Below, piece after piece: positions 1 through 64,000 of a stretch of 64,000 nt of DNA (positions within the stretch are counted from its first letter, which is position 1; the number at the start of each line of letters is the position of its first letter). Under the pieces are notes generated by a model that ran no database searches, had not been told where the DNA came from, and saw only the letters and a program-made list of their open reading frames with translations. Where the stretch lies: IMG/VR virus record IMGVR_UViG_3300014695_000002, positions 22,000-85,999 of that record, one strand, 5' to 3'. Position numbers and translations under genes: made by a program. The DNA is from a virus (Duplodnaviria > Caudoviricetes).

Positions 1-2
1 AC

Positions 3-185
3 GACAGAGGTTATAGATTCGATTTTGATCTAGATGAATGGCAAACAAGATTTGACAACCTGCCTGCTTGGTGTAAGAATGATTACACACCAACGGACGA
101 AGCTTTGGCAATCAATCGTCAGAGAATCGCTGACAGGATTGCAGCTAAGCCAAACTATTATCGGATGAGAGGGAAGCCGTTATGA
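3..185 (+). CDS. denV: C-terminal part of pyrimidine-dimer DNA glycosylase (T4 endonuclease V-like), 5' end outside window
   Basis: Hand translation ...DYTPTDEALAINRQRIADRIAAKPNYYRMRGKPL* parallels the T4 endoV C-terminus as I recall it ([32 protein letters not shown]); stop overlaps next ATG. Confidence 0.75.
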   Translation, partial: DRGYRFDFDLDEWQTRFDNLPAWCKNDYTPTDEALAINRQRIADRIAAKPNYYRMRGKPL

Positions 186-490
186 GAAATTTCGTAGTAA
201 AATTTATGCAGAAAAACAAGATTGAAGACTCGGAACTTGAAGAACTCAAGGAGAAAGCTCGCAAGTGGTATACCCAGGAATGGCTTAAAGCTTGGGAAGA
301 AACCAAAGCGAAGTCCCTTAAGATCGGTGATCGTGTTAAGGTTAAAGCTGGTTGCTCCGGTGCTGATGCTTATGCTACTGTGACCTACGTGCAACCTGAT
401 TACAACACTATTTGGGTTCGGCGGGATCAGGCAGGCAGTGATTGCTTCTACTACGCTGACGAACTGGATAAATTGGAGGATGCGAAATGA
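182..490 (+). CDS. hypothetical protein, SH3/KOW-like C-terminal half
   Basis: ORF track 102 aa; LKIGDRVKVK...ATVTYV pattern; ATGA overlaps on both sides. Confidence 0.75.
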   Translation: MRNFVVKFMQKNKIEDSELEELKEKARKWYTQEWLKAWEETKAKSLKIGDRVKVKAGCSGADAYATVTYVQPDYNTIWVRRDQAGSDCFYYADELDKLEDAK

Positions 491-720
491 GTAAGAATGA
501 AACAGGCGGTTCAGCTTTTCCTGTAGGATATCCGCATAATGGTGAAGGCATGGACCTTCGTGATTACTTCGCAGCTAAGGCTATGCAAGCTTTGATTGCT
601 ACTGTAGGTCAGAATGCTAGCCGTGCTGAAGAGGCTGTCTGTGGTGTTGCATATCTGTATGCTGACCAGATGTTGAGACAGCGTGATATGTTTATTTATT
701 ATGACAATAAAGGGGAATAG
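487..720 (+). CDS. conserved phage hypothetical protein (GMxLRDYFAAKAMQ family)
   Basis: GGSAFP...GMDLRDYFAAKAMQALI motif common in proteobacterial phages. Confidence 0.8.
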   Translation: MSKNETGGSAFPVGYPHNGEGMDLRDYFAAKAMQALIATVGQNASRAEEAVCGVAYLYADQMLRQRDMFIYYDNKGE

Positions 721-722
721 CC

Positions 723-956
723 ATGAACACCGAAAACCAAACTCGCCTACTCCGTGAGCTAGAATTTCGTATCAACCAAGCTCGACAACCTGAGTTCTTC
801 ATCATCCGTGATACTCTGCTGAGTGAGCTAAGAGGTTTCATCTCTGCTGTTGCTCATATGCCTGTGTCGGCCGAGCTTTATTCTGATATGTTTGCGCAGT
901 ATAAGGATTTGGTAAGCTATCTGAAGAGTAGAGAAAATGAACAGTCTAATGACTAA
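723..956 (+). CDS. hypothetical protein
   Basis: ORF track; GGGGA RBS; tight packing. Confidence 0.7.
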   Translation: MNTENQTRLLRELEFRINQARQPEFFIIRDTLLSELRGFISAVAHMPVSAELYSDMFAQYKDLVSYLKSRENEQSND

Positions 957-1302
957 AGCCTACCGCCTGGCCCTGGAGCTTCCAAACGTCAAAGGTCAAC
1001 AACGTGTTAGCTGTCTGATTGTAGACAAGAGGGATAGAATCTTGACGTTTGGTGTGAACGATTACCAAACTACTCACCCTTATCAGAAGAAATTGTCTCA
1101 GAAACTAGGCTTCGACGGCGAAAGAGCATACTTGCATGCAGAAACCTTGGCGTGTCTTCGCTTAAGACCTCACCATAGGCCCTACAAGGCTCTCATTTGC
1201 AGAGTTGGACGACAAGGGGATCTACTCCCCTCCTGTCCCTGCCTAAGCTGTAGAGAGGCTTTTAGACAGCATGGAATAGGTGTTATAGAATGTACGATCT
1301 GA
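937..1302 (+). CDS. Zn-dependent cytidine/dCMP deaminase-superfamily protein
   Basis: HAE motif (YLHAETLA) and PCxxC (SCPCLSC); N-terminal VSCLIVD...ILTFGVN strand pattern. Confidence 0.8.
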   Translation: MNSLMTKAYRLALELPNVKGQQRVSCLIVDKRDRILTFGVNDYQTTHPYQKKLSQKLGFDGERAYLHAETLACLRLRPHHRPYKALICRVGRQGDLLPSCPCLSCREAFRQHGIGVIECTI

Positions 1303-1532
1303 AAGATTTGCTAGACACAATTCCAACCAATGACAACGAAGACAGAAAGTGTGCTTATTTAGATTGTCTATCAGCTATTGATTTTCAATCAGAAAATACT
1401 ATGAGAAATTTCCTTGCTACATGGGTTGACATGAAAGCTGAAGAGGTAGATATTCTATCCCAACAGGACGCACAATACCGTGACTTCCTAGTAACCTTCT
1501 CGGAGAAATACCATGACCATTGTAAACTTTGA
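1290..1532 (+). CDS. hypothetical acidic protein
   Basis: ORF track; tight packing. Confidence 0.65.
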   Translation: MYDLKDLLDTIPTNDNEDRKCAYLDCLSAIDFQSENTMRNFLATWVDMKAEEVDILSQQDAQYRDFLVTFSEKYHDHCKL

Positions 1533-1689
1533 ATACCTTGGCTACGAAATTGAAGCTGTAATTGTCGAGGAAGATGGCGAAGCTTATTGTGAATCCTACA
1601 TCGCCCGTTGCTTGACTACTGGTGAGATTTCAGAGTATATTCCTAAGCTTGATAAACTGATCGCTAACCGTGCTGTGGACGAGGTGTGA
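1513..1689 (+). CDS. hypothetical protein, 58 aa (below ORF-track cutoff)
   Basis: Hand translation MTIVNFEYLGYEIEAVIVEEDGEAYCES...; GGAGA RBS. Confidence 0.7.
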   Translation: MTIVNFEYLGYEIEAVIVEEDGEAYCESYIARCLTTGEISEYIPKLDKLIANRAVDEV

Positions 1690-1690
1690 T

Positions 1691-1852
1691 ATGGATAAAG
1701 TAGAAGGGTTGTTTGTTGTGATGTTTTATGAATTTGGTCTGTGTTCAGATATTGTTGGACCTCACTATTATGAAGACGCTGTAGAGGCCTATCACTTAGC
1801 AACAGCAAAGGGTGAAGAAGTTCGTCTTGCTAAGTTATCATTTCTCGATTAA
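1691..1852 (+). CDS. hypothetical protein
   Basis: ATG at 1691 after GAGGTG RBS, in frame with track ORF 1670..1852. Confidence 0.7.
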   Translation: MDKVEGLFVVMFYEFGLCSDIVGPHYYEDAVEAYHLATAKGEEVRLAKLSFLD

Positions 1853-1865
1853 GCGGACTAAACGA

Positions 1866-2048
1866 ATGCAATATAGTAACAATTGGAAGACCTCTACTGC
1901 TAACTCCCAACGTATCCTCAAAGACCTAGGCTACACATTCAACAAAACAGACATATGGCAATGCAAAGAAGCTGGCAAGGTGGTAGAGTCGTCCAAGAGT
2001 CTCGGTGATTTGGTGAATAAAGTTGTTAAATCAATTGGAGGAATTTGA
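1866..2048 (+). CDS. hypothetical protein
   Basis: ATG 1866 (MQYSNNWK...) in frame with track ORF 1812..2048. Confidence 0.65.
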   Translation: MQYSNNWKTSTANSQRILKDLGYTFNKTDIWQCKEAGKVVESSKSLGDLVNKVVKSIGGI

Positions 2049-2049
2049 T

Positions 2050-2187
2050 ATGTGTAAAAAGATTGATGAATTGATGGAAGAGAATGCTAAGCTCAAGCAA
2101 GCTCTGTTAGAAGCTACAGATATGTTCCGAAAAATTAACGCCCTCGCCACCCAGCCCGTCGCTGCGCATGGGGAAGAAACCAAATGA
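2050..2187 (+). CDS. hypothetical coiled-coil protein, 45 aa
   Basis: Hand translation MCKKIDELMEENAKLKQALLE...; GGAGGA RBS; ATGA overlap with next gene. Confidence 0.65.
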   Translation: MCKKIDELMEENAKLKQALLEATDMFRKINALATQPVAAHGEETK

Positions 2188-2375
2188 CCCGACAATTCAC
2201 CTACAAACTCTCCGCCGATGACTTAGAAGATGCTTTACAAATCTTGATTGACGTGAACAGTTTGAATGTAAAGCTATTCAAGCAAGATGGGATGGAAGCT
2301 GATGCTATTGCAGCTCAAGCGCTTATGGATTTTCAGATACTGCTGTTGGATGAATTGATTGCTAAAGTGAATTAA
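2184..2375 (+). CDS. hypothetical protein
   Basis: ORF track. Confidence 0.7.
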   Translation: MTRQFTYKLSADDLEDALQILIDVNSLNVKLFKQDGMEADAIAAQALMDFQILLLDELIAKVN

Positions 2376-2386
2376 AGGAGATATAA

Positions 2387-2653
2387 GTGAACAAATATGA
2401 GTTCTATTCAACGATTTTAAAAGAGGACTTTCCTGTCAAATATCGTGCAGTAATTGCAGAGCATGATTCTGAACAAAGGAAAAAGATAAATGGTCTAAAA
2501 GTCAAGCTAGGTAGGGCTGTCGATCTCTTGCTTGATGCATCAGAACCAACCGGACCTGTCATCCGTTATGAAGACATCAAGAACCTTTTGCTAGAATATG
2601 CTCAAGGAGATAGCCATGCTGCCTCTAATGTGTCCAAGATGCCACAAGCCTGA
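2387..2653 (+). CDS. hypothetical protein
   Basis: AAGGAG RBS, GTG start. Confidence 0.7.
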   Translation: MNKYEFYSTILKEDFPVKYRAVIAEHDSEQRKKINGLKVKLGRAVDLLLDASEPTGPVIRYEDIKNLLLEYAQGDSHAASNVSKMPQA

Positions 2654-2708
2654 TGAAGAATGCAGTTGTTGGCCTAGGTTGGTGGTGACTGGTTTGAAAT
2701 TTAAATAG
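2616..2708 (+). CDS. tiny Cys-rich (Zn-binding-like) protein, 30 aa
   Basis: AAGGAG RBS; MLPLMCPRCHKPDEECSCWPRLVVTGLKFK. Confidence 0.5.
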   Translation: MLPLMCPRCHKPDEECSCWPRLVVTGLKFK

Positions 2709-2716
2709 GAGGGTGT

Positions 2717-2920
2717 ATGTTGATTCTTAAAGTTACATGGCTATTCTTTACTATATTCGCTGCCGTATTATTTTTAGTGTTCGGGGTCTCGTTTCATTCA
2801 GCCCATCGTCCAAACCTTGGCTGGATTGAGATGGTCGTGAGTTCTTATGTAATGGTCATGATCTGCGGTGTATGGATTTGGGGCAGTGTCCAAGTTATGA
2901 ACTGGGTTTTTGGTGGTTAA
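2717..2920 (+). CDS. two-TM membrane protein
   Basis: GGAGGG RBS; two hydrophobic segments. Confidence 0.75.
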   Translation: MLILKVTWLFFTIFAAVLFLVFGVSFHSAHRPNLGWIEMVVSSYVMVMICGVWIWGSVQVMNWVFGG

Positions 2921-2937
2921 AAAGGCGACAAACGGTG

Positions 2938-2966
2938 TTGACAGAGTATTCGGTCTGAGAGATACT
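2938..2966 (+). promoter_or_regulatory. sigma70-type early promoter
   Basis: TTGACA-17-GATACT in an intergenic gap. Confidence 0.8.
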
Positions 2967-3015
2967 AGTCACACAGAGCAAGCAGACAGCGGCTCACAAA
3001 CGAAGAGATAGAATC

Positions 3016-3243
3016 ATGCAAATCCTCAAGAAAGAAATTATCATCGACTCGCTGGATGTTATCGTAACTATCAGCTACGTCAAAGACCATGAGCAGTCCT
3101 ACGCTGTAGAAAAGATGGTTCAGATTTACGAAAATAATGCTTACGTTTCGTATGATGAAGAGGCGCTAGAAGATGTGATCAACTTTATGGGCATTGACAT
3201 GCTTGATCGGTACGTGAAACAACAACTCAAAGAGGTAGCATGA
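3016..3243 (+). CDS. hypothetical protein
   Basis: ORF track; first gene after promoter. Confidence 0.75.
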   Translation: MQILKKEIIIDSLDVIVTISYVKDHEQSYAVEKMVQIYENNAYVSYDEEALEDVINFMGIDMLDRYVKQQLKEVA

Positions 3244-3244
3244 C

Positions 3245-3346
3245 ATGACTTGCAAACAAGCTTTCGTTAGCAGCTTTGAGCTTTATCAGCAAGGAATTAA
3301 ACACAAGATTTTCAAAATCAATGGTAAGTGGAGTGTAACTGTATGA
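3245..3346 (+). CDS. small protein, 33 aa
   Basis: GAGG RBS; MTCKQAFVSSFELYQQGIKHKIFKINGKWSVTV; ATGA-coupled to next gene. Confidence 0.55.
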   Translation: MTCKQAFVSSFELYQQGIKHKIFKINGKWSVTV

Positions 3347-3474
3347 AGACTGTAAAAGCAAGCAACATGAAATCTTGGGAATACAACGCTGAACGTGATC
3401 AGATTAAGAAGCAGACTAAGCAACTTCGTAATCAGCGTCGGAACCGTAAAGCGATGTGGAGTATTGTAGAATGA
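3343..3474 (+). CDS. small basic protein, 43 aa
   Basis: MKTVKASNMKSWEYNAERDQIKKQTKQLRNQRRNRKAMWSIVE; ATGA overlaps at both ends. Confidence 0.6.
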   Translation: MKTVKASNMKSWEYNAERDQIKKQTKQLRNQRRNRKAMWSIVE

Positions 3475-3872
3475 GTCTTGCATTAATTGTTTATCTGATC
3501 AATGTTATTCCTGGAATTGGTTTCTTAGCTTTTGTTCTAGGGTTCTGTTGCGTAGTTGCTGCTGGACTTTCAATCTTCTGGATTGTTTCAGTTCTTGATA
3601 GCTATATGAATACAAATTCAGCGGAGTGTAAGCAAGAGCTAAAACGACCAAAGAAATTTATTAAAAACCTTCTTACCTCGGCAATAGGTCTTTTCTTTGT
3701 AGCTATCGTAATTCCATCTGAAAAGACACTCTACACAATGCTTGCAGCCTACGGTGTTGAGAAGGTAGCGACAAACGAGAAGACTCAGGAGATTTTAGGT
3801 AACGGTGTTGACATCCTTAACCTTCAGTTACAGAAGTACAAGGAGGAGCTTCTGAAAGAAAAATCAAAATAA
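3471..3872 (+). CDS. membrane protein
   Basis: Start at ATG 3471 (MSLALIVYLI); hydrophobic segments, then IPSEKTLYTMLAAY motif seen in phage membrane proteins. Confidence 0.75.
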   Translation: MSLALIVYLINVIPGIGFLAFVLGFCCVVAAGLSIFWIVSVLDSYMNTNSAECKQELKRPKKFIKNLLTSAIGLFFVAIVIPSEKTLYTMLAAYGVEKVATNEKTQEILGNGVDILNLQLQKYKEELLKEKSK

Positions 3873-3876
3873 TCCT

Positions 3877-3915
3877 AGGGAGGGCCTTGACAGGTTCCTC
3901 CCTTTTTCGTATCCT
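3877..3915 (+). promoter_or_regulatory. intrinsic terminator overlapping a sigma70 promoter
   Basis: AGGGAGG/CCTCCCT stem + TTTT, with TTGACA (3887-92) in the loop and TATCCT at 17-nt spacing. Confidence 0.65.
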
Positions 3916-3949
3916 AAACCCATCGAAACCAAACACACTGGTGATTCAG

Positions 3950-4429
3950 ATGGCACGCACCTACGTACAGACCACTTGGAATGACGCTGACAAATTCGCC
4001 TACAACGGCGCTCAACAGCATTTCAAGCCGAACGGTGCGGCTAACCCTAAAGCCTATGAAGAGAAGCCTGTGGAAAAGAAAGCTAAGAAAGTCAAAGCTC
4101 CTGACTACAGAACTTCGGACCAAAAGCGTGAGGATACCCTAGACAAGAAGCGTGTAGCCTTCGAAAAAGCTTTTGAGAATGGCGATATCACCTTTGATCA
4201 ATACAACCTCTTGCTGACTGAATGGGAAAAAGCTATGTCTCGATTGGAAAAGCGTATGGGAATTACCAAAGAAGAATCCACCTCACCTACTTCTTCCACC
4301 AAACCTTCTATCATGAACGCTGTAGAGGATGCTGCTAAGGGGTTTGCTGCACGTCATCCTTTTGCGTTTCTTGTGACTTCGATTATGGTTGGTGCTGGCG
4401 TGCTGAACATCTTCGGTTTTTGTGCCTAA
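3950..4429 (+). CDS. hypothetical protein with C-terminal membrane anchor
   Basis: Likely start ATG 3950 (MARTYVQ); charged helical body, hydrophobic tail. Confidence 0.7.
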   Translation: MARTYVQTTWNDADKFAYNGAQQHFKPNGAANPKAYEEKPVEKKAKKVKAPDYRTSDQKREDTLDKKRVAFEKAFENGDITFDQYNLLLTEWEKAMSRLEKRMGITKEESTSPTSSTKPSIMNAVEDAAKGFAARHPFAFLVTSIMVGAGVLNIFGFCA

Positions 4430-4448
4430 AAATATCTGAAAAAAGGTG

Positions 4449-4477
4449 TTGACAGGATGCCTTGAATGCCACATACT
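4449..4477 (+). promoter_or_regulatory. sigma70-type early promoter
   Basis: TTGACA-17-CATACT. Confidence 0.8.
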
Positions 4478-4528
4478 GATCACAAGCCAGAGGGAATAAG
4501 CCCGAAGGCAAACTTAAGGAATAGAATC

Positions 4529-4708
4529 ATGAACGTCAAACTCGAAGATTTTATGAAAGAAGTTCGTAAGTCGGTCGAATCTTTTGAAAAAGATTGGTTG
4601 GCTAATCACAGAGAAAATCCTGAACACTATCCACTTGAAATCTCAGAAGAGAACGCAGGTGTATGGTATGAGTTTTTGATGGATCATTTGATGAATGATA
4701 AGTCTTGA
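4529..4708 (+). CDS. hypothetical protein
   Basis: AAGGA RBS, ATG 4529. Confidence 0.7.
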   Translation: MNVKLEDFMKEVRKSVESFEKDWLANHRENPEHYPLEISEENAGVWYEFLMDHLMNDKS

Positions 4709-4772
4709 AAGGTAAGATAAACTCAAAGGCACTTTACAGCGAAAAGATAAATCTTCGACAGACAGGGTGATT

Positions 4773-4955
4773 ATGAAGACTAAAAAGACCGCACAACAAC
4801 TTGCTGCTAACCTAGAATTCCGTGCTGTGCTTGGTGACATGGGACGTAAGCCTGATAAGAACGACACACTTCGTTTGTCTGCTAAGCTTTTACGAGAACA
4901 AGCAGCCAAAATAACTTTGCTTGAGAAATTCATTTCTGATTTAAAATCACTTTGA
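4773..4955 (+). CDS. hypothetical protein
   Basis: ORF track frame; ATG 4773. Confidence 0.65.
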   Translation: MKTKKTAQQLAANLEFRAVLGDMGRKPDKNDTLRLSAKLLREQAAKITLLEKFISDLKSL

Positions 4956-5041
4956 GGTGAGAGTCTGACGAACGGCTGTTGACTACAATGTGTATCCGAT
5001 AAATAATGAACCTACCAACCAAGCACACAGGAGTTCAGAAA

Positions 5042-5197
5042 ATGGATGCAGCAAATTCAGAAATTAAAAAGATCAAATTTTGGGTTGAGACTATTGAATT
5101 ACTTATGTCTAAGGGTATGAATCGACAAGATGCCGAAGATCAACTCCTTATCTTTCTTCAAGATTTTAAAGAGGTTGCATATAAAAATGTCAAATAA
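5042..5197 (+). CDS. hypothetical protein
   Basis: AGGAG RBS; ATG 5042. Confidence 0.65.
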   Translation: MDAANSEIKKIKFWVETIELLMSKGMNRQDAEDQLLIFLQDFKEVAYKNVK

Positions 5198-5456
5198 ACA
5201 AGAGACTCTTGAAATTATCGAGAAAATCTATAACTCTTTAGGTATCAATAAAGAAAATATTGATCAAGAGATAAAGGTATGTTCAAATTGTCCAAGAAAA
5301 TGTATCATTTATAGTAAGTGTGTAATTTGTCTCACAAAAGAATTATCTGAAATTTTAGATAACGATTTTCATGCACAAAGATTTTTACTAGCTGTTAGCG
5401 AACTAGCTAAAGCTAAAACAACAATTCTATGGCTTGTTTCTGGAAATAAAATATGA
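5187..5456 (+). CDS. hypothetical protein with two CxxC motifs
   Basis: GAGG RBS; CSNC and CVIC motifs. Confidence 0.65.
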   Translation: MSNKQETLEIIEKIYNSLGINKENIDQEIKVCSNCPRKCIIYSKCVICLTKELSEILDNDFHAQRFLLAVSELAKAKTTILWLVSGNKI

Positions 5457-5584
5457 CCCGCAACAGCAGCAATCTCAGCAAAGACTTTACATTTGCCTTG
5501 GAAGCTTACAAAGCTACAGGCTGCTACCGTGAGTTGTTTTATGTCCGTAAGTTTGCTCAAATGATTCTAGCTGGAAACTACTGA
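5453..5584 (+). CDS. small protein, 43 aa
   Basis: Hand translation MTRNSSNLSKDFTFALEAYKATGCYRELFYVRKFAQMILAGNY; fills the gap. Confidence 0.55.
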   Translation: MTRNSSNLSKDFTFALEAYKATGCYRELFYVRKFAQMILAGNY

Positions 5585-5595
5585 GGAGAAGAGAG

Positions 5596-5754
5596 ATGAC
5601 TAAACAACAATGGCTGTCGTGGGTAAAAGAGAATTATGGTTCTTGGCGTAATTGGGCCATGGTGAACGTTGCCCAAAATTGGCGTATCCGAAAGCGTCTT
5701 CCCCATATCACCAAAGCCGCAATTGCTAAAGGTTTGATTGATAATGAACAGTGA
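5596..5754 (+). CDS. small Trp-rich protein, 52 aa
   Basis: GAGGAG RBS; MTKQQWLSWVKENYGSWRNWAM... Confidence 0.65.
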   Translation: MTKQQWLSWVKENYGSWRNWAMVNVAQNWRIRKRLPHITKAAIAKGLIDNEQ

Positions 5755-5950
5755 AGACAAGCTTTGGGAACTCAATCGTCTCAAGGAATCTAAAAAGAAA
5801 GCATCTGGTCGAGAGATTCTATTCCATTTGATTCTCGTAATTTTGTCAGCAGGATTGTGGCTTGTACCAATGGGGTTGTATTTTGGTTTCAGGAGTCTAC
5901 ACAATCAGAGTGTAGATAAGAAGATTAAGAAATTGCTTAAGGAGAAGTGA
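5744..5950 (+). CDS. small membrane protein
   Basis: HLILVILSAGLWLVPM hydrophobic hairpin. Confidence 0.7.
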   Translation: MNSEDKLWELNRLKESKKKASGREILFHLILVILSAGLWLVPMGLYFGFRSLHNQSVDKKIKKLLKEK

Positions 5951-5951
5951 G

Positions 5952-6173
5952 ATGAAAGTAGAATCGCAATACACAATTGAAGGTAAAGTTGTTACTAAAG
6001 AGTTTGAAAACAGTGAGATTATTGTTTACGATCATACAGTAGACTACGATCGTCAGGTTATATACTTCGTCTCTAAGAAGTCTGGTAAGGTAATGTTCAA
6101 GCAAGATATTACGGCTAGCGAGGGGCAGGGTTGCGGTTTTATTAGTGGTATTACATATATCAAGGTAGATTAA
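5952..6173 (+). CDS. hypothetical protein
   Basis: AAGGAG RBS. Confidence 0.7.
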   Translation: MKVESQYTIEGKVVTKEFENSEIIVYDHTVDYDRQVIYFVSKKSGKVMFKQDITASEGQGCGFISGITYIKVD

Positions 6174-6464
6174 ATGGCAAATCAAACAGGCTACGGTATC
6201 AACTACGGCTCAGATGAATCAACCACTAACCCAGGAGAACCCGATATGCCCACTACCAACCAAGCAACCCTAGAAATGAACGATAGCCTTATCCTGCAAG
6301 GCTCTACTCTCAAGGCTACTGTGCAGACAGATAACATCCCTGTATATGTTCATACAATGCCTTCTGGCAAGCTTATCATTGTCCAACAAGCAGGTGAAGC
6401 AGGTGTTGCTGTCATTGAGCTTGAAGAGGCTGGGAAGGCTCTGGTTAAGGAGGTGTTGGGATGA
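6174..6464 (+). CDS. hypothetical protein
   Basis: ORF track; abuts previous stop. Confidence 0.7.
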   Translation: MANQTGYGINYGSDESTTNPGEPDMPTTNQATLEMNDSLILQGSTLKATVQTDNIPVYVHTMPSGKLIIVQQAGEAGVAVIELEEAGKALVKEVLG

Positions 6465-6955
6465 GTTGGTTCAGCAATCTATTCAAATGGCCCGAAGATC
6501 ATCCAGCAAGCCCGTCTCGGCAAGTTGAAGTAACTCCACGTATTAAGCTACCAAAACAGATATCGGAGCCTGTGATTAGCTTTGTTGAGACTTTTAAGGC
6601 TAATCCTGGCAGGTTCTCTATTGTACTTGGTCAAGATATGATCCTTGGTAAAAAGGGTGATAAATTTTATGGTTATGAGTATACTGAAGGACCTCTTACA
6701 CATCTTAAGCTAGTAGATAAGAAAGCAAAGCTTGAATGGAACTTTGCTTTACGATCAAAACAAGGTTACTTTGTTAGTGAGTATTTTCCACACCCGCTTT
6801 GGAGTTATCCTAAATTCCTCTCTGAAGATGAGGCACATTTTATCTTTGATGAGGTCAGAAAGGTTTATGAGAAAAGAGCAGAGCGATTGAAATCAATCTT
6901 TAACACTAAAGAACGTGAAGCTTTGAAGAAGGTATACTGTCGTGACTCTATATAA
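6461..6955 (+). CDS. hypothetical protein
   Basis: AAGGAGG RBS; ATGA overlap. Confidence 0.75.
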   Translation: MSWFSNLFKWPEDHPASPSRQVEVTPRIKLPKQISEPVISFVETFKANPGRFSIVLGQDMILGKKGDKFYGYEYTEGPLTHLKLVDKKAKLEWNFALRSKQGYFVSEYFPHPLWSYPKFLSEDEAHFIFDEVRKVYEKRAERLKSIFNTKEREALKKVYCRDSI

Positions 6956-7115
6956 CAAACAACGCCACAAAGCTCTCTTAGACGACACAGACAAGACCAT
7001 CCAGGCAAGCAGGTATTGGCAGAAGCATTACTGGTCACACACGTCTGTAGCTATCCTTGTAGGAGCTTTGGCTGTGATTGTGCCTTATGTGCTGGTTGTG
7101 TTGGTAATTTGTTAG
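6942..7115 (+). CDS. small C-terminally anchored membrane protein, 57 aa
   Basis: GTG start after GAAGG; MTLYNKQRHKALLDD...SVAILVGALAVIVPYVLVVLVIC. Confidence 0.6.
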   Translation: MTLYNKQRHKALLDDTDKTIQASRYWQKHYWSHTSVAILVGALAVIVPYVLVVLVIC

Positions 7116-7124
7116 AGAAAACTC

Positions 7125-7153
7125 TTGACAAGCTATCCCAACCACCCTATACT
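7125..7153 (+). promoter_or_regulatory. sigma70-type early promoter
   Basis: TTGACA-17-TATACT. Confidence 0.85.
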
Positions 7154-7186
7154 CCTCACATACAAACACAGAGCAGGAGCTTTCAT

Positions 7187-7327
7187 ATGAAAACTGTATT
7201 CAATCTGGGTGGTTGGGTTGTCAAAGAACGTAGTGAGGCTTGCTATCTTGTCTATATGAAAGGGAGCAGGATGCTGTATGCTTGCAAAGGATCATTCTCT
7301 GAAGCTGTGGCTTATTGCTATAGCTAG
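7187..7327 (+). CDS. small protein, 46 aa, in its own transcription unit
   Basis: AGGAG RBS, ATG 7187; promoter upstream and terminator downstream. Confidence 0.7.
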   Translation: MKTVFNLGGWVVKERSEACYLVYMKGSRMLYACKGSFSEAVAYCYS

Positions 7328-7335
7328 GATATGTC

Positions 7336-7360
7336 GCCCTCTTAACTGAGGGCTTTTGTT
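7336..7360 (+). terminator. intrinsic terminator
   Basis: GCCCTC-ttaact-GAGGGC followed by TTTTGTTT. Confidence 0.75.
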
Positions 7361-7421
7361 TAGCATGTTTTATTGTAAATTATGGATTAGCTATAATTCT
7401 ATATAATTTGAAGGAGGAAAC

Positions 7422-7817
7422 ATGGAAATTAAAGGTAATGTCACTTTGTCTCGTGACAACCGCAACATTGTTACTATTGAAATTCAAGATCAGCAGTCTC
7501 GTTCCAAGTTTGTCAAGATTTGTCTCACACTTGAGAATTTCGCTCTTATGATGACGGGGATGAGTCATGTCGAGTGCGAAGGAAGGGTAAGGGATTTACA
7601 TGCTGTTGGTAAGAATAAAATTTCTGAATTTCGTAGAGTTGAAATTCCATCTAGTATGGTCTATGATCGTGTTGTGATTGAAAACTATGTTAGGGAGAAC
7701 TTTCAAGAGGATGGTTGGCAAATCAACATCGCTCTTGTCAGTCATCGCTCAATAGATAATGAAGGTGGTAAGAAATTTGTGAACTACTCTGTGTTTAAAT
7801 ATGAGGATGTCAAATGA
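7422..7817 (+). CDS. hypothetical protein
   Basis: AAGGAGG RBS. Confidence 0.75.
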   Translation: MEIKGNVTLSRDNRNIVTIEIQDQQSRSKFVKICLTLENFALMMTGMSHVECEGRVRDLHAVGKNKISEFRRVEIPSSMVYDRVVIENYVRENFQEDGWQINIALVSHRSIDNEGGKKFVNYSVFKYEDVK

Positions 7818-7984
7818 ACCCTTGTAAAGTTTGTGGAAGCTATGATCTAAATGTTCGAGCTTTCAAGTACGCCTTTGATGTTTATTATATAGTTGAATGT
7901 GTGCACTGCCGTAATAAAAAGGCCTCATGGACAGAGGAGGAGGCCAGAGAAAATTGGAATCAAGAGCAAAAATCCGATGACTAA
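7814..7984 (+). CDS. Lar (restriction alleviation)-family Zn-ribbon protein, 56 aa
   Basis: PCKVCG...IVECVHC...TEEEARENWN matches the Lar-family pattern PCPFCG...V.C..C...EEA...WN. Confidence 0.65.
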   Translation: MNPCKVCGSYDLNVRAFKYAFDVYYIVECVHCRNKKASWTEEEARENWNQEQKSDD

Positions 7985-8066
7985 ACAACATATCAAGATT
8001 GGTGAAAAGTAAGACTGATGGTGAAGAGTTTTGGGCAGATCGTTGGGAATTGAGGGAGGTGGAGTG

Positions 8067-8573
8067 ATGAATAACGAAGCATATCAGCATGTAATCGATT
8101 GGTGTGAAGCTAACAAAGAGAACGTCAATGTGAAAGGTCAACGTGATCATGTAATGCTGAATCTTAACAATTGGATCAAAGGTCAGTTTGAAAAAGACAA
8201 GGATCACAAGTTCTGCAAACAATGTGGTTGTGTATACTTCCAAGACCTAGAACGAAATGAGTGTTTTCATTGTGACTTCTGGATAAAACGTCTTGGTAAA
8301 TATGTCTCACAGAAAACCAGCAATAAAATGATGTTGGTTATTGATGGACACATCTACTCTGATGCAGGCGCTACCCATCCGAGTCAGTCTAAACGCTATA
8401 ATGGGTTTGGTGGCTCGGTATTTACTATCAAGCTTAAAGAGACAGGTGAAGTATGGACTACTAATAATCTATGGCATGGTGGAGATATCCCTCCTAGCTT
8501 CTATGAGAAGATGCCAGATAATGCAGAGTTTATTAAAGAGAAAGAAGTAGACTATCAGGAGATGTTTAAATGA
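8067..8573 (+). CDS. conserved phage hypothetical protein with Zn-finger
   Basis: CKQC/CFHC plus GFGG...TNNLWHGGDIP...DNAEF motif; ATG 8067 after GGAGG. Confidence 0.75.
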   Translation: MNNEAYQHVIDWCEANKENVNVKGQRDHVMLNLNNWIKGQFEKDKDHKFCKQCGCVYFQDLERNECFHCDFWIKRLGKYVSQKTSNKMMLVIDGHIYSDAGATHPSQSKRYNGFGGSVFTIKLKETGEVWTTNNLWHGGDIPPSFYEKMPDNAEFIKEKEVDYQEMFK

Positions 8574-8737
8574 ATAGCCTTGACCGTATGTTTATTGCAG
8601 ACTTCTACCTAAAGCGTGAATCTAAGCTCTATGAACCTACTAAGCCAGAGCTACCAGAAGATATCCTAGCACTCTACAAAGAGCGTGATTATGAAGCCTA
8701 CGGGGCTGCTGTGAAGGCTTTCAGGAGTAAGCAATGA
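8570..8737 (+). CDS. small protein, 55 aa
   Basis: Hand translation MNSLDRMFIADFYLKRESKLYEP...; AGGAG RBS; ATGA overlaps. Confidence 0.65.
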   Translation: MNSLDRMFIADFYLKRESKLYEPTKPELPEDILALYKERDYEAYGAAVKAFRSKQ

Positions 8738-8907
8738 TAATCCCTGGCTGGAGCTATGGTAAGCCTTGTGCAAGACACAATGAGGTATTGGCTATGGCAG
8801 GTAAGTATTTACAACAATTTAAAATAAAAGACCTTAAAGAAGACTTAGAAAGAGCAGAGAAAGCAATAGAGGAGATTAGACGTGCCCAGAGAATTAATCG
8901 ACGTTGA
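8734..8907 (+). CDS. small protein, 57 aa
   Basis: AGGAG RBS; MIIPGWSYGKPCARHNEVLAMAGK... Confidence 0.55.
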   Translation: MIIPGWSYGKPCARHNEVLAMAGKYLQQFKIKDLKEDLERAEKAIEEIRRAQRINRR

Positions 8908-9463
8908 AACAGGAGAGGTGTTTGAGGAACGAACTAAGAAAGACCCACCACCAGAAGCCTCTACACTTCAATACCTTGGCATAGATGTTAAACACCCATC
9001 AGAGTGTGTGACAAAGGATAGCTTCTTAGAAAGTCTCAAGAACCTTGATGCTTGCTTACACTACAAAGTTGATATTGACTTGGAGATGCTAACTGAAGCT
9101 GTCATTAGGAAGATGATTAGTGTACAAGAGCTTGCTGTATTCAGATACATTTGCAAGAAGGTTGTAGGCTGGAATTACTTTATTGGAAATGTAAAAGAGT
9201 TTTCTAAGGTAGTTGATCCTAACAACTTATCTCGTTGTCTTGCTAAGCTTGAAGAGAACAGGTATATAGAGATAACACATAGAAATAAACCGTTCAGAGG
9301 TGATATAGTTATTAAAGCTAATCCTTTCTATGTTTGGAAAGGAACTTACAAGTTTAAGCTTTCAAGTGTTGAACATTGGTATTCACCTTATAAAAATAAG
9401 GAACCTATTCCCTTATCCTCATCTGTGAGGTATTGGAAGACTTCAAACACCGATAAAGACTGA
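8882..9463 (+). CDS. RepL-like winged-helix DNA-binding/replication protein
   Basis: IDVETGEV N-terminus, HTH (NNLSRCLAKLEENRYI), ANPFYVWKG motif. Confidence 0.55.
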   Translation: MPRELIDVETGEVFEERTKKDPPPEASTLQYLGIDVKHPSECVTKDSFLESLKNLDACLHYKVDIDLEMLTEAVIRKMISVQELAVFRYICKKVVGWNYFIGNVKEFSKVVDPNNLSRCLAKLEENRYIEITHRNKPFRGDIVIKANPFYVWKGTYKFKLSSVEHWYSPYKNKEPIPLSSSVRYWKTSNTDKD

Positions 9464-9900
9464 ACTTGCAAATCTCCTTCTGTATTAATATAGGGATAAG
9501 AATGAAGATGACAATAAATATGGATAAAATATACTGATAACTATCATTTTATGTCATTATTTTGACAACGTAAGTTGGTCAAATAGAGGGCTCTAAATGA
9601 GCCCTTGAGTGGCTGAGAGTATAGTAAACACAATACTTAGAGGTTACTTTATGTCGATTACACTTTTGGTCTGGAATTGAGTCAAAATAACTACAAATGG
9701 ATGATCTCCCTACAACTATCTCTATTTGCTAAGCACGGCAACCTCTCGATAGACAAATTCTATCCACAACTTTCACACAATAGCCTCCCTAAATAACCCC
9801 AATCAATAGATTTTAGCAACCAAACAACAGATAACAATAGAGATTGTTAATAAATAGGGAATTTATTACAACAGCTCTTTTAATAGAAATCTTTGTGAAA
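9464..9900. other. AT-rich non-coding tract with inverted and direct repeats; candidate origin or genome terminus
   Basis: No convincing ORF; TTATTTTGAC direct (9557) and inverted (9681); TTTATGTC at 9548 and 9648; hairpins; G-poor tract 9700-9900. Confidence 0.45.
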
Positions 9901-9908
9901 GAATCTTG

Positions 9909-9937
9909 TTGACGCGGTAGGAGAGAATGGAGATAAT
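9909..9937 (+). promoter_or_regulatory. sigma70-type promoter
   Basis: TTGACG-17-GATAAT. Confidence 0.8.
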
Positions 9938-9990
9938 AACTCCATCAAGACGAGACACGCAGTCTAGTCAAACAAGCCAGGAGCTACACC

Positions 9991-10176
9991 ATGATCATTG
10001 CAGCCTACGCTCTGATGACTGTTACTATCATCAACGGTGAAGAGTATGAAGCTATCCCTGCTGTATATGACTCTTACAAGGAGTGTCGTGTAGCTGAGGA
10101 TAAGATCACCAAGAATTACTATGAGACTTCTTGCTTCTACTCTCCTGCTATTAAGGTGAATAAATCTTCTAAATAA
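9991..10176 (+). CDS. small signal-anchored protein with a Cys pair
   Basis: Hydrophobic N-terminus; Y.SYKEC...C; own promoter and RBS. Confidence 0.75.
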   Translation: MIIAAYALMTVTIINGEEYEAIPAVYDSYKECRVAEDKITKNYYETSCFYSPAIKVNKSSK

Positions 10177-10179
10177 TCC

Positions 10180-10208
10180 TTGACCTGTTGTGTGCAATCT
10201 CTTATACT
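10180..10208 (+). promoter_or_regulatory. sigma70-type promoter
   Basis: TTGACC-17-TATACT. Confidence 0.75.
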
Positions 10209-10254
10209 GAATCCATCAGAGACACAAAGTCTCTGCCAAGCCAGGAGCTACACC

Positions 10255-10392
10255 ATGAGCAGGTATTATGTATCCATGATCGATACCATCACTAACGAAG
10301 TGTTCACTGTGGTAGTGCCTGCTACAAGCCTGCATGAAGCTCGTAGGAGTGCTTGGCTTGACTGGTGGCAGTCAGCTACCCTGGTTCGTTAA
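10255..10392 (+). CDS. small protein, 45 aa
   Basis: AGGAG RBS; MSRYYVSMIDTITNEVFTVVVPATSLHEARR... Confidence 0.75.
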   Translation: MSRYYVSMIDTITNEVFTVVVPATSLHEARRSAWLDWWQSATLVR

Positions 10393-10415
10393 GACCTTAT
10401 AGACAGCCTCTCACA

Positions 10416-10462
10416 GCCTCCTCTATCTCCCTAACAAGGATGTAGCCAGGAGGCTTTCTTTT
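10416..10462 (+). terminator. intrinsic terminator
   Basis: AGCCTCCT...AGGAGGCT stem followed by TTCTTTT. Confidence 0.7.
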
Positions 10463-10713
10463 GCCTAGAGGGTTTATACAACACGTGCTACTAACAGTTT
10501 ATCATGGACTGTATTGGATAGCTTATTATTTATAACTATTAGATCAGAAACCTTCATTCAAATATTTTATAATCATAAATGTTGACTGCAATTTGAATTT
10601 GGGGTACCGTTAAACCGTCGTGCGCTATATCCAGTCAGATTACACAAATCAATTAGCGCCCTCCTAGATATTTTCTCCCATACTCATCCTTGAGTATTAA
10701 GGTTTATGCAAGT

Positions 10714-10929
10714 CTATTTTCCGGGGGTTTGGGAAACATCCCTTTTGATACTGTCTATTTTATCTCTAATTGATTTTTCTAGGTTAATCCATCTCTCGTC
10801 TAACTTACCTCGCTCATATCCTTGTTCGTAGGCTACTTTAATCTTCTTGTCAACATGCTCTAAATAGTTTTGAATATTGAACCAAATAGATACGCCTAGT
10901 AAGAATGAGATAACATAGGTAATCTTCAC
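10714..10929 (-). CDS. N-anchored membrane protein
   Basis: ORF track; N-terminal TM; AYEQGYERG motif. Confidence 0.7.
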   Translation of the reverse strand: MKITYVISFLLGVSIWFNIQNYLEHVDKKIKVAYEQGYERGKLDERWINLEKSIRDKIDSIKRDVSQTPGK

Positions 10930-11168
10930 TTCTTATTCTCCTTGTCTTTCAGTTGTTGTGCATAGGCAAAGACAAGACCAGCACTATAACCTGTTAGCTG
11001 ACCTTTACTATAGCCATCTGAATAACCTTTCTTGTACTCCTCTTTCATTCTTTCAGCAAGAGATAATATTACTCTGTCACTACTTTCTTGCTGGTATTTG
11101 TAAACAAGTGCTGCTGCAATTAAGATCAATGCTATTGCTACTGGATATGAAATGTCTTTCACTTCCAT
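10926..11168 (-). CDS. N-anchored membrane protein
   Basis: TM then GYSDGYSKG repeat. Confidence 0.7.
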   Translation of the reverse strand: MEVKDISYPVAIALILIAAALVYKYQQESSDRVILSLAERMKEEYKKGYSDGYSKGQLTGYSAGLVFAYAQQLKDKENKK

Positions 11169-11410
11169 TCCCTCCTCATATTAACTTTCTTCTCTCGTGT
11201 AGGCAGCATGCTATCCTCTGCCCATTTGTAAAGCTCGTATTCAAAGTCTTCTATATTGAAATAGTCTTCCTCAATGTATTCTATATAGGGATTTGGATAG
11301 TAGTCAAGAAAGTATAGTTCTTCTATCCATTCCTTCAAGACAGCCTTAGCCCACTCTTCGGTTTCATAGCCTTCACTGACTATTTCAAGGTTGTCCATTA
11401 TGTAATACAT
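11159..11410 (-). CDS. acidic hypothetical protein
   Basis: ORF track. Confidence 0.65.
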   Translation of the reverse strand: MYYIMDNLEIVSEGYETEEWAKAVLKEWIEELYFLDYYPNPYIEYIEEDYFNIEDFEYELYKWAEDSMLPTREKKVNMRREWK

Positions 11411-11416
11411 CTACCC

Positions 11417-11551
11417 CTACCTCATGCAATTTCTATTCCGACTCACCCACCAATCTTTCCCAAGCCAAGGATACTTCCAAAACAGCTTACGCCTAAGGCT
11501 TCGTTCAAGGTAATCAAGTCGTGCCTCACGTCTGCGTTTGAATGGTTTCAT
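11417..11551 (-). CDS. small basic protein, 44 aa
   Basis: Hand translation MKPFKRRREARLDYLERSLRRKLFWKYPWLGK...; fills the gap. Confidence 0.5.
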   Translation of the reverse strand: MKPFKRRREARLDYLERSLRRKLFWKYPWLGKDWWVSRNRNCMR

Positions 11552-11967
11552 CACTCAATCCTATTAACAACCCTGTGCAAGTTAACACCAGCCATAATCA
11601 AATCAATCTTACGTGGTGTCACCTTCAATACATTCAATGCTTCTTCCAATATTTCATCACACCTCTTCCTTGAGATATTTACTTTAACAATCTTCCCTGA
11701 ATCTTGGTGGTAGGTGAGCATTTGTTCTACACAAAGTTTATCATGGACGCAGAACGCCTGTCCACAATTCTCTTCCCAAGGAGAGATGATACTCCATAAT
11801 GACTTAGGGATGCTACCACCATCGAACAGGAAGCCTTTAGGGATGTCAACTGTTATACCACTGCCCAAATGATCTACATCATAAAAGAACGGAGTGATTA
11901 CTTCCCACACAGATTCTGAGTGATAGCGTAGGTCTAACTGGCTTGAGAACCTAGTGAATGAACTCAC
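11551..11967 (-). CDS. DUF1353 family protein
   Basis: IPKGFLFDGGSIPK...AFCVHDKLC...SRKRCDEIL pattern. Confidence 0.8.
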   Translation of the reverse strand: MSSFTRFSSQLDLRYHSESVWEVITPFFYDVDHLGSGITVDIPKGFLFDGGSIPKSLWSIISPWEENCGQAFCVHDKLCVEQMLTYHQDSGKIVKVNISRKRCDEILEEALNVLKVTPRKIDLIMAGVNLHRVVNRIE

Positions 11968-12128
11968 TTATTATAACTCCTTAGCACAATATCATCAAGG
12001 ACATCTCTAAGCTCTTTCATCTGAGAGAATGTCATCTCATATTTGTATTGCTTGAGAGTAGCTAGAGCATTCTTGATATGCTGGTTTGTGTAATGTGTTT
12101 GTACGTCTTGTTTGGATTTAAGGTTCAT
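11964..12128 (-). CDS. small protein, 54 aa
   Basis: Hand translation MNLKSKQDVQTHYTNQH...; ATGA overlap. Confidence 0.6.
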   Translation of the reverse strand: MNLKSKQDVQTHYTNQHIKNALATLKQYKYEMTFSQMKELRDVLDDIVLRSYNK

Positions 12129-12131
12129 TAA

Positions 12132-12410
12132 TTACTCCCCCAATTTATTATACTTGGTCCACAAACCTCTCTTTACCACAGAAATGTAGGTAATATCTTG
12201 ATTTTGGTGGTACACGAACCACTTTGGAGAATCCGCTATAAAGTCTTTTAGATGGATAGGTAAAACTAGAAAGTAGCTTTCTGGAGTGAACCAATCAGGG
12301 ATAGTTATTTTTTCCAAAAATACAGACCACAGTTCTTTTTCAAGTGACTTTGCCTCGGTCGGAATACCGCTACCGAAAAATGTTCCTGTGTTTCTAAGGT
12401 CAACTGACAT
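12132..12410 (-). CDS. hypothetical protein
   Basis: ORF track. Confidence 0.65.
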   Translation of the reverse strand: MSVDLRNTGTFFGSGIPTEAKSLEKELWSVFLEKITIPDWFTPESYFLVLPIHLKDFIADSPKWFVYHQNQDITYISVVKRGLWTKYNKLGE

Positions 12411-12624
12411 AATACACCCTCTCGCCTGCCTCTACCATCTTCTGAATATATCGACTACCTGAGCTACCAGATGATGGGATGTAAAATCCCTTCCTATCTT
12501 TGAGTACAGTAAATAGGCTGCCTTCCATTTCTACCATACTCAGACTGTTAACGATCTGGAAATTTGAATGGTATAGTTCAGTCTTACCGTTGCTGATTAG
12601 AATCTTAATTTGTTTTGTGTTCAT
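12400..12624 (-). CDS. hypothetical protein
   Basis: ORF track. Confidence 0.65.
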   Translation of the reverse strand: MNTKQIKILISNGKTELYHSNFQIVNSLSMVEMEGSLFTVLKDRKGFYIPSSGSSGSRYIQKMVEAGERVYYVS

Positions 12625-12806
12625 TTTCTATCTTCTCCTCGTTCAAATTCTCTACACTTAACTTCCTTTAGATTGTCTTCTTTAAAAACATGTATAACCT
12701 TCATTTCTGTAAATGGCAGATGATTACATTTTCGGTGTAGGTGTGTGCAGGTTAAGCACATGAAACCCCTCGGCACATGTGTGATGTCTTTCATTTTCTG
12801 TTCCAC
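12621..12806 (-). CDS. small Cys-rich protein
   Basis: CLTC...C.HLPF..M.VI...VKC motif. Confidence 0.7.
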   Translation of the reverse strand: MEQKMKDITHVPRGFMCLTCTHLHRKCNHLPFTEMKVIHVFKEDNLKEVKCREFERGEDRK

Positions 12807-12970
12807 ACTAAATCCAACACCTCTTTCTTAAGATTGTCAGGAATCTCTTTGCTCAAGTTAATCTTGCTGGTGATCCCACGTCGTATTGTGCTGTCAATAT
12901 CCCTTACTTGCCCTTCAAGCTGAGCAATACGTTTCAGTAGCTTGTCACGGTCAATATCAATCATAGTCAT
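12791..12970 (-). CDS. small coiled-coil protein, 59 aa
   Basis: Hand translation MTMIDIDRDKLLKRIAQLEGQVRD...; GGAGA RBS. Confidence 0.6.
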   Translation of the reverse strand: MTMIDIDRDKLLKRIAQLEGQVRDIDSTIRRGITSKINLSKEIPDNLKKEVLDLVWNRK

Positions 12971-12974
12971 TCTC

Positions 12975-13214
12975 CTAACCGTAGTAGCTATGGGTGCGTC
13001 TGGTCGATTCAGAGCATTTTAGACAGATAGTACACTGATTGTAAAATTCTGTATAGGCTTTATTGTAATAGTCACCTTCATAGTAGCGCTCTTTAGCTAC
13101 CAAGTACTCTCCAGGGTGATGACATTGGGCTTCAACTTCACTTTTAAGAAGGTTGTATTTCTCAAGTGCAGCTAGTGCTTGTTTCTTTTTCTTTAGAAGT
13201 TCTTTAGTTTCCAT
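12975..13214 (-). CDS. hypothetical protein with Cys/His Zn-like motif
   Basis: CHH...CTIC. Confidence 0.7.
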   Translation of the reverse strand: METKELLKKKKQALAALEKYNLLKSEVEAQCHHPGEYLVAKERYYEGDYYNKAYTEFYNQCTICLKCSESTRRTHSYYG

Positions 13215-13226
13215 CTTTAATTCTCC

Positions 13227-13427
13227 TCAATTCAGATTATGGAGACCAACACCATTGCAGCTATCTTCATAGGCAATCACATCCAGCATTGCTCGCTCAA
13301 TTTTCACTTGCTCAGCTCGTAGGACATGCACGGCCCTATTTATTTTACCAGTAAGCAGCTTAGAGTCCTCTCGGGACAGTTTAGCATCGAGAATCATAAG
13401 CAGGTCGATAATGTCGGAATGGGTCAT
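13227..13427 (-). CDS. hypothetical protein
   Basis: ORF track. Confidence 0.65.
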   Translation of the reverse strand: MTHSDIIDLLMILDAKLSREDSKLLTGKINRAVHVLRAEQVKIERAMLDVIAYEDSCNGVGLHNLN

Positions 13428-13753
13428 TTTTCATTGCTCCAGTAAAATTCAGCGTTAGTGGGAACGCCTGTCTCTGATTCTACACGTTCTGCGACTAGCT
13501 TGCAGAGAATTTCGTACTGTTCACGCCGGATAAAGTGAGGAAATTTATAGTCTGAATCTTCACCTGACCAAGAGTCAACCTGATCAAAAATTTGCTGACA
13601 AAGACTTAATAGTTCACGGGTCTCTGGAGAAAGAATGCCGTATAGGTAGATTTCGTCAATGAAGACAAATTGCCAACGTAGCTTTTCAAAGTCCCAAACG
13701 TTTTCCATAAGTCCGCTTGACATATAGTCTGGACAAACTTTATACATTTTCAT
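13424..13753 (-). CDS. hypothetical protein
   Basis: ORF track; ATGA overlaps. Confidence 0.7.
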   Translation of the reverse strand: MKMYKVCPDYMSSGLMENVWDFEKLRWQFVFIDEIYLYGILSPETRELLSLCQQIFDQVDSWSGEDSDYKFPHFIRREQYEILCKLVAERVESETGVPTNAEFYWSNEK

Positions 13754-13959
13754 CTCTTTCTCCCGTAATTATATTGCTTCTTCAATTCCACCAACACATC
13801 CTCGCATTGTTCACGAGTGAAGTCAAGATATTCTGCATCATTATCTAGAATCTGCATTTCGTCACGACTCTTGAACCAATCTAGGAAGTATTCCTCACCA
13901 GCTATAGAGAATTTAGCTGTGAGGGTGTATGGGTTGTCTGAGAGCGCGATCAGTTTCAT
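13750..13959 (-). CDS. hypothetical protein
   Basis: ORF track. Confidence 0.65.
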   Translation of the reverse strand: MKLIALSDNPYTLTAKFSIAGEEYFLDWFKSRDEMQILDNDAEYLDFTREQCEDVLVELKKQYNYGRKR

Positions 13960-14222
13960 TACCAGTCCCTTAACATTATTTTATACCAGTTAAGGGCAGT
14001 CTCTTCAATTGAAAAAGAAACAGATATGGCTTTACCTTCTACTAAAATATCTATACTCCGGCACTCATCAAGTTTAAATCCAAGAATCTTAAAAACCTCG
14101 TGTCGCGGTTTACTGAAAGCTGTAACCTTTGAGGGGTCTATAAGATAACCCTCGTCGCCTATCGAGATGAAACGTCCCATCATATTTTCCTCCTCTTTCA
14201 GATACAAGAAAAGCCGCCCCAT
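13959..14222 (-). CDS. hypothetical protein (start uncertain)
   Basis: ORF track; GAGGA RBS favours an internal ATG. Confidence 0.6.
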   Translation of the reverse strand: MGRLFLYLKEEENMMGRFISIGDEGYLIDPSKVTAFSKPRHEVFKILGFKLDECRSIDILVEGKAISVSFSIEETALNWYKIMLRDW

Positions 14223-14228
14223 GTAAAG

Positions 14229-14257
14229 AGTATCCTCTACACAAGCAGCTTTGTCAA
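14229..14257 (-). promoter_or_regulatory. sigma70-type promoter
   Basis: TTGACA-17-GATACT on the - strand. Confidence 0.75.
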
Positions 14258-14258
14258 A

Positions 14259-14753
14259 TTAGTTTTCATTAAATTTCTTAATCGAAACCCCATGTTGTGA
14301 TAGATATTTTAATCCAGAGGTATCACGGTACTCATCCTTGTAGATCACTTGTGTTACACCAGCTTGGTATAGCTGAATACTGCATTCCAAACAGGGGCTG
14401 CTTGTAACGACCACTGTTGCACCCTTTAGGCTCACACCTTCCTTAGCCGCTTTAGCAATGATGTTCCGCTCACTATGAAGGGTTGTGGATTTCGTGACAA
14501 GTTCGTATGGACCACGTTCATCTTCATAGATGTGCTCAGGTCTACGCAAGAATTCACCATTAAGGATCATAGGCGCATAGCGTTTATATTCACAGTCGTT
14601 ATCATCGCCTGATGCAGTACCGTTCCAAGAATACAGCATAACATCATCTGGTGTGATCGCAACACTACCGACTTTGAGACGCTTAGCTGAGGATAGGGAT
14701 GCAAAACTCTCAGCACACTTCATGTAGATAGGAATCATCTTATCCTTAATCAT
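14259..14753 (-). CDS. dCMP deaminase
   Basis: SSAKRLKVG...WNG...TLHSERNII...SSPCLECSIQLYQAGV..VIY..EYR pattern. Confidence 0.9.
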   Translation of the reverse strand: MIKDKMIPIYMKCAESFASLSSAKRLKVGSVAITPDDVMLYSWNGTASGDDNDCEYKRYAPMILNGEFLRRPEHIYEDERGPYELVTKSTTLHSERNIIAKAAKEGVSLKGATVVVTSSPCLECSIQLYQAGVTQVIYKDEYRDTSGLKYLSQHGVSIKKFNEN

Positions 14754-14949
14754 CTTTATTCAACTCCACTAGATCACCTACCCATCGAGCATAGAACGGA
14801 TATCGTCCAACATCAACACCGCATTCACCGAAAGCAAAATACTGACATTCCCTAACATCTTCTGGAATGGTCAAGACTTCTCCTGTCTTATTGCATTTGA
14901 ATCTACGACCAACCCATATTTTGCGAAACTTCTCTAAATTGGTCATCAC
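14746..14949 (-). CDS. hypothetical protein
   Basis: ORF track. Confidence 0.65.
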   Translation of the reverse strand: MMTNLEKFRKIWVGRRFKCNKTGEVLTIPEDVRECQYFAFGECGVDVGRYPFYARWVGDLVELNKDD

Positions 14950-15176
14950 ACGTCTACAACCACGAGGCTAAAGAAATCCAATGCACCTGTCTGATGCTTC
15001 TGTTCAAGATCATGAAGACTATTTTGAGACAGAAGGTCATAGACATCTTCGTCTTGATTGTAAACACCTTCATCCGCAGTGGTGTAGACCAAAGGAATTG
15101 CTGTCACGCCGTCTGCATTACGGAGAGCTAAGCGGGCATCAGGACCATATAGGCGAACCATGTCAGATAGCTTCAT
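14946..15176 (-). CDS. hypothetical protein
   Basis: AGGAG RBS. Confidence 0.65.
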   Translation of the reverse strand: MKLSDMVRLYGPDARLALRNADGVTAIPLVYTTADEGVYNQDEDVYDLLSQNSLHDLEQKHQTGALDFFSLVVVDV

Positions 15177-15274
15177 TTCATACTCCTACAAATACTAGAA
15201 AGGTTAGGACTTCGTAGAGCATTAGACTACGTTCAAACAAAATTTGCAAGGGTAATTGCTGGCTTAGTTCGTAT

Positions 15275-15598
15275 TCAGTCATTTTCTCGTTCTCCTTCTA
15301 GTCGAAAATCTGTCGTATTCAATTTGTGAAGCAATTCGGGCCACGATAAGTATGTTTCAGCAGGCACCTTCCAAAGCAAGCTCTCATTAAACACTGTAAG
15401 CTTAGCTTCTCCATAGGTCAAGGGTTGATTATTCATACAGTTTATAAGCTTGTATCCATAAGCTTTCACAGCTGATTTACCTTGTGGCAGTTCAACCACT
15501 TTAGAGATTCGGTATAGGCTGTCGTATCCCATTAGCGATAGACGTACTACTTCGTTGAGTGCGTACCAAGGTTGTCTTACACAGTTTTCTTTAGCCAC
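15275..15598 (-). CDS. hypothetical protein
   Basis: ORF track; GTG start. Confidence 0.65.
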   Translation of the reverse strand: MAKENCVRQPWYALNEVVRLSLMGYDSLYRISKVVELPQGKSAVKAYGYKLINCMNNQPLTYGEAKLTVFNESLLWKVPAETYLSWPELLHKLNTTDFRLEGEREND

Positions 15599-15915
15599 GA
15601 GCCTGTCCCCCGACGTGAAGTAGTACCATGACAGCTTACACCACCACTCTCTAGACGGCTTTTAGTCTTCTTGTCTGACGTGGTGCGTACAGTGTATTTG
15701 TTATCACCATAGATTTCATTACACTTCTCTTGTGCCTTCTTACGGTCACGGGTCATGAAAAATACGTAGTTTCCAAGAGCATCAATGATGTATAAACCAC
15801 TTGCAAATTTTTCAACGTAACCTTGTTCTTCGTCTGACCACCAAAGTAGCTCACCCAGGGTCTTAGTTACTACTTCTACTTCTTTACTCATAGCTACCTC
15901 AGAATGGGCTAACAA
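15577..15915 (-). CDS. conserved phage hypothetical protein
   Basis: YIIDALGNYVFFMTRDRKKAQ...YG..KYTVR motif; start probably MSKEV. Confidence 0.7.
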   Translation of the reverse strand: MLAHSEVAMSKEVEVVTKTLGELLWWSDEEQGYVEKFASGLYIIDALGNYVFFMTRDRKKAQEKCNEIYGDNKYTVRTTSDKKTKSRLESGGVSCHGTTSRRGTGSWLKKTV

Positions 15916-16159
15916 AGGAATTACTGTTTACAAAAGCTGGCATTGCTGCGTTACCCGCTAATGTGTCAATACGATATCCGCTATAGTGACCATTGTCAAA
16001 TACTTCGCAGTAAATAAATCCGTTGTGCAGGCAAGCTGATCGAGAGTGGATGATCTTATTTGATCCTGGCAGATTGAAGTACACAGCGCCCTTCACACGA
16101 GATTGTTCAAAAAGACGATAAGCTTTGTTAGGACTGACTTGTTTCACTGGCGATCTCAT
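15899..16159 (-). CDS. hypothetical protein
   Basis: AGGAG RBS. Confidence 0.65.
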   Translation of the reverse strand: MRSPVKQVSPNKAYRLFEQSRVKGAVYFNLPGSNKIIHSRSACLHNGFIYCEVFDNGHYSGYRIDTLAGNAAMPAFVNSNSFVSPF

Positions 16160-16650
16160 TACAGTTCTCCTTTAAATTTAGACCGAATCCAGTTCAAGTC
16201 TACAGGCATAAAATCTGTATGCTCAAGGCAGACATTAAGGTAATTTGAATCTTTAATGTAGTCATAGTGCATATGACCATGAATATTCTTTTTACCTCTT
16301 AGCTCTTGGGGATGTAGAGGTGCATGTGAGAGCCAAAATTCTTTGTATTTTTTAAGTGAGTAAACCTCGTCGAAGTGTTTTACAATGGATTGCATACTCA
16401 TGCTATCAGTGCAGTGGTTGCCGACGATCAAAACTTTTCTTTCAGCTACCCACGAACCTACATCTTTCAAACATTCCTCATTGAACGCAATATCACCTAG
16501 GAAGAATACTTTATCCCTTTTAGTTACCACCTTGTGATAGTTTTCTTTTACGACTTCCCTGTGATGCTCTTCAGATTCGAAATCTTTACGAAACTTGTAG
16601 ATGTTCTTATGACCAAGGTGAAGGTCGCTCGTAAACCAAACATTTGCCAC
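16159..16650 (-). CDS. calcineurin-like metallophosphoesterase
   Basis: SDLHLGH, FLGD, GNH, SHAP, HGHMH motifs. Confidence 0.9.
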   Translation of the reverse strand: MANVWFTSDLHLGHKNIYKFRKDFESEEHHREVVKENYHKVVTKRDKVFFLGDIAFNEECLKDVGSWVAERKVLIVGNHCTDSMSMQSIVKHFDEVYSLKKYKEFWLSHAPLHPQELRGKKNIHGHMHYDYIKDSNYLNVCLEHTDFMPVDLNWIRSKFKGEL

Positions 16651-16681
16651 ATCAAGCTCCTTTCTCTTTGTTGATGGGGAC

Positions 16682-16710
16682 AGTTTATCGCCATCCCCAG
16701 CTTACGTCAA
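16682..16710 (-). promoter_or_regulatory. sigma70-type promoter
   Basis: TTGACG-17-TAAACT on the - strand. Confidence 0.75.
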
Positions 16711-16717
16711 CTACTTT

Positions 16718-17482
16718 TTAAGATTTCTTTCGACTGCGTTTTGGCTTAGCTTCAGGCTCGGACAGGAGTTTGCTGATTTCCTCTTCGGTTAGAGGCGTTT
16801 CTTCGGCAAACTGACCTTCTCCTGCCTCAGTATCTGCCTTGAACTGCTCGTAAAGCTCTTTTGATGCTAGCATTTCTTCACAGTCATCGCAACCACATTC
16901 TTCAGCATCACGCAAGGCACGAGCTTCGAACATACGTTCCAATCGCTCACCGATTTGCTCATCCGTTAGCCAGATTTCTCTGTTACGAATTACTTGCTCT
17001 AGCTCCTCGGGAGTGAGGAAATCTTGATAAATCTCACGAACAAGTTTTTCTGTCTGACTTTGCGTAAAAGATACATGATCGTAAACGTTTTGAGCCGTAT
17101 TGTAAGTTCCGTAGCTTGCATTGTGCACGAGCATAGAAGCATAAGGTTTAACTTGAACACCGTCTGAAGAAAGCGCGATCATTGAGGCAGCACTATGGCA
17201 TTCACCCTCGATTACAGCTAACACATCTGCTTGGGATTCAGCGATAGAGTTACGGAACATAATAGCTGTGTCTAGCCGACCCCCTCCATTACAAATTAGC
17301 AGCTTTACGGTGTCCCCTGGATTTGCATTTCGAATAACTTGTAGCGCATCTCGATAATACCCAGGCTCGCGGATGCCTTCGTCAAGAAGGACCTCATAAA
17401 CCTTGGAGGTCATGGTGAACTCACTAACGGGACACTGGTTTTTGATAGGTAGTGCAATTTCTTCAAAATCATTCATGCGCAT
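16718..17482 (-). CDS. ClpP-like (S14) protease with acidic C-terminal extension
   Basis: LICNGGG, CHSAASMIAL (catalytic Ser), MLVHNAS (catalytic His). Confidence 0.85.
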   Translation of the reverse strand: MRMNDFEEIALPIKNQCPVSEFTMTSKVYEVLLDEGIREPGYYRDALQVIRNANPGDTVKLLICNGGGRLDTAIMFRNSIAESQADVLAVIEGECHSAASMIALSSDGVQVKPYASMLVHNASYGTYNTAQNVYDHVSFTQSQTEKLVREIYQDFLTPEELEQVIRNREIWLTDEQIGERLERMFEARALRDAEECGCDDCEEMLASKELYEQFKADTEAGEGQFAEETPLTEEEISKLLSEPEAKPKRSRKKS

Positions 17483-17492
17483 AAGTTACTCC

Positions 17493-18278
17493 TTAATCGG
17501 TGATGTCAACTTGGTAATTTAGCAGAGCTTCATAAGCCCGATTATCAATCTTACCTTTCCATTTTTCTGCAAGTTTAACAGCCAACATTTCCTTATGCTG
17601 CTTATATACATAGAATGCCTCCTCTACAGTTTCAAATCCTCCAAGGCATATAGGTCTTCCATTTTCTACGCTTTGGCTCCTAAAGTAAGAACTGCCATTA
17701 TACCTATAAGCAATGTCTACTCCAACAGGAAGATTGTTTTGTCTTTTCCTTTTGATAAATGAGTTTATCTCTTGAGGCAGATATATGCAAGTATTTTCTG
17801 AATACTCTTTATTGTTTTTGATAAGTAAATCTTTATCTAATTGCCAAGTCTCTTCAAAACCTATTTGCTTTGTCGCCCACTCTGCAAAGATTTGAAAATT
17901 CCACCAAGCTTTATTAATGGACTTATCTTTATAGCTATCCCTTACCTGCGTCTTAGAATAGCATCTTTTCATCATACTGTTCCAATCTGCATATTCAGGG
18001 GTATGCTTACCGTCAATTTTTGCTACATAGGGTCCTTGTCCATAAAATCCAATACCACAAACGGAGGGTTTACCAGGGTTTTTAAAAGAACCCATGAGAA
18101 GGTTGGCTGTTGTTACTACAACCTCAGCGCCGTAGTCGTCTGTGAATTTAAGCTTGTATCGCCTTTTATCCACAAACTCTATAACTTGAGCCTCGCAACC
18201 TTGCTTGTTTTTGAATAACCCTCCCAAGAATATTTTACGGTTCTTATGAAGACTTCCGTCTTTGTTTGCATATATCAT
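17493..18278 (-). CDS. HNH homing endonuclease
   Basis: WNSMMKRCY...WQLDKDLL..NNKEYSENTC.YLP.EIN; AT-rich; inserted between ClpP-like and PhoH genes. Confidence 0.85.
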   Translation of the reverse strand: MIYANKDGSLHKNRKIFLGGLFKNKQGCEAQVIEFVDKRRYKLKFTDDYGAEVVVTTANLLMGSFKNPGKPSVCGIGFYGQGPYVAKIDGKHTPEYADWNSMMKRCYSKTQVRDSYKDKSINKAWWNFQIFAEWATKQIGFEETWQLDKDLLIKNNKEYSENTCIYLPQEINSFIKRKRQNNLPVGVDIAYRYNGSSYFRSQSVENGRPICLGGFETVEEAFYVYKQHKEMLAVKLAEKWKGKIDNRAYEALLNYQVDITD

Positions 18279-19024
18279 TTGGGCGCTGGTCCTTCCTCTT
18301 CAAAGATTTCAACGAAAATTCGAGTCAAACCTGAGCGAACAATATCTTGCGGTGTAAATTCTACAACACCACACCCAGGAATATTATTCTTCTTCACAAG
18401 ATTGCAAAGATATTCAATACCAGACAGCCCGTGCAAGTCTTTTTGCTTATCATCGCCACAAAATGCAGCCTGACAACCTTCAGCTAGTCGAGTAACTAGG
18501 CTACGGATTTCGTCTGGTGAGCAGTTTTGTGCTTCATCAATAATAACATAAGTTGCACTATCAAAGTTCATTCCACGCACAGCTTCCATCGGTTGAATTA
18601 AAATATTTCGACCAAAATCAGCTTCATAGCGTGCTGACCCAATTCGCTCTTTGATCGTATTTAGGATCGGAAGGAGGTATGGCTCCAACTTTTCTCGAAT
18701 AGTACCCGGCCAAAATCCTGACGATTTACCCATGCCAACCAAAGGTCGCATGACAACAATTTGACTAATTTCTCCTTTTAGGTATTTGTTTGCAGCAACG
18801 CTAGCGGCGCACCAAGACTTACCACTACCAGCGCTCCCCCGACCTACAGTAATTGCGTTAAACTGTAGACTATGCAAGTATAGCTTTTGATTTTCTCCCT
18901 TTGCGGTGATTGGTTTAGCTTGTTCAAGACGGTCTTCTTGAAACTTTGCACGAACAACCTTCTCTCCCCGGTTTAGTCGTTTCTCTTCCCGTGCTGCCAT
19001 TACATCTGCTTGATTACGCTTCAT
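18275..19024 (-). CDS. phoH: PhoH-family ATPase
   Basis: GSAGSGKS Walker A; RP; RG..F; IIDEAQN; GD..Q; IVRS motifs. Confidence 0.92.
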   Translation of the reverse strand: MKRNQADVMAAREEKRLNRGEKVVRAKFQEDRLEQAKPITAKGENQKLYLHSLQFNAITVGRGSAGSGKSWCAASVAANKYLKGEISQIVVMRPLVGMGKSSGFWPGTIREKLEPYLLPILNTIKERIGSARYEADFGRNILIQPMEAVRGMNFDSATYVIIDEAQNCSPDEIRSLVTRLAEGCQAAFCGDDKQKDLHGLSGIEYLCNLVKKNNIPGCGVVEFTPQDIVRSGLTRIFVEIFEEEGPAPK

Positions 19025-19033
19025 AAAGTCTCC

Positions 19034-19210
19034 TTAGAAAATCAAAACACCGGCCCAAATTGCAATGCCAAGAGAGATCAGAAAATTTGCCAAGTCTGTT
19101 CCTTTGGTATTATTAACAACACGTGGGTAATTGGAACTGCTAATGTGAGTCATCATAATACCCATGTTTAATAGGTTTGAGATAAAAATGACCATAACAA
19201 ATGTAATCAT
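19034..19210 (-). CDS. two-TM membrane protein, 58 aa
   Basis: Hand translation MITFVMVIFISNLL...FLISLGIAIWAGVLIF; GGAGG RBS. Confidence 0.6.
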   Translation of the reverse strand: MITFVMVIFISNLLNMGIMMTHISSSNYPRVVNNTKGTDLANFLISLGIAIWAGVLIF

Positions 19211-19347
19211 CAACCGCCCTCCTTAAAAGGATCAATTCGCATACCACCTTTAGATGTGACGTGCAGTGTTTTAAGCTTCTTGTACTGTTTCAATATCTTA
19301 TTTTCTTCTTTAGTCAGGAAGAAAAGCATTCTAAATAAAGACAGCAT
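19210..19347 (-). CDS. small protein, 45 aa
   Basis: MLSLFRMLFFLTKEENKILKQYKKLKTLHVTSKGGMRIDP; GAGGAG RBS. Confidence 0.55.
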   Translation of the reverse strand: MLSLFRMLFFLTKEENKILKQYKKLKTLHVTSKGGMRIDPFKEGG

Positions 19348-19527
19348 CTACTCCTCCTCCGGCACTGCAATAATAATCATCGGTTCAACATCTCTCGCAA
19401 CAACACACTGCTCACCAAACTCATCCAACTTTACCTGAAGCTGTTTTATCAAAGCTTTGTTTTGAACTTGCATAAACACAAGTCCAAGCACCACAATCAG
19501 AACAAAGATGTTGGTGGCTTTAGTCAT
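19348..19527 (-). CDS. N-anchored membrane protein
   Basis: Start at MTKATNIFVL after GGAGGG. Confidence 0.65.
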   Translation of the reverse strand: MTKATNIFVLIVVLGLVFMQVQNKALIKQLQVKLDEFGEQCVVARDVEPMIIIAVPEEE

Positions 19528-19675
19528 TAGATTTATCCCTCCAGTTCTTAGATAGCTCAATCCGAGCTTGCAACTCTTCATCCGACTCATTGTCTTTACG
19601 CTTGATACCATGCAAGAAGGCTAGTGCGTCAATACCTTTACCAAGACCCTCAGCAAACTTCTGATACTGATCCAT
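19520..19675 (-). CDS. small protein, 51 aa
   Basis: MDQYQKFAEGLGKGIDALAFLHGIKRKDNESDEELQARI...; GGAGG RBS. Confidence 0.6.
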   Translation of the reverse strand: MDQYQKFAEGLGKGIDALAFLHGIKRKDNESDEELQARIELSKNWRDKSND

Positions 19676-19866
19676 CACAGACAGCCTCCAATAATGTAGC
19701 TAATAGTTTCTTTAGCAGTCATTCCAGACTTGTATGCTTGCCAGATATCATTAGCCTTACTCTTGATAAGAGCTTTCTGACTACCTTTAGCATCACCAAC
19801 TACTTGTGCGTAAAAATCTGACCACGAAATTTGTTGTTGTTGTGCGTTCATTTTATTTCTCCTCAA
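19675..19866 (-). CDS. hypothetical protein
   Basis: ORF track. Confidence 0.65.
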   Translation of the reverse strand: MRRNKMNAQQQQISWSDFYAQVVGDAKGSQKALIKSKANDIWQAYKSGMTAKETISYIIGGCL

Positions 19867-20054
19867 CGATTAGTCTTATTTTGTCTGCTGTCGATAGTGT
19901 AAATAATATCTTCTGCGGATTCAATCACCCAATGATTTTTACCTTCTGCGATGATTAATGTGTTCCCACCATCCTCTTCCATTGAGGTAATCCTATCTGG
20001 ACAGATGTATACATTCTTTTGATCACGTGCCCGGGTTAGCCTTAGTAAATTCAT
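19863..20054 (-). CDS. small beta-rich protein (FlbD-like pattern)
   Basis: LRLTR...VYICPDRITSME...TLI...VIESAEDI resembles the FlbD family. Confidence 0.6.
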   Translation of the reverse strand: MNLLRLTRARDQKNVYICPDRITSMEEDGGNTLIIAEGKNHWVIESAEDIIYTIDSRQNKTNR

Positions 20055-20395
20055 ATCATGGCTCCTATTTGTGCGGCAGCCTCTACAATAGCTTGCCGAG
20101 TCATTAAGTCTACATTAGCATTGTTCGTATAATGTCGAACAGAGAGAACTTTTGAGTTTGGACCAGAGTTATCTGAAATTATTACAGAAAGCTTTTCACC
20201 ATTCAATCCCGACTTGCTGTGTGCTACACAAAAACTATGATAATTTGCTAATCGAAAGGCAACACCATCATCTTCTAGTGGTCTCCAAACTTCAAGCACA
20301 CCGTCAAAAAAGCTTGGACTATCTTTAAATGCGTCAGGAATTTTGTTTGCTGACAACGCAGCTAGCTCTAAAAGATTACGATAGTCCATCTTCAA
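20051..20395 (-). CDS. conserved phage hypothetical protein
   Basis: LLELAALSA...WRPLEDDG.AFRLA...TRQAIVEAAA motif. Confidence 0.7.
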   Translation of the reverse strand: MKMDYRNLLELAALSANKIPDAFKDSPSFFDGVLEVWRPLEDDGVAFRLANYHSFCVAHSKSGLNGEKLSVIISDNSGPNSKVLSVRHYTNNANVDLMTRQAIVEAAAQIGAMI

Positions 20396-20663
20396 TCTCC
20401 TCCTGTACTCTATAACCTGCTACTACAAAAATAGGCTCAAGTTTGATTACTTTGTAAGCCCCGTCGAGATGTCGGGAAGACTCTGAGCCGCCATCAGCAC
20501 CTCTAAACTTACTCATAAATTCGGCAATTCTACCTCGGCTTTCAAATACAAGAACTCGGCTGTCATTCAAAACAGAAGTAGTCAATGCTTGGTTTTCATA
20601 ACCTTTTATGATCAAACGCTCTTTACCCTTCTTTGTCTTGTAGATACAACCGAACTTATTCAT
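20376..20663 (-). CDS. hypothetical protein, paralogue of 24720..25127
   Basis: FG.IYK.K.G...DS.VL.F.S....FMS...LDG.YKVI.LEP shared. Confidence 0.75.
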   Translation of the reverse strand: MNKFGCIYKTKKGKERLIIKGYENQALTTSVLNDSRVLVFESRGRIAEFMSKFRGADGGSESSRHLDGAYKVIKLEPIFVVAGYRVQEEIEDGLS

Positions 20664-20666
20664 GTA

Positions 20667-20807
20667 TTACTCCTTGTCTTTACACAAAAATTCATCTACC
20701 AACTCTTCCCATTCAAAACTATTTAGGAAGGGCTCTGACTCCTTGATTCCGTCATAATGGAATAGTGTAGCATCTTTCTGAGTTTCTGCCCATTCCAAAA
20801 AAGACAT
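20667..20807 (-). CDS. small acidic protein, 46 aa (FLEW family)
   Basis: MSFLEWAETQ...EELVDEFL. Confidence 0.6.
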   Translation of the reverse strand: MSFLEWAETQKDATLFHYDGIKESEPFLNSFEWEELVDEFLCKDKE

Positions 20808-20827
20808 AATTATAAATTTATCAGAAA

Positions 20828-21808
20828 TCACTTCTCTTCCTCCTGCTTTTTAAGCTTACCATTAAACTTCTCGTAGATTTTAACTATGTTGTCAAAATTG
20901 TTCAAGGTTGTTGTTTCAGTAAAACCTTCTTTCATAAAATCCTTACCTACAATACCTGTATTTAAAGCCAAAAAGCAAGCTTTTTCTGCTGATTTGCAAT
21001 CAGACTCATTTAGAAAAATCCATGTACCTAGCAAGTCAAAGTCTAGCTTATTCACATTCTTGAGTGCCTGCACCCTTAAATTTGTATTATTAGCAATTCC
21101 AAACTTCAAGGCAACCTCAATTTCTGAATCTCTTACAAGCAAAATATAAGCCTCTTTCTGCCTATAGTAGCTACAACAGGGTTTTCTACCATCCTTAAGG
21201 TGATGACTTTTGCTTTCAGACAAGCTACCACACTCAGGGCATTTTAGTAATAAATGACCTTGCTTTTCACTTTTGCAGAAAATAGTTCCTTCAGGAAATC
21301 TGCCGGTTTTAAATATTTTCTCTAAAGTTACTTCCATCTCTTCCGTTAGAGATTCTTTTATTCTAAAAATTCTCCTATTACTGCATGCTTGTCCTATCAT
21401 AAAATTAGCCATGATAGTATTTTCACTATACCCATAAGGTCCATCTAATTTAATCTTTGAGTGAACTCCGGTATACGGCTCAACAAAACCTAAGAAAATA
21501 TAACCTCTAGTTGAACACTCCCTGTCAATTCTCACTCTATTTTGTTCTTTAGTCCACTTAACAAGTTTACCACATCCACAAGGTAAGCTTCCGGACTTGA
21601 GTATGTAATACGGTATAGCAAAAATACCTTCTCCAAAAAGTTCCGAATCTTTACTACAGATAGAGCATCTACAAAAGTATTTTTTGGCAGTTCTTATTTT
21701 ACCACTCCAGCCTAAAATTTTAAACTGATCACTTTCTCCAAAAGTTTTTCCGGTGTTCTCATCTGTAATAAGTTCACTCTCCAATACACCAAAATCATCC
21801 CATTTCAT
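20828..21808 (-). CDS. putative mobile endonuclease (Zn-fingers plus C-terminal T5orf172/MUG113-like domain)
   Basis: CSIC, CGC, CPEC Zn motifs; ALKFGIAN...R...E..C..AE pattern; AT-rich. Confidence 0.55.
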   Translation of the reverse strand: MKWDDFGVLESELITDENTGKTFGESDQFKILGWSGKIRTAKKYFCRCSICSKDSELFGEGIFAIPYYILKSGSLPCGCGKLVKWTKEQNRVRIDRECSTRGYIFLGFVEPYTGVHSKIKLDGPYGYSENTIMANFMIGQACSNRRIFRIKESLTEEMEVTLEKIFKTGRFPEGTIFCKSEKQGHLLLKCPECGSLSESKSHHLKDGRKPCCSYYRQKEAYILLVRDSEIEVALKFGIANNTNLRVQALKNVNKLDFDLLGTWIFLNESDCKSAEKACFLALNTGIVGKDFMKEGFTETTTLNNFDNIVKIYEKFNGKLKKQEEEK

Positions 21809-22496
21809 CTTTACTCTGCGCTTCCAGAATCATTTTAGTTAATTTCTTGCGATCACGCTGTTTGACGCCAAACTTCCGTCCAACTTCTTGAAGGTCAGTC
21901 CAATAAAGCTCATCAAGCTCTTCCTTCGTATAAACAATTTTACCACAATCTTCTGACTCTGCAAGCTTTTTCTTCTCATCAGCTTCAAAATTAATCTCAT
22001 CATCAATGTCCCACTTCTCTTGAATGGTTAGCTGCTTTTCATAGCCCATGTCAAGTTCTTGTGCTTGCTCCACTAACTCTTCCATAGCTCGATTTGATTC
22101 TGCCTTTTCCCTAAGCGCATTCATTCGATCAAGTAGTTCTGAAGGCAGAGGTTCTACGTTTTCTTGTTCGATATCTTTTTCAAGTAGTCTTAGGAAAAAG
22201 TAAACATCACCTTCAGCTTCATCGTAGCGTTGATTCAACTTATCAAGACGAGCTTGCTTACCCCTTTCGGAGATTCGCTTAGACTGTTCTTGTGTCATTT
22301 CAATTACAGGCTGTTCAATCTCATCAAAGTCCAAGCTTTCTCTTACAAGCTTATACTCAACCACAAATGCACTGCCTTGCCGCCTTGGTTGAAAAGGAGT
22401 TTCCATCACAGGCTCATAGCCATTCTTGAACATCTCAAAGGCTTTTGCAAGCACCTCGTGAAAATAACTTGTAGAGTGTTTTACGTTGTCAGTCAC
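21795..22496 (-). CDS. acidic helical hypothetical protein
   Basis: ORF track 233 aa. Confidence 0.75.
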   Translation of the reverse strand: MTDNVKHSTSYFHEVLAKAFEMFKNGYEPVMETPFQPRRQGSAFVVEYKLVRESLDFDEIEQPVIEMTQEQSKRISERGKQARLDKLNQRYDEAEGDVYFFLRLLEKDIEQENVEPLPSELLDRMNALREKAESNRAMEELVEQAQELDMGYEKQLTIQEKWDIDDEINFEADEKKKLAESEDCGKIVYTKEELDELYWTDLQEVGRKFGVKQRDRKKLTKMILEAQSKDEMG

Positions 22497-22708
22497 TTAA
22501 GCTTCTCCTGAGCACACCAAACAAGAATATCTATGGCTGCTTTCTGTGAATCTGTAAGCTCATATTCGCCAAAATACTTATTCTCTGTTTCTGTAATGGC
22601 CCAAAGAACTTCATAATTTGAAAATTCCATAGGTTGCCCATTAGAAGAGACTCGTTTTAACCAGAAATCTTCATAGTCTTTGTATTTTAGAAAGCTATAC
22701 TCGCTCAT
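22493..22708 (-). CDS. hypothetical protein
   Basis: ORF track. Confidence 0.65.
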   Translation of the reverse strand: MSEYSFLKYKDYEDFWLKRVSSNGQPMEFSNYEVLWAITETENKYFGEYELTDSQKAAIDILVWCAQEKLK

Positions 22709-22860
22709 TCTTCCTCCAAATATTTTAAATATTCGTCAATAAGCTCTTCAGTTGCAGTGCTGTAAAGGATTGTTGGTTCATCATAACCATAGCAATAACA
22801 CAAATTAGTATCACAGCTATTTTCAGCCCATTCCAGAAACGCCAAAATGTCTTCTTTCAT
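22705..22860 (-). CDS. small acidic protein, 51 aa (FLEW family)
   Basis: MKEDILAFLEWAENSCD...EELIDEYL. Confidence 0.65.
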   Translation of the reverse strand: MKEDILAFLEWAENSCDTNLCYCYGYDEPTILYSTATEELIDEYLKYLEEE

Positions 22861-23018
22861 TTACTCAAAGCCTCCTGTGAATTAATAAATTCATCAATCA
22901 AGTCATTAATCTCTTCGTATGAAGTGTAGAAGTTAGTTGCATAACCTTCAAGATAACAAAGGCTAACTCTGTGCTGACCCTCTAACCAATACAAAAATGC
23001 CAAAATTTCTTCTTTCAT
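22857..23018 (-). CDS. small acidic protein, 53 aa (FLEW family)
   Basis: MKEEILAFLYWLEG...DLIDEFI. Confidence 0.65.
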   Translation of the reverse strand: MKEEILAFLYWLEGQHRVSLCYLEGYATNFYTSYEEINDLIDEFINSQEALSK

Positions 23019-23350
23019 CACATCTCCTTCAATTTAGTCAATAATTCATCAATCTTAACCGTCTTAACTTCAATATGTCCAAGCAGCACAACCAGTGCAT
23101 CCCTAAACACCCTATCCTTTTCACTCAAGCTTGATTTATTCTCCCCTACTTCCTCCATCTTGTCAACCTCTACTGGGTCATTTTCTTCCTTTGACCTGCT
23201 ATTGGTTACAGTTTCTTCTGCCATCTTAAGCTCAGTGTAGAATTTCTCATCATCTTGTGGGCAGTCAAAGCGAAATCCTCCTAAAAATGTTCGTGTGGTA
23301 GCAGGGATTGATTTGATTGCAGCCATTGTTTTGCTATCGATTTCGTTCAT
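23018..23350 (-). CDS. hypothetical protein
   Basis: ORF track. Confidence 0.65.
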   Translation of the reverse strand: MNEIDSKTMAAIKSIPATTRTFLGGFRFDCPQDDEKFYTELKMAEETVTNSRSKEENDPVEVDKMEEVGENKSSLSEKDRVFRDALVVLLGHIEVKTVKIDELLTKLKEM

Positions 23351-23499
23351 TTCTCCATTCCAGTTATAAGATAACCAATTCTAACAGCTTTAGCGTAGGT
23401 TGTATATAGATAACCTTCACGCTTGCTATATGCAAGCACGATATGGCCGTCGTCAAGAATTTGACCTGAGTAATTCACGAAGTCTTTTAGGTGATACAT
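23347..23499 (-). CDS. small protein, 50 aa
   Basis: Hand translation MYHLKDFVNYSGQILDDGHIVLAYSK...; TAATG and ATGA overlaps. Confidence 0.55.
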   Translation of the reverse strand: MYHLKDFVNYSGQILDDGHIVLAYSKREGYLYTTYAKAVRIGYLITGMEK

Positions 23500-23678
23500 T
23501 ATTTACATTCCTTTTCGTACTGACTATACAGATTCTCATATTCTTTGTATTGTGCGCACCAAGTCAGGTGTGGGTGCTCTGGATTACGTCCATTCATGCT
23601 GGCAGCAAACCCACCACAGTTGCAGTATTCTTTGTAACTATTTACACCTTTGGATTTTAACCACTCTAGATAGGTCAT
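23499..23678 (-). CDS. small Cys/His (Zn-binding-like) protein, 59 aa
   Basis: YCNCGG...HPHLTWC; GAGG RBS. Confidence 0.6.
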   Translation of the reverse strand: MTYLEWLKSKGVNSYKEYCNCGGFAASMNGRNPEHPHLTWCAQYKEYENLYSQYEKECK

Positions 23679-24109
23679 TATCGTTTACCTCGCTCTTCAA
23701 GTCTTTTCTTGATGTTAATACCAGCTTGTTTAGCAAGCTTACTGAGATTCAAAGGTCCTTCTGGATTCTCACTTACACAAAATCCACTCCGACATTCAAT
23801 ACCATAATCAATAAAGGCGTAGTATTCGAGAACATATTGCACTGTAGCTCCCCAACCGAAGATGTGAACTACTTTACCTTCTGTAAGCTTATCACCGCCA
23901 TTAGCAAACCAGAGGGTGTCGCCAATTTTGTATTGCAAGTTATTGACATCTTTCAAGCCTAATGCCTGCTTCCAAGCTTTCTGCCAAGTAGTCCAAGCAA
24001 TCTGCACCTCAGCAGTCATATAGCCGTGACCGTCCGCATAGTTAATTTGGACAGGCTTTCTCTGGGATGCCATATAGTCTTCAAATTCTTGACGCATTAA
24101 ATTTGTCAT
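23678..24109 (-). CDS. two-part hypothetical protein
   Basis: N-terminal RQEFE...Y....VQIAW..WQ motif; C-terminal SH3-like YKIGDTLWF. Confidence 0.7.
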   Translation of the reverse strand: MTNLMRQEFEDYMASQRKPVQINYADGHGYMTAEVQIAWTTWQKAWKQALGLKDVNNLQYKIGDTLWFANGGDKLTEGKVVHIFGWGATVQYVLEYYAFIDYGIECRSGFCVSENPEGPLNLSKLAKQAGINIKKRLEERGKR

Positions 24110-24318
24110 TTTCCCTCCGGAAAATCAATCGGTTTATCAGACCACTTCACATCCTCTGGTGCATATTTAACAAGCATCCAAGAGTGTGTCCACTCGTTCC
24201 AATAACTCAAGTCATCTTTATCCCACAGATAGTCGACTGGAACAATATCATGGTCTGTAATATTGTCTTTGTAGAAGTAGTAGCCGGGTGCGGTTGGTTT
24301 ATCTTTTGTCCAGATCAT
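24106..24318 (-). CDS. WT-P-G-Y family small protein (copy 3)
   Basis: MIWTKDKPTAPGYYFYKD. Confidence 0.7.
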   Translation of the reverse strand: MIWTKDKPTAPGYYFYKDNITDHDIVPVDYLWDKDDLSYWNEWTHSWMLVKYAPEDVKWSDKPIDFPEGK

Positions 24319-24527
24319 AATTCTGGTTCCTTCAAAGGTCCAGCAAATAAACAGTTTTTATGATCTTTCTGAAACCAAGCTTCAAAGTCAGGTCCGCTAC
24401 GGTATATCTGACCGTGTCCGTTTTCATAAAATTCAGCAATAAATGTGTAGTAAGAGTTATGGCCCCGACTAAGTACCCAGTAGTATCCTTCCTTAGTAGG
24501 ATAATTTTCAGTCCATTTCATTGACAT
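24315..24527 (-). CDS. WT-P-G-Y family small protein (copy 2)
   Basis: MKWTENYPTKEGYYWV...FAGPLKEP. Confidence 0.7.
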   Translation of the reverse strand: MSMKWTENYPTKEGYYWVLSRGHNSYYTFIAEFYENGHGQIYRSGPDFEAWFQKDHKNCLFAGPLKEPEL

Positions 24528-24733
24528 GATTTCACCTTCACCTCTTCTGGGATTTGCACAGGGATATTACTAAACTCAGCTTCGTATGGCAAGTCTGACC
24601 AGAAAATAAATTCTCTTTTTACTGGATGCCATACAGCACGACCTTGAAAGAAGATTCTTACCTCTGGCTCAGTTTCAGCATCGCGATACCAATATGCTCC
24701 AGGTTCTTTAGGAAATTGGCTAGTCCATTTCAT
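24518..24733 (-). CDS. WT-P-G-Y family small protein (copy 1)
   Basis: Start MKWTSQFPKEPGAYWYRD at 24733. Confidence 0.7.
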   Translation of the reverse strand: MKWTSQFPKEPGAYWYRDAETEPEVRIFFQGRAVWHPVKREFIFWSDLPYEAEFSNIPVQIPEEVKVKSCQ

Positions 24734-25127
24734 TTCTTTTCTCCCAAGCATCACAATATTCACAACGTTCTTCCCAACGCCCTTCGATACCGACCTGCTC
24801 TACGAATCCATCACCAAAGCAGTGCCAGCAATCAGTCCATTTAGGTTTATCTTCAATCTTTTCAGGGAATCTCCAGTTAACAATTGAATAAACAGGCTCA
24901 AGCTCAATCACTTTGTATTCACCATCTAGCTCACGTTCTGCTGCCATATATCCTTGTGCAGTCCAATGACTCATGAATTTGTGAGCTTTGTCTTTACTGT
25001 AGAAAGCTAGCACAGATGAATCTGAGCTGTAAAGGTCTGGAATAGCTTCGTTGTAGCGATCTGTTGCGACAACGAGCTCTTGTCCACCTTTTGATTTGTA
25101 GATTACTCCAAAGCGTCTGGTGCTCAT
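24720..25127 (-). CDS. hypothetical protein with C-terminal DnaJ-like CxxCxGxG finger; paralogue of 20376..20663
   Basis: DCWHCFGDG...CEYC tail appended to the shared domain. Confidence 0.75.
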   Translation of the reverse strand: MSTRRFGVIYKSKGGQELVVATDRYNEAIPDLYSSDSSVLAFYSKDKAHKFMSHWTAQGYMAAERELDGEYKVIELEPVYSIVNWRFPEKIEDKPKWTDCWHCFGDGFVEQVGIEGRWEERCEYCDAWEKRNEMD

Positions 25128-25220
25128 ATATTTATCCTCATTTTAAGGCCCCTACGAGCGCGTATAAGCAACGATCTACTATTAGGGGCTACGATGGTAT
25201 TGGGTAGCCTTTACAGGCCC

Positions 25221-25403
25221 TCAGAGAGTCTTATAATAGCCTTTAGACTTTAGGAACTCATATGCTTCTGATAAAGCGCTATTCGATCCCTGTGAAAGCA
25301 CCAGTCTTTCAATCACTTCAAAAGCCTGATAAAGCTCTTTGTTATCTTGCATGAGCTTGCGATAGAGGTCAAATGAAATTTCTACCTTCTCTAAATTATT
25401 CAA
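25221..25403 (-). CDS. hypothetical protein
   Basis: GAGGAGG RBS; first gene of the leftward block. Confidence 0.7.
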   Translation of the reverse strand: MNNLEKVEISFDLYRKLMQDNKELYQAFEVIERLVLSQGSNSALSEAYEFLKSKGYYKTL

Positions 25404-25434
25404 AGCGCACCTCCTCGTTTGGTTGATAGGACAT

Positions 25435-25462
25435 ACGATACCACAGATTTTCAGTGAGTCAA
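25435..25462 (-). promoter_or_regulatory. leftward sigma70-type promoter
   Basis: TTGACT-16-TATCGT with TG extension, divergent from the 25507 promoter. Confidence 0.6.
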
Positions 25463-25506
25463 CAGGTGAGTGAAAATATTTTTAGAAAGATTTTTGGCGG
25501 ATGGGC

Positions 25507-25535
25507 TTGACATCACAGCTAGAGCATGAGATACT
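25507..25535 (+). promoter_or_regulatory. sigma70-type promoter of candidate ncRNA A
   Basis: TTGACA-17-GATACT. Confidence 0.8.
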
Positions 25536-25541
25536 TCTAAA

Positions 25542-25900
25542 GGTCAGAGAGAATCTGAATCGGCACTGATGGGGTATGCCTCTTGTTATAGGGAGGAGAG
25601 ACTTAGCGTCAGTTGCTTAAACCCCTACTACCGAGGCGATGGGATGGGGCGGGAGAAGCTTGAAGGTCGTTAAACTCCTGTATGGCCGTAGACTTTAGCA
25701 CAAGTAAAGACGATCCATCTGCCGAGGGTGCTACTTCGGGCAGATTACCACACACTCTATTGGTGTGTTCCTATCGAAATTGATAGGCTTGAATTCGGGA
25801 CGCTCAGTATAGTCTTGAAGAGAAGGTATGGGCTTTACTCTGGGGATTCAAGATTAATTTCTTGACCCTGGGGTAGGGCTTTTTATACCTTCTTGAAATC
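25542..25900 (+). ncRNA. candidate large structured ncRNA, copy A
   Basis: No ORF; GC-richer than flanks; multiple hairpins including a long G-U-rich stem 25822-25892; shares an exact 19-mer and collinear motifs with 52200-52614. Confidence 0.65.
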
Positions 25901-25963
25901 GAACTTTCAGTATAGTATAAAAGATATAAGAATTAATAGATAAATAAACATAGGAGTTAAGAT

Positions 25964-26158
25964 ATGAAATTAGAGATTAGATATGATTCTAATAGAAAGG
26001 AGTGGTTTTGTATGTTACCTGTAGACTATACCTCATGGCAAGCTTCAGGTGAGAGCCCCTTAGAAGCGTTTGAGATTTATCTGATTAAGGTTAATGGTTG
26101 TGCTGAAAAACATGAGATTGATTATAAGTGGTGTAAAGAAAGAGGACTGATCTGGTGA
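25964..26158 (+). CDS. hypothetical protein (HicB-like N-terminal pattern)
   Basis: AGGAG RBS; W...LP......ASGESPLEA. Confidence 0.65.
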   Translation: MKLEIRYDSNRKEWFCMLPVDYTSWQASGESPLEAFEIYLIKVNGCAEKHEIDYKWCKERGLIW

Positions 26159-26352
26159 GAGATTATCTGATTATCGTGTTAGCTTTGGTGGCATTCATCC
26201 TGGTGTTTAACTCTATTAACGGTACAAGGGAAGAGAAGATTAATATGAAGCATATGCAAATGATGACTGAGCATTGCAAACAGCAGGGTGCAATTTATTA
26301 TAAAGAGCCTAGTAAGGATGGTATCTGTGTATTGCGAAGAGAGAAACCATGA
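26155..26352 (+). CDS. N-anchored membrane protein
   Basis: TM plus Cys pair. Confidence 0.7.
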   Translation: MRDYLIIVLALVAFILVFNSINGTREEKINMKHMQMMTEHCKQQGAIYYKEPSKDGICVLRREKP

Positions 26353-26636
26353 GTTTGTTTAGTTGGTTCCAAGGAAAACCAAAACAAGTATATTGGTTCA
26401 TGGAGATGGAGAGTAGTAGCAGATTAACAACAGAAGATATTGCAGTTCTCAAAGAATTTCCTCTCTTTTCCGATTTTCAACAAGCTTTGCCCGGAAGACT
26501 ATTGATTAATATAAATAAGATTACGATAAAAGAGGCTGTAAGCTGGATGAGATTTAAAATGCTTTTCGGTAGATGGCCTTCTTGTCGAGAGGCCCGATTA
26601 AATAGAGAATTCTTTAAATCAGGAGTAAAATTATGA
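26349..26636 (+). CDS. hypothetical protein
   Basis: ATGA overlaps. Confidence 0.7.
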   Translation: MSLFSWFQGKPKQVYWFMEMESSSRLTTEDIAVLKEFPLFSDFQQALPGRLLININKITIKEAVSWMRFKMLFGRWPSCREARLNREFFKSGVKL

Positions 26637-26842
26637 GTCGTTGTGCGTGCTGCCAGACTGTACTTACAGTCGGTGAAATGATGTTTGATCTTCCAGACGG
26701 ATCAATGAATGATATCTGCTGGTCGTGTCAAGGTGTTATTGATCATCCTGAGTGCTGTGAAGATCGTGAATACCAATTCGAGGATTATACGGAGGTTCCT
26801 TTCACATCAACTATTACAAAAGCTAAGAAAATTGCTTACTAA
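26633..26842 (+). CDS. Zn-finger protein preceding TerS
   Basis: MSRCACC...DICWSC; AGGAG RBS. Confidence 0.75.
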   Translation: MSRCACCQTVLTVGEMMFDLPDGSMNDICWSCQGVIDHPECCEDREYQFEDYTEVPFTSTITKAKKIAY

Positions 26843-26932
26843 TATTGTAATTATTATTAAACAGGTGTATAATATATTGAATCCTGAGTCTCTGTTAGAG
26901 CGGAGGCTTTACCCTCTGATAGAGAATAATTT

Positions 26933-27274
26933 ATGTCAAACGATAAACCTAAGTCCAAAGGTGGCAGGCCAGTAGGTTCAACCAGCAACCTATCTTCCCG
27001 CCAGCGCAAGCTAAAGTCACTTCTACTCCAAGCATATGAACCTTTTGTCTCTGAGGCAATTGAGGTATGCTTGGAAGTGATGCGTGATAAGAATGAGAAA
27101 GGTCAGACTCGTATTGCTGCGGCACGTCATATCTCAGACCGTGCTTATGAGCTTGTCAACGAAATCCTTACTCCTGAGAAATCTGACAACAACTCAGAAG
27201 ACTCCGATGAGAAAGCTGAAGTGGTTGAAATGAAACCTCGCCTCTCTCTCACTGTAGCTCCAAAGAAAGACTGA
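26933..27274 (+). CDS. putative terminase small subunit
   Basis: KSKGGRPVGSTS N-terminus, helical body ending in RIAAARHI; first gene of the packaging block. Confidence 0.6.
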   Translation: MSNDKPKSKGGRPVGSTSNLSSRQRKLKSLLLQAYEPFVSEAIEVCLEVMRDKNEKGQTRIAAARHISDRAYELVNEILTPEKSDNNSEDSDEKAEVVEMKPRLSLTVAPKKD

Positions 27275-27353
27275 AACACGAATACACGCAAAGCCAAGTG
27301 AACATAATTGTTCTGTAGTCTGGTTATTCTTTATATTTTAAAGGAAATAACTA

Positions 27354-28850
27354 ATGGCAACTCCTCTTGAAGTGTTGAAGTCAAAGGTTGGTATTCTTGC
27401 AGACCCTATTGCGGAATACGTTGCAGCTATCTTAGCTGATTATTCTGGTATTGTTGTTCCACCAGATGCAAGCTCTACTCCTGAACAACCTCCTGTTATT
27501 ACTCCGCCAGTAGAAGTGTCAGGTATCATTCTTGAAGTTGTCTCAAATGATCCTTATGGTAAAGTTCGTATTGTATCAGACAAGCAAATCAAGAAGGGTG
27601 GTAAGGTTAGAATTAACGTAACAGGTCAAGCATTTAATGTTGTTGGTGTGAATGCAGATAGCTCAGTGATTGACCTTGATCAGAAGATCGGCAACCCACA
27701 AGCTGCCTTGAACAGTGGCTACACTGTCATCCTTCCTATCACTGTTCCCCCTGTTGTCACACCTAATCCTGACGCAAGCTCAACTGTCCCTGATGGAAGT
27801 GGTGATTTATCTTACATGCGTAAGAAGGGCCGTATCTTTATCAACCTTGGTATGGGTGCTGGTGCTGACCACGTTCTTCCTGGCAAAGAGGGGACTAACT
27901 ACACCTTCCTAACCGAACCAGAGATTAAGCGTGCAGTAGGTTATGGCTTCAAGCAGTTCCGTGTCGGTTTTATCATGGGACGTGTTTATAAGCGAGCTAA
28001 TAGCCTTGACATGTATCGTGGTATTGATCCAAACGATACCACTCGCAAATACACGCTTGACACGATTATTGATCGGTTGAAGATTTGCAATAAGTACAAT
28101 ACCAAGGTTTTGCTTGACAACCATGTCTATGCTTTCTGGCCTTCCAATGGCGCTCCTAACAAGGTAGAGCTTGGGACTTCTGGCTACACGGCTGAAATGC
28201 TTGCCAATCATTGGTATGGTATCATTCAGGAGCTTAAGAAAGACCCTGAAGCTTGGAACGCTGTGTATGGTTTTGATATTGTCAACGAGCCTTACACTTT
28301 AAGTGATGCTACTTGGTCTAAGTGTGTTCAAGCAGTAATCGACAAGTGTGCTTCTATCTCAGAAGATAAAATCTTTGTTATTGAAGGTATCAGTTATAGC
28401 TCAACCCGTAATTGGGTAGCCAATAATCCTTCACTTTCCAAGATTACCCATCCTCGTGGTAAAGCTTTCCTTGAGTTCTCTGGTCACTTGTATCTTGATG
28501 CCGGTGCTTCAGGTTATTACAGCGGAGATGTCCTTTCTCAGACTGATATTAATAACGGCATCACTTTTGAGACTGTTGGTACTGCACGTCTTGCAGGATT
28601 CAAGAAATGGAAGGATGACAACAAGGTAAATGCCAGCATTGGTGAAAACCTTGTAACCGGGACCTTGACTAATCTGATGAAGGGTGAAAGAAACCTTCTT
28701 GAAGATTGTATCAACAGTGGGATTGACGTTTACCTGTTTGGTATGGGTGACGGATTCGGCTCAGGTAACGCACATAATATTGAACTAAAGACTAGCTCAA
28801 TCGACAACACCAACATGCTTAATCTCGCAATTGAGATGGCTAAAAAATAA
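27354..28850 (+). CDS. GH5 (clan GH-A) endoglycanase with N-terminal anchor, beta domain and Pro/Thr linkers
   Basis: FRVGF, LLDNH, GFDIVNEP (acid/base Glu), EFSGH.Y.D, SIGE (nucleophile Glu). Confidence 0.8.
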   Translation: MATPLEVLKSKVGILADPIAEYVAAILADYSGIVVPPDASSTPEQPPVITPPVEVSGIILEVVSNDPYGKVRIVSDKQIKKGGKVRINVTGQAFNVVGVNADSSVIDLDQKIGNPQAALNSGYTVILPITVPPVVTPNPDASSTVPDGSGDLSYMRKKGRIFINLGMGAGADHVLPGKEGTNYTFLTEPEIKRAVGYGFKQFRVGFIMGRVYKRANSLDMYRGIDPNDTTRKYTLDTIIDRLKICNKYNTKVLLDNHVYAFWPSNGAPNKVELGTSGYTAEMLANHWYGIIQELKKDPEAWNAVYGFDIVNEPYTLSDATWSKCVQAVIDKCASISEDKIFVIEGISYSSTRNWVANNPSLSKITHPRGKAFLEFSGHLYLDAGASGYYSGDVLSQTDINNGITFETVGTARLAGFKKWKDDNKVNASIGENLVTGTLTNLMKGERNLLEDCINSGIDVYLFGMGDGFGSGNAHNIELKTSSIDNTNMLNLAIEMAKK

Positions 28851-28865
28851 TCATAAAGGTGCTTC

Positions 28866-30215
28866 ATGACAGAACGGGAATTGGCTAAGGTAATTAGCCG
28901 CATTGGTTTACGTGGAGCACTGCTTTCTGGTGCTTTTGAGGATACGGTTGGGCAGGATATTAACACTGCCGTAGCTAATGTTCCCGTATACCAACCACTC
29001 AAAAGCGTAGGTTATAATCGTAACGTTGCAATGTTTGGCGACAGTCGTTGTTTCCTCTCCCACTTTGTTAGTGGAAACAACAAGTTCTTTAAAGGCTGGG
29101 GTATCGCCACTTGGGCTCAGACTTACTCTGAGGGTGAAGCAAGTTTCCCTCCAGCCCTGAACTTTGGCGTAGCAGGCGATACCACTAACCAGATGCTAGC
29201 TCGTATTGACACCGCTATTAAAGGTATTGTTGACGCCTCAGCTAACATTGTTGTGATCTTTGCCGGAACGAACGACGTCCCTACTTCCGATATTCCCCTT
29301 GAGCTAACCAAGCAGAATATTCGTGGGATGATTCGTAAGTTTATGGCTAAGGGTATTCTGCCTGTCTTTATGGGTGAGACCCCTCGTGGCCAAGGTTCCT
29401 ATGATCTAGGAAGTCAAGCTAAACGAGATCAACTAAAAGCAATTAGTGATTTTTATCAGAATGAGGTTAGCCTTACTTGTCCTGTTATCAATGCTTGGGA
29501 CTTGTGGGTTGATCCTGCCAGCGGAAGCAATTACTTCCCAAAAGCTGGAATGACTCGTGATGAGATTCACCCGTCAATTGTAGGTGCTCAGGTCATTGGT
29601 AAACCTCTTGGTGAATTGCTTAAGAAATACATTAGCATGTCAAGCTATGAGCTTTACAACAATGCTGTTTACAACTCAGCATCTAATGTGTTTGGTAGCT
29701 TCTCACCTAACCCTCTGTTCCAAGGGACTCCAAGCAACGGTCTTGCTCCAAGCTGGCAACCAAGTCATAGTAACAATGCTGGCTTGACTATTGTCCAGAC
29801 AACCGAAACTGATGCAAGTGGTGTTGTTTGGCAGGCAGCTACTGTTACTGGAACATCTGGTTCTACTTCACCAGAACTCACTTGGTATTCTAACGCAGAT
29901 ATTAGCAAGATGGTTGTTGGACAAAGCTACAAGGCTGTTGGTAAGTTTAAGTCTCAAGGCACTGGCTGTATTGGTGTAGGCCTGGCTATTCTTCAGACTC
30001 CTAACTACTATCAGCTTCTTGATGGTGATGCTCCAGACGTTAGCCTTTCTTGGCCTACCTATCCAGTTGGTGGTACTAAAGAAAGTCCAGCTTATGTGCA
30101 TACTTCTACTACCAATGGTGCTCTGACTCGCTGGATCGTTAACATTGCTCCAAGTGCTACTGTAAACTTCACTGTCAAGTTCGCTAAGACTGGCATTGTC
30201 AAAATCGACGTCTGA
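28866..30215 (+). CDS. SGNH/GDSL hydrolase with C-terminal beta-sandwich
   Basis: FGDSR block I, NFGVAGDT block II, AGTND block III, DEIHP block V. Confidence 0.85.
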   Translation: MTERELAKVISRIGLRGALLSGAFEDTVGQDINTAVANVPVYQPLKSVGYNRNVAMFGDSRCFLSHFVSGNNKFFKGWGIATWAQTYSEGEASFPPALNFGVAGDTTNQMLARIDTAIKGIVDASANIVVIFAGTNDVPTSDIPLELTKQNIRGMIRKFMAKGILPVFMGETPRGQGSYDLGSQAKRDQLKAISDFYQNEVSLTCPVINAWDLWVDPASGSNYFPKAGMTRDEIHPSIVGAQVIGKPLGELLKKYISMSSYELYNNAVYNSASNVFGSFSPNPLFQGTPSNGLAPSWQPSHSNNAGLTIVQTTETDASGVVWQAATVTGTSGSTSPELTWYSNADISKMVVGQSYKAVGKFKSQGTGCIGVGLAILQTPNYYQLLDGDAPDVSLSWPTYPVGGTKESPAYVHTSTTNGALTRWIVNIAPSATVNFTVKFAKTGIVKIDV

Positions 30216-30223
30216 GGTGGCTG

Positions 30224-30757
30224 ATGGATAAAGTAGCTTTAGTATCCAGAGTTGGTTTAGTCGGAGCTTTGCAAGCCGGTGCTTTTGATGCGTCAGGACA
30301 CTCAAATCCTGTCGTTAGTAAAGCATCTGAACTTGTTAACGATGTAGGCTTCATTACTCAAGCAGATGTCTCTACTGTAACCAAAACCTCTCAGCTACAA
30401 AACGACAGCGGATTTACCAACAATGCTTTCGTTATGCTGTATCCTAATGGAACTGAAGCTGCTCCAGCTACTTTGACAAAAGGTCAGCGTATTGAAATAC
30501 CTTCACCATTTCCTTCTGGTAGTCAATTCTGGCCTATTCTTGAATTGAAGATCAATGGGATGTGGTCAGATGTTGGCTATATTTATGCTTCTGGTGGCTA
30601 CGGGTGTGTAGCACGCCAGTTCGGCGATCTTATCGTAGTTATGTCTGGCAGTGCTGCTATCGCTACCACTCCGTATAATACTCTGAATCCAAACACGACT
30701 TATAGTGGTAACTTAGACAACCTTCCTTATCGAGTCAAGGTAATTAGGTTGTTTTAA
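30224..30757 (+). CDS. short fibre-like protein
   Basis: Two S(E/Q)LxND(V/S)GF(I)T repeats; C-terminal YPNGTEAAPA...SPFP domain typical of Pseudomonas phage fibres. Confidence 0.7.
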   Translation: MDKVALVSRVGLVGALQAGAFDASGHSNPVVSKASELVNDVGFITQADVSTVTKTSQLQNDSGFTNNAFVMLYPNGTEAAPATLTKGQRIEIPSPFPSGSQFWPILELKINGMWSDVGYIYASGGYGCVARQFGDLIVVMSGSAAIATTPYNTLNPNTTYSGNLDNLPYRVKVIRLF

Positions 30758-30918
30758 AGAATTGCGGGTTTTCTCTCCTCCTTATCCCGCAACGCTTGCC
30801 ACGTAATGGCAGGTCTGGCTCACCCACGAGCCTTCTTTTCAGATAGCATTCAGAAAGTGTTATGCGGAAAGGGAAAATCCTATAAGAGAGATGGACCTCC
30901 AATAAAGAGGCAACACAA

Positions 30919-31086
30919 ATGATTAATCTAATTCTAATCTTTCTACTGGTTGCTCTACTAGCCCCTCTTTTGGGTCTTGGTGCTCTTGCTGGCACTGCTC
31001 TTACTTTTGTTAAAATCTTGTTTGTTGTTCTTCTCGTTCTCATCATCGTAAACTACGCTGGTCCGAACGGAAGACGTTGGTGGTAA
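30919..31086 (+). CDS. DUF1328 (UPF0391/YtjA-like) small membrane protein, 55 aa
   Basis: Hand translation MINLILIFLLVALLAPLLGLGALAGTALTFVKILFVVLLVLII...; GAGG RBS. Confidence 0.75.
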   Translation: MINLILIFLLVALLAPLLGLGALAGTALTFVKILFVVLLVLIIVNYAGPNGRRWW

Positions 31087-31418
31087 TGTGAACAAGCTTC
31101 CCCTAGTGGAGAAATTTAAGCGTTCTAAAGCTTACTATCATTTCTGTATGTTTAAGTTAAAACTAATCTGTTTGCTTCGTAAAGCAGAAGCTAAAATCAA
31201 GCAGAGAAGTAAAGGTTAGCGCAATGCTACCCAGTGGAGAGGCAGGCAGAATGGCCTTGCGAGAAGACAACATAGGCAGCGTGGTTAGTCTTCACCAATT
31301 TTTGTACATACACTTTAAACCTTCCCTTTAGCTAGCACGGAAGCGAATTTGAAGTGTAGCTTTAGCACTATAAATATATAAGCACCTGAGTTCAAATAAT
31401 TATTAAAGGTGTTTTATC

Positions 31419-31712
31419 ATGGCGGATACGCTTAATGATGTCACAATGCAAGCTAACACTTATGTTGACTTGTACAGTCTGACAGGTATTGCCCCAGGTA
31501 CAAGTTTAATCATCAACAATAAGAGTTCTGCTGTTGTGTTCCTTCAAGTGAGAGCATCACAGCCAAGCTCAGCTTCAAATGACGGATGGCCTCTTCGTAG
31601 CTCTCCTGCTCCTGACACTTGGGTGACTCTTACAGATGTTCCTGTTGGCAGTAGAGTATGGGCAAAAGGTACGGCTGCTGGACGACTTTTTGTCCAAGTC
31701 TACGAGGAGTAA
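31419..31712 (+). CDS. putative small virion beta-sandwich protein
   Basis: YVDLY..TGI..G..L.I.NKS...VWAKG; precedes the long fibre gene. Confidence 0.7.
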   Translation: MADTLNDVTMQANTYVDLYSLTGIAPGTSLIINNKSSAVVFLQVRASQPSSASNDGWPLRSSPAPDTWVTLTDVPVGSRVWAKGTAAGRLFVQVYEE

Positions 31713-31715
31713 GCT

Positions 31716-33941
31716 ATGTTTATTCCTGATAAGTCAAAAGTAAATATTATCGATGCTTCTGGAATGACAGCCGATTGGCCTATTCAGCAGCTTCCTTATA
31801 AAGCTTCAGATGGTACAATTAAAGGTTCTGGTCTTAGGATTCTAACCAGTGGTACAGTGCTCGCTCCTGTAGGCTTTGCTGTAGAATCTGGCTCTGTTGA
31901 CTTTGGTGATGTGCTAAGACTCTCTGAGTCTGCTGGTTTTCTAGCTTTTGAAAACATGGTAGATAAAAGTAAATATCAACTTCTAGATTATGCAGTCCCT
32001 CGTGATGCGGCATCCTCTAAACCATTTTACTTTAAACTTGCCGGACCTGAAGTGAGATTTGAAGCGAATAAATCTTCTGCTTCAGTTATCAAGACTAACC
32101 CCCTTAGCTGGGAATATACCACTAAGCTCACTGCTCGTACCAATGCTCTTATCTTCAATGCAGCAGAGAAGATGAACAATGTTCGTCTACGGATTACTGA
32201 TAAGAAGAGCGGGGTAGCAATCAAGTATTATCCATCTAAGTCGGCTTGGGTAGATGGTTCTGGTGGTACTATTCTTGATGTGGGCGAAAACAACCTAGAC
32301 TTCCAAGATACTGCGGTAATTTTCTCTGCCAACACTGATATTATTTTTGATATTCAAGCTGATAATATTGCTTTGGTTGGTGGTACTATCCCTTGGTTTG
32401 CAGGATTGGTTCAGCAGGGAAGTTTTGTTGGCGTAGCGGATGTTTTTGACGTATCTGCATTGCAAGATCAAATCAATAAGCAGAAGGCATCTTTCAACGG
32501 TGATTATAGCGCCCTTACAGGCGTTCCTACGAGCTTTCCGCCTTCTCCCCATACGCATGTAGTGGATGACATTACCGACCTTCCTAGCAAGCTTACAGAG
32601 CTTTCTAGCGCTATATCTCAAAACACTCAAAGCCTGAATGGATTGGCTAAGGTTGCAACGACTGCAAGCTACACTGATCTTGTAAATCAACCCTTTATTC
32701 CAACCGCTACAAGTCAGATTGAGAATAATAGCGGATACATTACGATCCAACATACTCATCCAATAAGTGACGTTGTTGGTTTGCAAGATGCTTTAAACTC
32801 TAAAGCTGGAAGTAATGAGTCTATTCCCGTCTCTCGTGTGACAGGTTTAGCTACAGTTGCGACTAGTGGAAGCTACAATGATCTTAGCAACAAGCCAACT
32901 ATTCCAACCAATGTAAGTCAGCTTGCAAATGATAGTGGTTATATTACTGCTGCTCAAGTGCCTCAGCAGACAGTAACTTGGGCAAGTATTACAGGTAAAC
33001 CAGTAACATTTACACCTTCTGCTCACCAGCATCCTATTAGTGATATAACTGGTTTGCAGAACACGCTAAATGCAAAAATAGATGCTTCTACTCAGATTAG
33101 CTACAACAATCTGACAGATAAGCCTAATCTATTTTCTGGCAATTATAACGATCTGATCAATAAGCCAACGTTGTTTTCTGGTAGCTATGCAGACCTTATC
33201 AATAAACCTGTTTATGCCACTGTAGCAACTACTGGCAGTTATAATGACCTCTTGAACAAACCTGTAATTCCTACAGTTAACTATCCCGTGACTTCTGTTG
33301 CTGGTAAGACTGGTGCTGTGACTTTGGTTGCGGGTGACATTAGTGGTCTAGCTTCTGTAGCAACTACTGGAATGTATTCGAGTCTTTCTGGATTGCCTAC
33401 TATCCCTGCTGCTCAGGTTAACAGTGATTGGAATGCAACAAGTGGTGTTGCTCAGATTCTAAATAAACCAAGCCTTTTCAGTGGTTCTTGGACTGATCTG
33501 ACAAACAAGCCCACTACATTTACTCCGTCTGCGCATCAACACCCCATCAGTGATATTACCAATCTTCAAACAACGCTTGACACTAAAATTACTGCTGCAA
33601 GTTTACCGATAACAAGGCGTGCAGACAATAGCTTAGTGTCTCGCACAAAGGTTAAGTACTACAAAGTCACAAGCGACAGCACAAGCTCTATTTGGACTGT
33701 TAATCTGGGAAGTGATTTCAGCGAGATTCTAGATATTCAAGTTCAGGCAGAGTCAGTTAGTACCCTTCTAGGTGGCATTAGACAGGTAAGTATAAATAGT
33801 TGGACTTCTACCTCAACGACTATAACGGGTATGACTTTTGGTTCAAACACCATCACTACAATTCTTATTGGCGGCTCTCAGGGTCTAGCTTTAGTCCCAG
33901 GAACAGTTGTCCGTTGTCGAGTTGAAGGCGTAGGCGGTTGA
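31716..33941 (+). CDS. long repeat-rich fibre protein
   Basis: Repeats SY.DL.NKP, H.HPISDI.GL, SQL.NDSGYIT, VTSVAGKTGAVTL, QVNSDWNA. Confidence 0.8.
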   Translation: MFIPDKSKVNIIDASGMTADWPIQQLPYKASDGTIKGSGLRILTSGTVLAPVGFAVESGSVDFGDVLRLSESAGFLAFENMVDKSKYQLLDYAVPRDAASSKPFYFKLAGPEVRFEANKSSASVIKTNPLSWEYTTKLTARTNALIFNAAEKMNNVRLRITDKKSGVAIKYYPSKSAWVDGSGGTILDVGENNLDFQDTAVIFSANTDIIFDIQADNIALVGGTIPWFAGLVQQGSFVGVADVFDVSALQDQINKQKASFNGDYSALTGVPTSFPPSPHTHVVDDITDLPSKLTELSSAISQNTQSLNGLAKVATTASYTDLVNQPFIPTATSQIENNSGYITIQHTHPISDVVGLQDALNSKAGSNESIPVSRVTGLATVATSGSYNDLSNKPTIPTNVSQLANDSGYITAAQVPQQTVTWASITGKPVTFTPSAHQHPISDITGLQNTLNAKIDASTQISYNNLTDKPNLFSGNYNDLINKPTLFSGSYADLINKPVYATVATTGSYNDLLNKPVIPTVNYPVTSVAGKTGAVTLVAGDISGLASVATTGMYSSLSGLPTIPAAQVNSDWNATSGVAQILNKPSLFSGSWTDLTNKPTTFTPSAHQHPISDITNLQTTLDTKITAASLPITRRADNSLVSRTKVKYYKVTSDSTSSIWTVNLGSDFSEILDIQVQAESVSTLLGGIRQVSINSWTSTSTTITGMTFGSNTITTILIGGSQGLALVPGTVVRCRVEGVGG

Positions 33942-33965
33942 CAAGTACATTTTATCTGCTATAAT
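33938..33965 (+). promoter_or_regulatory. consensus sigma70 promoter overlapping the fibre stop codon
   Basis: TTGACA-16-TATAAT. Confidence 0.8.
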
Positions 33966-34125
33966 TGTTTACGCGTGGTCCCGGCGATACGGGACAACCA
34001 AAGACTGCGCAACGGTCTGAAAAACGTGTAACAGGTAAGACTTCTACAGCAAATCACTCTTTTAAGAGGGTTTGTTATGCGTCCCCTGTTGCGACTTAAC
34101 TGGGTGATTTGACTATAGAGGTTTT

Positions 34126-34817
34126 ATGAAACTGCTTTGTGATTTTGGAATCAATGACTTAAATTATTCTGTTTTAGAAAGAGAGATTATTTCGGGAAAG
34201 GTTCAAACAGAAAATATAAGGTCTTATTTGCGTGCCCCTTCTATCAAACGTGGCATGACATGATTCATAGGTGTTATTCTAATAAAATGACATCAAGAAG
34301 AATGAGGTACTTAGGTTGTTCGGTTAATCTTGCTTGGTCGAGAGCAACAGAATTTAAAAAGTGGATGTTAGAAAATAATTGGAACGAATCCCTTAGACTT
34401 GATAAAGATATTCTTTTCCCTGGAAATAAAGAGTATGGTCCAGATACTTGTGCATTAGTACCTCACTATGTGAACGCAAGCATTGTTCTGCCAGATAGCT
34501 CGGATTCGTTTTTGCCGTATGGAGTTACTTATCAGAGTGTATATAAAGACGATCCACGTCCTGCGATAAAAAGGTATCAAGTTAGATGTTGTACTGGAGG
34601 TCCTGATAGCTTTAGAAGACATCTAGGAAGTTTTTCTTGTTCGATGGAAGCTCATAAAGTTTGGCAATTAGCAAAGATAGAATCACTTGATAACACTTTA
34701 AGCCATTATTCTAAAGAATCTTGCTACAGAAAAGATGTTGTCGATGCAATAGAGTTCAGAATAGCTATGATACTAAGCGATCTAAACCTAGGTATTGAAA
34801 CTAAAAGTTTTAAATAG
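34126..34817 (+). CDS. HNH homing endonuclease split by a -1 frameshift (programmed, or pseudogene)
   Basis: ATG 34126 frame MKLLCDFGINDLNY..SGK is homologous to the N-terminus of 61284..61883; -1 frame continues GSNRKYKVLFACPFYQTWHDMIHRCY; GGGAAAG at 34194-34200. Confidence 0.75.
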
Positions 34818-34953
34818 GTAGTTTTTGAGAGTCAATTACTTTTCCTGGTTGACTTTCCTCTAGTGCAGCGAGTCTCCTACCCATCGTCGTCATGGGTCTG
34901 CACAGACGGCACTTTTTCGAATGATATCCTAATAGATTTTATCTGAAAGAGTC

Positions 34954-34983
34954 TTGACAGAAATAGACTGCTCCTATTAGAAT
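34954..34983 (+). promoter_or_regulatory. sigma70-type promoter for the glycosyltransferase pair
   Basis: TTGACA-18-TAGAAT. Confidence 0.65.
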
Positions 34984-35006
34984 ACAAGTTTACATAGGAG
35001 AGAATA

Positions 35007-35966
35007 ATGTCTCAAGTTGAATTAATTCAGTATGGTGATTTGCTTGTAGAGCATCGTCCTACATCAGGTTGCTGGTTCCATCGTATTGGTACGAGTTTAG
35101 AAGCTTTTGGTGAAGATATCCCTAAGCCTAAAACTACAACCATATGGTTTAGTCGCCTATCAGCTATTCCGCTTGAAAAGCTTCGTGAATACAAAGCTAA
35201 CGGAATTAAGCTGATACATGATATGGATGACCATTTCATCTTGTCTTCAAACCATATTCTTAAAGACACTTACCGTCAGCAGAATATGCCAGAGCGCTTC
35301 AAAGCTTTGCTTGAGCTTGCAGATGTTGTCACTGTCACCAATAGCTATCTTGCGTCTGAGCTAAAGCCTTATGTGAATGGTGAAATTGTCGTAGTGCCAA
35401 ATGCCATCAAGTTTGATCAAGGTCAATTTTTTATCAACCAAGATTTTGAATCTGGTACACCTTTGACGTATGTAGGCGGAAACACGCACTTGCATGATTT
35501 GGAACTTATCCGTAAAGCCGTTCCTTTGAATGAGCTTACAATTGGTGGAGTTAACAAGGATTGCCAAGTCTGGGAAGAGGTTACAAAGCGATTTCGTGGA
35601 GTATCTACTAAACCCCAGGCTACGTTAGATAGTTACATGGGTTTGTATGAAGGTCATAAGATTGCACTAGCTCCACTTGAAAAGAACAATTTCAATGCTT
35701 GTAAAAGCAATCTGAAAGTCTTGGAAGCAGGAGCTAAAGGATTACCTATTGTATGCTCTCGTGTACACCCTTACCTCAATGATCTTGATAAAGATGTGGT
35801 AATGTACGGGAACAGCGAGAATAGCTGGCGTAGCGCTGTACAGAAGCTTTTGAAAGATGATGAGTATCGTAAAGATAAAGGTCTTGAGCTTGCTGAGCAT
35901 GTTCGTAAGCACTATCAGTTAGATGACGCCAACAAGATCAGACGGCAAATTATCGAGTCGCTATGA
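35007..35966 (+). CDS. GT-B fold glycosyltransferase (GT4-like)
   Basis: HDMDD, ADVVTVTNSYL, VVPNAI, LAPLEKNNFNACKSNLKVLEAGAKGLPIVCS. Confidence 0.85.
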   Translation: MSQVELIQYGDLLVEHRPTSGCWFHRIGTSLEAFGEDIPKPKTTTIWFSRLSAIPLEKLREYKANGIKLIHDMDDHFILSSNHILKDTYRQQNMPERFKALLELADVVTVTNSYLASELKPYVNGEIVVVPNAIKFDQGQFFINQDFESGTPLTYVGGNTHLHDLELIRKAVPLNELTIGGVNKDCQVWEEVTKRFRGVSTKPQATLDSYMGLYEGHKIALAPLEKNNFNACKSNLKVLEAGAKGLPIVCSRVHPYLNDLDKDVVMYGNSENSWRSAVQKLLKDDEYRKDKGLELAEHVRKHYQLDDANKIRRQIIESL

Positions 35967-36601
35967 GTAGGGTAGGCGTTGGAGTTATCACAGCAGGTAA
36001 GAGAAAGATTCAAGAGTATCATATTCAATCAGACAGACATGAAGTAGACTTCCATATTCAATTAGATGAGAAACTTGAAGGTCCGGCTAAGATGCGTAAT
36101 AAATGCTTAGCTAAGTTTGCTGATTATGATTTCATCTTTCTCTTTGACGATGACACATATCCTATTCGTTCTGGCTGGATTGATTACACAATTGATCACC
36201 ACTTGAAATCTGGTTGTCATTGGTTTGGTATTCCTGACCCCTTCAGAGACGAAGTGTTAAAGGTAGAGGGTGAAGTTGCTTATTGGAACAACCTGATAGG
36301 CGCTTTCTCCTTCTACTCTAAGAGTCTTCTTGAAACCATTGGTGGATACAATACAGCTTACAACCGATATGGCTATGAAGACGCTGGTTATCAATGGCGC
36401 GTACACAGATCAGGATTGATTGGTAGTGAAGGTTTTCCTAGTCCTCTTAAGCTTATGACTTGGATTAAAGCTGAAGATGTTCTTCATTGCGTCACTCAGC
36501 AGAACATGAGTCAGGAAGAAAAGAATTGGTATATTGAACAAAATAGACCTATCTTTGAAAAAGAGATTAGTGAAAATCAATTATTTTACGAATTTCGATA
36601 G
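35963..36601 (+). CDS. GT-A fold glycosyltransferase (GT2-like)
   Basis: GPAKMRN, YDFIFLFDDD (DxD), IGGY...YGYED motifs. Confidence 0.85.
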   Translation: MSRVGVGVITAGKRKIQEYHIQSDRHEVDFHIQLDEKLEGPAKMRNKCLAKFADYDFIFLFDDDTYPIRSGWIDYTIDHHLKSGCHWFGIPDPFRDEVLKVEGEVAYWNNLIGAFSFYSKSLLETIGGYNTAYNRYGYEDAGYQWRVHRSGLIGSEGFPSPLKLMTWIKAEDVLHCVTQQNMSQEEKNWYIEQNRPIFEKEISENQLFYEFR

Positions 36602-36619
36602 AAATCTGCTATTAGGGTA

Positions 36620-36648
36620 TTGACGTATAGCAACTTCACGCTTATAAT
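36620..36648 (+). promoter_or_regulatory. sigma70-type promoter upstream of TerL
   Basis: TTGACG-17-TATAAT. Confidence 0.8.
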
Positions 36649-36729
36649 GGCTAAATGAATTCAGAGAAATTCAAAAAGTTAATAAGAAGGATTGATCTAA
36701 TAAAAAGCGAAATGCTGTTAATCCTTTTC

Positions 36730-36764
36730 CCGACTAACCTGTAAAGAAAGTTTAGTCGGTTTTT
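36730..36764 (+). terminator. terminator-like hairpin just upstream of the TerL RBS
   Basis: CCGACTAA/TTAGTCGG stem + TTTTT. Confidence 0.6.
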
Positions 36765-36781
36765 ATTCTATAGGAGATGAC

Positions 36782-38266
36782 ATGAGCGAGGCTGTATCAT
36801 TTGGCCCTGCTAGCGAAAAGCAGGCCATGTTCCTACAAAGCGAAGCTAAGATCGTTGTGTATGGTGGTGCAGCAGGAGCGGGTAAGTCTTACTGTGGTCT
36901 TCTACACCATCTTAAATATATTGACGATCCAAACTATCGCGGTTATGTAATTCGTAAGAACTCTACAATGCTTATGAAAGCAGGTGGTCTTTTTGACGAA
37001 GCCTGTTTGCTGTATAAAGCATTTGAACCTAAAGTTAGAGTGGGAACAAAGTCCCAGACGATTACCTTCCCTAGCGGTGCTGTAGTTGCATTCTCTCACT
37101 ATGAGGATGACAAAGCTGGCGATATGTATCAGGGTATTCAGATTTCATCTATTCTTTATGATGAATCGACACAAGCCTCTGAGAGTCATATCCTTTGGTT
37201 GCTATCACGTCTACGCTCTAAAGCTAAAATGGATGGTAATATCCGTTTGACTTGTAACCCAGCACCTTCATCATTCTTACGTAAGTGGATCGACTGGTAT
37301 CTTTATCCTAAAGACCACCCTTTGTTTGGTCGTCCTGATCCTGAAAAGGATGGTAAGATTCGCTGGTTCATTCAACGTAACAACCAGATGATTTGGGGTG
37401 ATTCAAAAGAAGAGCTTATTGAAAAATACGGAGAAAAGGCAAAGCCTCTTTCCTTCCAGTTTATCAGTGCTCGAATTTATGACAACCCTCCGCTCATTGA
37501 AGCTAACCCTGATTACCTTACATTCCTTGAAAACCTTAAGCGTGTTGAAAAAGAACGCTTGCTAGAAGGTAACTGGGAAGCTCGTGAAGAGTCAAGTGGA
37601 TTCTTTAAACGTGAGTGGCTAGAACCTGAACTCATTAATTATCCTGAAGATCACGAGATTGAGAAGGTTGTCAGAGCATACGACCTAGCTGGTACTTTGG
37701 CCTCAGAAAGCAATCCCAATCCTGACTACACCGCTTCCGTTAAGATGGCAAAGCTTAAATCAGGCCAATATGTAATTCTTGATGTATGCAGACTGAGAGC
37801 ACGCTATGGTGATCTTATGGTGCATATCCTTAAGAATGCAGAGCAAGATGGTCATGGTGTGGATATTATCCTCCCGATTGAACCGGGTCAAGCTGGTAAA
37901 GCCGCTGCTCAGATGATGATTCGTCAGATTGCTGAACATGGCTATTATGCCAAAGGTAAAACAACCAACAGAAGTAAGCTTGAACGTTTCCGACCTTTTG
38001 CTGCTGCTGCCGAATCTGGCTCTGTCAAGATTGTAAAAGGCTGCGCTAATTGCTTGGAATCTGGTATTACAGCAGACAATGACTTCTTCTATAAAGAAAT
38101 GGAAGACTTTGTTCCAAACAATAGAAATCAAAAAGATGATATGGTCGATGCCTGCGGTGATGCCTTCTTAATGTTAGCACAGAAAATAACAATTCCAAAC
38201 TTCCTCCCCGGAATGGCAAGCTTCGGCTTTGAACAAGTAAAGAACCCATTAACCTCTATACGTTAA
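36782..38266 (+). CDS. terL: terminase large subunit
   Basis: YGGAAGAGKS Walker A, YDES Walker B, TCNP, RAYDLA and DDMVDA nuclease motifs. Confidence 0.95.
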   Translation: MSEAVSFGPASEKQAMFLQSEAKIVVYGGAAGAGKSYCGLLHHLKYIDDPNYRGYVIRKNSTMLMKAGGLFDEACLLYKAFEPKVRVGTKSQTITFPSGAVVAFSHYEDDKAGDMYQGIQISSILYDESTQASESHILWLLSRLRSKAKMDGNIRLTCNPAPSSFLRKWIDWYLYPKDHPLFGRPDPEKDGKIRWFIQRNNQMIWGDSKEELIEKYGEKAKPLSFQFISARIYDNPPLIEANPDYLTFLENLKRVEKERLLEGNWEAREESSGFFKREWLEPELINYPEDHEIEKVVRAYDLAGTLASESNPNPDYTASVKMAKLKSGQYVILDVCRLRARYGDLMVHILKNAEQDGHGVDIILPIEPGQAGKAAAQMMIRQIAEHGYYAKGKTTNRSKLERFRPFAAAAESGSVKIVKGCANCLESGITADNDFFYKEMEDFVPNNRNQKDDMVDACGDAFLMLAQKITIPNFLPGMASFGFEQVKNPLTSIR

Positions 38267-38275
38267 GGAGCCTCT

Positions 38276-39745
38276 ATGGCTGATACAGAACAGGCTCCCC
38301 TGACTCAAGGGACTGAGGTTTCAATTCCCAGATTACGTCTTGGGGAAGTTGGTCAACCCGGTCTTACTGTCCTAGGTGGCAGTGTTCTTGAATCCTGTCA
38401 GTATGAACTTCAGTGGCCTCAATGCATTCACACATTTGACAAAATGCGTCGTGATGCAACTATCAGCAGCGCCATTCAACTTCTTGAAACTATGATATCC
38501 AAGGTTAAGTGGGAAGTTAAGATTGCCCACAATGCCTCAGATGATCTTAAACGTAAAAAGCAATACCTTGAAGAAGTTATCCAGGATATGGATTGCTCTC
38601 TTCTTGAAGTGATTAAAGAGATTAGCAGCTTTAATACTTACGGTTTCTGTGTGATGGAGAAGGTGTTTCGTCGCCGTCTTCGTTCACAAGGTTCCTACTA
38701 CAACGATGGTCTTGTAGGCATTAAGAAGATTACTCCTCGTGCTCAAGAGACTATTGCTAAGTGGGAGTACGACGATGATAATCGTGAGCTTACCGGGATT
38801 CGTCAGTGGTATCGTAAGAACAACGGTGCTGTAAACGAGTTTGAGATTGCTCCAGGCAAACTTATCCCTCGCGAGAAGTTCATGTTGTTCCGTACCAACG
38901 CAAGGCGCAACAATCCCACAGGTACAAGCCCTCTGGTTTACTGCTGGGAAAGTTGGAAATTTAAGAAAGCTCTTGAAGAGTCAGAAGCCGTAGGTGTTGC
39001 TAAAGACTTACGTGGTCTTCCAATTCTCACCATCCCTGCTCAATATATGGCTGAAGGTGCCTCTGAATCAGATAAGGCTACTTACGAATATCTCAAACGT
39101 GTTATTCGTAACGTACACCGAGACGAACAAGAAGGTCTTATTCTTCCTGGCGTATATGATGATGGTGGACATGAACTATTCAAGTTTGAACTGGCTGGTG
39201 TTACAGGTAGTAAGAGCTACAACGTTGGTGACATTATCAATCGTTACAGCAATGAAATCCTAATGTCATTCTTTGCTGATGTTCTTAAGCTTGGTCAAGG
39301 GGCTACTGGCTCTTACTCTCTTGCAGATTCTAAGACATCAATCATTGCCACTCGCATTGAAGCTGCTTTGATGGAGATTCAAGACCAGTTCAATAACGAT
39401 CTTATCAAACAGCTTGCAGAACTTAATGGCTGGAATCCCGTTGATATGCCTAAGCTTGTCTATGGTGATATCGATGATCGGGATATCGACGTACTATCCT
39501 CTGCATTGCAACGTACCAAAGCTACTGGTCTTGTCGTCCCCTCTCCAAGGAACGTTAACTACATCGCTGAACAGCTTGGCCTGCCAGATCGCGTTGATGA
39601 AAATATGCCTCAAGAAGAACTTAGTGAACTTCTTGGTCAAATGACATCATCCAGCGGTGAAGGTATGGTTGAAGGTCTGAGTAATGGTACTGGAAGTTCA
39701 GACGGATCATCTGGTGACAGTTCAACAAGTAATAAAGAAAACTAA
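38276..39745 (+). CDS. portal protein (DUF935-like)
   Basis: Position after TerL; NPTGTSPL, GLPIL.IP, GSYSLA motifs; 489 aa. Confidence 0.9.
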   Translation: MADTEQAPLTQGTEVSIPRLRLGEVGQPGLTVLGGSVLESCQYELQWPQCIHTFDKMRRDATISSAIQLLETMISKVKWEVKIAHNASDDLKRKKQYLEEVIQDMDCSLLEVIKEISSFNTYGFCVMEKVFRRRLRSQGSYYNDGLVGIKKITPRAQETIAKWEYDDDNRELTGIRQWYRKNNGAVNEFEIAPGKLIPREKFMLFRTNARRNNPTGTSPLVYCWESWKFKKALEESEAVGVAKDLRGLPILTIPAQYMAEGASESDKATYEYLKRVIRNVHRDEQEGLILPGVYDDGGHELFKFELAGVTGSKSYNVGDIINRYSNEILMSFFADVLKLGQGATGSYSLADSKTSIIATRIEAALMEIQDQFNNDLIKQLAELNGWNPVDMPKLVYGDIDDRDIDVLSSALQRTKATGLVVPSPRNVNYIAEQLGLPDRVDENMPQEELSELLGQMTSSSGEGMVEGLSNGTGSSDGSSGDSSTSNKEN

Positions 39746-39754
39746 GGAGCCTTT

Positions 39755-41128
39755 ATGGCACATGCTCTAAGGCTTCTTACTCAGAAGCTATACAATCAGC
39801 CTCATCTAATGGAGGCTAAGAGCTTTGAAGCTATCATGAGCTACCTTGATCATCGTAACAGTGGTCAAGCAGTATTGCAAGATAGCGAAGATGAACGCTC
39901 TAACAAATCCCATCTAATGTACAACCCAGACACCAAAGTCGGAATGCTTTCGGTAGAAGGTCCCCTCACTTATAAGCCCGTTACTATGATGGGTTTTGAT
40001 TGTGGTGGTGCTAACTATCAAGCAATGAAAGCTGACATGGATGCTCTTGCTGAACAGGGTATGAAAACTCTTGTTCTGAACGTAGATAGTGGTGGCGGTG
40101 AAGCTTACCAAGTATTTGAAACTGCACAATACATTCGTAATGTAGCAAATGCTAATGGTATTCAAATCCTATCCTATATTGATGGTATGAGTGCTTCTTC
40201 TGCTTATGCTCTAACTTCTATTTCTGATCAGATCATTGTTAATCCTCAAGCTGAAGTTGGCAGCATTGGTGTTGTCGTTCGTTTGATGAATGATTCCAAA
40301 GCGCTTGAGAAAGAAGGCTATGAACGTACTTTCGTCTATGCCGGTGGCAGTAAGGTGCCGTTTGCAAAAGACGGTAGTTTCCGCGAAGACTTTATCTCAG
40401 ATATTCAAAGTAAAGTAGATACGCTTTACGAAAGCTTTACTGAGTTTGTTGCAGAACATCGTGACATCTCAGTAGAAACTGTTAGATCGACTGAAGCTAA
40501 GACTTTCTTGCCAAAAGAAGCACTGAGCCTAGGTCTAGCAGATGCTGTAATGACTCATGAAGAGTTTTACTCACATTTAGCAGACGTAGCTCAAAAAGAG
40601 AATAACATGCTCAAACTTAAATCCAAGATGTTTAATATGTCGCAAGACAGTGTTAGTGAGGTTGAAATGAAAGAACTTGAACTAGCTAAAGAACAACTAT
40701 CTGAAGTGCAAGCTCTGCTTTCAGCCAAAGATGTTGAACTTCAAGCTGCCCTAGAAGATGCTGTAACCCTTAAAGCTTCCTTTGATACTCAAGCTGCTGA
40801 GCTAGCTGGTATTAAAGAGCAACTAGCTGTATTCCAAGCCCAGAAAGAAGCTGCTGACCTTGCTGCCAAACAAGCTGTTGCTCAAGCCCGTCTTGACAAG
40901 CTAACTGCTGCTGTTGGTACTGAGAAGGCTGCTGAACTTTCTGCTAAGTTTGAAGGTGCTGACGATGCTCTATTTGAAGCAATGGTTGGTGCTCTAGAAT
41001 TCGCCTCTGTTGGCGAAAAACAATCTGCCCTTTTCACTGAGATGGGTGCGGATACTAAGGTTGAGACTAATCCCTCTATGGAAGAAGCTCTCGCTGCTGC
41101 AATCAAAAAACAATACAAAACTAAGTAA
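39755..41128 (+). CDS. prohead protease (S49) fused to scaffold
   Basis: DSGGG, SASSAY, GSIGVV motifs; Ala/Glu-rich coiled-coil C-terminus. Confidence 0.9.
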   Translation: MAHALRLLTQKLYNQPHLMEAKSFEAIMSYLDHRNSGQAVLQDSEDERSNKSHLMYNPDTKVGMLSVEGPLTYKPVTMMGFDCGGANYQAMKADMDALAEQGMKTLVLNVDSGGGEAYQVFETAQYIRNVANANGIQILSYIDGMSASSAYALTSISDQIIVNPQAEVGSIGVVVRLMNDSKALEKEGYERTFVYAGGSKVPFAKDGSFREDFISDIQSKVDTLYESFTEFVAEHRDISVETVRSTEAKTFLPKEALSLGLADAVMTHEEFYSHLADVAQKENNMLKLKSKMFNMSQDSVSEVEMKELELAKEQLSEVQALLSAKDVELQAALEDAVTLKASFDTQAAELAGIKEQLAVFQAQKEAADLAAKQAVAQARLDKLTAAVGTEKAAELSAKFEGADDALFEAMVGALEFASVGEKQSALFTEMGADTKVETNPSMEEALAAAIKKQYKTK

Positions 41129-41145
41129 TTCGAGGACTATATCTA

Positions 41146-41574
41146 ATGGCTATTCTTGACCTAACCTACCGCACCCTTGGCGACCTAGTTGTACATGAAC
41201 TTGATCCCAGTGTTGGTTATGCTCGTAAGGTAATCACCCTAAACTTCGCTGCTGCTGGTGATGCTTCTGCTGTCGTAATGGGCACTGTAGTTGCTAAAGC
41301 TGCTGCTGATACCACCTACCACAAAGCTGTGGCTGCTGATCTAACCACCGCTGGCACCAAGTTTGGTGTTGTGTTCGGTGACCGTTTTAGCTGGAAGCCT
41401 TCTTTCGCTATGACTGCTGGTCAGAACGCACAAGCTGTTGCTTTCGTTCGTGATGAAGTCATTCTTTCTGACTACCTCATTAAGCAAGTTAACACCCAAT
41501 TCAATGCTGCTCAGATTGAGACCCTGAAAGGTCTGCTTGAAGCGCAGGGCGTTCTAGTTGAGATCGCGTGCTAA
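41146..41574 (+). CDS. head decoration protein
   Basis: Position between protease and capsid gene; beta-tulip-like size. Confidence 0.75.
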   Translation: MAILDLTYRTLGDLVVHELDPSVGYARKVITLNFAAAGDASAVVMGTVVAKAAADTTYHKAVAADLTTAGTKFGVVFGDRFSWKPSFAMTAGQNAQAVAFVRDEVILSDYLIKQVNTQFNAAQIETLKGLLEAQGVLVEIAC

Positions 41575-41614
41575 GCGCTTCTCTTAAAGTATATCAATCT
41601 GGAGTATAATTAAT

Positions 41615-42688
41615 ATGGCTATTGCTTTTCAACCCAACAACACTGGTCGCGTACTAGAACTTACTAACCAACTAGTCACCATCCCTAACCAGTGGGGTCT
41701 AATCAACTCTATGGGCCTGTTCAATGAGCAGGGTGTTACCCAAGATACCGTTGCTGTCACTTCAATGACTGAAGTTGATGGCCTACCAATCGACCGTAAC
41801 TGGGATGAACGTAACAGTACCATCAAGCCTCCCAGCCGTGGTGTTCTAACTTTCCCAATCCCTCACTTCCCTCTAGATACCGCTATTCTACCCCGTGATC
41901 TACAGGGTATTATCTCTTGGGAAAACTTTGCTCAGAACCTAGACCTTGAAAGCGCTGCTTCTGTCCGTGCTCGCAAGATGGATGCTCTACGTCGTCGCTA
42001 TGCTTCCCTGGCAGAAGTCGCTCGTATGCAGATCATTACCCAAGGTACTGTGTATGCTCCTTCCGGCACCCTACAGCGTGCCTACGGTCCTACCGTCAAC
42101 TTCTACAATGAGTTCGGCGTTACCCGTACCGAAATCACCACCGACCTAGCTAACAGCAACGTTGACCCCCTAACCTTTACCAACCAAATTCAGGATGGTA
42201 TTCAGGACGGTCTACTAAATGGTCAAGTGGTTAGTGATTATGTTGTTGTCTGCTCCCCTGAGTATTTCCAAGCTCTGATCAGCAACCCTTATATCACTGA
42301 AGTTTACAAGTATTACCGTCGTGAGCAAGACCCACTCACCACCCGTCTTGGTGTCCAGGGTATGCCACTTGATGCTCGTTATCAAGTGTTCAACTTCGGT
42401 GGTATCAGCTTCATTCAATACCGTGGTACTTACACCGACCAAAATGGCGTTGTTCAGCGTTTTATTCCTGCTGGCGATGCTTATGCCTTCCCCCTAGGCG
42501 TAACTGACATGTTCCAAACCTACTACGCTCCTGCGCTACGGTTTGACACTGTTAACACTGTTGGTCAATCTCAGTATTACTTTGAAGAAATGTCTAGCAA
42601 AATGGACAAGATCGAAATTATGTCTGAATCCAACATGCTAAACGCTTGCCTACGTCCACAAGCTATTGTTCGCCTACACCTAGCTTAA
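41615..42688 (+). CDS. major capsid protein
   Basis: 357 aa; highly biased codon usage; PHFPL, ARMQII..G, YYAPA, ESN.L...RPQAIV motifs. Confidence 0.92.
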   Translation: MAIAFQPNNTGRVLELTNQLVTIPNQWGLINSMGLFNEQGVTQDTVAVTSMTEVDGLPIDRNWDERNSTIKPPSRGVLTFPIPHFPLDTAILPRDLQGIISWENFAQNLDLESAASVRARKMDALRRRYASLAEVARMQIITQGTVYAPSGTLQRAYGPTVNFYNEFGVTRTEITTDLANSNVDPLTFTNQIQDGIQDGLLNGQVVSDYVVVCSPEYFQALISNPYITEVYKYYRREQDPLTTRLGVQGMPLDARYQVFNFGGISFIQYRGTYTDQNGVVQRFIPAGDAYAFPLGVTDMFQTYYAPALRFDTVNTVGQSQYYFEEMSSKMDKIEIMSESNMLNACLRPQAIVRLHLA

Positions 42689-42707
42689 TTGCTAGTTCGG
42701 GATATGG

Positions 42708-42733
42708 GGACTTCGGTCCCCTTCCCATTCCCA
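42708..42733 (+). terminator. UUCG-capped hairpin after the capsid gene
   Basis: GGGGAC-TTCG-GTCCCC; weak U tract. Confidence 0.5.
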
Positions 42734-42752
42734 AATTCTAAAGAGGTTTGTA

Positions 42753-42965
42753 ATGAACATTAAGAAGCCCGAGGGTCGCTTCCTTAGCACCCAAGCACAG
42801 CTCGACAGTCTTTACGAACAACTCGGTAAAGTCCGTGTTCCAAAAGCTGGCGATGAGTCATTCGCTAAATTCAAAGATGTTGAAGAGCTAGACACTGACA
42901 GCAAGCTAACCGTCAAGGATGTAGCTGCTAAACTAAATGAAATTATTCAAGCTCTTAAAGCTTAA
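42753..42965 (+). CDS. head-fibre-like small protein
   Basis: DVAAKLNEIIQALKA C-terminal motif. Confidence 0.6.
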   Translation: MNIKKPEGRFLSTQAQLDSLYEQLGKVRVPKAGDESFAKFKDVEELDTDSKLTVKDVAAKLNEIIQALKA

Positions 42966-42974
42966 GGATTAAAT

Positions 42975-43427
42975 ATGGCTCTGTCAAATATTCAAGCTGT
43001 CCGTTTATTTATCTCCGACCGCACAGAGCCATTTACTTTCTCAGACGAAGACATTCAATACTTTCTTGATATGTCCGGTGGTTCTGTTCGTCAAGCTTCA
43101 ATCTTAGCATTGTATGCAATCATTGGCGATCTTGCAAAGAATAAGTCAATCTACCGTGAGACTACTGGTGATATTGAAGTATGGAGTAATGCTATTGATT
43201 GGTACAAGCTTCTACTAACCAATTTCAATACTAATCCAACACTTGGTCTTGGTAATCTGATGCCTTATGCTGCTGGCATTGATCGGTGTGATGTAATTGC
43301 TAATGAAATGGACTTGTCTGTAAATCGTGCAAACATCCCCAATACTGATTGTGGGATTATGAACTGTTTGTATAAGTTTCAATATGGAATTCCTGAGCTA
43401 CCCCGTTGGGTCGTGGTTCCAACATGA
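42975..43427 (+). CDS. head-tail adaptor
   Basis: VRLFISD....FSDEDIQYFL; position. Confidence 0.8.
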   Translation: MALSNIQAVRLFISDRTEPFTFSDEDIQYFLDMSGGSVRQASILALYAIIGDLAKNKSIYRETTGDIEVWSNAIDWYKLLLTNFNTNPTLGLGNLMPYAAGIDRCDVIANEMDLSVNRANIPNTDCGIMNCLYKFQYGIPELPRWVVVPT

Positions 43428-43867
43428 TTACACTCTCAGTTGACACTAAGAATTGGGATAAGCTCAAGAAAGACTTGCGGCAGCTTGACAATATTAAGAT
43501 GAAGTTAGGCTGGTTTGATACTCACTACGGACCAGAAAACGATAACCTTCCTCATGCTTATATCGCTGCACTTCAAGAAGAGGTTATTGGACCCCGACCT
43601 TTCATACGAGTAGGTCTTAAATCCGCTCTTAAGCAAGACCCTAAAGCGTTCGCCACTATTATTGAATCAGTTGCTAATGGTAAGTCAGCTTTAAGTGCAG
43701 CTAAAAGTGTAGCTCCTGTTTTCGTACCCATGCTTCAAAAAGTGATGAATGATTGGATGACGCCTCCGAACTCAAGGGTTACAGTATTGGAAAAAGGATT
43801 CAACAACCCATTGATTGATACTGGTGAGCTAAGAGATAGCATCCAAGTTAAAGTAGAGGGAAGATAA
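43424..43867 (+). CDS. neck/tail-completion protein
   Basis: PRPFIR, PPNS..T...KG.NNPLIDTGEL; ATG 43424. Confidence 0.8.
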   Translation: MITLSVDTKNWDKLKKDLRQLDNIKMKLGWFDTHYGPENDNLPHAYIAALQEEVIGPRPFIRVGLKSALKQDPKAFATIIESVANGKSALSAAKSVAPVFVPMLQKVMNDWMTPPNSRVTVLEKGFNNPLIDTGELRDSIQVKVEGR

Positions 43868-44241
43868 TGAGTATTCCAGGCTTCACTCTTACTAAGACTA
43901 TCCCTGTTCAGGTTTTCCGAGAAGGTAAGCCTACTGTTGTTAAAGGTCGGCCTGTACCCGGCCCAGAAATTGAGTTTACTATTCAAGCTAACGTTCAGCC
44001 ATTTAACTTCAAAGATTTACAAATCCTCCCAGAAGCAGACCGGAGCAAAGAGTGGATTAAGCTTTACATGGCTACTCCTGACTTGATTCGTACTGCTCGT
44101 GAAGGCTCTGATGGCTATCAAGCTGATGAAGTGGTGTATGCCGGTGAACGCTATAAAGTAATGCGCATCCGTAGCTACCGAATGGGTACTCTAGATCATA
44201 CGCACGCCATCGCATCTCGTGAACTTATTTCGGCTAAATAG
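43867..44241 (+). CDS. head closure protein
   Basis: Position; ANVQP...LP...R motif. Confidence 0.75.
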   Translation: MSIPGFTLTKTIPVQVFREGKPTVVKGRPVPGPEIEFTIQANVQPFNFKDLQILPEADRSKEWIKLYMATPDLIRTAREGSDGYQADEVVYAGERYKVMRIRSYRMGTLDHTHAIASRELISAK

Positions 44242-44249
44242 AGGTTTCC

Positions 44250-44792
44250 ATGGGAGCTTATACAGAATTACAAGATGCTGTTTACGACAGTATTGCTCCT
44301 ATGTTTCCAGCATTAGATAGTTCTGGTGCAATCCTTTGGGGAAACATGGATAACCTTGAACCTGAATCTTCATATCTTTCAATGTTTATTATCGAGGTTG
44401 AAGAACAAGGCAGAGAAGCAAATACTTGGGGATATGATGCGTCAGGAGATGTAATCGTATACTCAACACTAAACACCTATCAAGCAACTGTTCAGTTTAG
44501 CTTCAGGGGTAGTCAATCAGGTGACTTAGCTCACTTGTTTAAGCAAAGATTAAATTCCCCTATTTTCTGGGAATTTTTAAATCAAAACAATCTTTCCAAA
44601 ATGCGTACTTCTCAGATTAGGTATTTACCTCAGAAGAGGGATACGCAGTGGGTGGATGGTTTTAACATTGACGTTGTGTTTGCCTACGCTTACGTCACGC
44701 AAGAAAATATTGATCCCATCGAACAAGTCATTGTTGTAGATGAGACATATGAAAATAAAAGAACTTACTACATCCCAGAAAACATAGGATAA
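44250..44792 (+). CDS. tail terminator/neck protein
   Basis: Position before the sheath gene; 180 aa. Confidence 0.7.
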   Translation: MGAYTELQDAVYDSIAPMFPALDSSGAILWGNMDNLEPESSYLSMFIIEVEEQGREANTWGYDASGDVIVYSTLNTYQATVQFSFRGSQSGDLAHLFKQRLNSPIFWEFLNQNNLSKMRTSQIRYLPQKRDTQWVDGFNIDVVFAYAYVTQENIDPIEQVIVVDETYENKRTYYIPENIG

Positions 44793-44796
44793 CACA

Positions 44797-45816
44797 ATGG
44801 CTCAGATCGATGAAATTGTCAGTGTAAATATCACTGCACAAACTCAAGTGATTACCACCGCAGAATTTTCAATTCCTCTTATCGTAGCAGAATTTTCTAA
44901 CTTTACTGATAGCCGTGCTCGCGTGTATGGTAGCCAAGATGCTCTTCTGGCTGACTTTGCTGCAAGCTCCGTTGTTGGTACTATCGGTACTAAAATCTTT
45001 GGTCAAGACAACGCACCTACCACTGTGGTTGTTGGTCGTAAGCTAACAAACGAAGATTATCCGACTGCTCTTAGTAATATCTCTGCTGAGAACGATAGCT
45101 GGTTTGCTGTTGTAGCTGCTAGCCACCAGTATGCAGACGTTAGTGGTATTGCAAACTATATTGCTGGCACTAAGAAAGTATATTTTACTTCAACTCAAGA
45201 CCCAGCAACCATTACCACTTCTACCACCAGCGTTGGTGCTCGACTAAAAGCTCTTGGTTACGATCAAACTTCAGTTATTTACCACAGCCAAGCTGATACC
45301 TATTTCCCTGAAGCTGCTTGGGTTGGTAGCCAGATTACTTACGTACCGGGCGCTAATGATTGGGAAAATAAAACTCTCGAAGGTGTTCCTGCTGATCGTC
45401 TGAACGATACTGCTCGTGCTAATCTGGTTACGAACAGTATCGCTTATTATACAACTGTTGCTGGCAGGAATATCACTCGAAACGCGGATATGCTAGACAA
45501 CACGCCAATTGATCAGAAGATTGGTGAATTCTGGACTATCGCTCGGATGCAAGAATCAGTATTTGGTATGCTGGTTCGTCAACCAAAGGTTCCTTACACG
45601 GATGCTGGTTTTACTAAGGTTGAAGCCCAGATGCGTTCTGTTCTAGCTCTTGGCGTTCAGAATGAACTGTATTCCTCTTACACGATTCAGGTTCCCCGCG
45701 TATCTGACATTCCTGAGAACCAACGTGCTCAGCGTATTGCTGGTGACTTCAAGTTTACTGCTGTGCTTGCAGGTAGTATCCGTAAGGTCACTATCGTTGG
45801 CACTGTGACTATCTGA
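44797..45816 (+). CDS. tail sheath protein (DUF3383-like)
   Basis: IVSVNI, PEAAWVG, K.L.GV, KVPYTD.G, LAGSI..V.I.GTV motifs. Confidence 0.9.
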   Translation: MAQIDEIVSVNITAQTQVITTAEFSIPLIVAEFSNFTDSRARVYGSQDALLADFAASSVVGTIGTKIFGQDNAPTTVVVGRKLTNEDYPTALSNISAENDSWFAVVAASHQYADVSGIANYIAGTKKVYFTSTQDPATITTSTTSVGARLKALGYDQTSVIYHSQADTYFPEAAWVGSQITYVPGANDWENKTLEGVPADRLNDTARANLVTNSIAYYTTVAGRNITRNADMLDNTPIDQKIGEFWTIARMQESVFGMLVRQPKVPYTDAGFTKVEAQMRSVLALGVQNELYSSYTIQVPRVSDIPENQRAQRIAGDFKFTAVLAGSIRKVTIVGTVTI

Positions 45817-45829
45817 TAGGAGAAATTAA

Positions 45830-46360
45830 ATGTCAGATTATGCACTAGCTACTTATAACCCCGTTGACGTTGTTATCATTCTTGAACGTAACGGTTTTTC
45901 ACATGTCATTACTGGCGTAAGCGAAGATCAAATTGTAAGCATTGAACGTACTGATGCTTGGAATGAATCTGTAGGTGCTTATGGTAACACCACCCGTATC
46001 TACAACCCTGTTTGGGATAAAGCAGATATCACCATTCCTCTTCAGCAAACCTCTGAAAGTAATGATGTATTGAACGCTCTGTTCCACAATGATATTCGCA
46101 ACATCAGCAGCGAAAATCTGTTCTCTATCACTATCAAAGATAACAGTGGTCGTAGCCTTCATTATGGTTTTGAAGCTTATGTTGCTCGCAAGCCTTCCGC
46201 AACCTATGGTAATGGCATGAACAACCGTGAGTGGATGGTTCGAGTTAACAAACTTGAAGACACCCTTGGCGGTAACAGCAAAATGTCTCAGTCTACCGCC
46301 GATGAAGTTGTTGGTTTTGGTGGTGATCCTATCGCTGCTCGCTGGATTCGTAACGCTTAA
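45830..46360 (+). CDS. tail tube protein (DUF3277-like)
   Basis: TYNP.DV, ITIPLQQTSESN, IKDNSG motifs. Confidence 0.85.
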   Translation: MSDYALATYNPVDVVIILERNGFSHVITGVSEDQIVSIERTDAWNESVGAYGNTTRIYNPVWDKADITIPLQQTSESNDVLNALFHNDIRNISSENLFSITIKDNSGRSLHYGFEAYVARKPSATYGNGMNNREWMVRVNKLEDTLGGNSKMSQSTADEVVGFGGDPIAARWIRNA

Positions 46361-46418
46361 ATAAGAAACAAGGGGCTGTAGGGGAGGCTTTTCTCCCCTC
46401 TCTCCATAAGGAGATAAT

Positions 46419-46919
46419 ATGGCCTACGCAATGTACGATCCATCATCAGTGTATGTCTTTCTTGCAGGAGTTATGCAAGTAGAAGATGTGACAGATGGAA
46501 CATTCATTGAGATTACAAAAGACTCTGATATTTTTAACACCACTGTTAGTAGTGATGGTCAAGTCTATAGGATGAAAGTCCCTGGTAACACTTATACAGT
46601 AACCCTATCTCTTCAATCAGTTAGCACCTCTAGTCAAATCTTGCAGTATTTAAGCATTGCAGATCAGACTACAGGTGTTGCAATGTTTCCCTTGATTATC
46701 AAAGATACAAAAGGCTCAAGTCTATTCTTTGCTACATCTTGTTGGGTGCAGAGTCAACCAAGCCTTTCATTCTCAGAAGAAGTAGAAGCTCGGGTTTGGA
46801 CTATTAAAGCAACTGGTGTGACTATTGTATTTGGTAATAATTATGGATCATCCTCTTTGACTGAAGATGTTATCAACGGTCTTATTGGATCAATTCCCAA
46901 TCTCTCAGGAATACTATAA
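46419..46919 (+). CDS. tube-like protein (paralogue)
   Basis: YDPSSV, VTLSLQSVS.S, IKDTKG. Confidence 0.8.
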   Translation: MAYAMYDPSSVYVFLAGVMQVEDVTDGTFIEITKDSDIFNTTVSSDGQVYRMKVPGNTYTVTLSLQSVSTSSQILQYLSIADQTTGVAMFPLIIKDTKGSSLFFATSCWVQSQPSLSFSEEVEARVWTIKATGVTIVFGNNYGSSSLTEDVINGLIGSIPNLSGIL

Positions 46920-47395
46920 TGTCTGAAATCTCTACTTATAGTCCTGAGTCTGTTTTGCTAATCCTTGGTGGTGCGGCATTAACAGGTTGGAATAGCATCT
47001 CTATCAGTCGTGATGCTGATCAGTTCAATGTTATCAAGGGTATTCGTGGTAAACACACACGTTCAAGGAATTACGATAACAGTGCAACGATTGTCCTAGA
47101 ATTACCCTTTTCATCTGATTGGAATTATATCCTCTCTCAGATCGTAACTCAAGATAGTCAATCTGCTACAGGCCGCTGTGAGATTCTTTTGAAAGACAAC
47201 AGTGGTAATAGCATCTTTAAAACCACGCAAGCTTATGTTCGTAAGTTTGCTGATGTAACCTTTGATGCAACTATCAGCAGCCGTATCTGGAGTATTCAAT
47301 GTCTTGATGTCGATGTTTACACTGTAGGTGGTTCTACTTCACCAGCAGCATCTTTAGTAAGTAATGTTTACAACCGTGTAAGCAGTTTATTTTAA
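46919..47395 (+). CDS. tube-like protein (paralogue)
   Basis: TYSPESV, KDNSG, RIWSIQC. Confidence 0.8.
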   Translation: MSEISTYSPESVLLILGGAALTGWNSISISRDADQFNVIKGIRGKHTRSRNYDNSATIVLELPFSSDWNYILSQIVTQDSQSATGRCEILLKDNSGNSIFKTTQAYVRKFADVTFDATISSRIWSIQCLDVDVYTVGGSTSPAASLVSNVYNRVSSLF

Positions 47396-47418
47396 CCATA
47401 CGAATTTAGGAGATTCAA

Positions 47419-47763
47419 ATGGCTCTAATGACTAAACAAGTAACCGTTGGTGGTTACAAGAATAATGAAGGTGAAGTTCAAGACTTCCTCTATACTTTCA
47501 AGAAGTTTCCTGCTACCAAAGGTCTTGATGTCTATATTCGCTTTGGTAAGATCATGGCGGGTGATCTTGAGATGTCAGCAGATTTCGTTAAAGAAGTTAT
47601 CTGCAACAGTGCATCAATTGGCTCTACTGGCAAGATGACTCCTGAGAAGTTTGATGATCATTTCTCTGGTCAACTAACCCATATGATGAATGTCTATAAC
47701 GAAGTGTTGGCATTTAACTTTGATGTAAATTTTACGGAAGACGATTCCGAAGAGACGAACTAA
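47419..47763 (+). CDS. tail assembly chaperone (G)
   Basis: Position before the tape measure gene; acidic end. Confidence 0.8.
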   Translation: MALMTKQVTVGGYKNNEGEVQDFLYTFKKFPATKGLDVYIRFGKIMAGDLEMSADFVKEVICNSASIGSTGKMTPEKFDDHFSGQLTHMMNVYNEVLAFNFDVNFTEDDSEETN

Positions 47764-48014
47764 AACGTCAGGAATCGTCACCCCTTGATGTAAAAATAGC
47801 CGAAGAGTTTTCTCAGGATTGGCTGATATTTAAAGTTATAACGCACAAGCTAAAGCTCTGCACATTACATGAACTTCAAACGATCTATTCTCTTGATCAA
47901 CTATACGATTTTGAAGAAATGATAGAAGCTCACGAAGCAATGCACGAGTCAGCTAGAACAAAAGCAGAAGCCAAAGCTCGTGCTGAGGTGGAGCAAAACA
48001 AAGGGCGTAAATAA
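47724..48014 (+). CDS. tail assembly chaperone extension (GT) via -1 frameshift
   Basis: A AAT TTT heptamer at 47727-33; -1 frame opens at 47724 with no start codon and runs to TAA 48014 (TLHELQTIYSLDQLYDFEE). Confidence 0.8.
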   Translation, partial: CKFYGRRFRRDELKRQESSPLDVKIAEEFSQDWLIFKVITHKLKLCTLHELQTIYSLDQLYDFEEMIEAHEAMHESARTKAEAKARAEVEQNKGRK

Positions 48015-50092
48015 TGGCCGGACAAAGCATTGCTCAGTTCTGGGCAGACCTTGGAATCAGGGTACAGCCTAACGAGATTAGGAAGGTTGACAAGCTTCTT
48101 GCTCAAATGGAAGCAAAATTTAAAGCTTTTTCAAAATCTCAAAGTGCGTTAAAGCTTGATCTTGGTGATTTTTTAAAATTTGATCATCTAAAGCTTCGTA
48201 CTTCATTACAAAGAACGTTTGATCAACTAAGTAAGACCACTTATTTTGAACTTCGTAATTTTAGAGTAGATCAGGCCCACCTTACAAGTCAACTACGTAC
48301 AGCGATGGAACGAGCTTCTGCTACGACTCGTTTTCGTCCCCGTGTTGATGAAAGAGGTATTAGGGAAAGTGGACGTGGTGAAGGTGCTAGACACGCTCGT
48401 ATGGGGCTCTCAGCGGGCTTTGGTGCAGCAGGTGGACTAACCCTAGGCCGTGTCTACGGAACAGCAGCAGGGCTTGCTCTAGGCGGTTATGGCTTATCTG
48501 CGCTTAACCAACGAAATCAACAGGTTCAGTCTGCTGAGATGACTACGCAAGCAGTAGTTGAACAAGCCGGCGGTACTGCCAAGGAAGGTACTCAAGCTTT
48601 TAATTGGTATCGCCAACTAGCTAACCGTGTTGGTTTCAATTACCTAGAATCTGCTGATCAGTATAACAACGTACTATCAGGCATCACAGGAGCAGGCGGT
48701 ACAGTTGAACGTGGTCAAAACATCTTCAAAGGGTTTGCTGAGTATGGCCGTGTAAACCATATCGACTCAGAGCGCCAAAAACGAGTCTTCCGAGCTATCT
48801 CACAGATTGCTGGTAAAGACCAACTTATGTCAGAGGAACTTACTGGTCAGCTAGCAGAATCTTTGCCTGGAGCTGTATCGCTATTCTCCGCCGCATATCA
48901 AAGACAAACCGGTCAAAGTCTTGGTGTTGATGAAAAGCTAACTGGTAGTGATGCTATTAAAGCTCTTCAAGCTGCCATGAAGAAGCGAAATGTTCGTGGT
49001 GACATTCTTGATGTAGCTGCTCAGATCGCGTCTGAACGGGCAGCCCCAAGTCTTGCAATGTCAGCACGTACTTCTCAGTCTGAACAAGCTCGCTTTGAAA
49101 ATACTGCCAATGATTTAGTTCGCTTAGCTAACCAATCTGGTGTTGAGGAAGGTTATGCTCGGCTATTCAGAACTCTCAATGATGGTTTACAAGAGTCAGG
49201 CCCTCTAGTTAAAGCTCTATCAGAAGGGTTTAATAACCTCACTGAACGTGTTCGTGTTCTCATGCTTATTCCTCAATCATTCCAACGTCTTCTACAAGGC
49301 CGTGACAGTTTCATCACTGACATGATTGGTTTGGACAAAGCTGAAGAGGTTCGTAAGCTATTTGGTGATATGGAGACTTTTGGTAAAAACTTTTCAGAGC
49401 TTACTGGAACAATTGCTGAAGGGTGGAAACTTATCTTCCAACAGATGCAGCAAATTGACGGCTTGAGCATCACTAAGGTAATGGCTAAGCAGTTAGGTAT
49501 TGCTACTGATGTTGTTAAAGGCATCAATAGCGCTGCTAAAGGAGATTATGGCACTGCTGGTGATATGGCATCAAAAGCAGGAAAAGGTTATATACAAACA
49601 CTAACAACGATTCCTCGCGGCATTCTGGATTTTGGTGCAGATAAGCTTGGATTTGGTGATAATGCTGTTAGTAAATTGCTAGGCTTGAATCCAGACCCTA
49701 AAGCTCCAGGCGGAAGTGCACTAAACAGTGCAGAGTTGCCCGGTATTACGCCTATTAGTGGTTATGCTGTTGGTGTACCTAACTATCAGAATCCTTTCCA
49801 AAACATCCCATCCATACCTTACGATCAAGTAGATGCACAAGGTCGTGTTAATGGAGCCATCCAAAGATATACTGATCCAACCTTAATGCAAAATCAAATG
49901 CAAAAGGATGTGGCAGCTAATACTACTAATAACAATGATAACCGTGTCAACGTAACTGTTGGTGATATAACTGTACAAAGTCAAGCAACGGATGCAGCAG
50001 GTATTGGTTCTGATATTGGTCAGCAGCTTCGTGATGTATTAAATAACACTTTTAGTGACACACGCATCAACTACCCTTCTATTGGACGTTAA
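48014..50092 (+). CDS. tape measure protein
   Basis: 692 aa, Ala/Gly-rich helical; EELTGQLAESLPGA tape-measure motif. Confidence 0.9.
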   Translation: MAGQSIAQFWADLGIRVQPNEIRKVDKLLAQMEAKFKAFSKSQSALKLDLGDFLKFDHLKLRTSLQRTFDQLSKTTYFELRNFRVDQAHLTSQLRTAMERASATTRFRPRVDERGIRESGRGEGARHARMGLSAGFGAAGGLTLGRVYGTAAGLALGGYGLSALNQRNQQVQSAEMTTQAVVEQAGGTAKEGTQAFNWYRQLANRVGFNYLESADQYNNVLSGITGAGGTVERGQNIFKGFAEYGRVNHIDSERQKRVFRAISQIAGKDQLMSEELTGQLAESLPGAVSLFSAAYQRQTGQSLGVDEKLTGSDAIKALQAAMKKRNVRGDILDVAAQIASERAAPSLAMSARTSQSEQARFENTANDLVRLANQSGVEEGYARLFRTLNDGLQESGPLVKALSEGFNNLTERVRVLMLIPQSFQRLLQGRDSFITDMIGLDKAEEVRKLFGDMETFGKNFSELTGTIAEGWKLIFQQMQQIDGLSITKVMAKQLGIATDVVKGINSAAKGDYGTAGDMASKAGKGYIQTLTTIPRGILDFGADKLGFGDNAVSKLLGLNPDPKAPGGSALNSAELPGITPISGYAVGVPNYQNPFQNIPSIPYDQVDAQGRVNGAIQRYTDPTLMQNQMQKDVAANTTNNNDNRVNVTVGDITVQSQATDAAGIGSDIGQQLRDVLNNTFSDTRINYPSIGR

Positions 50093-50129
50093 CTAAACGT
50101 GGGGAAGTATTCTCCATAAGGAGTCTTTC

Positions 50130-50939
50130 TTGAGTTTAGGTTTGAAATACACAAGTGAAAACAAAGAAGACGGTGAGAGTTTTTTCATCGTCTTTGATGC
50201 TATCCAAAGCTACACCAAAACAATTAAAGGCTCAGTAACCCGTCATCCTGTTGCTGGTGGTAAACTAATCACTTCAAACTACACAAGGGATAACCCAACC
50301 TTTGGTTTTACTGGGGTGATTAGTGTAGCCGATATCTCAAATTTTATGGAGGTTGTTAGGGACGAAGAAAACGCAATTGCCAACAATGCTAATCTTCAGC
50401 CAGGAGAGGTTATTGTATTAGATAACACCTCCACACTAACAAATCTAATACCTTCATCTATTAGTCAATTCCTACCTAATTCAAACGCTAGTGTTTCTCT
50501 TGCTACAGACCTTATCAGAACAAACTATAAAGACTTTGTAACTGAAGTTCTTGAACGTCTAATGTCTGGTGAGAAATATGATGAGTCTAAGCAGAGGATT
50601 AAAACATTCATTCGCCCAATCAAGCTTTATGAATTTATAGATAAAAGCTTAGACAAGGTGATTGACAACGTTGTTCTAACATCCTTCTCTGTAAAAGAAG
50701 ATGTTGATACCGGCGATTGCCTTATCTGTGAGCTTGAGTTTGAACAAGTTAAGTTTGTAAGCTTAAAAACTTCTGCACTACCTGCTGACGTTGTAGGCAC
50801 CCTTAAAAAGAAGTCCACAGCTAAGCAGAATAAGGGCTCTGTAAACTCTAAGACTACCTCTGTACTTGATGCAGAGGCTGAGAATAAAGACGATACAGAC
50901 AAGCTCAGAAAGGCCGTACAGACAGGCGGGGCTAACTAA
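50130..50939 (+). CDS. baseplate tube-initiator/Dit-like protein
   Basis: VTRHPV..G...T, L.FEQV.FV; TTG start. Confidence 0.75.
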   Translation: MSLGLKYTSENKEDGESFFIVFDAIQSYTKTIKGSVTRHPVAGGKLITSNYTRDNPTFGFTGVISVADISNFMEVVRDEENAIANNANLQPGEVIVLDNTSTLTNLIPSSISQFLPNSNASVSLATDLIRTNYKDFVTEVLERLMSGEKYDESKQRIKTFIRPIKLYEFIDKSLDKVIDNVVLTSFSVKEDVDTGDCLICELEFEQVKFVSLKTSALPADVVGTLKKKSTAKQNKGSVNSKTTSVLDAEAENKDDTDKLRKAVQTGGAN

Positions 50940-51280
50940 TGGCAAGTTATGATTACGTAGCACTGCCCTTATATGCAGACAGTTTCTATGCCTACAGCGT
51001 AAGTCTTGAGGGAATCACCTATTCAATTGAAATTCTCTACAACGAAAGAAATAAACTCTGGCATATGTCATTGTTTACAGAGGATGGGGGACCAATTGTC
51101 CAAGGCGTCGCTATGGTTCCCCAGTATCCAATATTGCAGAATTACAAGATTGAGAATTTATCAGGGTTTTTCTGGCTTACACCAGTACCGTCATTGACTT
51201 CAGAAAAGTATATTACTGAGCCTGAATCTTTGAATCAATATTACACCTTCAAGTACATTACTAACTTTGTTGATGATTAA
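50939..51280 (+). CDS. baseplate protein
   Basis: YN.R...W.MSL...G..IV.GV motif. Confidence 0.75.
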   Translation: MASYDYVALPLYADSFYAYSVSLEGITYSIEILYNERNKLWHMSLFTEDGGPIVQGVAMVPQYPILQNYKIENLSGFFWLTPVPSLTSEKYITEPESLNQYYTFKYITNFVDD

Positions 51281-51294
51281 GGATAACGCCCATT

Positions 51295-52191
51295 ATGAAG
51301 TATAAAGACTATTACATTAATAATGGGTATCAGCTTGTTATTGGAGATTACAAGAATGATCCAAACAATGGAGTCTTGATTGATAATCTCCAAATCACTT
51401 TTGAAGTAAGTAAGTCTATCAGTAATAAAGACAAGACAAACTCAGCTACTATTGAGATTTATAACCTTGATGAGCAGACTATAGCACTGCTTGACAAAGA
51501 GTTTATTGTTGCTGACTTCTATGCTGGATTTGAGAATCTTGAGATTAAGAGGTTATTTGCTGGAGAGGTTGTGCAGGCCACTACACGAAAGCAAGGAACG
51601 GATGTTGTAACTCAAATCCGTATGGGGGCGGGTTACTCTCAGGTTAATCATGGTGTTTTAAACCAATTAGTTAGCCCTGGTCGTACTGTTAAGGAAGTGT
51701 ATGAGGAGCTTCGTAAGAATATCTCTGGTATTAACAGGGGTGTTTATAATGGAGCTAATCTAAACAATCCTGTCATTGATGGATACCCCATATACGGTAA
51801 TGCTAAATCTGAACTTAACAAGCTTAGCCAAGCTACTCAGACACAATGGCAGATTGATGGCGATGCTTTGTATGTCTCTGATGCTGGTGTAGGTTGGATG
51901 AGTGATAAATCAAGAGCTATCGTTATCTCTCCTGAATCTGGATTGATTGATATTGCATACAAGGTAGCTGCTGAGGGTTATAAAAAGAAACAAGACCCAG
52001 CTAAGACTGAAGGTATTCAGTTTAAGGCACTATTAAATCCTAATGTCATCCCTGGCTGTATCATCAAATTAGAACAAGATGATCAAACTCTTGATGGCTT
52101 CTATACTGTCACCTCTACAAGATTTACTGGAGACTTCAGGGGTAATCCTTGGTATGTTGAGTGTCGTTGTGGTAAGAAGATTAGTAGTTAA
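51295..52191 (+). CDS. baseplate hub (gp27/gpD-like)
   Basis: ITFEVSKS...NSATIEIYNL, WQIDGD, LLNP...PG...L...DGFY.V. Confidence 0.85.
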   Translation: MKYKDYYINNGYQLVIGDYKNDPNNGVLIDNLQITFEVSKSISNKDKTNSATIEIYNLDEQTIALLDKEFIVADFYAGFENLEIKRLFAGEVVQATTRKQGTDVVTQIRMGAGYSQVNHGVLNQLVSPGRTVKEVYEELRKNISGINRGVYNGANLNNPVIDGYPIYGNAKSELNKLSQATQTQWQIDGDALYVSDAGVGWMSDKSRAIVISPESGLIDIAYKVAAEGYKKKQDPAKTEGIQFKALLNPNVIPGCIIKLEQDDQTLDGFYTVTSTRFTGDFRGNPWYVECRCGKKISS

Positions 52192-52199
52192 TTAGATAT

Positions 52200-52614
52200 A
52201 AGATTTATACTTGCTACTGATTTTGAAGAATTTTGGGTAAAGAAACCCATACCGTTCATAAGCTAGCTTTCTAGCTCCTAGAACGATACTTGGCTTGATT
52301 ACCCCATTCTCCAACATACAGCCGTTAAGCCAAAGGCCCTTGCTACTTGATATGTTAGATATTGCCCGAAGGCTGCGTTTAGAGACGGCTCGCAATAACG
52401 CCTGGGTGCTATAGACTAATACACAGCTATAACTTTGACTGCCTTCCCCGGTGTTTCGGGTCATACCCTGTTCAGTCGTCACTCAGTTGGTCTTTGGTTT
52501 GCGTGGTAGACCTTTAAATCATATCGCCCCCGTCTACCTCCCTATAACAAGAGGCTTACCGTCCAATATGATCGATTTGAAAGAATGTCGTTACCGTTAG
52601 ACTTTCAAAATGTA
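52200..52614 (-). ncRNA. candidate large structured ncRNA, copy B, antisense to the tail operon
   Basis: Promoter at 52621-52649; many hairpins; shares GCCTCTTGTTATAGGGAGG and collinear motifs with copy A. Confidence 0.65.
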
Positions 52615-52620
52615 TTAACC

Positions 52621-52649
52621 ATTGTACAGGCGATAGTGTCTCCTGTCAA
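52621..52649 (-). promoter_or_regulatory. sigma70-type antisense promoter
   Basis: TTGACA-17-TACAAT on the - strand. Confidence 0.85.
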
Positions 52650-52668
52650 CACCTTTAGGAGAAATTAG

Positions 52669-53403
52669 GTGGCAGATCAAGAGATATCGTTACAAGAGAC
52701 ATTGCAATCTGCTGTAGAGCATCACCTTGAGAACATGAATACTTGTGTTCCAGGCTTTGTCATTCGCACAATCAATGACTTGCAAGGTCAGCAAATAGAC
52801 GTTCAGATCGCTATCAACTTCAAAGGATATGATGGTAGCTCACAAGAACGTCCTCCAATTCTCAATGTACCTGTCGTATTTCCAGCTTCATCTACCAGCG
52901 CTATTACCTTCCCGTTGAATCCTGGTGACCCTGTATTGCTTGTATTCAGTCAGCGTGGTCTTACAGCTTGGAAGGGTAGCAATGGTTACGCTTCTACTCC
53001 TACAGACTATCGAATGCACGACATCCGTGACTGTTTCGCAATCCCCGGCCCCTTCCCTGTAGGACGTGCTCCAAACAACCCTGCTAAACGCCGCTGGCCT
53101 CACTCTACGCATGATTTAGTGGTAGCCCATAACCTAGGTAGCGGTACAGAGGTTGAGCTTCGTCTGAGCGAATCTGGAAGCCTTATAATCAACACAGATA
53201 TGAATGTTGAAATTAATGCAACGCAAGCCTTGGTTAATGTACCTAATAGCACTTGGACAGGTGATATCAATCACACAGGTATGTTTATAAACAACGGAGT
53301 TGTAATGAGCAATGGAGTAACCCTCCATAGTCATACTCATAATCAGCCAGCAGATAGCGGTGGTGATACTGAACTACCAACCTTCCCACCAAACCCAGGA
53401 TAG
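52669..53403 (+). CDS. baseplate central spike (gpV/Gp138-like)
   Basis: LNVPVVFP, PLNPGD.VLLVFSQR, DCFAIPG, C-terminal LHSHTH metal site. Confidence 0.88.
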   Translation: MADQEISLQETLQSAVEHHLENMNTCVPGFVIRTINDLQGQQIDVQIAINFKGYDGSSQERPPILNVPVVFPASSTSAITFPLNPGDPVLLVFSQRGLTAWKGSNGYASTPTDYRMHDIRDCFAIPGPFPVGRAPNNPAKRRWPHSTHDLVVAHNLGSGTEVELRLSESGSLIINTDMNVEINATQALVNVPNSTWTGDINHTGMFINNGVVMSNGVTLHSHTHNQPADSGGDTELPTFPPNPG

Positions 53404-53406
53404 TTT

Positions 53407-53769
53407 ATGGATATTGCACTAAATGGTTATGATGTCAAGTTCGTAAATGGTCCAGATATTTCATCTATGGTCGTTAAACTTCCGGCAGATGTTGTAGCAC
53501 AAAGGTTGACAATCCGTCTGAGGACATTTTTCTCAGAGTGGTTTATTAACACTGACTATGGTGTTCCTTATTTTGAAAGAATTCTTCGTAAAGGTGTTAG
53601 TAAAACTACGGTAGATAACTTACTAAGGGAGCAGATTCTAGATGAAGCTGGCGTTCTTGAAATTCTCTCTTTTAGTTCAGATTTTAATGCTGGAGCCAGA
53701 ACTTACTCTTGCTCCTTTCAAGTAAAAACAGCAAGCGGAACTTCACAAACTGTTACCGTTTCTGTATAG
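53407..53769 (+). CDS. baseplate wedge/sheath initiator (gp25-like)
   Basis: QRL.IRL.TF..EWF.NT.YGVPYF. Confidence 0.8.
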   Translation: MDIALNGYDVKFVNGPDISSMVVKLPADVVAQRLTIRLRTFFSEWFINTDYGVPYFERILRKGVSKTTVDNLLREQILDEAGVLEILSFSSDFNAGARTYSCSFQVKTASGTSQTVTVSV

Positions 53770-53785
53770 CATCGGAGATATATAG

Positions 53786-55240
53786 ATGGCAGATTACGGA
53801 TTAACAGAAAACGGTGTAGTGATTAAGAGGATCAGCGATATCCTCACCAGCAATAGAGCCTTGGCTGTAACTCTATTCCAAGATCAAGTATTGCCAGGAG
53901 ATGTTGTAGATACGTCAGATAGCTCAATTCTGGGGCGTTTGATTGCACTGGCTAGCCCAGGTGAGGCTGATCTTTGGGAGGCCGTACAAGAACTGTATGA
54001 TGCCTTTAATTCAGAGGCAGCAAGTGGCATCGCTCTAGACAACCTTGTAGCGCTATCTGGCTTGATTCGTAAAGATGCAACGTCAACTACTGCACTAGGA
54101 TTGCTAACAGGTTCTATTGGTGTAACAGTTCCTAGTTCAGTTGATATTCAGTCAACTACCAGCAACACTATTTACAACCTTTCAACACCAGTGACTTTTT
54201 CACCAATTTCAGCTAACGGAGTTGGTGTATCTGTCTTGACAGTTAGCGATGCTTCGAGTTATACTGTAACTTACACAGACAGCTCTACTAGCTCAACTTC
54301 AAGCTACACGTCTGGTGTAGGCGCAACACAAGCATCTATATTGGCCGGTCTAAAGACTTTTATTGACGCCAACCAACCAGCGCTTGTTGCCGCAATAAAC
54401 AACAATATCTTGTATGTAAACAAGAAAGATTCATCCTCACTTTCAAACTTCACTGTCAGTTCAAATCTAGGTATTGTCAAAGCATCGAACCTCACATACC
54501 TTGTATCTGAGACGACTGGTCCAATTAGTGAAGAAGCTGGTTCGATCACTAATATTCTTACTCCTGTGTTGAATTGGGATAGTGTAACAAACCCTTTTAA
54601 TGCTGTTGCAGGCTCAAATCAAGAAACTGATACGGAGCTTCGTGAACGCTTTCGTTCAAGTAAGGCATCTCGTGCATCTAACATCATTGAATCTCTATAC
54701 TCCTCTCTTGAGGCATTGGATAACGTAGAAGAGGTTGTGATTTACGAAAACGTGATGGACGCAGTTGATGCAAGTGGTATCCCAGGACACAGTTTCATGA
54801 GCCTAGTTCTTGGTGGTGTAGACTCAGATATTGCTCAGGCTATTTGGAATAACAAACCTGCTGGTATTAGGACTTTTGGTAACACGTCTTATCAAATTCT
54901 TGATAGTCAAGGTAATCCACATACTGTAAACTTCCAACGTCCCGTTCAAGTCCCAATCTATATCAACATCAACCTCACCAAGTTTCCACAGTATCCAAGC
55001 AATGGTGATGCACTAATTAGGCAAGCACTGATTGATTATTTTGATGCTAACTTTGGCATTGGCGATAGCGTGATTTACTCACGTTTGTACACACCTATTA
55101 ACTCCGTTCCAGGGCATCAGATTAATAGCCTAACCATAGGCACTTCACCAAACCCAACTCAGATGCAGAACATTCCAATCTCCTTTACTCAGATTGCATC
55201 CCTATCTTCTGCAAACATTATCGTCTCATCCACTCAATAA
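53786..55240 (+). CDS. baseplate J-like wedge protein
   Basis: ASGIALDNL, GSNQETDTELRERF, IPGHS, IAQAIW..KPAGI. Confidence 0.88.
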   Translation: MADYGLTENGVVIKRISDILTSNRALAVTLFQDQVLPGDVVDTSDSSILGRLIALASPGEADLWEAVQELYDAFNSEAASGIALDNLVALSGLIRKDATSTTALGLLTGSIGVTVPSSVDIQSTTSNTIYNLSTPVTFSPISANGVGVSVLTVSDASSYTVTYTDSSTSSTSSYTSGVGATQASILAGLKTFIDANQPALVAAINNNILYVNKKDSSSLSNFTVSSNLGIVKASNLTYLVSETTGPISEEAGSITNILTPVLNWDSVTNPFNAVAGSNQETDTELRERFRSSKASRASNIIESLYSSLEALDNVEEVVIYENVMDAVDASGIPGHSFMSLVLGGVDSDIAQAIWNNKPAGIRTFGNTSYQILDSQGNPHTVNFQRPVQVPIYININLTKFPQYPSNGDALIRQALIDYFDANFGIGDSVIYSRLYTPINSVPGHQINSLTIGTSPNPTQMQNIPISFTQIASLSSANIIVSSTQ

Positions 55241-55249
55241 GGAGGGAGT

Positions 55250-55921
55250 ATGGCTATTAATCCCTTTAATGTGGAAGAGTATATTGAAACAGCTCGAACT
55301 CGTGTAACTGAGCAATTTAAAGATGCAGAAGTATTCGATAAATACATGCAGCTATTGATTCAAGGTTTATATGAGATTGAGCTTGTTTTCAAAGATTTGA
55401 TGCAACTAAGAAGTATTGATACTGCCATTGGTGCTCAGCTTGATTTACTTGGTAATATTGTAGGTCAAGATAGGAATATTTCTTCTAAGAGTTTTGTAAC
55501 GCCAGGAAATCCATCAGGTAATATTACCTTGGACGATGCAACTTACAGGGTAGTTATCAAAAGTCGCATCCGTAAGAATATTAGTGTTGCAACACCAGAA
55601 GATGTTATCTCAGCAGCATCGTTTATTCTTAGTGAGATTGGTGGGACTCAAGTTGAGACTCAAATTCAAGAAGGTAACGCCAGTGCTAAAATATATTTAG
55701 GCAGAAGGCTTTCAGAAATTGAAAAAGTCTTAATCAAGGGGTATTATACAAGAAATTATCTTGATGGTCTACTACCAAGGCCGTTAGGTGTCAGATTCGA
55801 ATCATATATTTCATACCAACAAGAACATTTTTTTGCATTTAAAGAAGTTAAAAATGCAAAAGGTTTTGGTAGTAGAACTGATTCGTCTGTCGATGGTGGT
55901 TATTTTGCGGAGAGAATTTAA
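55250..55921 (+). CDS. baseplate wedge protein (DUF2612-like)
   Basis: TAIGAQLDLLG.IVGQ.R, LDDATYR..IK, RPLGV. Confidence 0.85.
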   Translation: MAINPFNVEEYIETARTRVTEQFKDAEVFDKYMQLLIQGLYEIELVFKDLMQLRSIDTAIGAQLDLLGNIVGQDRNISSKSFVTPGNPSGNITLDDATYRVVIKSRIRKNISVATPEDVISAASFILSEIGGTQVETQIQEGNASAKIYLGRRLSEIEKVLIKGYYTRNYLDGLLPRPLGVRFESYISYQQEHFFAFKEVKNAKGFGSRTDSSVDGGYFAERI

Positions 55922-56364
55922 TGGCTGAAATTAGTAAACCCTATAATGTCAACTTAATATGGGCTGCTGATAGCAGTGCTGTATCTGTTCCAAATGTTAC
56001 ACCCACTTTCGATGATGCTAGAATTAAAAATGGTTGGGGAATTGAAATTCCCCCTGTACAAGATTTTAACTTCCTTGATAAACGTCAAGATCAGTTCAAC
56101 GCATATTTGAACCAGCATGGTATCCCGGAGTGGGACTCTGTCACAGAGTTTCAGGCCAACAAATCATTAACTCAAGTTAATGGACTAGCCTACAAAGCTC
56201 TGAAAACAAATATAAATATTAATCCTGTTGGTGATACTACTGGGAGTTGGTCGCAAGCTTTTACTACCCCTTCAGATTTGGCGTCGGCTATAGCTGCCGT
56301 ACAAGGACAAATAGGTTCCGCCGGAAGGGTCAGGGGTAAATTATACTTTATGGGGCAAATTTAA
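55921..56364 (+). CDS. short tail-fibre attachment protein
   Basis: GWGIEIPP.QDFN...QHGIPEWD fibre N-terminal motif; ends GKLYFMGQI. Confidence 0.75.
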   Translation: MAEISKPYNVNLIWAADSSAVSVPNVTPTFDDARIKNGWGIEIPPVQDFNFLDKRQDQFNAYLNQHGIPEWDSVTEFQANKSLTQVNGLAYKALKTNININPVGDTTGSWSQAFTTPSDLASAIAAVQGQIGSAGRVRGKLYFMGQI

Positions 56365-56366
56365 AA

Positions 56367-56681
56367 ATGGCAACCGGTCTTTTAGGAATATCAAATCCTT
56401 CACCCAATGTGAACGCTCTTGTTTATACAGTACCCTCAAATACTATATCCAGTTTGAATATAAGCGTTGTAAACTTGGGTATCGTAGATTCAAATGCAAC
56501 TATATACATATCAGATAGTGCAACTGTCACCGCTGACCGTCTAATCGAGAATTCAGTAGTTATACCTGCAAATGGTGGTGTCTTAGAGAGACAAGGTATT
56601 TTATGTACATCGGGTGAAAGGGTCTATGTAAACAGTGGTACGGGAAATCTTGCTTTTCGCGTTCACGGGTTTGAGGATTAA
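56367..56681 (+). CDS. fibre-associated beta protein (LVYTVP family, copy 1)
   Basis: LVYTVP..S.LNI..VN...G.LER. Confidence 0.7.
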   Translation: MATGLLGISNPSPNVNALVYTVPSNTISSLNISVVNLGIVDSNATIYISDSATVTADRLIENSVVIPANGGVLERQGILCTSGERVYVNSGTGNLAFRVHGFED

Positions 56682-56684
56682 CAG

Positions 56685-57020
56685 ATGGCAAACGGCAGAT
56701 TAGCCAGATCAATTATTTCCACGGCATCTACTAACACTCTAGTCTATACAGTACCTAATGGCTATTATTCTGTTTTAAATATTTTAGCAGTTAATAGTAG
56801 CCCAGGCTCTGTTCAGTGTAGAATTGCAGTAAGTACCCAGACAAATAATTCTCCAATATCTTCAGAGTATATTGAATATAACGTTACTATACCGGCTGTT
56901 AATGGTGTCCTAGAGAGGACAGCAATCGTATGTTCACCGGGTGAAAAAATTATTGTGTGGGTGAACGCAGCTAATGCCGTTACCATAAGAATTAATGGAT
57001 ATGAGGAGAGTTTAAATTGA
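56685..57020 (+). CDS. fibre-associated beta protein (LVYTVP family, copy 2)
   Basis: Paralogue of previous gene; GVLERT.IVCS.GE. Confidence 0.7.
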   Translation: MANGRLARSIISTASTNTLVYTVPNGYYSVLNILAVNSSPGSVQCRIAVSTQTNNSPISSEYIEYNVTIPAVNGVLERTAIVCSPGEKIIVWVNAANAVTIRINGYEESLN

Positions 57021-57970
57021 GATATTTAAGTCAATCAGATACAAAAACAATTGTATCTGCTACCAATATCACACTGGGCTATGCGGCTGGTCAGTTAGGT
57101 ATCTTTGGCTCAGGGCAAAGTCAGTGGTTTGTTACAAGCTCTAGCTTTACAGTACCAGCCGGCGTGACTCAAATTCGTATTCGTGTGGTAGGTGGAGGCG
57201 GAGGTGGCGGCTCGGCTTCGGGAGCCGGATCATCAGGGGGTTTAACTCAATTTGCTAACCTCATTAGTGCTTCAGGCGGTGGTGGTGGCGGTGTCGGCAG
57301 CACTACAAGTGCAGGGGGCACTGGAACAGGCGGCAGTTATCAAGCATCTGGTGGTGTAGGCGGGAGTGCTCCGGGTGCTGCTGGCGGAGGCGGAGGCGGT
57401 GCTGGTAGCCAAATTGGGCCAGGCGGCAAGGGTGGAAATGCCGTATCTATTAACCCTGGTGGTGGCGCCGGTGTCGGCGGCGGCCCAGGCGGTAATGGTG
57501 CTGGTACGGGTGTCGGCGGCGGCAGTCCTTACGGTATCGCGGTTGGAACATCTGGTGCTCCCGATGTTGCCGGCAACTCCTATTCCGGGCAAGGTATGTC
57601 TCCTGCCGGTAGTCTTTCTCGTTTCCCATTTGACGCTTTTCCGGGCGGCGGCGGCGGTGCTGGTGCCATCGGTGGTACTGGCGGCGGTGCTGGTGCCAGC
57701 GCTAGTGGCGTAGGTGCTGCTGGCGGCATTGGTGGAGGTGGCTCCGGCTCTGGAAATGGTGTGGCAGGTTTGGGTGGTATTGGAGGAGGCGGCGGCGGAC
57801 AAGGTACTAATGGAGGAACAGGTGGGAGTGGCGGTTCAGGTGGTGGTTTTGCCTATGGGGTTTTTGCTGTATCCGCTGGAAGTAACTTTATAGTGACCGT
57901 TGGTGGTGGCGGCGCGGGGTCAGTCAGCGCTGGCTCAGGCGGCCCTGGCTTAGTTGTAGTGGAGTGGTAA
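57017..57970 (+). CDS. glycine-rich putative adhesin
   Basis: FTVPAGVTQIRIRVVGGGGGGG...GGPGLVVVEW glycine-rich domain; high GC. Confidence 0.8.
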   Translation: MRYLSQSDTKTIVSATNITLGYAAGQLGIFGSGQSQWFVTSSSFTVPAGVTQIRIRVVGGGGGGGSASGAGSSGGLTQFANLISASGGGGGGVGSTTSAGGTGTGGSYQASGGVGGSAPGAAGGGGGGAGSQIGPGGKGGNAVSINPGGGAGVGGGPGGNGAGTGVGGGSPYGIAVGTSGAPDVAGNSYSGQGMSPAGSLSRFPFDAFPGGGGGAGAIGGTGGGAGASASGVGAAGGIGGGGSGSGNGVAGLGGIGGGGGGQGTNGGTGGSGGSGGGFAYGVFAVSAGSNFIVTVGGGGAGSVSAGSGGPGLVVVEW

Positions 57971-57973
57971 ACC

Positions 57974-58285
57974 ATGAAAAATGTTTGTATAATGCGAGGT
58001 AATTATTGCTGGGCTATTTGTCAGCTGTGGGATGAATGGACAATTGAGGAAGCAGTTTACACGGAATGGCAAAAAGACGCCAAAGTTGTCCCCAACTGGG
58101 TGTGGGCAGATTGGACGGAAAACGAAGATGGAACTTGGACTGATAATAACAATTGTGTATGGGATAAAGATGGTTATACTACTCCCAACTGTCCAACTCC
58201 AAGAACTCCGGGCTATGAAGGCGAATGGCCTCCTGTAAGACCTTCTGAGCAAGACACAGAAATTCCTGAAGAACAGGCCGAATAA
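57974..58285 (+). CDS. Trp/acidic fibre-associated protein
   Basis: Follows the Gly-rich gene; W-rich. Confidence 0.65.
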   Translation: MKNVCIMRGNYCWAICQLWDEWTIEEAVYTEWQKDAKVVPNWVWADWTENEDGTWTDNNNCVWDKDGYTTPNCPTPRTPGYEGEWPPVRPSEQDTEIPEEQAE

Positions 58286-58333
58286 TCTGTTTACACCCAA
58301 GCACAAGGATGTGCTACTCTTTAGGAGAATATA

Positions 58334-58975
58334 ATGACTTTACAAGAATTAGTAAAGACTGCAAACATCTCTGAAGATTTAGCTGCTGTATGGGTTAGTC
58401 CGTTAAATCGGGCTTTTGTTGAATACAGGATTGATACCCCACTTAGGCAAGCTCATTTTATTGCTCAAGTGGGACATGAGTCTAACAGCTTTAAATCTTT
58501 AAGAGAGAATCTAAACTACTCTGTTGACGGATTGCTCAAGACTTTCTGCCGTTCTCGTATCTCAGAAGTTGATGCTAAGAAATATGGACGTAAGGATGGT
58601 CAAGCAGCTAATCAAGAGATGATCGCTAACACTGTCTATGGCGGTGATTGGGGATTCAAGAATCTTGGTAATATGCAAGCTGGAGACGGTTGGAAATTCC
58701 GTGGCGCCGGCTTGATTCAGCTTACAGGCAGGGCTAACTTCGTCAGAGCAAATAAAGCTTTAAACTTTGATTTGGTTAATCGTCCTGAACGAGTTGTTGA
58801 AGATAATCTTATTGCAGCTCTGGCAGCAGGGTATTTTTGGGAAAGTAACGGGCTAAATATCTTAGCGGATAAAGATGATGTGGTTGCTATCACTAAAAAG
58901 ATTAATGGCGGGACTAATGGTCTGGATGATCGTAAGCAACGTCTAGCTGTAGCTAAGAAAGCTTTAGGTGTTTGA
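58334..58975 (+). CDS. endolysin, GH19 family
   Basis: AHFIAQVGHES, ENLNYS, GDGWKFRGAGLIQLTG..N, INGGTNGLDDR. Confidence 0.92.
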   Translation: MTLQELVKTANISEDLAAVWVSPLNRAFVEYRIDTPLRQAHFIAQVGHESNSFKSLRENLNYSVDGLLKTFCRSRISEVDAKKYGRKDGQAANQEMIANTVYGGDWGFKNLGNMQAGDGWKFRGAGLIQLTGRANFVRANKALNFDLVNRPERVVEDNLIAALAAGYFWESNGLNILADKDDVVAITKKINGGTNGLDDRKQRLAVAKKALGV

Positions 58976-58976
58976 T

Positions 58977-59297
58977 ATGGCAGAAGAACCTTTAAACAAG
59001 AATACCGAAGTTGAGGCTACTATCCCCATGCCCGGTAAGCTATCCTTTGTGCCCAATTGGAGAAAGGTGCTTAAGACGTATAGCTTTTGGATTAATGTCT
59101 CATCTGTAGTCTTGACCTTTATCACTGTGATTCTCCCTTACGTTGGATTCTTACAGCCTGTCTTGACTGTAGCTCAGTATGGCTGGCTTATGTTCATCTT
59201 GAATGCTTCAGCAGCTTTGGCAAGGATGATCAAGCAGCGTAAATTTTGGGATGGTGATGTTCCAAAGGAGCTAAGTGATGACAAGTCTACTAGCTAA
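58977..59297 (+). CDS. putative holin
   Basis: NWRKVLKTYSFW plus two TM segments; follows endolysin. Confidence 0.75.
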   Translation: MAEEPLNKNTEVEATIPMPGKLSFVPNWRKVLKTYSFWINVSSVVLTFITVILPYVGFLQPVLTVAQYGWLMFILNASAALARMIKQRKFWDGDVPKELSDDKSTS

Positions 59298-59718
59298 CTG
59301 GAAGCTTATCCTAATCCTCGTTTTAACGGCCTTGCTGGCCTCTGTGGGCTTTCTTTACAAGAACTCTGTGGAAAGGGTAGGGCAGCTTAAAGAAGCTAAT
59401 ACAGAGCTTTCTAGAAGCCTTCAGCAAGCTGAGGTAGATAAGGAAAATCTGTCCAAGACCTTGGAGACCAATTCTAGGATTTCGGAGCAAGATGAGTTGG
59501 ATAGGAAAAAGCTATCAGATCAAGTTGTTCAATTGAATTCTAGTATTGATAAACTAAGTAAAGAAAAGAACGTGCTGAAGAAGCAAGTTGGTAAGAATGC
59601 AAACACTTGTCAAGATGGTGGCGACCTTGAGTTGTCTGATGATCTTAGCAGGATGCTCAACGAAGCCCGAGACAAAGCAAACTCTTCTGGTACTGCCACC
59701 AGCAAACCTAACGACTGA
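59275..59718 (+). CDS. i-spanin (pair 1)
   Basis: N-terminal TM plus coiled coil. Confidence 0.75.
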   Translation: MMTSLLANWKLILILVLTALLASVGFLYKNSVERVGQLKEANTELSRSLQQAEVDKENLSKTLETNSRISEQDELDRKKLSDQVVQLNSSIDKLSKEKNVLKKQVGKNANTCQDGGDLELSDDLSRMLNEARDKANSSGTATSKPND

Positions 59719-59869
59719 TGTTTGTGATGTAGCTGAAGCTGGTAGCACGGTCAGTTCATTGGCTCAAGCTTATGTCACTAATGCTGGCTGTATCGGTCAG
59801 TACAAGGTTAGGATGAAGAGTCTTAGGGAATGGCGAGATAGTCAGGAAGATTTGTACCGAAAACAATAA
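59597..59869 (+). CDS. o-spanin lipoprotein (pair 1)
   Basis: Lipobox LAGC; overlaps the i-spanin 3' end in another frame; LPPANL. Confidence 0.75.
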   Translation: MQTLVKMVATLSCLMILAGCSTKPETKQTLLVLPPANLTTDVCDVAEAGSTVSSLAQAYVTNAGCIGQYKVRMKSLREWRDSQEDLYRKQ

Positions 59870-59936
59870 GAAAGATAATGGAATATGGCTAAAAGGAAGC
59901 GATCATATAGCCTGTTGTATCTAAGAGGCAACTATT

Positions 59937-60356
59937 ATGTTCAGTAAGCCAATATCTGTTTACGTCATGTTTTTCATGTTGGCTATCATTGCTGGCATTA
60001 CTTTATATGCGCATAGGCAGAATGTAAGAAATGCTATTTTGCTTGAACGCATTGATTACTATAAGCTACAAATTAGCAATTTCGATTCAGCACTTGCTGC
60101 ACACAAAACTACTTGCGGCCAAGCCGAAGTCTTGTTGCAGTCCACTAAGGAAAGCACAGCAAAATTAGATCAGAAGGGAAAAGAGCTGACTAAAAATCTT
60201 GAGGAGTTAATCCCTCAAATTGAAGAACCAAGGAAAGCCGATGAACCTATCATTCCTAAAAAAGATGACGGGGCTGATGATCGTGCTATGCTTGACAGCA
60301 TGTGGCAATCATACTGTAAATCAACGCACAGCGACCCTAAATGCGTTAAGCGATAA
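59937..60356 (+). CDS. i-spanin-like protein (pair 2)
   Basis: N-terminal TM plus coiled coil. Confidence 0.6.
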   Translation: MFSKPISVYVMFFMLAIIAGITLYAHRQNVRNAILLERIDYYKLQISNFDSALAAHKTTCGQAEVLLQSTKESTAKLDQKGKELTKNLEELIPQIEEPRKADEPIIPKKDDGADDRAMLDSMWQSYCKSTHSDPKCVKR

Positions 60357-60522
60357 GCTTCTTGCGGATTGCCAGATTAGCCCTCCTCCAGCCAAATTCA
60401 CCAAAGAAACACTGGTGAAAGGCTATAACCAACAAACCCTTAACCTAAAAAAGTGCAATGAAGATAAAGCACTTCTGAGGCAATGGAAAGCACAACAATT
60501 ACAAAAGTCAGGAGAATCTTAA
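60241..60522 (+). CDS. o-spanin-like lipoprotein (pair 2)
   Basis: Lipobox LTAC; overlapped architecture; LLADC..PPP...L..CN.DK..LRQW. Confidence 0.7.
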   Translation: MNLSFLKKMTGLMIVLCLTACGNHTVNQRTATLNALSDKLLADCQISPPPAKFTKETLVKGYNQQTLNLKKCNEDKALLRQWKAQQLQKSGES

Positions 60523-60523
60523 T

Positions 60524-60841
60524 ATGGCTGATGGTAGTAGTAATTCCGCTATGCATTATTTTGATGCCATAAGTAAGTTTCTTGTTCCCGTCCTACTTCT
60601 GCTCGCTGGAGCCCAACAAGCACAGATAAGCAAACAGGATGATAGAATCCTTTCCTTATATCAAAGCACCGTCACTGTACCAGCCCTCAACCAAACAAAG
60701 GTTGAGATTTATGGTTATATTGACAGCAAGATAGGTGGTATTCTTCAGCAGCAAAACCTTATCAGTGCTCAGCAAGAAAAAATGCTTGACTCTCAAAATT
60801 TAATGATTCAAGAGTTGAGGCGTAATCAAGACCGTAAGTAA
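60524..60841 (+). CDS. single-TM coiled-coil protein
   Basis: FLVPVLLLLAGA then Gln-rich helix. Confidence 0.65.
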   Translation: MADGSSNSAMHYFDAISKFLVPVLLLLAGAQQAQISKQDDRILSLYQSTVTVPALNQTKVEIYGYIDSKIGGILQQQNLISAQQEKMLDSQNLMIQELRRNQDRK

Positions 60842-60864
60842 TAAAAATAGGTCAGGAGAGCATT

Positions 60865-61215
60865 TTGAAAAGTCTAATAGATGTGGCTGCCAAGATACTC
60901 TTCGTTGCTTTAGCTGTAGTTATGATTTTCAAACTGCTGGATAGGGATGCGCTAGATCAACGAATAGCTGTTGCTAGACAAGAACGGATGATGCAAATAG
61001 AAGATTTACGTAAATATGCGGAATCAAGGTTAAATAGGCTGCAATCTGATCTAGACGCATATCAGATAATTTCTGATAGAAGTAGACGAATGCAAGAAGA
61101 AAGAATTGACATGCTCTCCCGGCAACTTAAAGAAACCAAGAGTAATGTCTATATGCTTAACGGCAGTGGTAATGGAAAGCAGAACATTGTAACCATACCA
61201 AGCCAAACAGAATAA
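60865..61215 (+). CDS. single-TM coiled-coil protein
   Basis: AGGAG RBS, TTG start; TM then coiled coil. Confidence 0.65.
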   Translation: MKSLIDVAAKILFVALAVVMIFKLLDRDALDQRIAVARQERMMQIEDLRKYAESRLNRLQSDLDAYQIISDRSRRMQEERIDMLSRQLKETKSNVYMLNGSGNGKQNIVTIPSQTE

Positions 61216-61249
61216 TAAATACAAAAGCTGCCATAAAATAATTATAAGT

Positions 61250-61288
61250 GAAGCCCGCCCCGGAGAAATCTGGGGCGGGATTTTTATT
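61250..61288. terminator. probable bidirectional intrinsic terminator between convergent blocks
   Basis: CCCGCCCCGG/CTGGGGCGGG stem followed by a T tract on the + strand. Confidence 0.75.
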
Positions 61289-61883
61289 GTTTGTAGTTTT
61301 CGTACCTATCAATGAGAGCTTTTGCTATACGCGGATCAGATTGCTCTGAAGCAAGAAGCTTAGCTTGTTGAAGTTTATGCTTTAACCAAACTTCGTATGC
61401 CTCCTGTGCGTCATCAAAAAGACCAAGATGTCGCCGCTTGCCCGTCTCAAGAGAGAAACCTTGAGCAGCAAATCTTCCAGTACCTTTGTGTATGCACACA
61501 CCTATGGGAAACTCTCCCCGTTTCGCCGTCCTTTCAGTTAGAAAGTTGTTAATAGCTCTGCTAACAAATACACAAGTATCTGGTCCGTAAATTTTATTTC
61601 CAATCACTAACAAGTCTTTGTCTAAAAATTTATTCTCCCATTCTTGTTTTTCCATCCAAGCTTTAAAGTTCATGAAGTATTGCCACTCTGGAATAACTAA
61701 ACAACCTTTGTAAGTTGGGTGGCTTTCTTGAAATTTATCAGAATAGCACCTCCTGAGCATTTCTGTCCATATCACATAGAACGGACAAACCCAATATCTA
61801 ACTGGTTTACCATTTATGTTCTCATACTTCTGTACGTTATAATCAGCATCATTAATTCCAACACCGTAAACCAGCTTACCCAT
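61284..61883 (-). CDS. HNH homing endonuclease
   Basis: GVGIND, CPFY..W..MLRRCY, LDKDLL..GNKIYGPDTC.FV...IN. Confidence 0.88.
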   Translation of the reverse strand: MGKLVYGVGINDADYNVQKYENINGKPVRYWVCPFYVIWTEMLRRCYSDKFQESHPTYKGCLVIPEWQYFMNFKAWMEKQEWENKFLDKDLLVIGNKIYGPDTCVFVSRAINNFLTERTAKRGEFPIGVCIHKGTGRFAAQGFSLETGKRRHLGLFDDAQEAYEVWLKHKLQQAKLLASEQSDPRIAKALIDRYENYKQ

Positions 61884-61936
61884 TCCCCACCTCCCAACGA
61901 AAGAAACCCCAGCATTTTCAGCCAGGGTTGTTTAGT

Positions 61937-62359
61937 TTATCCAACAAATAAATATGCAATTCCAGCTAAGACTAAAACCAGAACAAAGATTGCCATACAC
62001 GCCATACAAGCCCACACCAAGCCCATCATAAAGGTATCGACGCACTTAGTACCAAAACCCCAACCAGCCTCTCTAAATCCCTTTACAGCTCCAATCAACC
62101 CAAAGATTAGGATGACTAGAATACACCCCTTAAAGAAATAAGCTAATCCTTCAGGCATTGGTTCTGGATTTAAAAGCTTTACACACTCCGCATAATGTTT
62201 CTGACTCTGTACGCTAGCTCCTTTAGAGTCAAACCCTTCAACATATAGCTCACACATATCACGTTTCTGTTCCGCTATCTGTGCCGAATTACTAGCTGAG
62301 ATAGCAGCAGCGGATGCAGCAATTGCAACTGTAGCACTCATTTTCTCTCTCCTCACCAA
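61937..62359 (-). CDS. membrane protein
   Basis: Two to three hydrophobic segments; start uncertain. Confidence 0.7.
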   Translation of the reverse strand: MVRREKMSATVAIAASAAAISASNSAQIAEQKRDMCELYVEGFDSKGASVQSQKHYAECVKLLNPEPMPEGLAYFFKGCILVILIFGLIGAVKGFREAGWGFGTKCVDTFMMGLVWACMACMAIFVLVLVLAGIAYLFVG

Positions 62360-62814
62360 TCCAGATCACGATAAATTTCACCAAACAAGGCATAACCCTT
62401 GTCTACACGATCTTCATACTCCCTCATGTCTTGAGTATAGCGATCTGACTCCTCCAGATTACTCACCTCAATCTTACCCACCAAACCACCTTCTTCATTC
62501 GGTACAAACTCGCAATGAAAGTCGTAGTCTGAAATATCCGGCTCATTTTCAGTATTGAATACAAACATTAGCTCTTCCAGATCACCTAGACGCATCTTGT
62601 GTGCAGCATCTACATCAACCTCTTCCCCATAAGCATCTACACCTTGAATCTGTGCCTGCTTCTCAACGTAGCGCATTGGCACTCCAACGCAGTCATGATC
62701 TTTCATGCCCTCGTACAACCTTGTGATATGGGCCAGGATGATTGGTGAAAGGCTGTTACCTGTCCACATTACATCCTTACTGCTAGCAACCCACTTACCT
62801 TTTACTTTGCGCAT
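62353..62814 (-). CDS. conserved acidic hypothetical protein
   Basis: ORF track; LELFGEIYRDLDW-type ending. Confidence 0.75.
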   Translation of the reverse strand: MRKVKGKWVASSKDVMWTGNSLSPIILAHITRLYEGMKDHDCVGVPMRYVEKQAQIQGVDAYGEEVDVDAAHKMRLGDLEELMFVFNTENEPDISDYDFHCEFVPNEEGGLVGKIEVSNLEESDRYTQDMREYEDRVDKGYALFGEIYRDLDW

Positions 62815-63197
62815 TTCCCACCCTCCTTCTTATTAATCACCTTACGCATCTTACCCAAAGCCTTCTCAGCAGTCAACATGTCCATGGGATAAGTCTTGTT
62901 CTCAAAGATGCTCTTGAAGTTGTTAGCACAACGGCTAATCGCCATAACGTTACCTTTGACATAACCCTTGCTGTTATCAATACGATCAATCGTAAGATCA
63001 CTAGACAGAGGCTTACCTTGGCGTGGCATAGTCAGAGTGATGCCGGTGTAAGGGCACTTCTGTGTACGACAAAGGTTACGGAAGGCAATCAGATTAAGCT
63101 TAAACTCCTTACCATCTTTCTTGCAATTATCGAGCTTAGCCTTGTAGAAATCCACCACCCACAATTCAAAGTCAGGACTGAACACTTGTTTGCTCAT
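62802..63197 (-). CDS. His-Me finger (HNH-like) nuclease-fold protein
   Basis: Start MSKQVF after GGAG; CPYTG, TIDRIDNSKGYVKGNV...AN..KS. Confidence 0.75.
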   Translation of the reverse strand: MSKQVFSPDFELWVVDFYKAKLDNCKKDGKEFKLNLIAFRNLCRTQKCPYTGITLTMPRQGKPLSSDLTIDRIDNSKGYVKGNVMAISRCANNFKSIFENKTYPMDMLTAEKALGKMRKVINKKEGGKCAK

Positions 63198-63198
63198 T

Positions 63199-63402
63199 TC
63201 ACTTCTCCAAAAGTTCTTGTTCGTTAGCAAGCCAGTCATAAACTTCTCCAAGCAAATCTTGAACCATCTCAAGCTTATGGTGAATAGCTCGTGGATATCC
63301 AATAGAACAGTGGTGCTGTTGAAGTTCTTGTTCAACCGTACGACGAATAAAATCAGTCATATGAATTACTTCTTGGTAATGATAGCTATCTAATTTGTCC
63401 AT
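63199..63402 (-). CDS. hypothetical protein
   Basis: ORF track. Confidence 0.6.
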   Translation of the reverse strand: MDKLDSYHYQEVIHMTDFIRRTVEQELQQHHCSIGYPRAIHHKLEMVQDLLGEVYDWLANEQELLEK

Positions 63403-63481
63403 CTCAAAATCCTCATGAGAGAAAGGAATTAGGTGTCTCTGATATTGATTTTAGGTCAAATCCTTACAAGCGTCAAGACTT

Positions 63482-63673
63482 TCAATCATCTCTTTTGGCT
63501 CTATCGTTGGTATCAAACAGCAGCCAGAATATCCAACCAATCCCACCAATAATTACAAACAGCAGGAATGGAGGGAATATGAGGCAGACAATCATAAAGA
63601 ACATTACAGCAAGAGTACACATCACAGCCTTAGAAATATTCACAGCTTCATCCCAATAATCTGATTCATGCAA
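63482..63673 (-). CDS. small membrane protein
   Basis: Hydrophobic hairpin. Confidence 0.6.
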   Translation of the reverse strand: MHESDYWDEAVNISKAVMCTLAVMFFMIVCLIFPPFLLFVIIGGIGWIFWLLFDTNDRAKRDD

Positions 63674-63999
63674 TAACTCTGCCGATTACGATAGACATTC
63701 TTGATCATCAGATCACCCTTGTCAGCATCAATGAACTTGGCATCATAATACCAGCCTTCATTCACTTTAATCAAATCCACTTTGTAAGTCAAGAGTACAT
63801 CATCACCAAGCTTAGTAGAAAGGACAACTTGAGTCGTTACAGAGTTTTTAGCAAAGCTTGATTGCTTGTCTTTGATTCGCCAGGACAGATCGCACTTGGT
63901 TCCATCCTTTAGATTCTTATTCAGAGTAACTACAGACTCATTAAGCAGACCTTCAGCTTTCTTGGTGTGAACTTGAGCTACCTCTTGCTGATAACCATA
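63640..63999 (-). CDS. partial hypothetical protein (5' end outside window)
   Basis: Open - frame YGYQQEVAQVHTKK...NQIIGMKL*. Confidence 0.6.
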   Translation of the reverse strand, partial: YGYQQEVAQVHTKKAEGLLNESVVTLNKNLKDGTKCDLSWRIKDKQSSFAKNSVTTQVVLSTKLGDDVLLTYKVDLIKVNEGWYYDAKFIDADKGDLMIKNVYRNRQSYCMNQIIGMKL

Positions 64000-64000
64000 G

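What the first reader, a model, noticed from the sequence alone, without database searches (positions are those of the whole stretch)
25507..52649. Two dispersed homologous large structured non-coding RNAs: a candidate new phage ncRNA family
Seen: the ORF-free segments 25542-25900 (+) and 52200-52614 (-), 27 kb apart and in opposite orientation, each follow a sigma70 promoter. They share four motifs in the same order: an exact 19-mer GCCTCTTGTTATAGGGAGG (25578-96; rc 52537-55); CTTCGGGCA (25734-42; rc 52363-71); GGTATGGG (25825-32; rc 52246-53); and TTCTT(G/CA)AAATC (25890-900; rc 52219-30). In both, the 19-mer is preceded by GGT and followed by an AGAC...GTC hairpin and then AAACC. The spacers differ in sequence and length yet remain hairpin-rich. 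Inference: a conserved RNA scaffold with variable inserts, as expected for paralogous functional RNAs such as decoys, antitoxin mimics or guide/scaffold RNAs. I do not recognise them as tRNA, tmRNA, RNase P, 6S or a group I intron.
Basis: partly seen in the sequence, partly recalled or inferred. Interest (0 to 1): 0.9.

Follow-up and report, generated by a model that had tools for sequence, protein, structure and literature searches.

The report
Swappable twin-tag structured phage RNAs
This bacterial virus carries two genes for large, intricately folded non-coding RNAs of an uncatalogued family; each RNA shows one short sequence tag twice, and related viruses swap whole versions of the RNA at the same spot, which hints at an unknown role in recognising a host molecule.

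Summary
Both elements are real structured-RNA genes in an 86-kb PAK_P1/Felix-like myovirus, but not a simple duplicated scaffold. A (25542-25916 +) and B (52614-52210 -) fold far better than shuffles (z -4.4, -4.2), B covaries across homologues, and neither hits Rfam. At the same two sites, relatives carry at least six sequence-unrelated RNA types of like architecture, exchanged horizontally against the flanking-gene tree. A 280-nt type, linked to B and other types by shared modules, occurs unannotated, usually twice, in about 180 cultured Pseudomonas myophage records and has covarying pseudoknots. The repeat differs freely between members but the two copies always match. No internal guide, phage reverse transcriptase or bacterial homologue was found; expression is unshown. 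Best guess: a trans-acting RNA showing a swappable tag twice to a host partner (counter-defence decoy). The scan noted the Pseudomonas type before (e1-1962357); copy B, with no downstream gene, argues against a pure leader role.

The parts
25507..25535 (+). sigma70-type promoter of RNA A (extended -10)
   Evidence: -35 and -10 positions kept while the spacer diverges in L001, L009 and G002
25542..25916 (+). RNA A, about 375 nt (ends inferred: promoter to second repeat copy)
   Evidence: z -4.4; 98-99% identical in L001 and L009; replaced by the unrelated type E at the same site in G002
25544..25558 (+). site-specific 5' hairpin of A; homology between RNA types stops right after it, at ATCG (25559-25562)
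   Evidence: compensatory stem change in L001, L009 and G002
25563..25621 (+). P1 domain of A: stem 25563-71 with 25607-16, enclosing the shared hairpin, followed by TTAAA
   Evidence: same ATCG-P1-TTAAA layout in types B-F
25573..25596 (+). 24-nt block shared with B (hairpin plus probable pseudoknot strand)
25804..25813 (+). repeat copy 1 of A (10 nt)
   Evidence: 0 of 50 shuffles reach this length
25822..25892 (+). long rod hairpin of A between the two repeat copies
   Evidence: weak local match to the rod of the Pseudomonas-type model (E 0.06)
25907..25916 (+). repeat copy 2 of A, at the 3' end
52621..52649 (-). sigma70-type promoter of RNA B, antisense to the late tail operon
   Evidence: kept in all 12 B-site loci whatever RNA type follows
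52210..52614 (-). RNA B, about 405 nt, inserted between the baseplate hub and spike genes; no gene follows on its strand
   Evidence: z -4.2; 15 pairs with two-sided change, 98.8% paired across 4 homologues; the genes abut (gap -4 to 9 nt) in distant relatives
52576..52609 (-). site-specific 5' hairpin of B, shared with types C, D and F at this site
52513..52573 (-). P1 domain of B (stem 52573-64 with 52526-17, 4 covarying pairs) enclosing the 24-nt block 52560-52537, then TAAA
52437..52477 (-). core module (stem plus hairpin) resembling the Pseudomonas-phage type
   Evidence: CM local match, 9.5 bits, E 5e-4 in a 1.5-kb search; pairwise z 2.6-4.5 to PAK_P2 copy 1 and M5.1
52339..52347 (-). 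repeat copy 1 of B (9 nt); both copies change A to G together in three homologues
52225..52312 (-). long rod hairpin of B with a GNRA-receptor-like internal loop (resemblance from own knowledge)
   Evidence: 7 covarying pairs in its upper helices
52210..52218 (-). repeat copy 2 of B, at the 3' end
51295..52191 (+). baseplate hub gene (flank)
   Evidence: PHROG 196
52669..53403 (+). baseplate spike gene (flank)

Best explanation
A and B are free-standing phage ncRNA genes of one mosaic family, transcribed by host RNA polymerase. A pseudoknotted 5' core and a long rod position a short tag twice: once at an internal loop or junction and once at the 3' end. Shown: folding, covariation, the matched tags, and horizontal cassette exchange at fixed sites. 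Inferred: the RNA works in trans, and both tags must match because both bind the same partner, most likely a host factor that reads a short single-stranded RNA sequence (a defence nuclease, toxin or RNA-binding protein, possibly dimeric). The RNA would then be a decoy or inhibitor. Different types give different specificities, so phages keep two different versions and swap them as they swap counter-defence genes.
For: Matched repeat in all 18 members first tested, with at least 14 different sequences, and new matched repeats in held-out members. Four unrelated types (B, C, D, F) alternate behind one promoter and 5' hairpin at the B site, two (A, E) at the A site. A B-only clade is rejected on hub and spike trees (p-AU 7e-12 and 6e-4). 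B in G002 is 94% identical in DNA while its flanking proteins are 55% and 68% identical. Types B, C and F have no gene downstream on their strand. 121 records keep PAK_P2 copy 2 at 99% identity or more. No complement of the tag inside the RNA above chance, and no excess of genomic matches, so any partner is external.
Against: No partner or target was found, and no protein is common to carriers yet absent from non-carriers (a weak test because some presumed non-carriers later proved to be carriers). The tags match no consistent tRNA feature. A fixed host protein would be expected to fix the tag sequence, so the hypothesis needs many partners. Expression is not shown. The A, C, E and H types are tied to the others mostly by layout, site and repeat, not by statistics.
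Confidence: 0.35

Rival explanations
1. Self-processing RNA: the pseudoknotted core is a ribozyme or processing scaffold that docks repeat 1 and then repeat 2 by strand exchange, cutting at equivalent positions and releasing or circularising the 100-180-nt rod.
For: Explains why identity, not sequence, of the two copies is kept. In the Pseudomonas type the short stem strand before each copy could pair with the same strand after copy 1 (alignment, inspection). Invariant unpaired bases and two crossing helices. Copy 1 of ventosus and PAK_P2 lies divergent from an RNA-ligase operon.
Against: No internal guide for the repeat; no Rfam ribozyme hit; group I helix order not met on inspection.
Confidence: 0.2
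2. Selfish or hitch-hiking cassette: the RNA gene spreads by homing driven by neighbouring endonucleases, and the matched repeat is a by-product of slippage around the rod palindrome.
For: Clean insertion between abutting genes; horizontal exchange; HNH genes directly beside the RNA in L004 and L005 and a putative endonuclease after the KIL1 copy.
Against: Most copies have no adjacent endonuclease; the repeat is internal, not flanking; strong covariation over the whole RNA; kept in two copies across several genera; no RVT_1 reverse transcriptase in six carrier genomes.
Confidence: 0.13
3. Cis-acting leader, such as a put-like antiterminator or translational switch, for the genes that follow.
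For: Starts at the promoter; A and the Pseudomonas copies are followed by genes, and in several the second repeat abuts the next ribosome-binding site.
Against: Types B, C and F have no downstream gene on their strand and read into the antisense of the tail operon; PAK_P2 copy 1 is followed at once by a new promoter.
Confidence: 0.12
4. RNA-only oligomer like ROOL or GOLLD, with the twin tags as equivalent intermolecular contacts.
For: Large, pseudoknotted, phage-borne; the Pseudomonas copy 2 lies under 1 kb upstream of the tRNA cluster, as ROOL and GOLLD often do (PMC12286853).
Against: No complement for kissing within the RNA; no Rfam GOLLD or ROOL hit; half their size; the window's phage has no tRNA genes.
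Confidence: 0.12
5. Template or decoy for a host reverse transcriptase, with the repeats as template-jump sites as in DRT2.
For: Size (about 280 nt), pseudoknot and a 96-180-nt segment bounded by repeats recall the DRT2 ncRNA (PMC12039810).
Against: Concatemers give no conserved open frame (5 of 19 open, no more than shuffles); no phage RT; DRT2 boundaries are a fixed ACA with the pseudoknot downstream of the template.
Confidence: 0.05

Closest known systems
ROOL and GOLLD ornate phage RNAs (PMC12286853)
   Same: Large, multi-pseudoknot, phage-encoded, unknown function; some copies lie near tRNA clusters.
   Different: No Rfam match; 280-450 nt against about 660 and over 800 nt; found in lytic myoviruses of the PAK_P1 group; has twin co-varying tags and swappable unrelated alleles, not described for these RNAs in the passages read.
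DRT2 ncRNA (PMC12039810) and UG27 ncRNA arrays (10.64898/2026.09.22.753630)
   Same: About 280 nt with a pseudoknot and a repeat-bounded segment (DRT2); structure-conserved, sequence-diverse units with a long hairpin (UG27).
   Different: No reverse transcriptase in carriers; repeats are variable 7-13-mers, not fixed motifs; no concatemer ORF; single promoter-driven genes, not arrays.
Type III antitoxin mimics such as PhiTE pseudo-ToxI (own knowledge)
   Same: Phage RNA with a pseudoknot and repeated sequence that could decoy a host toxin.
   Different: ToxI-type units are 35-60-nt tandem repeats; here only a 7-13-nt tag repeats, 96-180 nt apart, and no bacterial source locus was found.
HK022 put antiterminator RNAs (own knowledge; named in e1-1962357)
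   Same: Two diverged copies per phage at promoter starts.
   Different: put is about 70 nt with two hairpins and needs downstream genes; B, C and F have none.
PAK_P3 sRNA1, sRNA2 and antisense RNAs (PMC4933390, PMC10914365)
   Same: Expressed ncRNAs of a related myovirus; PAK_P3 as07 is antisense at the same hub-spike junction.
   Different: PAK_P3 has no insert there and no match to the family by BLAST or CM; its sRNAs are 120-210-nt processed species without a TSS.

Membership tests
Any Rfam 15 family (GOLLD, ROOL, OLE, RNase P, tmRNA, 6S, group I/II, HEARO, ribozymes) | covariance-model match at gathering score | tested here: not met
   window; types B, C, D; no hit on the elements even at E 5
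ROOL/GOLLD | size above about 600 nt | tested here: not met
   277-455 nt
ROOL/GOLLD | location near tRNA islands | tested here: inconclusive
   met for Pseudomonas copy 2; no tRNA in G000, G001 or G002
ROOL/GOLLD | RNA-only homo-oligomer | not testable with these tools
   needs cryo-EM or mass photometry
tRNA/tmRNA | ARAGORN call | tested here: not met
DRT2/UG27 RT-template RNA | cognate reverse transcriptase in the locus or genome | tested here: not met
   PF00078 absent from six carriers; a very divergent RT is not excluded
DRT2 ncRNA | repeat-to-repeat concatemer gives a stop-free ORF | tested here: not met
Group I intron | P3/P7 helix order, interruption of a host gene, internal guide | tested here: not met
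   intergenic; hairpin lies between the two crossing strands in another order (inspection); no guide
Type III antitoxin mimic | tandem 35-60-nt pseudoknot repeats matching a host locus | tested here: not met
put-like antiterminator | lies upstream of genes on the same strand | tested here: not met
   not met for B, C and F; met for A, D, G and H
RaK2-like jumbo-phage large RNA (scan notes) | match of this family's model in RaK2 | tested here: inconclusive
   no hit, but the model also misses A and B genome-wide
OMEGA/HEARO guide RNA | linked IscB or TnpB nuclease | tested here: inconclusive
   neighbours are ordinary phage HNH or unknown proteins; no dedicated IscB/TnpB profile search was run

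The most novel reading that the evidence does not exclude
A new class of programmable phage RNA: a conserved pseudoknotted machine whose specificity lies in a short tag present twice per molecule and exchanged between phages as whole cassettes. It acts either as a tunable counter-defence decoy or as a protein-free enzyme that excises and circularises its own rod.
Probability: 0.4. Interest if true: 0.92.

Novelty: categorically new. Interest (0 to 1): 0.8.

Why it matters
The family sits unannotated, usually in two copies, in well-studied and therapy-relevant Pseudomonas phages (PAK_P2, PAK_P4, JG004, PaP1, K8, KIL, phiPsa), so it can be tested at once with existing phage-host pairs and published infection RNA-seq. 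A short tag that varies freely but stays identical in two places, on an RNA gene swapped between phage lineages like an allele under selection, has no counterpart among the catalogued bacterial or phage RNAs I could test. It points to an RNA-level arms race or to new RNA chemistry.

Tried and rejected
Rfam at gathering and E-value thresholds: nothing on the elements. BLASTn of A, B and F against cultured phages: nothing; the link came through the rod of type D. Metagenome scan with the 18-mer: one true A copy (L009), five chance hits. Sequencing runs: no RNA holder listed on record; four runs guessed as RNA gave only low-depth contigs, one 151-nt contig inside A, and no joint between the repeats, which is no evidence either way. 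A loose promoter-plus-repeat descriptor gave many chance hits, so an 8-mer repeat alone is not diagnostic. Anticodon-loop mimicry: a few tags resemble loops, but there is no consistent match to phage tRNAs. Pairing of the tag to the shared 24-nt loop is possible in A and B but not above chance. The genome contigs pattern scan gave only chance hits and was truncated. Plasmids: no match. A whole-window CM search without filters failed technically. The supplement of the viral candidate-RNA catalogue PMC10690425 is not held, so an unnamed listing there is not excluded. Literature searches found no description.
Full report
Setting. The window is bases 22000-85999 of an 86-kb myovirus with Felix-O1/PAK_P1-like gene order. 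Its terminase is about 50% identical to those of Pseudomonas phages M1 and phiPMW. It has no tRNA genes. The host is not known; runs that hold the DNA include plant, silage, fermentation, freshwater and wastewater samples.

Observation. The shared block is 24 nt and is essentially all that the best A-B alignment contains. Both segments fold better than every shuffle (z -4.38 and -4.15). Rfam finds nothing on them. Of the other motifs, the 9-mer is a UUCG tetraloop lost in B homologues, and the 8-mer is on opposite strands of the two rods.

Homologues of A and B. A occurs at 98-99% in two other contigs, whose 5' hairpin shows a compensatory change. B occurs at 94, 92 and 83%. Across four B sequences a 103-pair structure is 98.8% paired with 15 two-sided changes, against 0 or 1 when the partners are slid. 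The P1 stem and rod covary. The two proposed pseudoknots in B are invariant or nearly so and are therefore unproven in this type.

Cassette exchange. In distant relatives the hub and spike genes abut. In 12 close relatives an antisense promoter and a 5' hairpin are inserted there, followed by one of four unrelated-looking RNAs: B, C (L003, L073), D (L004, L075-77) or F (L069, L071, L072). In most pairs homology between types ends at or just before the TCG after the hairpin. At the A site, G002 has a further type, E. C and D also fold well (z -3.3, -3.7). Types A-F begin TCG, then a 9-10-bp stem, then TTAAA. Types are scattered on the trees of both flanking proteins; a B clade is rejected (p-AU 7e-12 on hub, 6e-4 on spike), as are C and D on hub. 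The RNA genes therefore move between phage lineages as cassettes.

Wider family. The rod of D led to Pseudomonas phages ventosus and Ep020. That 280-295-nt type (G) matches 187 phage records, mostly Pakpunavirus, Otagovirus and Flaumdravirus, usually at two places and unannotated. PAK_P3 lacks it. Ten G sequences give 34 of 56 pairs with two-sided changes, including two crossing helices, so pseudoknots are well supported there. A G model finds the D rods at E 1e-11 and 1e-10 and a core module of B locally. Pairwise links are A-B z 8-10, B-F 4-5, D-F 8, D-G 8-10 and B-G about 4. C, E and a further type H in G005 and G008 are tied in by site, layout and repeat only. Calling them one family is firm for B, D, F and G, rests on the 24-nt block and layout for A, and is an inference for C, E and H.

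The hallmark. Every member has an exact 7-13-nt direct repeat, with copy 2 at the 3' end and copy 1 96-180 nt upstream, flanking the rod. Single cases are not always beyond chance (C: 12 of 50 shuffles), but presence in 18 of 18, at a fixed position and with at least 14 different sequences, is. Members found afterwards carried new matched repeats. In B both copies change together. L280 joins a D'-like core to the repeat of D. In the window the copies are 25804-13 and 25907-16 (A), and 52347-39 and 52218-10 (B). The tag has no complement inside the RNA above chance and no excess of matches in its genome. In most G members copy 1 lies in a hairpin loop.

Mechanism. Shown: structure, matched tags, exchange, and absence of a downstream gene for B, C and F. 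Not shown: transcription, ends, partner, function. Identity without a fixed sequence means either that both copies meet one variable partner or that they take turns in one site. I favour an external partner and a counter-defence decoy role (0.35), because allele swapping at fixed promoter sites with two different versions per genome is how phage accessory counter-defence genes behave (own knowledge). Self-processing (0.2), a selfish cassette (0.13), a leader role (0.12), an RNA-only oligomer (0.12) and an RT template (0.05) remain open. No RVT_1 domain occurs in six carriers and concatemers of the repeat unit have no conserved frame.

Known systems. It works most like ROOL and GOLLD in being a large ornate phage RNA but fails their models and size. 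It is not a DRT2 or UG27 template, not PAK_P3 sRNA1 or sRNA2, and is not discussed in the main text of the PAK_P4 transcriptome paper. The scan had noted the G type and its doubled tag in another genome (e1-1962357), which I read only after finding it here. The RaK2-family RNA in the scan notes was not linked.

Verdict. A real, widespread, apparently undescribed structured RNA family with an unusual twin-tag design; function open; directly testable in standard Pseudomonas phages.

Noticed in passing
window 27354-33941: GH5 glycosidase (498 aa), lipase/SGNH protein (449 aa) and a 741-aa tail-fibre-like gene lie upstream of the packaging genes, far from the tail module.
   Followed up: no
window 35007-35966: Glycosyltransferase gene (PHROG 7162) just upstream of the terminase.
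   Followed up: no
window 57017-57970: Glycine-rich 317-aa tail protein with a G+C-rich repeat tract; relatives swap this tail-fibre cassette.
   Followed up: no
L067 2044-4905, L072 1765-5143: The tape-measure gene is split by an HNH gene in two relatives, with non-coding gaps on both sides: a possible intron with a homing endonuclease.
   Followed up: no
window 9464-9990, 10177-10925, 31087-31418, 33942-34259: Further ORF-poor gaps, one with a 25-nt direct repeat (9973 and 10237); no match to the RNA types.
   Followed up: partly
L075 8980-9279, L077 9175-9480: D-type RNAs at the B site are followed by a PHROG 2315 protein of about 100 aa (unknown function), or by a frameshifted HNH gene in L004.
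   Followed up: partly
L043 2855-3156 (PAK_P3): An RNA-seq-annotated antisense RNA spans the hub-spike junction in PAK_P3, the place where B is inserted here.
   Followed up: partly
window 14259-19024: dCMP deaminase, ClpP-like protease, HNH and PhoH genes in the leftward block; the genome has no tRNA genes, unlike many relatives.
   Followed up: no

Follow-up and report, generated by a model that had tools for sequence, protein, structure and literature searches.

Genome setting and the gene-free gap

The window analysed here is a 64,000-nucleotide stretch (bases 22000–85999) of an 86-kb IMG/VR virus record (genome G000), which encodes terminase, portal, tape measure, baseplate hub and wedge proteins. 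The nearest isolates are Ounavirinae-like Pseudomonas myoviruses; vB_PsaM_M1 has 50% identity in the terminase and 44% in the hub. Leftward genes end at 25403 and rightward genes begin at 25964, which leaves a 560-bp gap without genes. A noncoding RNA element, here called copy A, had been placed at the divergence point of the main transcription blocks in a sequence-only reading of this DNA, and this position is borne out. There is no credible open reading frame (ORF) in the 25403–25964 gap, and a public gene caller called zero genes in the matching stretch of a near-identical contig. Cumulative GC skew reaches its minimum at copy A. A second structured RNA, copy B, is encoded on the minus strand at 52192–52616, and both RNAs are followed by a very AT-rich stretch of 40–55 nt. 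The 90 bp on the 5' side of the copy A promoter (window 25404–25494) constitute a leftward promoter/leader region with 96% identity between G000 and the related genome G002, which is higher than in the neighbouring genes.

Promoter, fold and parts of copy A

Copy A is headed by a predicted sigma70-type promoter on the plus strand (25507–25535) that consists of TTGACA, a 17-nt spacer and GATACT with a TG before the −10 box (10/12 matches). Transcription is predicted to start near 25541. A promoter occurs at this position in relatives, even where the promoter sequence is replaced. The structured RNA of ~378 nt extends over 25541–25918 (+), with limits set by the edges of a block of near-perfect conservation, and it folds at −131.5 kcal/mol with 122 pairs, 21 of them G-U. 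Folding both strands had been proposed with the sequence-only reading; for 25542–25900, the plus strand reaches −130.1 kcal/mol (z −4.06, with 0/100 shuffles as good) versus −94.6 kcal/mol (z −2.86) for the minus strand.

From 5' to 3', copy A comprises P1, AAUCGG, P2, UUAAA, P3, a string of hairpins, a long hairpin and a short tail. P1 (25544–25558) is a predicted hairpin of 5 bp with a 5-nt loop whose pairs are compensated in genome G001, and the AAUCGG junction (25558–25563) follows it directly. The P2 domain (25562–25617) contains an outer helix, in which 25563–25575 pairs with 25601–25616, an internal loop, and a tip hairpin, in which 25579–25584 pairs with 25591–25596 around the loop GUUAUA; this domain has covariation support from the comparison of A with B. 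The UUAAA junction and hairpin P3 (25617–25649) are predicted from the fold, as are six successive hairpins in the middle region (25650–25819). The long terminal hairpin (25820–25894) is a candidate RNase III site or 3' stabiliser. It is followed by a conserved 3' tail (25895–25918), beyond which (~25918) identity to the related contig L213 falls off; a tail motif resembling that of A was seen by eye in other RNA types. An AT-rich spacer and then the ribosome-binding site of the first ORF lie between the tail and 25963. This ORF (25964–26158, +) encodes 64 amino acids without a family match; it is diverged in L213, replaced in G002, and exchanged jointly with the RNA body between G000 and G001. 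No intrinsic terminator is predicted 3' of copy A.

Several smaller hairpins had also been named from the sequence. Four are present in the minimum-energy fold (25717–25745, 25750–25768, 25770–25787 and 25692–25705), and a fifth, GGGGT/ACCCC, which was thought to enclose a conserved 19-mer, is absent from the fold and competes with the covariation-supported P2 outer helix. Two other pairings were considered and rejected. Pairing of the 5' end of A with the ribosome-binding site of the first ORF, which appeared in an alignment fold, would involve bases that coincide in part with the −10 box and precede the likely start. In a potential pseudoknot between the P2 loop and the tail, the tail position varies among A, G and C with an invariant loop.

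The long hairpin had been described as a stem of about 30 bp with seven G-U pairs at 25822–25892. It is real and requires slight correction: when 25818–25898 is folded, 25820–25853 pairs with 25860–25894 to form 32 bp that include 8 G-U pairs and are interrupted by one 3-nt bulge and one 2-nt asymmetry. Its energy on the plus strand is −42.2 kcal/mol (z −9.5 against mononucleotide shuffles); the minus strand reaches −22.8 kcal/mol with only 24 pairs and zero G-U. Equivalent long 3' stem-loops occur in other types of the RNA, with 36 bp in type B. RNase III substrates are double-stranded and near-continuous over at least about two helical turns, a length that the 32 bp in A attain. The hairpin of A has no sequence variation of its own, so that its covariation support is borrowed from copy B. 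The long hairpin appears to be conserved as a shape rather than as a sequence, which fits a double-strand-specific enzyme of RNase III type or a 3' stabiliser, with RNase III the most likely.

Conservation of copy A in relatives

In G001 (87 kb), the body of A is 100% identical from 25563 to ~26122 between flanks of 72–92% identity. The promoter and P1 sequences differ from those of G000, with all P1 pairs compensated. L213, a 55.8-kb ENA contig, has 4/360 differences in 25545–25904 (98.9% identity) between flanks that are 52–87% identical (80–87% on the left and 52–72% in the first ORF). One of the four changes converts a G-U pair to G-C (25651/25679) and three are in loops, two of which are hairpin loops of the middle region, so that zero pairs are broken. 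Because the edges of the block conserved in L213 match the predicted RNA, the block can be equated with ~25541–25918, which leaves the first ORF outside. Besides constraint, recent lateral transfer could account for the near-identity of A in three genomes.

In G002, the promoter and P1 of G000 precede another body (A') and another first ORF, and homology to G000 resumes from the second gene; the breakpoints of the A/A' exchange are at AAUCGG and before the second gene. A' folds at −123.9 kcal/mol in the sense direction (z −3.1) and at −87.8 kcal/mol in antisense (z −1.0). In a further relative, L215, the promoter at the A locus is present and the RNA is absent. The sense strand of copy A folds 34–36 kcal/mol better than antisense, and all 15 related RNAs examined have the same asymmetry (22–37 kcal/mol); all are G-rich and C-poor. 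Selection on a plus-strand RNA rather than on a DNA cruciform, as initially proposed from the G-U pairs, is supported by this strand asymmetry, by the compensated changes in P1 and P2, and by the block conserved in L213. A lack of conservation in related phages had been set as grounds for abandoning the RNA reading; the RNA of copy A is conserved in both G001 and L213.

Copy B and its link to copy A

Copy B occupies a 477-bp gap between the baseplate hub gene (51295–52191) and a spike-like gene (52669–53403). Its predicted sigma70-type promoter (52621–52649, −) consists of TTGACA, a 17-nt spacer and TACAAT (11/12 matches), points against the late baseplate operon, and is retained in every relative fetched. 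The RNA is ~425 nt long (52192–52616, −). No ORF lies downstream of copy B and no terminator is predicted after it; without a downstream ORF, copy B cannot be only a leader. The sense strand folds at −127.6 kcal/mol (z −3.6) and the antisense strand at −99.8 kcal/mol (z −0.5). In an alignment of three genomes (433 columns and 131 predicted pairs), pairing is kept in 98.7% of cells, and there are 16 compensated pairs compared with 7.0 ± 2.0 in shuffles (0/500 shuffles as high) and 0–1 in slid controls. They are concentrated in the P2 outer helix (4) and the long 3' hairpin (7), the latter being the most variable part, with 34% of columns variable, compared with 3–8% in the 5' end, P3 and the tail. 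Indels among relatives have lengths that are not multiples of three, and a 96-aa ORF inside copy B was dropped as a coding candidate for this reason.

Copies A and B are linked by a 24-mer (25573–25596 in A and 52560–52537 on the minus strand in B) that is identical at 23/24 positions and is the only other match to the A gap in the genome. When P2 is aligned on this 24-mer for A and three B copies, a 10-bp outer helix is common to all; 6/10 pairs show compensation between A and B, pairing is kept in 98.4% of cells, and slid controls give 0. Part of A thereby has direct covariation support. No similarity between A and B is detectable beyond P2, and a 9-mer and an 8-mer motif that they have in common were discounted as chance level for two 400-nt sequences. 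On this sequence comparison, the P2 module is the only convincingly shared part. The hairpin formed by the 24-mer, common to A and to a B copy that heads no operon, is absent from A' and from the B', B'' and L205 types.

A group of RNAs with conserved ends and variable interiors

RNAs with like ends and unlike interiors occur at both loci in ~15 uncultured Ounavirinae-like phages. Members have a promoter, P1, UCGR, P2, UUAAA(G), P3, a variable multi-hairpin interior, a long imperfect 3' stem-loop and a short conserved tail, and the order UCGR, P2, UUAAA(G), P3 recurs in every type at both loci. Where spike-protein homologues were traced to 54% identity, all keep a 470–800-bp gap, the antisense promoter and the element order. 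At least four interior types occur at the B locus: type B (G000, G001, G002 and L203), type B' (L017, L122 and L206), type B'' (L018, L207, L212, L208 and L209), and that of L205. Type B'' has 85% identity over five phages with 14 compensated pairs. Structural proteins are less conserved than the RNA within a type; this and the compensated changes indicate selection on the RNA fold itself.

Most copies at the B locus lack same-strand cargo behind the RNA. L018 has a frameshifted HNH endonuclease there (phrog_99, E 1.7e-36) behind an intact RNA, and in the same place L207 (1227–1526), L212 (1229–1528) and L208 (1175–1480) have minus-strand ORFs of 99–101 aa with a hydrophobic N-terminus that is signal-peptide-like by eye. 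The more distant L020 and phage M1 have no gap at the B position. The absence of the A RNA from L215 and of the B insertion from distant relatives means that the RNA is dispensable for the basic life cycle.

Relatives were identified by a metagenome protein scan, which gave three loci, and mostly from a protein database and exact-protein look-ups. Alignments comprise just 3–5 sequences per type. An across-type MAFFT alignment shifted P2 by one column, and the first family-wide covariance model had no pairs. A covariance model of the B'' 5' domain matches only B'' copies; since the model of one type finds only that type, treatment of these RNAs as one family rests on their common ends and architecture.

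Other noncoding regions were noted in these genomes. In the window, a unit at 33938–35006 (+) has a third consensus-like promoter, which overlaps the stop of the tail-fibre gene and is followed by a leader of ~150 nt, an HNH endonuclease (34260–34817; phrog_953, E 8e-49) that looks truncated or frameshifted and has a 45-aa ORF just 5' of it, and a folded trailer; the architecture of this unit is unlike that of A and B. A noncoding stretch of ~430–500 nt is near-identical between G001 (C1:45018–45927, −) and G002 (C1:21600–22100, +) and folds at about −0.28 to −0.33 kcal/mol per nt. On one side of it is the tail-fibre gene and on the other a small ORF similar to the C-terminus of the G000 tail fibre; the UCGR/UUAAA signature is missing from the stretch, and Rfam gives no match to it at the gathering threshold. 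Two gene-free regions of G002 (C1:500–995 and C1:80697–81087, both −) have one strand that folds well, with z of about −5.3 and −3.6, respectively (12 shuffles).

Searches against known families

The whole window has 0 matches in Rfam 15 at the gathering threshold, and relaxed thresholds give only chance-level matches for A, B and related types (E 1.9–8.7). The put and boxA/boxB models in Rfam do not match A or B, ARAGORN finds neither tRNA nor tmRNA in the window, and blastn searches with A, B and B'' against 50,697 GenBank phage records return no match. No published description of this RNA group in uncultured Ounavirinae-like myoviruses was found. The group I intron model RF00028 does not match A, B, A', B' or B'', and A and B have no flanking exons on their own strand. 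The same model recovers a true intron from another part of G001 (C1:28665–28914, −; also L192:8665–8914), in the tail-gene region, with 84.5 bits and E 9e-20; this intron was not found in the window. Sub-threshold group I intron matches occur at L018:335–620 (+) and L017:339–508 (+), with 29.8 and 25 bits compared with a gathering threshold of 50. These sites lie ~2.5 kb upstream of the hub gene, probably within the tape-measure gene.

Other identities were considered and set aside. Mimicry of a CRISPR repeat by the 24-mer hairpin, as in an RNA anti-CRISPR, was rejected because its 16-mer core occurs once per contig with unrelated flanks in 185,579 species genomes; a run of Nostoc matches to this core is one orthologous site and is unrelated. 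A 14-mer scan of viral contigs gave ~100 chance matches. A T7-like promoter reading of TATAGGGAG within the 24-mer was dismissed given that the longest ORF in the window is ≤741 aa, that only two copies exist, and that the sequence forms a G-U-containing RNA hairpin. A CsrA/RsmA sponge of RsmY/RsmZ type was likewise discarded: each RNA has 5–10 GGA motifs, merely 1–3 of which are in loops. Apart from the 24-mer common to A and B, antisense targets in the phage genome do not exceed chance; the sole 14-mer complementary match, between B nt 57–70 and the plus strand near genome position 4185, is at about chance expectation. A 15-mer at 40050 was excluded as a pairing site because it matches the plus strand in the same sense.

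Comparison with known systems

Promoter-early stem-loop (PeSL) motifs in T4-type phages combine a promoter with a stem-loop and mediate modular shuffling (Arbiol et al. 2010, PMC2839356). PeSL units and morons resemble the present elements in having a strong sigma70-type promoter and a stem-loop at the boundary of units that close relatives gain, lose or replace, and in lying between conserved genes, even inside late operons, with variable cargo. A consensus-like promoter is found at the edge of every copy here, and replacement with breakpoints at motifs is evident from the A/A' exchange at AAUCGG, from B, B' and B'' at one locus, and from empty sites. A stem-loop that acts as a terminator and an ORF as cargo are not characteristic of these elements: P1 lies inside the transcript, downstream of the promoter, it has no U-tract, and cargo ORFs are optional and mostly absent. 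PeSLs are also short promoter–terminator motifs that flank ORFs, whereas the conserved content here is an RNA of 380–430 nt with covarying helices. By analogy, PeSL-type shuffling fits the sharp breakpoints at P1/AAUCGG.

The leader of lambda N, with nutL and a hairpin for RNase III, HK022 putL/putR and the T7 early RNase III sites are 60–220 nt long and, as far as is known, always precede genes. They are comparable to the present RNAs in having promoter-proximal hairpins common to two transcription units and a long imperfect hairpin just 5' of the ribosome-binding site of the first gene, where shape matters rather than sequence; unlike them, copy B precedes no gene. GOLLD (RF01998) and ROOL (RF03087) are also heavily structured phage RNAs of several hundred nucleotides found by comparative analysis. 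The present RNA, by contrast, is smaller, consists of hairpins in series with exchangeable interiors, and matches no Rfam family. Adenovirus VA RNAs are abundant transcripts made by host polymerase, with long imperfect G-U-containing stems and two per genome, that act as decoys for host double-stranded-RNA-binding proteins. The likeness is a functional analogy only: adenovirus is a eukaryotic virus, there is no homology, and a decoy role here is pure conjecture.

Pseudomonas phage PAK_P3 produces early antisense RNAs over structural genes (PMC4933390). Like copy B, these are transcribed against a late structural module from apparently early promoters in a related kind of myovirus. They differ in that they lie within genes and are not reported to have conserved folded modules; copy A is antisense to nothing. 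The antisense RNAs of PAK_P3 are a precedent for the orientation of copy B.

Interpretation and alternative explanations

Copy A very probably represents a functional plus-strand RNA. That it is a discrete, processed RNA with a role in trans is a serious possibility that we put forward tentatively. On balance, the explanation that seems somewhat probable overall is that of a stable early RNA that would be released at the long hairpin, bind a factor and spread as a cassette. Copy A would be transcribed by host RNA polymerase from its consensus-like sigma70 promoter as the start of the rightward transcript, and a strong promoter of host type would give early and abundant synthesis. P1 and the tight, C-poor body may shield the RNA from 5'-end-dependent decay and from Rho. 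The 32-bp G-U-rich hairpin would be a site for double-strand-specific processing or stabilisation, most likely by RNase III, and cleavage there would free a stable RNA from the downstream message. The invariant P2 tip of A and B, along with other invariant loops, may bind a common protein partner, so that the RNA could serve in trans as a scaffold or decoy during early infection and could also shape downstream expression. The module would spread by recombination at its conserved ends, at times with cargo genes.

A rather unlikely alternative is that the RNA is a purely cis-acting 5' leader of the rightward operon that provides message stabilisation, RNase III processing, or put/nut-like antitermination in P2. 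Copy A does directly precede the first ORF, with the sole promoter found on its other side and no terminator; in several relatives, cargo ORFs lie immediately behind the RNA; and the promoter-proximal hairpin common to A and B recalls nutL/nutR and putL/putR. However, the RNAs of B, B', L205 and L209 have no downstream ORF and run antisense into the hub gene, the RNA of L213 is 98.9% conserved when its supposed target ORF is just 52–72% identical, and A' in G002 lacks the common hairpin. Moreover, ~380 nt with many invariant loops exceed what known leaders of this kind need. An RNA that acts in its own right is favoured over a pure leader because B and several other copies have no downstream gene to regulate and because the L213 ORF has drifted and the RNA has not. 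This preference is only modest because A is positioned as a leader of the rightward operon with no terminator after it.

A selfish mobile cassette, in which promoter and RNA form a carrier or relic of homing-endonuclease or moron-type cassettes, are maintained by lateral spread and not by an advantage to the phage, and have a fold that serves only cassette expression or mobility, would account for the L018 RNA being followed by an HNH endonuclease (phrog_99), for further HNH genes and a true group I intron in the clade, for the absence of the insertion from more distant relatives, and for interiors swapped with sharp, PeSL-like breakpoints at conserved ends (PMC2839356). We consider it improbable, since the endonuclease is absent from most copies, that of L018 is frameshifted but its RNA is intact, and within-type conservation of the RNA exceeds that of structural proteins and includes compensated changes. 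Less probable still is a replication-origin transcript, in which promoter, folded RNA and AT-rich stretch would form an RNA-primed origin as in ColE1 RNA II or the promoter-dependent origins of T4 and T7. Location of A at the cumulative GC skew minimum, the 40–55-nt AT-rich stretch after each RNA, and two copies per genome would suit an origin, but the skew switches where transcription changes direction and so is uninformative in this respect. Against an origin also stand the absence of the RNA from the A locus of L215, the cargo ORFs behind some copies, the free swapping of interiors, and the lack of adjacent replication genes. It is scarcely credible that the locus is a chance or DNA-level feature (hairpins arising by chance in a spacer, a DNA cruciform, or a missed small protein gene). 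Long AT-poor spacers frequently fold well and the minus strand also reaches z −2.9, yet the 22–37 kcal/mol strand asymmetry in 15/15 relatives, the G-U pairs, the compensated changes, conservation above that of neighbouring genes, and the lack of a conserved reading frame all argue against it.

Beyond the stable, factor-binding early RNA favoured above, A and B might belong to a new class of trans-acting early phage RNAs: stable, RNase III-shaped, protein-binding decoys or scaffolds that would be the counterpart in bacterial viruses of the adenovirus VA RNAs. Their interiors would be alleles specific to each type, with diversity maintained by conflict with host defences or competing phages. 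This idea is speculative and on present evidence unlikely. If true, alleles maintained by conflict would explain the different types at two loci and conservation that exceeds that of virion proteins.

Implications

To our knowledge, virulent phages have yielded very few large structured RNAs, almost none with a known function. Comparative support is unusually clean in the present case, with compensated helices, conservation above that of baseplate and early proteins, two copies per genome, and several interchangeable types at fixed loci, which makes this RNA a tractable case once a host is found. Automatic annotation leaves gaps of ~500 bp blank, and a covariance model for each type would fill them. 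Action in trans would mean that early host takeover, or competition between phages, has an additional RNA layer. Action in cis alone would still leave an unusually elaborate leader that doubles as a recombination module, and the PeSL/moron idea would be extended from genes to RNA genes.

Follow-up and report, generated by a model that had tools for sequence, protein, structure and literature searches.

The 477-nt gap between the baseplate hub and spike genes of an uncultured phage very probably contains a genuine, independently promoted and laterally exchanged structured RNA gene, here called RNA B. Comparison with related phages indicates that it is not merely an antisense insert: RNA B appears to belong to a family of large folded phage RNAs with two slots and several alleles, and to fill one of these slots. 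The second part of the explanation, that RNA B is a discrete accessory RNA with a trans-acting function exerted by binding a factor, is offered more tentatively. The explanation as a whole is assigned a probability of roughly 0.5, a single compromise figure between the gene and the trans-acting parts, and a modest chance is left to something not considered here.

Genomic setting

The window, the whole stretch of DNA that was analysed, covers 64 kb at the right-hand end of an IMG/VR virus record of 86 kb. The phage under study is labelled G000; among its relatives, L096 is the same as G008, L094 is the same as G009, and L060:840-1262 corresponds to G002:C1:16139-16561. The initial annotation described an interruption of ~480 nt in the baseplate operon, and the gap indeed runs from 52192 to 52668, between the hub stop at 52191 and the spike start at 52669 (Table 1). 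It lies in a myovirus baseplate block that comprises the tape measure, a Dit-like protein, a Pam3-gp18-type plug, the hub, the spike, a gp25-like wedge, and baseplate J. The hub is ~43% identical to those of Pseudomonas phages like phiPsa374 and vB_PsaM_M1.

The genome encodes ribonucleotide reductase, thymidylate synthase, DNA polymerase, primase-helicase, PhoH, and dCMP deaminase, and from the rest of the genome this looks like a lytic phage. Neither a phage RNA polymerase nor a reverse transcriptase was found among the 20 largest early-region proteins, an absence that is provisional because the scan covered these proteins only. At least five HNH endonuclease genes are present in the genome; three of the HNH genes belong to PHROG 953 and are paralogous to the nuclease that adjoins RNA B in the related phage G001. 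The HNH gene at 34260 is preceded by a perfect TTGACA-17-TATAAT (33939-33967) and a folded leader of ~150 nt, and a clean terminator closes the HNH gene at 61284. Elsewhere in the window, 500 nt without ORFs (9464-9963) fold moderately on the + strand (z -2.2).

Table 1. Coordinates of RNA B, copy A, their parts, and neighbouring or related features; positions without a contig label are those of the window.
Feature	Position	Strand	Evidence or remarks
Baseplate hub gene (left flank)	51295..52191	+	PHROG 196 at 3e-59; Pfam E217_GP41
Baseplate spike gene (right flank)	52669..53403	+	Pfam PF18352 at 1e-21, Gp138_N-type domain; own AGGAGA ribosome-binding site
RNA B, probable structured non-coding RNA, ~400 nt	52197..52616	-	No terminator at the 3' end; fold z, covariation, identity block
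Predicted sigma-70-type promoter of RNA B, TTGACA-17-TACAAT	52621..52649	-	11/12; start expected near 52614
P1, 5'-terminal hairpin	52576..52609	-	Internal loop UCUAA/ACAUU, GNRA-capped tip; common to types B, C, and D at the hub-spike slot
P2, 10-bp helix around the core hairpin	52517..52573	-	Flanks invariant: AAUCG (5'), UUAAA (3')
Core hairpin, 19-mer identical in copies A and B	52537..52555	-	6-bp stem with two U-G pairs, loop GUUAUA
P3 hairpin	52489..52512	-	Two pairs covary between A and B
3' domain	52216..52487	-	Long-range closing helix enclosing six helices (consensus helices 6-18)
Stem TCTAACATAT/GTATGTTGGA	52350-52359 / 52310-52319	-	Consensus helix 14
96-aa ORF, spurious	52192..52482	-	Frameshifts and stops in G002 and G001; no Pfam or PHROG match
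Copy A, RNA of ~370 nt with promoter TTGACA-17-GATACT (25507-25535)	25507..25905	+	z -4.4
Divergent promoter adjoining copy A, TTGACT-16-TATCGT	25462..25435	-	
Type C RNA, hub-spike slot	L030:3900-4389; L048:963-1452	-	
Type E RNA, A slot of G002	L060:878-1262		
T5orf172/MUG113-domain gene in the hub-spike junction, 184 aa	L094:3425-3979	-	
HNH endonuclease gene	17493-18278	-	
HNH endonuclease gene	34260-34817	+	
HNH endonuclease gene	61284-61883	-	
HNH endonuclease gene	L073:15827-16732	-	
Sigma-70-type promoter match TTGACA-18-TATACT	54236-54265	+	11/12; inside the baseplate J gene
Terminator-like hairpin	54201-54227		Immediately precedes the match at 54236-54265

Promoter and predicted transcript

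The initial annotation also reported TTGACA-17-TACAAT pointing against late transcription, and this promoter stands up well. It matches at 11 of 12 positions on the - strand (52649..52621), a score that one + strand site equals and no other site in the 20-kb late region exceeds. Five versions of the locus (G000, G001, G002, L030, and L031) preserve the two hexamers and the distance of 17 nt between them despite a variable spacer, and in G001 the spacer even codes for the C-terminus of an inserted endonuclease; fixed hexamers and spacing around a variable spacer are the pattern left by a working promoter. Host RNA polymerase would most likely transcribe RNA B from this site, opposite to the baseplate operon, and because the promoter is near consensus, transcription would probably be early and strong. 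Both the promoter and the transcript ends are predictions. A second sigma-70-type match at 11/12, preceded immediately by a terminator-like hairpin, lies inside the baseplate J gene.

No intrinsic terminator was found behind RNA B, type C, or type E. Since none follows RNA B, read-through antisense to the hub is possible, and RNA B could be just the 5' part of a longer transcript at this locus. The same caveat extends to other members of the family, which could be a sense leader at the A locus and the leader of an endonuclease gene in L031.

Fold and covariation

RNA B folds strongly and in a strand-specific manner. The - strand reaches -126 kcal/mol (z -4.2 against shuffles), compared with z -1.3 for the + strand, and many of its G-U pairs would become A-C mismatches on the opposite strand. 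Together with copy A, a second RNA elsewhere in the window, RNA B is the most structured among the 14 intergenic gaps of the genome.

Covariation was assessed in three orthologues: G000, G002 (94.5% identical by global alignment), and G001 (~84%). RNAalifold predicts 123 pairs, and 98.9% of cells are paired. Compensatory changes affect 16 pairs, against 6.9 in shuffles, and 0 of 500 shuffles reach 16; when the partners are slid by one to three columns as a control, 0-1 compensatory pairs remain. The block of at least 90% identity between G000 and G002 extends from ~52190 to ~52615. With seven phage contigs and one metagenome fragment, the family comprises just eight sequence sources, so the covariation rests on few sequences. 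The gap nonetheless probably holds an independently transcribed RNA gene, as was initially proposed: the consensus promoter is conserved, the fold is specific to one strand and covaries, and the reading frame is broken.

The consensus fold begins with P1, whose inner 2-bp stem covaries (CG/CG, CC/GG, GC/GC) and whose outer stem is fully compensated in L096. The core hairpin enclosed by P2 does not occur in the other body types described below (C, D, and E). In the 3' domain, one hairpin carries a UUCG tetraloop that is exchanged for GUAA in G001, and a long terminal hairpin ends in an AGCUAG/CUAGCU tip. At 17 of 19 positions, three G-U pairs included, the loop region of P1 (52583-52601) could pair with the final codons of the hub mRNA (52159-52177); this complementarity is probably due to chance and does not hold for type C. 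No convincing terminal repeats of the RNA cassette were found.

The individual helices proposed in the initial annotation fared unevenly against this consensus. The AGCTAG/CTAGCT hairpin is corroborated by three compensatory pairs (helix 18). The stem TCTAACATAT/GTATGTTGGA would form 10 bp and belongs to the 3' domain of the consensus fold, where all three orthologues keep it unchanged. The proposed 7-bp pseudoknot between TTGGCTT and AAGCCAA is disfavoured: 81% of its cells are paired, with one compensation and four broken cells, and it competes with a helix that is paired in all three orthologues. Its 3' strand fits better into the long terminal hairpin, where the changes in G002 and G001 are accommodated. 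GGTAGAC/GTCTACC (80% paired, one covarying pair) is weak and conflicts with the invariant core hairpin and P3, a region that covaries between copies A and B. TGGGT/ACCCA may form, as it is 93% paired, but it shows no compensation, and the same bases form part of a long-range helix that does have one.

Two slots and five body types

Copy A stands where leftward genes give way to rightward genes, the latter continuing on the + strand for ~35 kb. Its neighbour genes have no recognisable domains, RNA-binding ones included. BLAST finds only a 24-nt stretch in common between copy A and RNA B; over their 5' 130 nt, the two have the same order of P1, AAUCG, P2, core hairpin, UUAAA, and P3. Six of the 10 P2 pairs covary between A and B, and nine of 10 do so across types A, B, D, and E in a model-guided alignment that is biased towards the model. 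The region around copy A (window 25404-25963, genome 47403-47962) sits at the cumulative GC-skew minimum, and a divergent promoter adjoins it on the - strand.

Because plain E-INS-i could not align all types reliably and its alignment yields no consensus fold, the family was traced with R1, a covariance model of the 5' domain. R1 finds exactly two loci in each of three complete genomes and nothing else there. The three B copies score 155-158 bits and the three A copies 103-108, followed by type D at 54, type C at 24 (P1 only), and type E at 18. Members present P1, AAUCG, P2, UUAAA, and P3 behind a sigma-70-type promoter, type C fitting this plan worst.

These comparisons indicate two fixed slots per genome, each with its own promoter and 5' hairpin, that are filled by at least five very different bodies (types A-E). 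At the hub-spike slot, type C keeps the promoter and P1 and continues into a different RNA of ~480 nt (z -4.0) that is rich in GNRA tetraloops. The middle of type C has only short motifs in common with RNA B (UUUAAA, ACUG.GAGUGA). Type D is a third body at this slot, found in L031 (z -3.3) ahead of a degenerate HNH gene, and the type D pair has 11 compensatory pairs. In the A slot of G002, the locus retains the promoter of copy A (here TTGACG-17-TATCAT), P1, and AAUCGG, while the body, type E (~385 nt, z -3.2), is unrelated; the presence of type E in this slot makes both slots allelic. Across the five types, no pentamer is more enriched than AAUCG, with 9 occurrences where 1.3 are expected, and as it usually occurs once after P1 and once again downstream, it may be a repeated contact motif.

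Probable exchange at the hub-spike slot

The type of RNA body does not track phage lineage. Between G000 and G002, the hub is 58.5% and the spike 64.7% identical, whereas RNA B is 94.5% identical; between L030 and L048, the corresponding values are 58.7%, 60.9%, and, for RNA C, 95.5%. Different RNA types occur despite close hubs, which are 86.5% identical between G000 and L030 and 89% identical between G002 and L048. Identity rises from ~60% to more than 90% at the hub stop codon. For G000 vs G002 it drops again where transcription would start, and for L030 vs L048 slightly upstream of the promoter. Some of the high RNA identity between diverged phages could be due to purifying selection and not to recent transfer.

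Occupancy of the slot is equally variable. Nearly all of the ~70 IMG/VR relatives with both genes have a hub and a spike that overlap by 4 nt, and the gapless junction is found in ~65 relatives, including phiPsa374 and vB_PsaM_M1, where the two genes likewise overlap. Filled junctions are confined to this clade and two phages of another lineage. In one of these, L096, with a hub of 47% identity, TTGACT-17-TATAAT precedes a type D RNA on the - strand, and the internal loop of P1 is unchanged. Its relative L094 has instead a T5orf172/MUG113-domain gene, of the GIY-YIG-like mobile nuclease type, and no RNA copy was found in that phage. Taken together, these comparisons indicate that the slot is a hotspot, that the RNA is dispensable, and that bodies move between lineages.

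Homing endonuclease genes flank the RNA in two further genomes. A 210-aa HNH gene (PHROG 953, 6e-86) lies between the spike start and the RNA promoter in G001, its TAA stop just downstream of the -10 box of the RNA, and a degenerate HNH copy lies downstream of the RNA in L031. The remaining five of the seven junction copies (G000, G002, L030, L048, and L096) are nuclease-free. The mismatch between type and lineage, the ~65 relatives with abutting genes, and the adjoining endonucleases together argue for an accessory, laterally exchanged RNA cassette. The initial annotation had raised possible mobility and proposed comparing the hub-spike junction of related phages for presence or absence; RNA bodies of 94-96% identity in phages whose flanking genes are ~60% identical, alternative bodies in the same slot of sister phages, and the gapless junctions all lend weight to that suggestion.

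Coding potential and known RNA families

The RNA family is undescribed so far, being found in no catalogue and absent from Rfam 15. At gathering threshold, the Rfam 15 families, which include GOLLD, ROOL, group I and II introns, RNase P, tmRNA, 6S, and small ribozymes, have no match in the 64-kb window. Permissive searches, with E up to 10 around RNA B and copy A and up to 1 in the case of types C and D, returned only chance matches. ARAGORN found no tRNA or tmRNA in the window, and blastn against 50,697 deposited phages gave no match.

Pattern searches added little to the family. Exact scans with the core 16-19-mer through viral, metagenome, and genome collections returned, beyond the true copies, only chance matches with unrelated flanks. 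The core motif is confined to the two RNA loci and, by pattern scan, is not a motif of the host. L018 and L021 were rejected as family members: the likeness seemed slightly extended, but R1 matches the 16-mer only. Patterns built on the leader, the A-locus promoter, and the 3' tail yielded one new type C contig (L048) and no new A-locus genome, and their remaining matches are chance, in an unrelated gene. R1 found no member in vB_PsaM_M1, phiPsa374, or three other contigs.

Several other identities for the RNA or its parts were considered and set aside. A group I intron does not fit an element that lies between genes, on the opposite strand, and has no Intron_gpI match. A T7-type promoter in the core (…UAUAGGGAG…) is contradicted by the restriction of the motif to the two RNA loci, and no phage RNA polymerase was found among the larger proteins scanned. 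The likeness of CUCUU to boxA is too weak by eye. A decayed endonuclease gene was sought by tblastn with the G001 nuclease, which recovered three paralogues elsewhere in the window and nothing in A, B, C, or D.

Alternative explanations

The initial annotation suggested that RNA B could throttle tail-gene expression by transcriptional collision. In an elaborated form, early - strand transcription into the hub, plug, and tape-measure genes would damp leaky late expression, either through polymerase collision or through double-stranded RNA formed with the late polycistronic message that crosses the gap. The orientation against the late operon, a promoter that is joint best in the late region, the lack of a - strand terminator downstream, and a late message that must include the exact complement of RNA B all fit this interpretation. 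There is also a precedent in PAK_P3, a myovirus with a distantly related baseplate hub and antisense transcripts in its late region: of its 20 antisense RNAs, 15 map to the structural region and are early transcripts, and some are longer than 300 nt (PMC4933390). However, all PAK_P3 antisense RNAs except one are intragenic, with no claim of a conserved fold (PMC4933390), whereas RNA B has its own intergenic cassette, a covarying fold, and a sense-oriented paralogue.

Other features of the family also make cis-antisense interference an unlikely account of it. The fold of 400 nt is conserved with covariation, which interference would not require, and copy A and its allele type E follow the same plan in sense orientation, ahead of rightward genes. 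The ~65 gapless relatives and the sister phage G009, with its T5orf172-type gene in the slot, do without the RNA altogether. Whole-body allele swaps are unexpected for a device that needs just a promoter. Complementarity alone does not define RNA B, as it would a cis-encoded antisense RNA, given its compensated fold and the sense paralogue that shares it. The conserved body lies wholly within the gap, so that any overlap with the hub requires read-through, which the missing terminator allows. Collision therefore cannot be the common function of the family, although it may arise as a side effect because RNA B has no terminator.

A co-transcriptional leader, which would modify its own polymerase through processive antitermination or stabilise the transcript, is also improbable. 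The genome of phage HK022 has two put RNAs, putL and putR, each of which immediately follows an early host-type promoter; they resemble each other in structure more than in sequence. RNA B and copy A are likewise two per genome, each directly behind a sigma-70-type promoter, different in sequence and common in plan; none of the RNAs ends in a terminator, copy A heads rightward genes, and type D heads an endonuclease gene. The resemblance to the put RNAs is limited to copy number and to position behind a promoter. The put RNAs are ~70 nt, with two stem-loops and operons to read through, whereas RNA B is six times larger, and its ~400 nt and many peripheral helices are unlike known antitermination RNAs. 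No conserved downstream cargo was found on the - strand for types B and C, which leaves them without a read-through target and argues against a mere leader. The presence/absence polymorphism further speaks against a core role in transcription.

The RNA might also be part of a selfish homing-endonuclease cassette, serving as its leader, trailer, or ribozyme, with types B and C as remains after nuclease loss. Nuclease genes abut the RNA in G001 and L031, a T5orf172-type gene occupies the slot in L094, and the genome of this phage itself contains at least five HNH genes, including the one at 34260 with its consensus promoter and folded leader. As with the leaders of T-even homing endonuclease genes, there is an association with HNH-type genes in a nuclease-rich phage and a promoter followed by a folded 5' element. 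Unlike in those systems, however, most RNA copies are nuclease-free, and the position of the nuclease varies: it lies upstream of the RNA promoter in G001, and only in L031 is the RNA directly upstream of a nuclease gene and co-oriented with it. The five nuclease-free junction copies still show 94-96% conservation and intact covariation, no nuclease gene lies near the A-locus copies, and a search with the nuclease protein found no remnant inside the RNA, which makes this account rather unlikely too.

A DNA-level or R-loop element, such as the primer transcript of a replication origin made from a host-type promoter, is highly improbable. Transcripts of this kind include ColE1 RNA II and the T4 origin transcripts, and both the strong promoters before the two copies and the place of copy A, at the cumulative GC-skew minimum and a strand switch, would suit an origin. 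The skew minimum, however, simply tracks gene orientation, the many G-U pairs and the strand asymmetry of folding indicate RNA structure, and the element is missing from most relatives.

The small protein gene that the 96-aa ORF, open in G000, might represent, and whose conservation and translation the initial annotation named as grounds for abandoning an RNA gene, can be dismissed: the ORF is frameshifted and interrupted by stops in both orthologues and therefore is not a protein gene, substitutions fall on the three codon positions without third-position bias (6/6/5 in G002 and 21/19/13 in G001), and no family match was found.

Proposed mode of action

In the preferred explanation, an exchangeable RNA gene that acts through its fold, bodies would swap between diverged phages through recombination behind a fixed promoter and 5' hairpin. 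Co-conversion by homing endonuclease genes inserted beside the RNA, on one side or the other, would probably assist this exchange. Co-conversion around such genes, as in T-even homing, is an established route for moving flanking DNA, and it may have moved these RNAs. The chassis common to the bodies would consist of P1, AAUCG, P2, UUAAA, and P3, followed by a multi-helix 3' domain with a long final hairpin.

The RNA would act as a discrete molecule that binds a host or phage factor. Action through the fold is favoured by the shared covarying architecture, by the sense orientation at the A slot, and by the lack of cargo behind types B and C. Its role may be a dispensable accessory function of the host-takeover or the defence and counter-defence kind, and the antisense orientation at the hub-spike locus would be incidental, with at most a secondary effect. 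More speculatively, the family might represent a new class of exchangeable RNA genes of ~400 nt in lytic phages, with at least five deeply divergent types on a common chassis at two positions, exchanged between phages of only ~60% identity. Such a class would be the RNA counterpart of protein conflict cassettes (e.g., host-factor decoys or inhibitors), its diversity driven by conflict.

Relation to other large phage RNAs and implications

RNA B resembles GOLLD, ROOL, and an abundant ~800-nt transcript of the vibriophage ICP1 in being a large, intricately folded phage RNA that is free of ORFs (PMC7567579; PMC12286853). GOLLD RNA accumulates in lytic growth and yet is dispensable (PMC7567579; PMC12286853). 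Unlike GOLLD and ROOL, RNA B is smaller (~400 nt), has no sequence or structure match to the Rfam models, and is not near tRNA genes, of which the window has none. It further differs from them in the arrangement of two fixed slots, each with a locus-specific promoter and leader, that accept several exchangeable bodies.

The packaging RNA of the phi29 family offers a different parallel, as its architecture is kept while its sequence has diverged almost beyond recognition. RNA B has no similarity to it, the phage encodes a terminase and gives no sign of RNA-dependent packaging, and the RNA is dispensable in relatives.

For annotation, the family carries a warning, since the 96-aa ORF that a gene caller would place in the gap is spurious. 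Few products of viral genomes are as poorly understood as large folded phage RNAs such as GOLLD, ROOL, and the ICP1 transcript. The present family provides an informative piece of natural genetics, with a fixed socket (promoter and P1), alternative bodies, presence/absence variation, and sharp recombination boundaries, through which function becomes testable by cassette swap or deletion. Its bodies also form a compact set of related but very different folds that is useful for structural work. More broadly, recombination around homing endonuclease genes may carry RNA genes as well as protein genes between phages.
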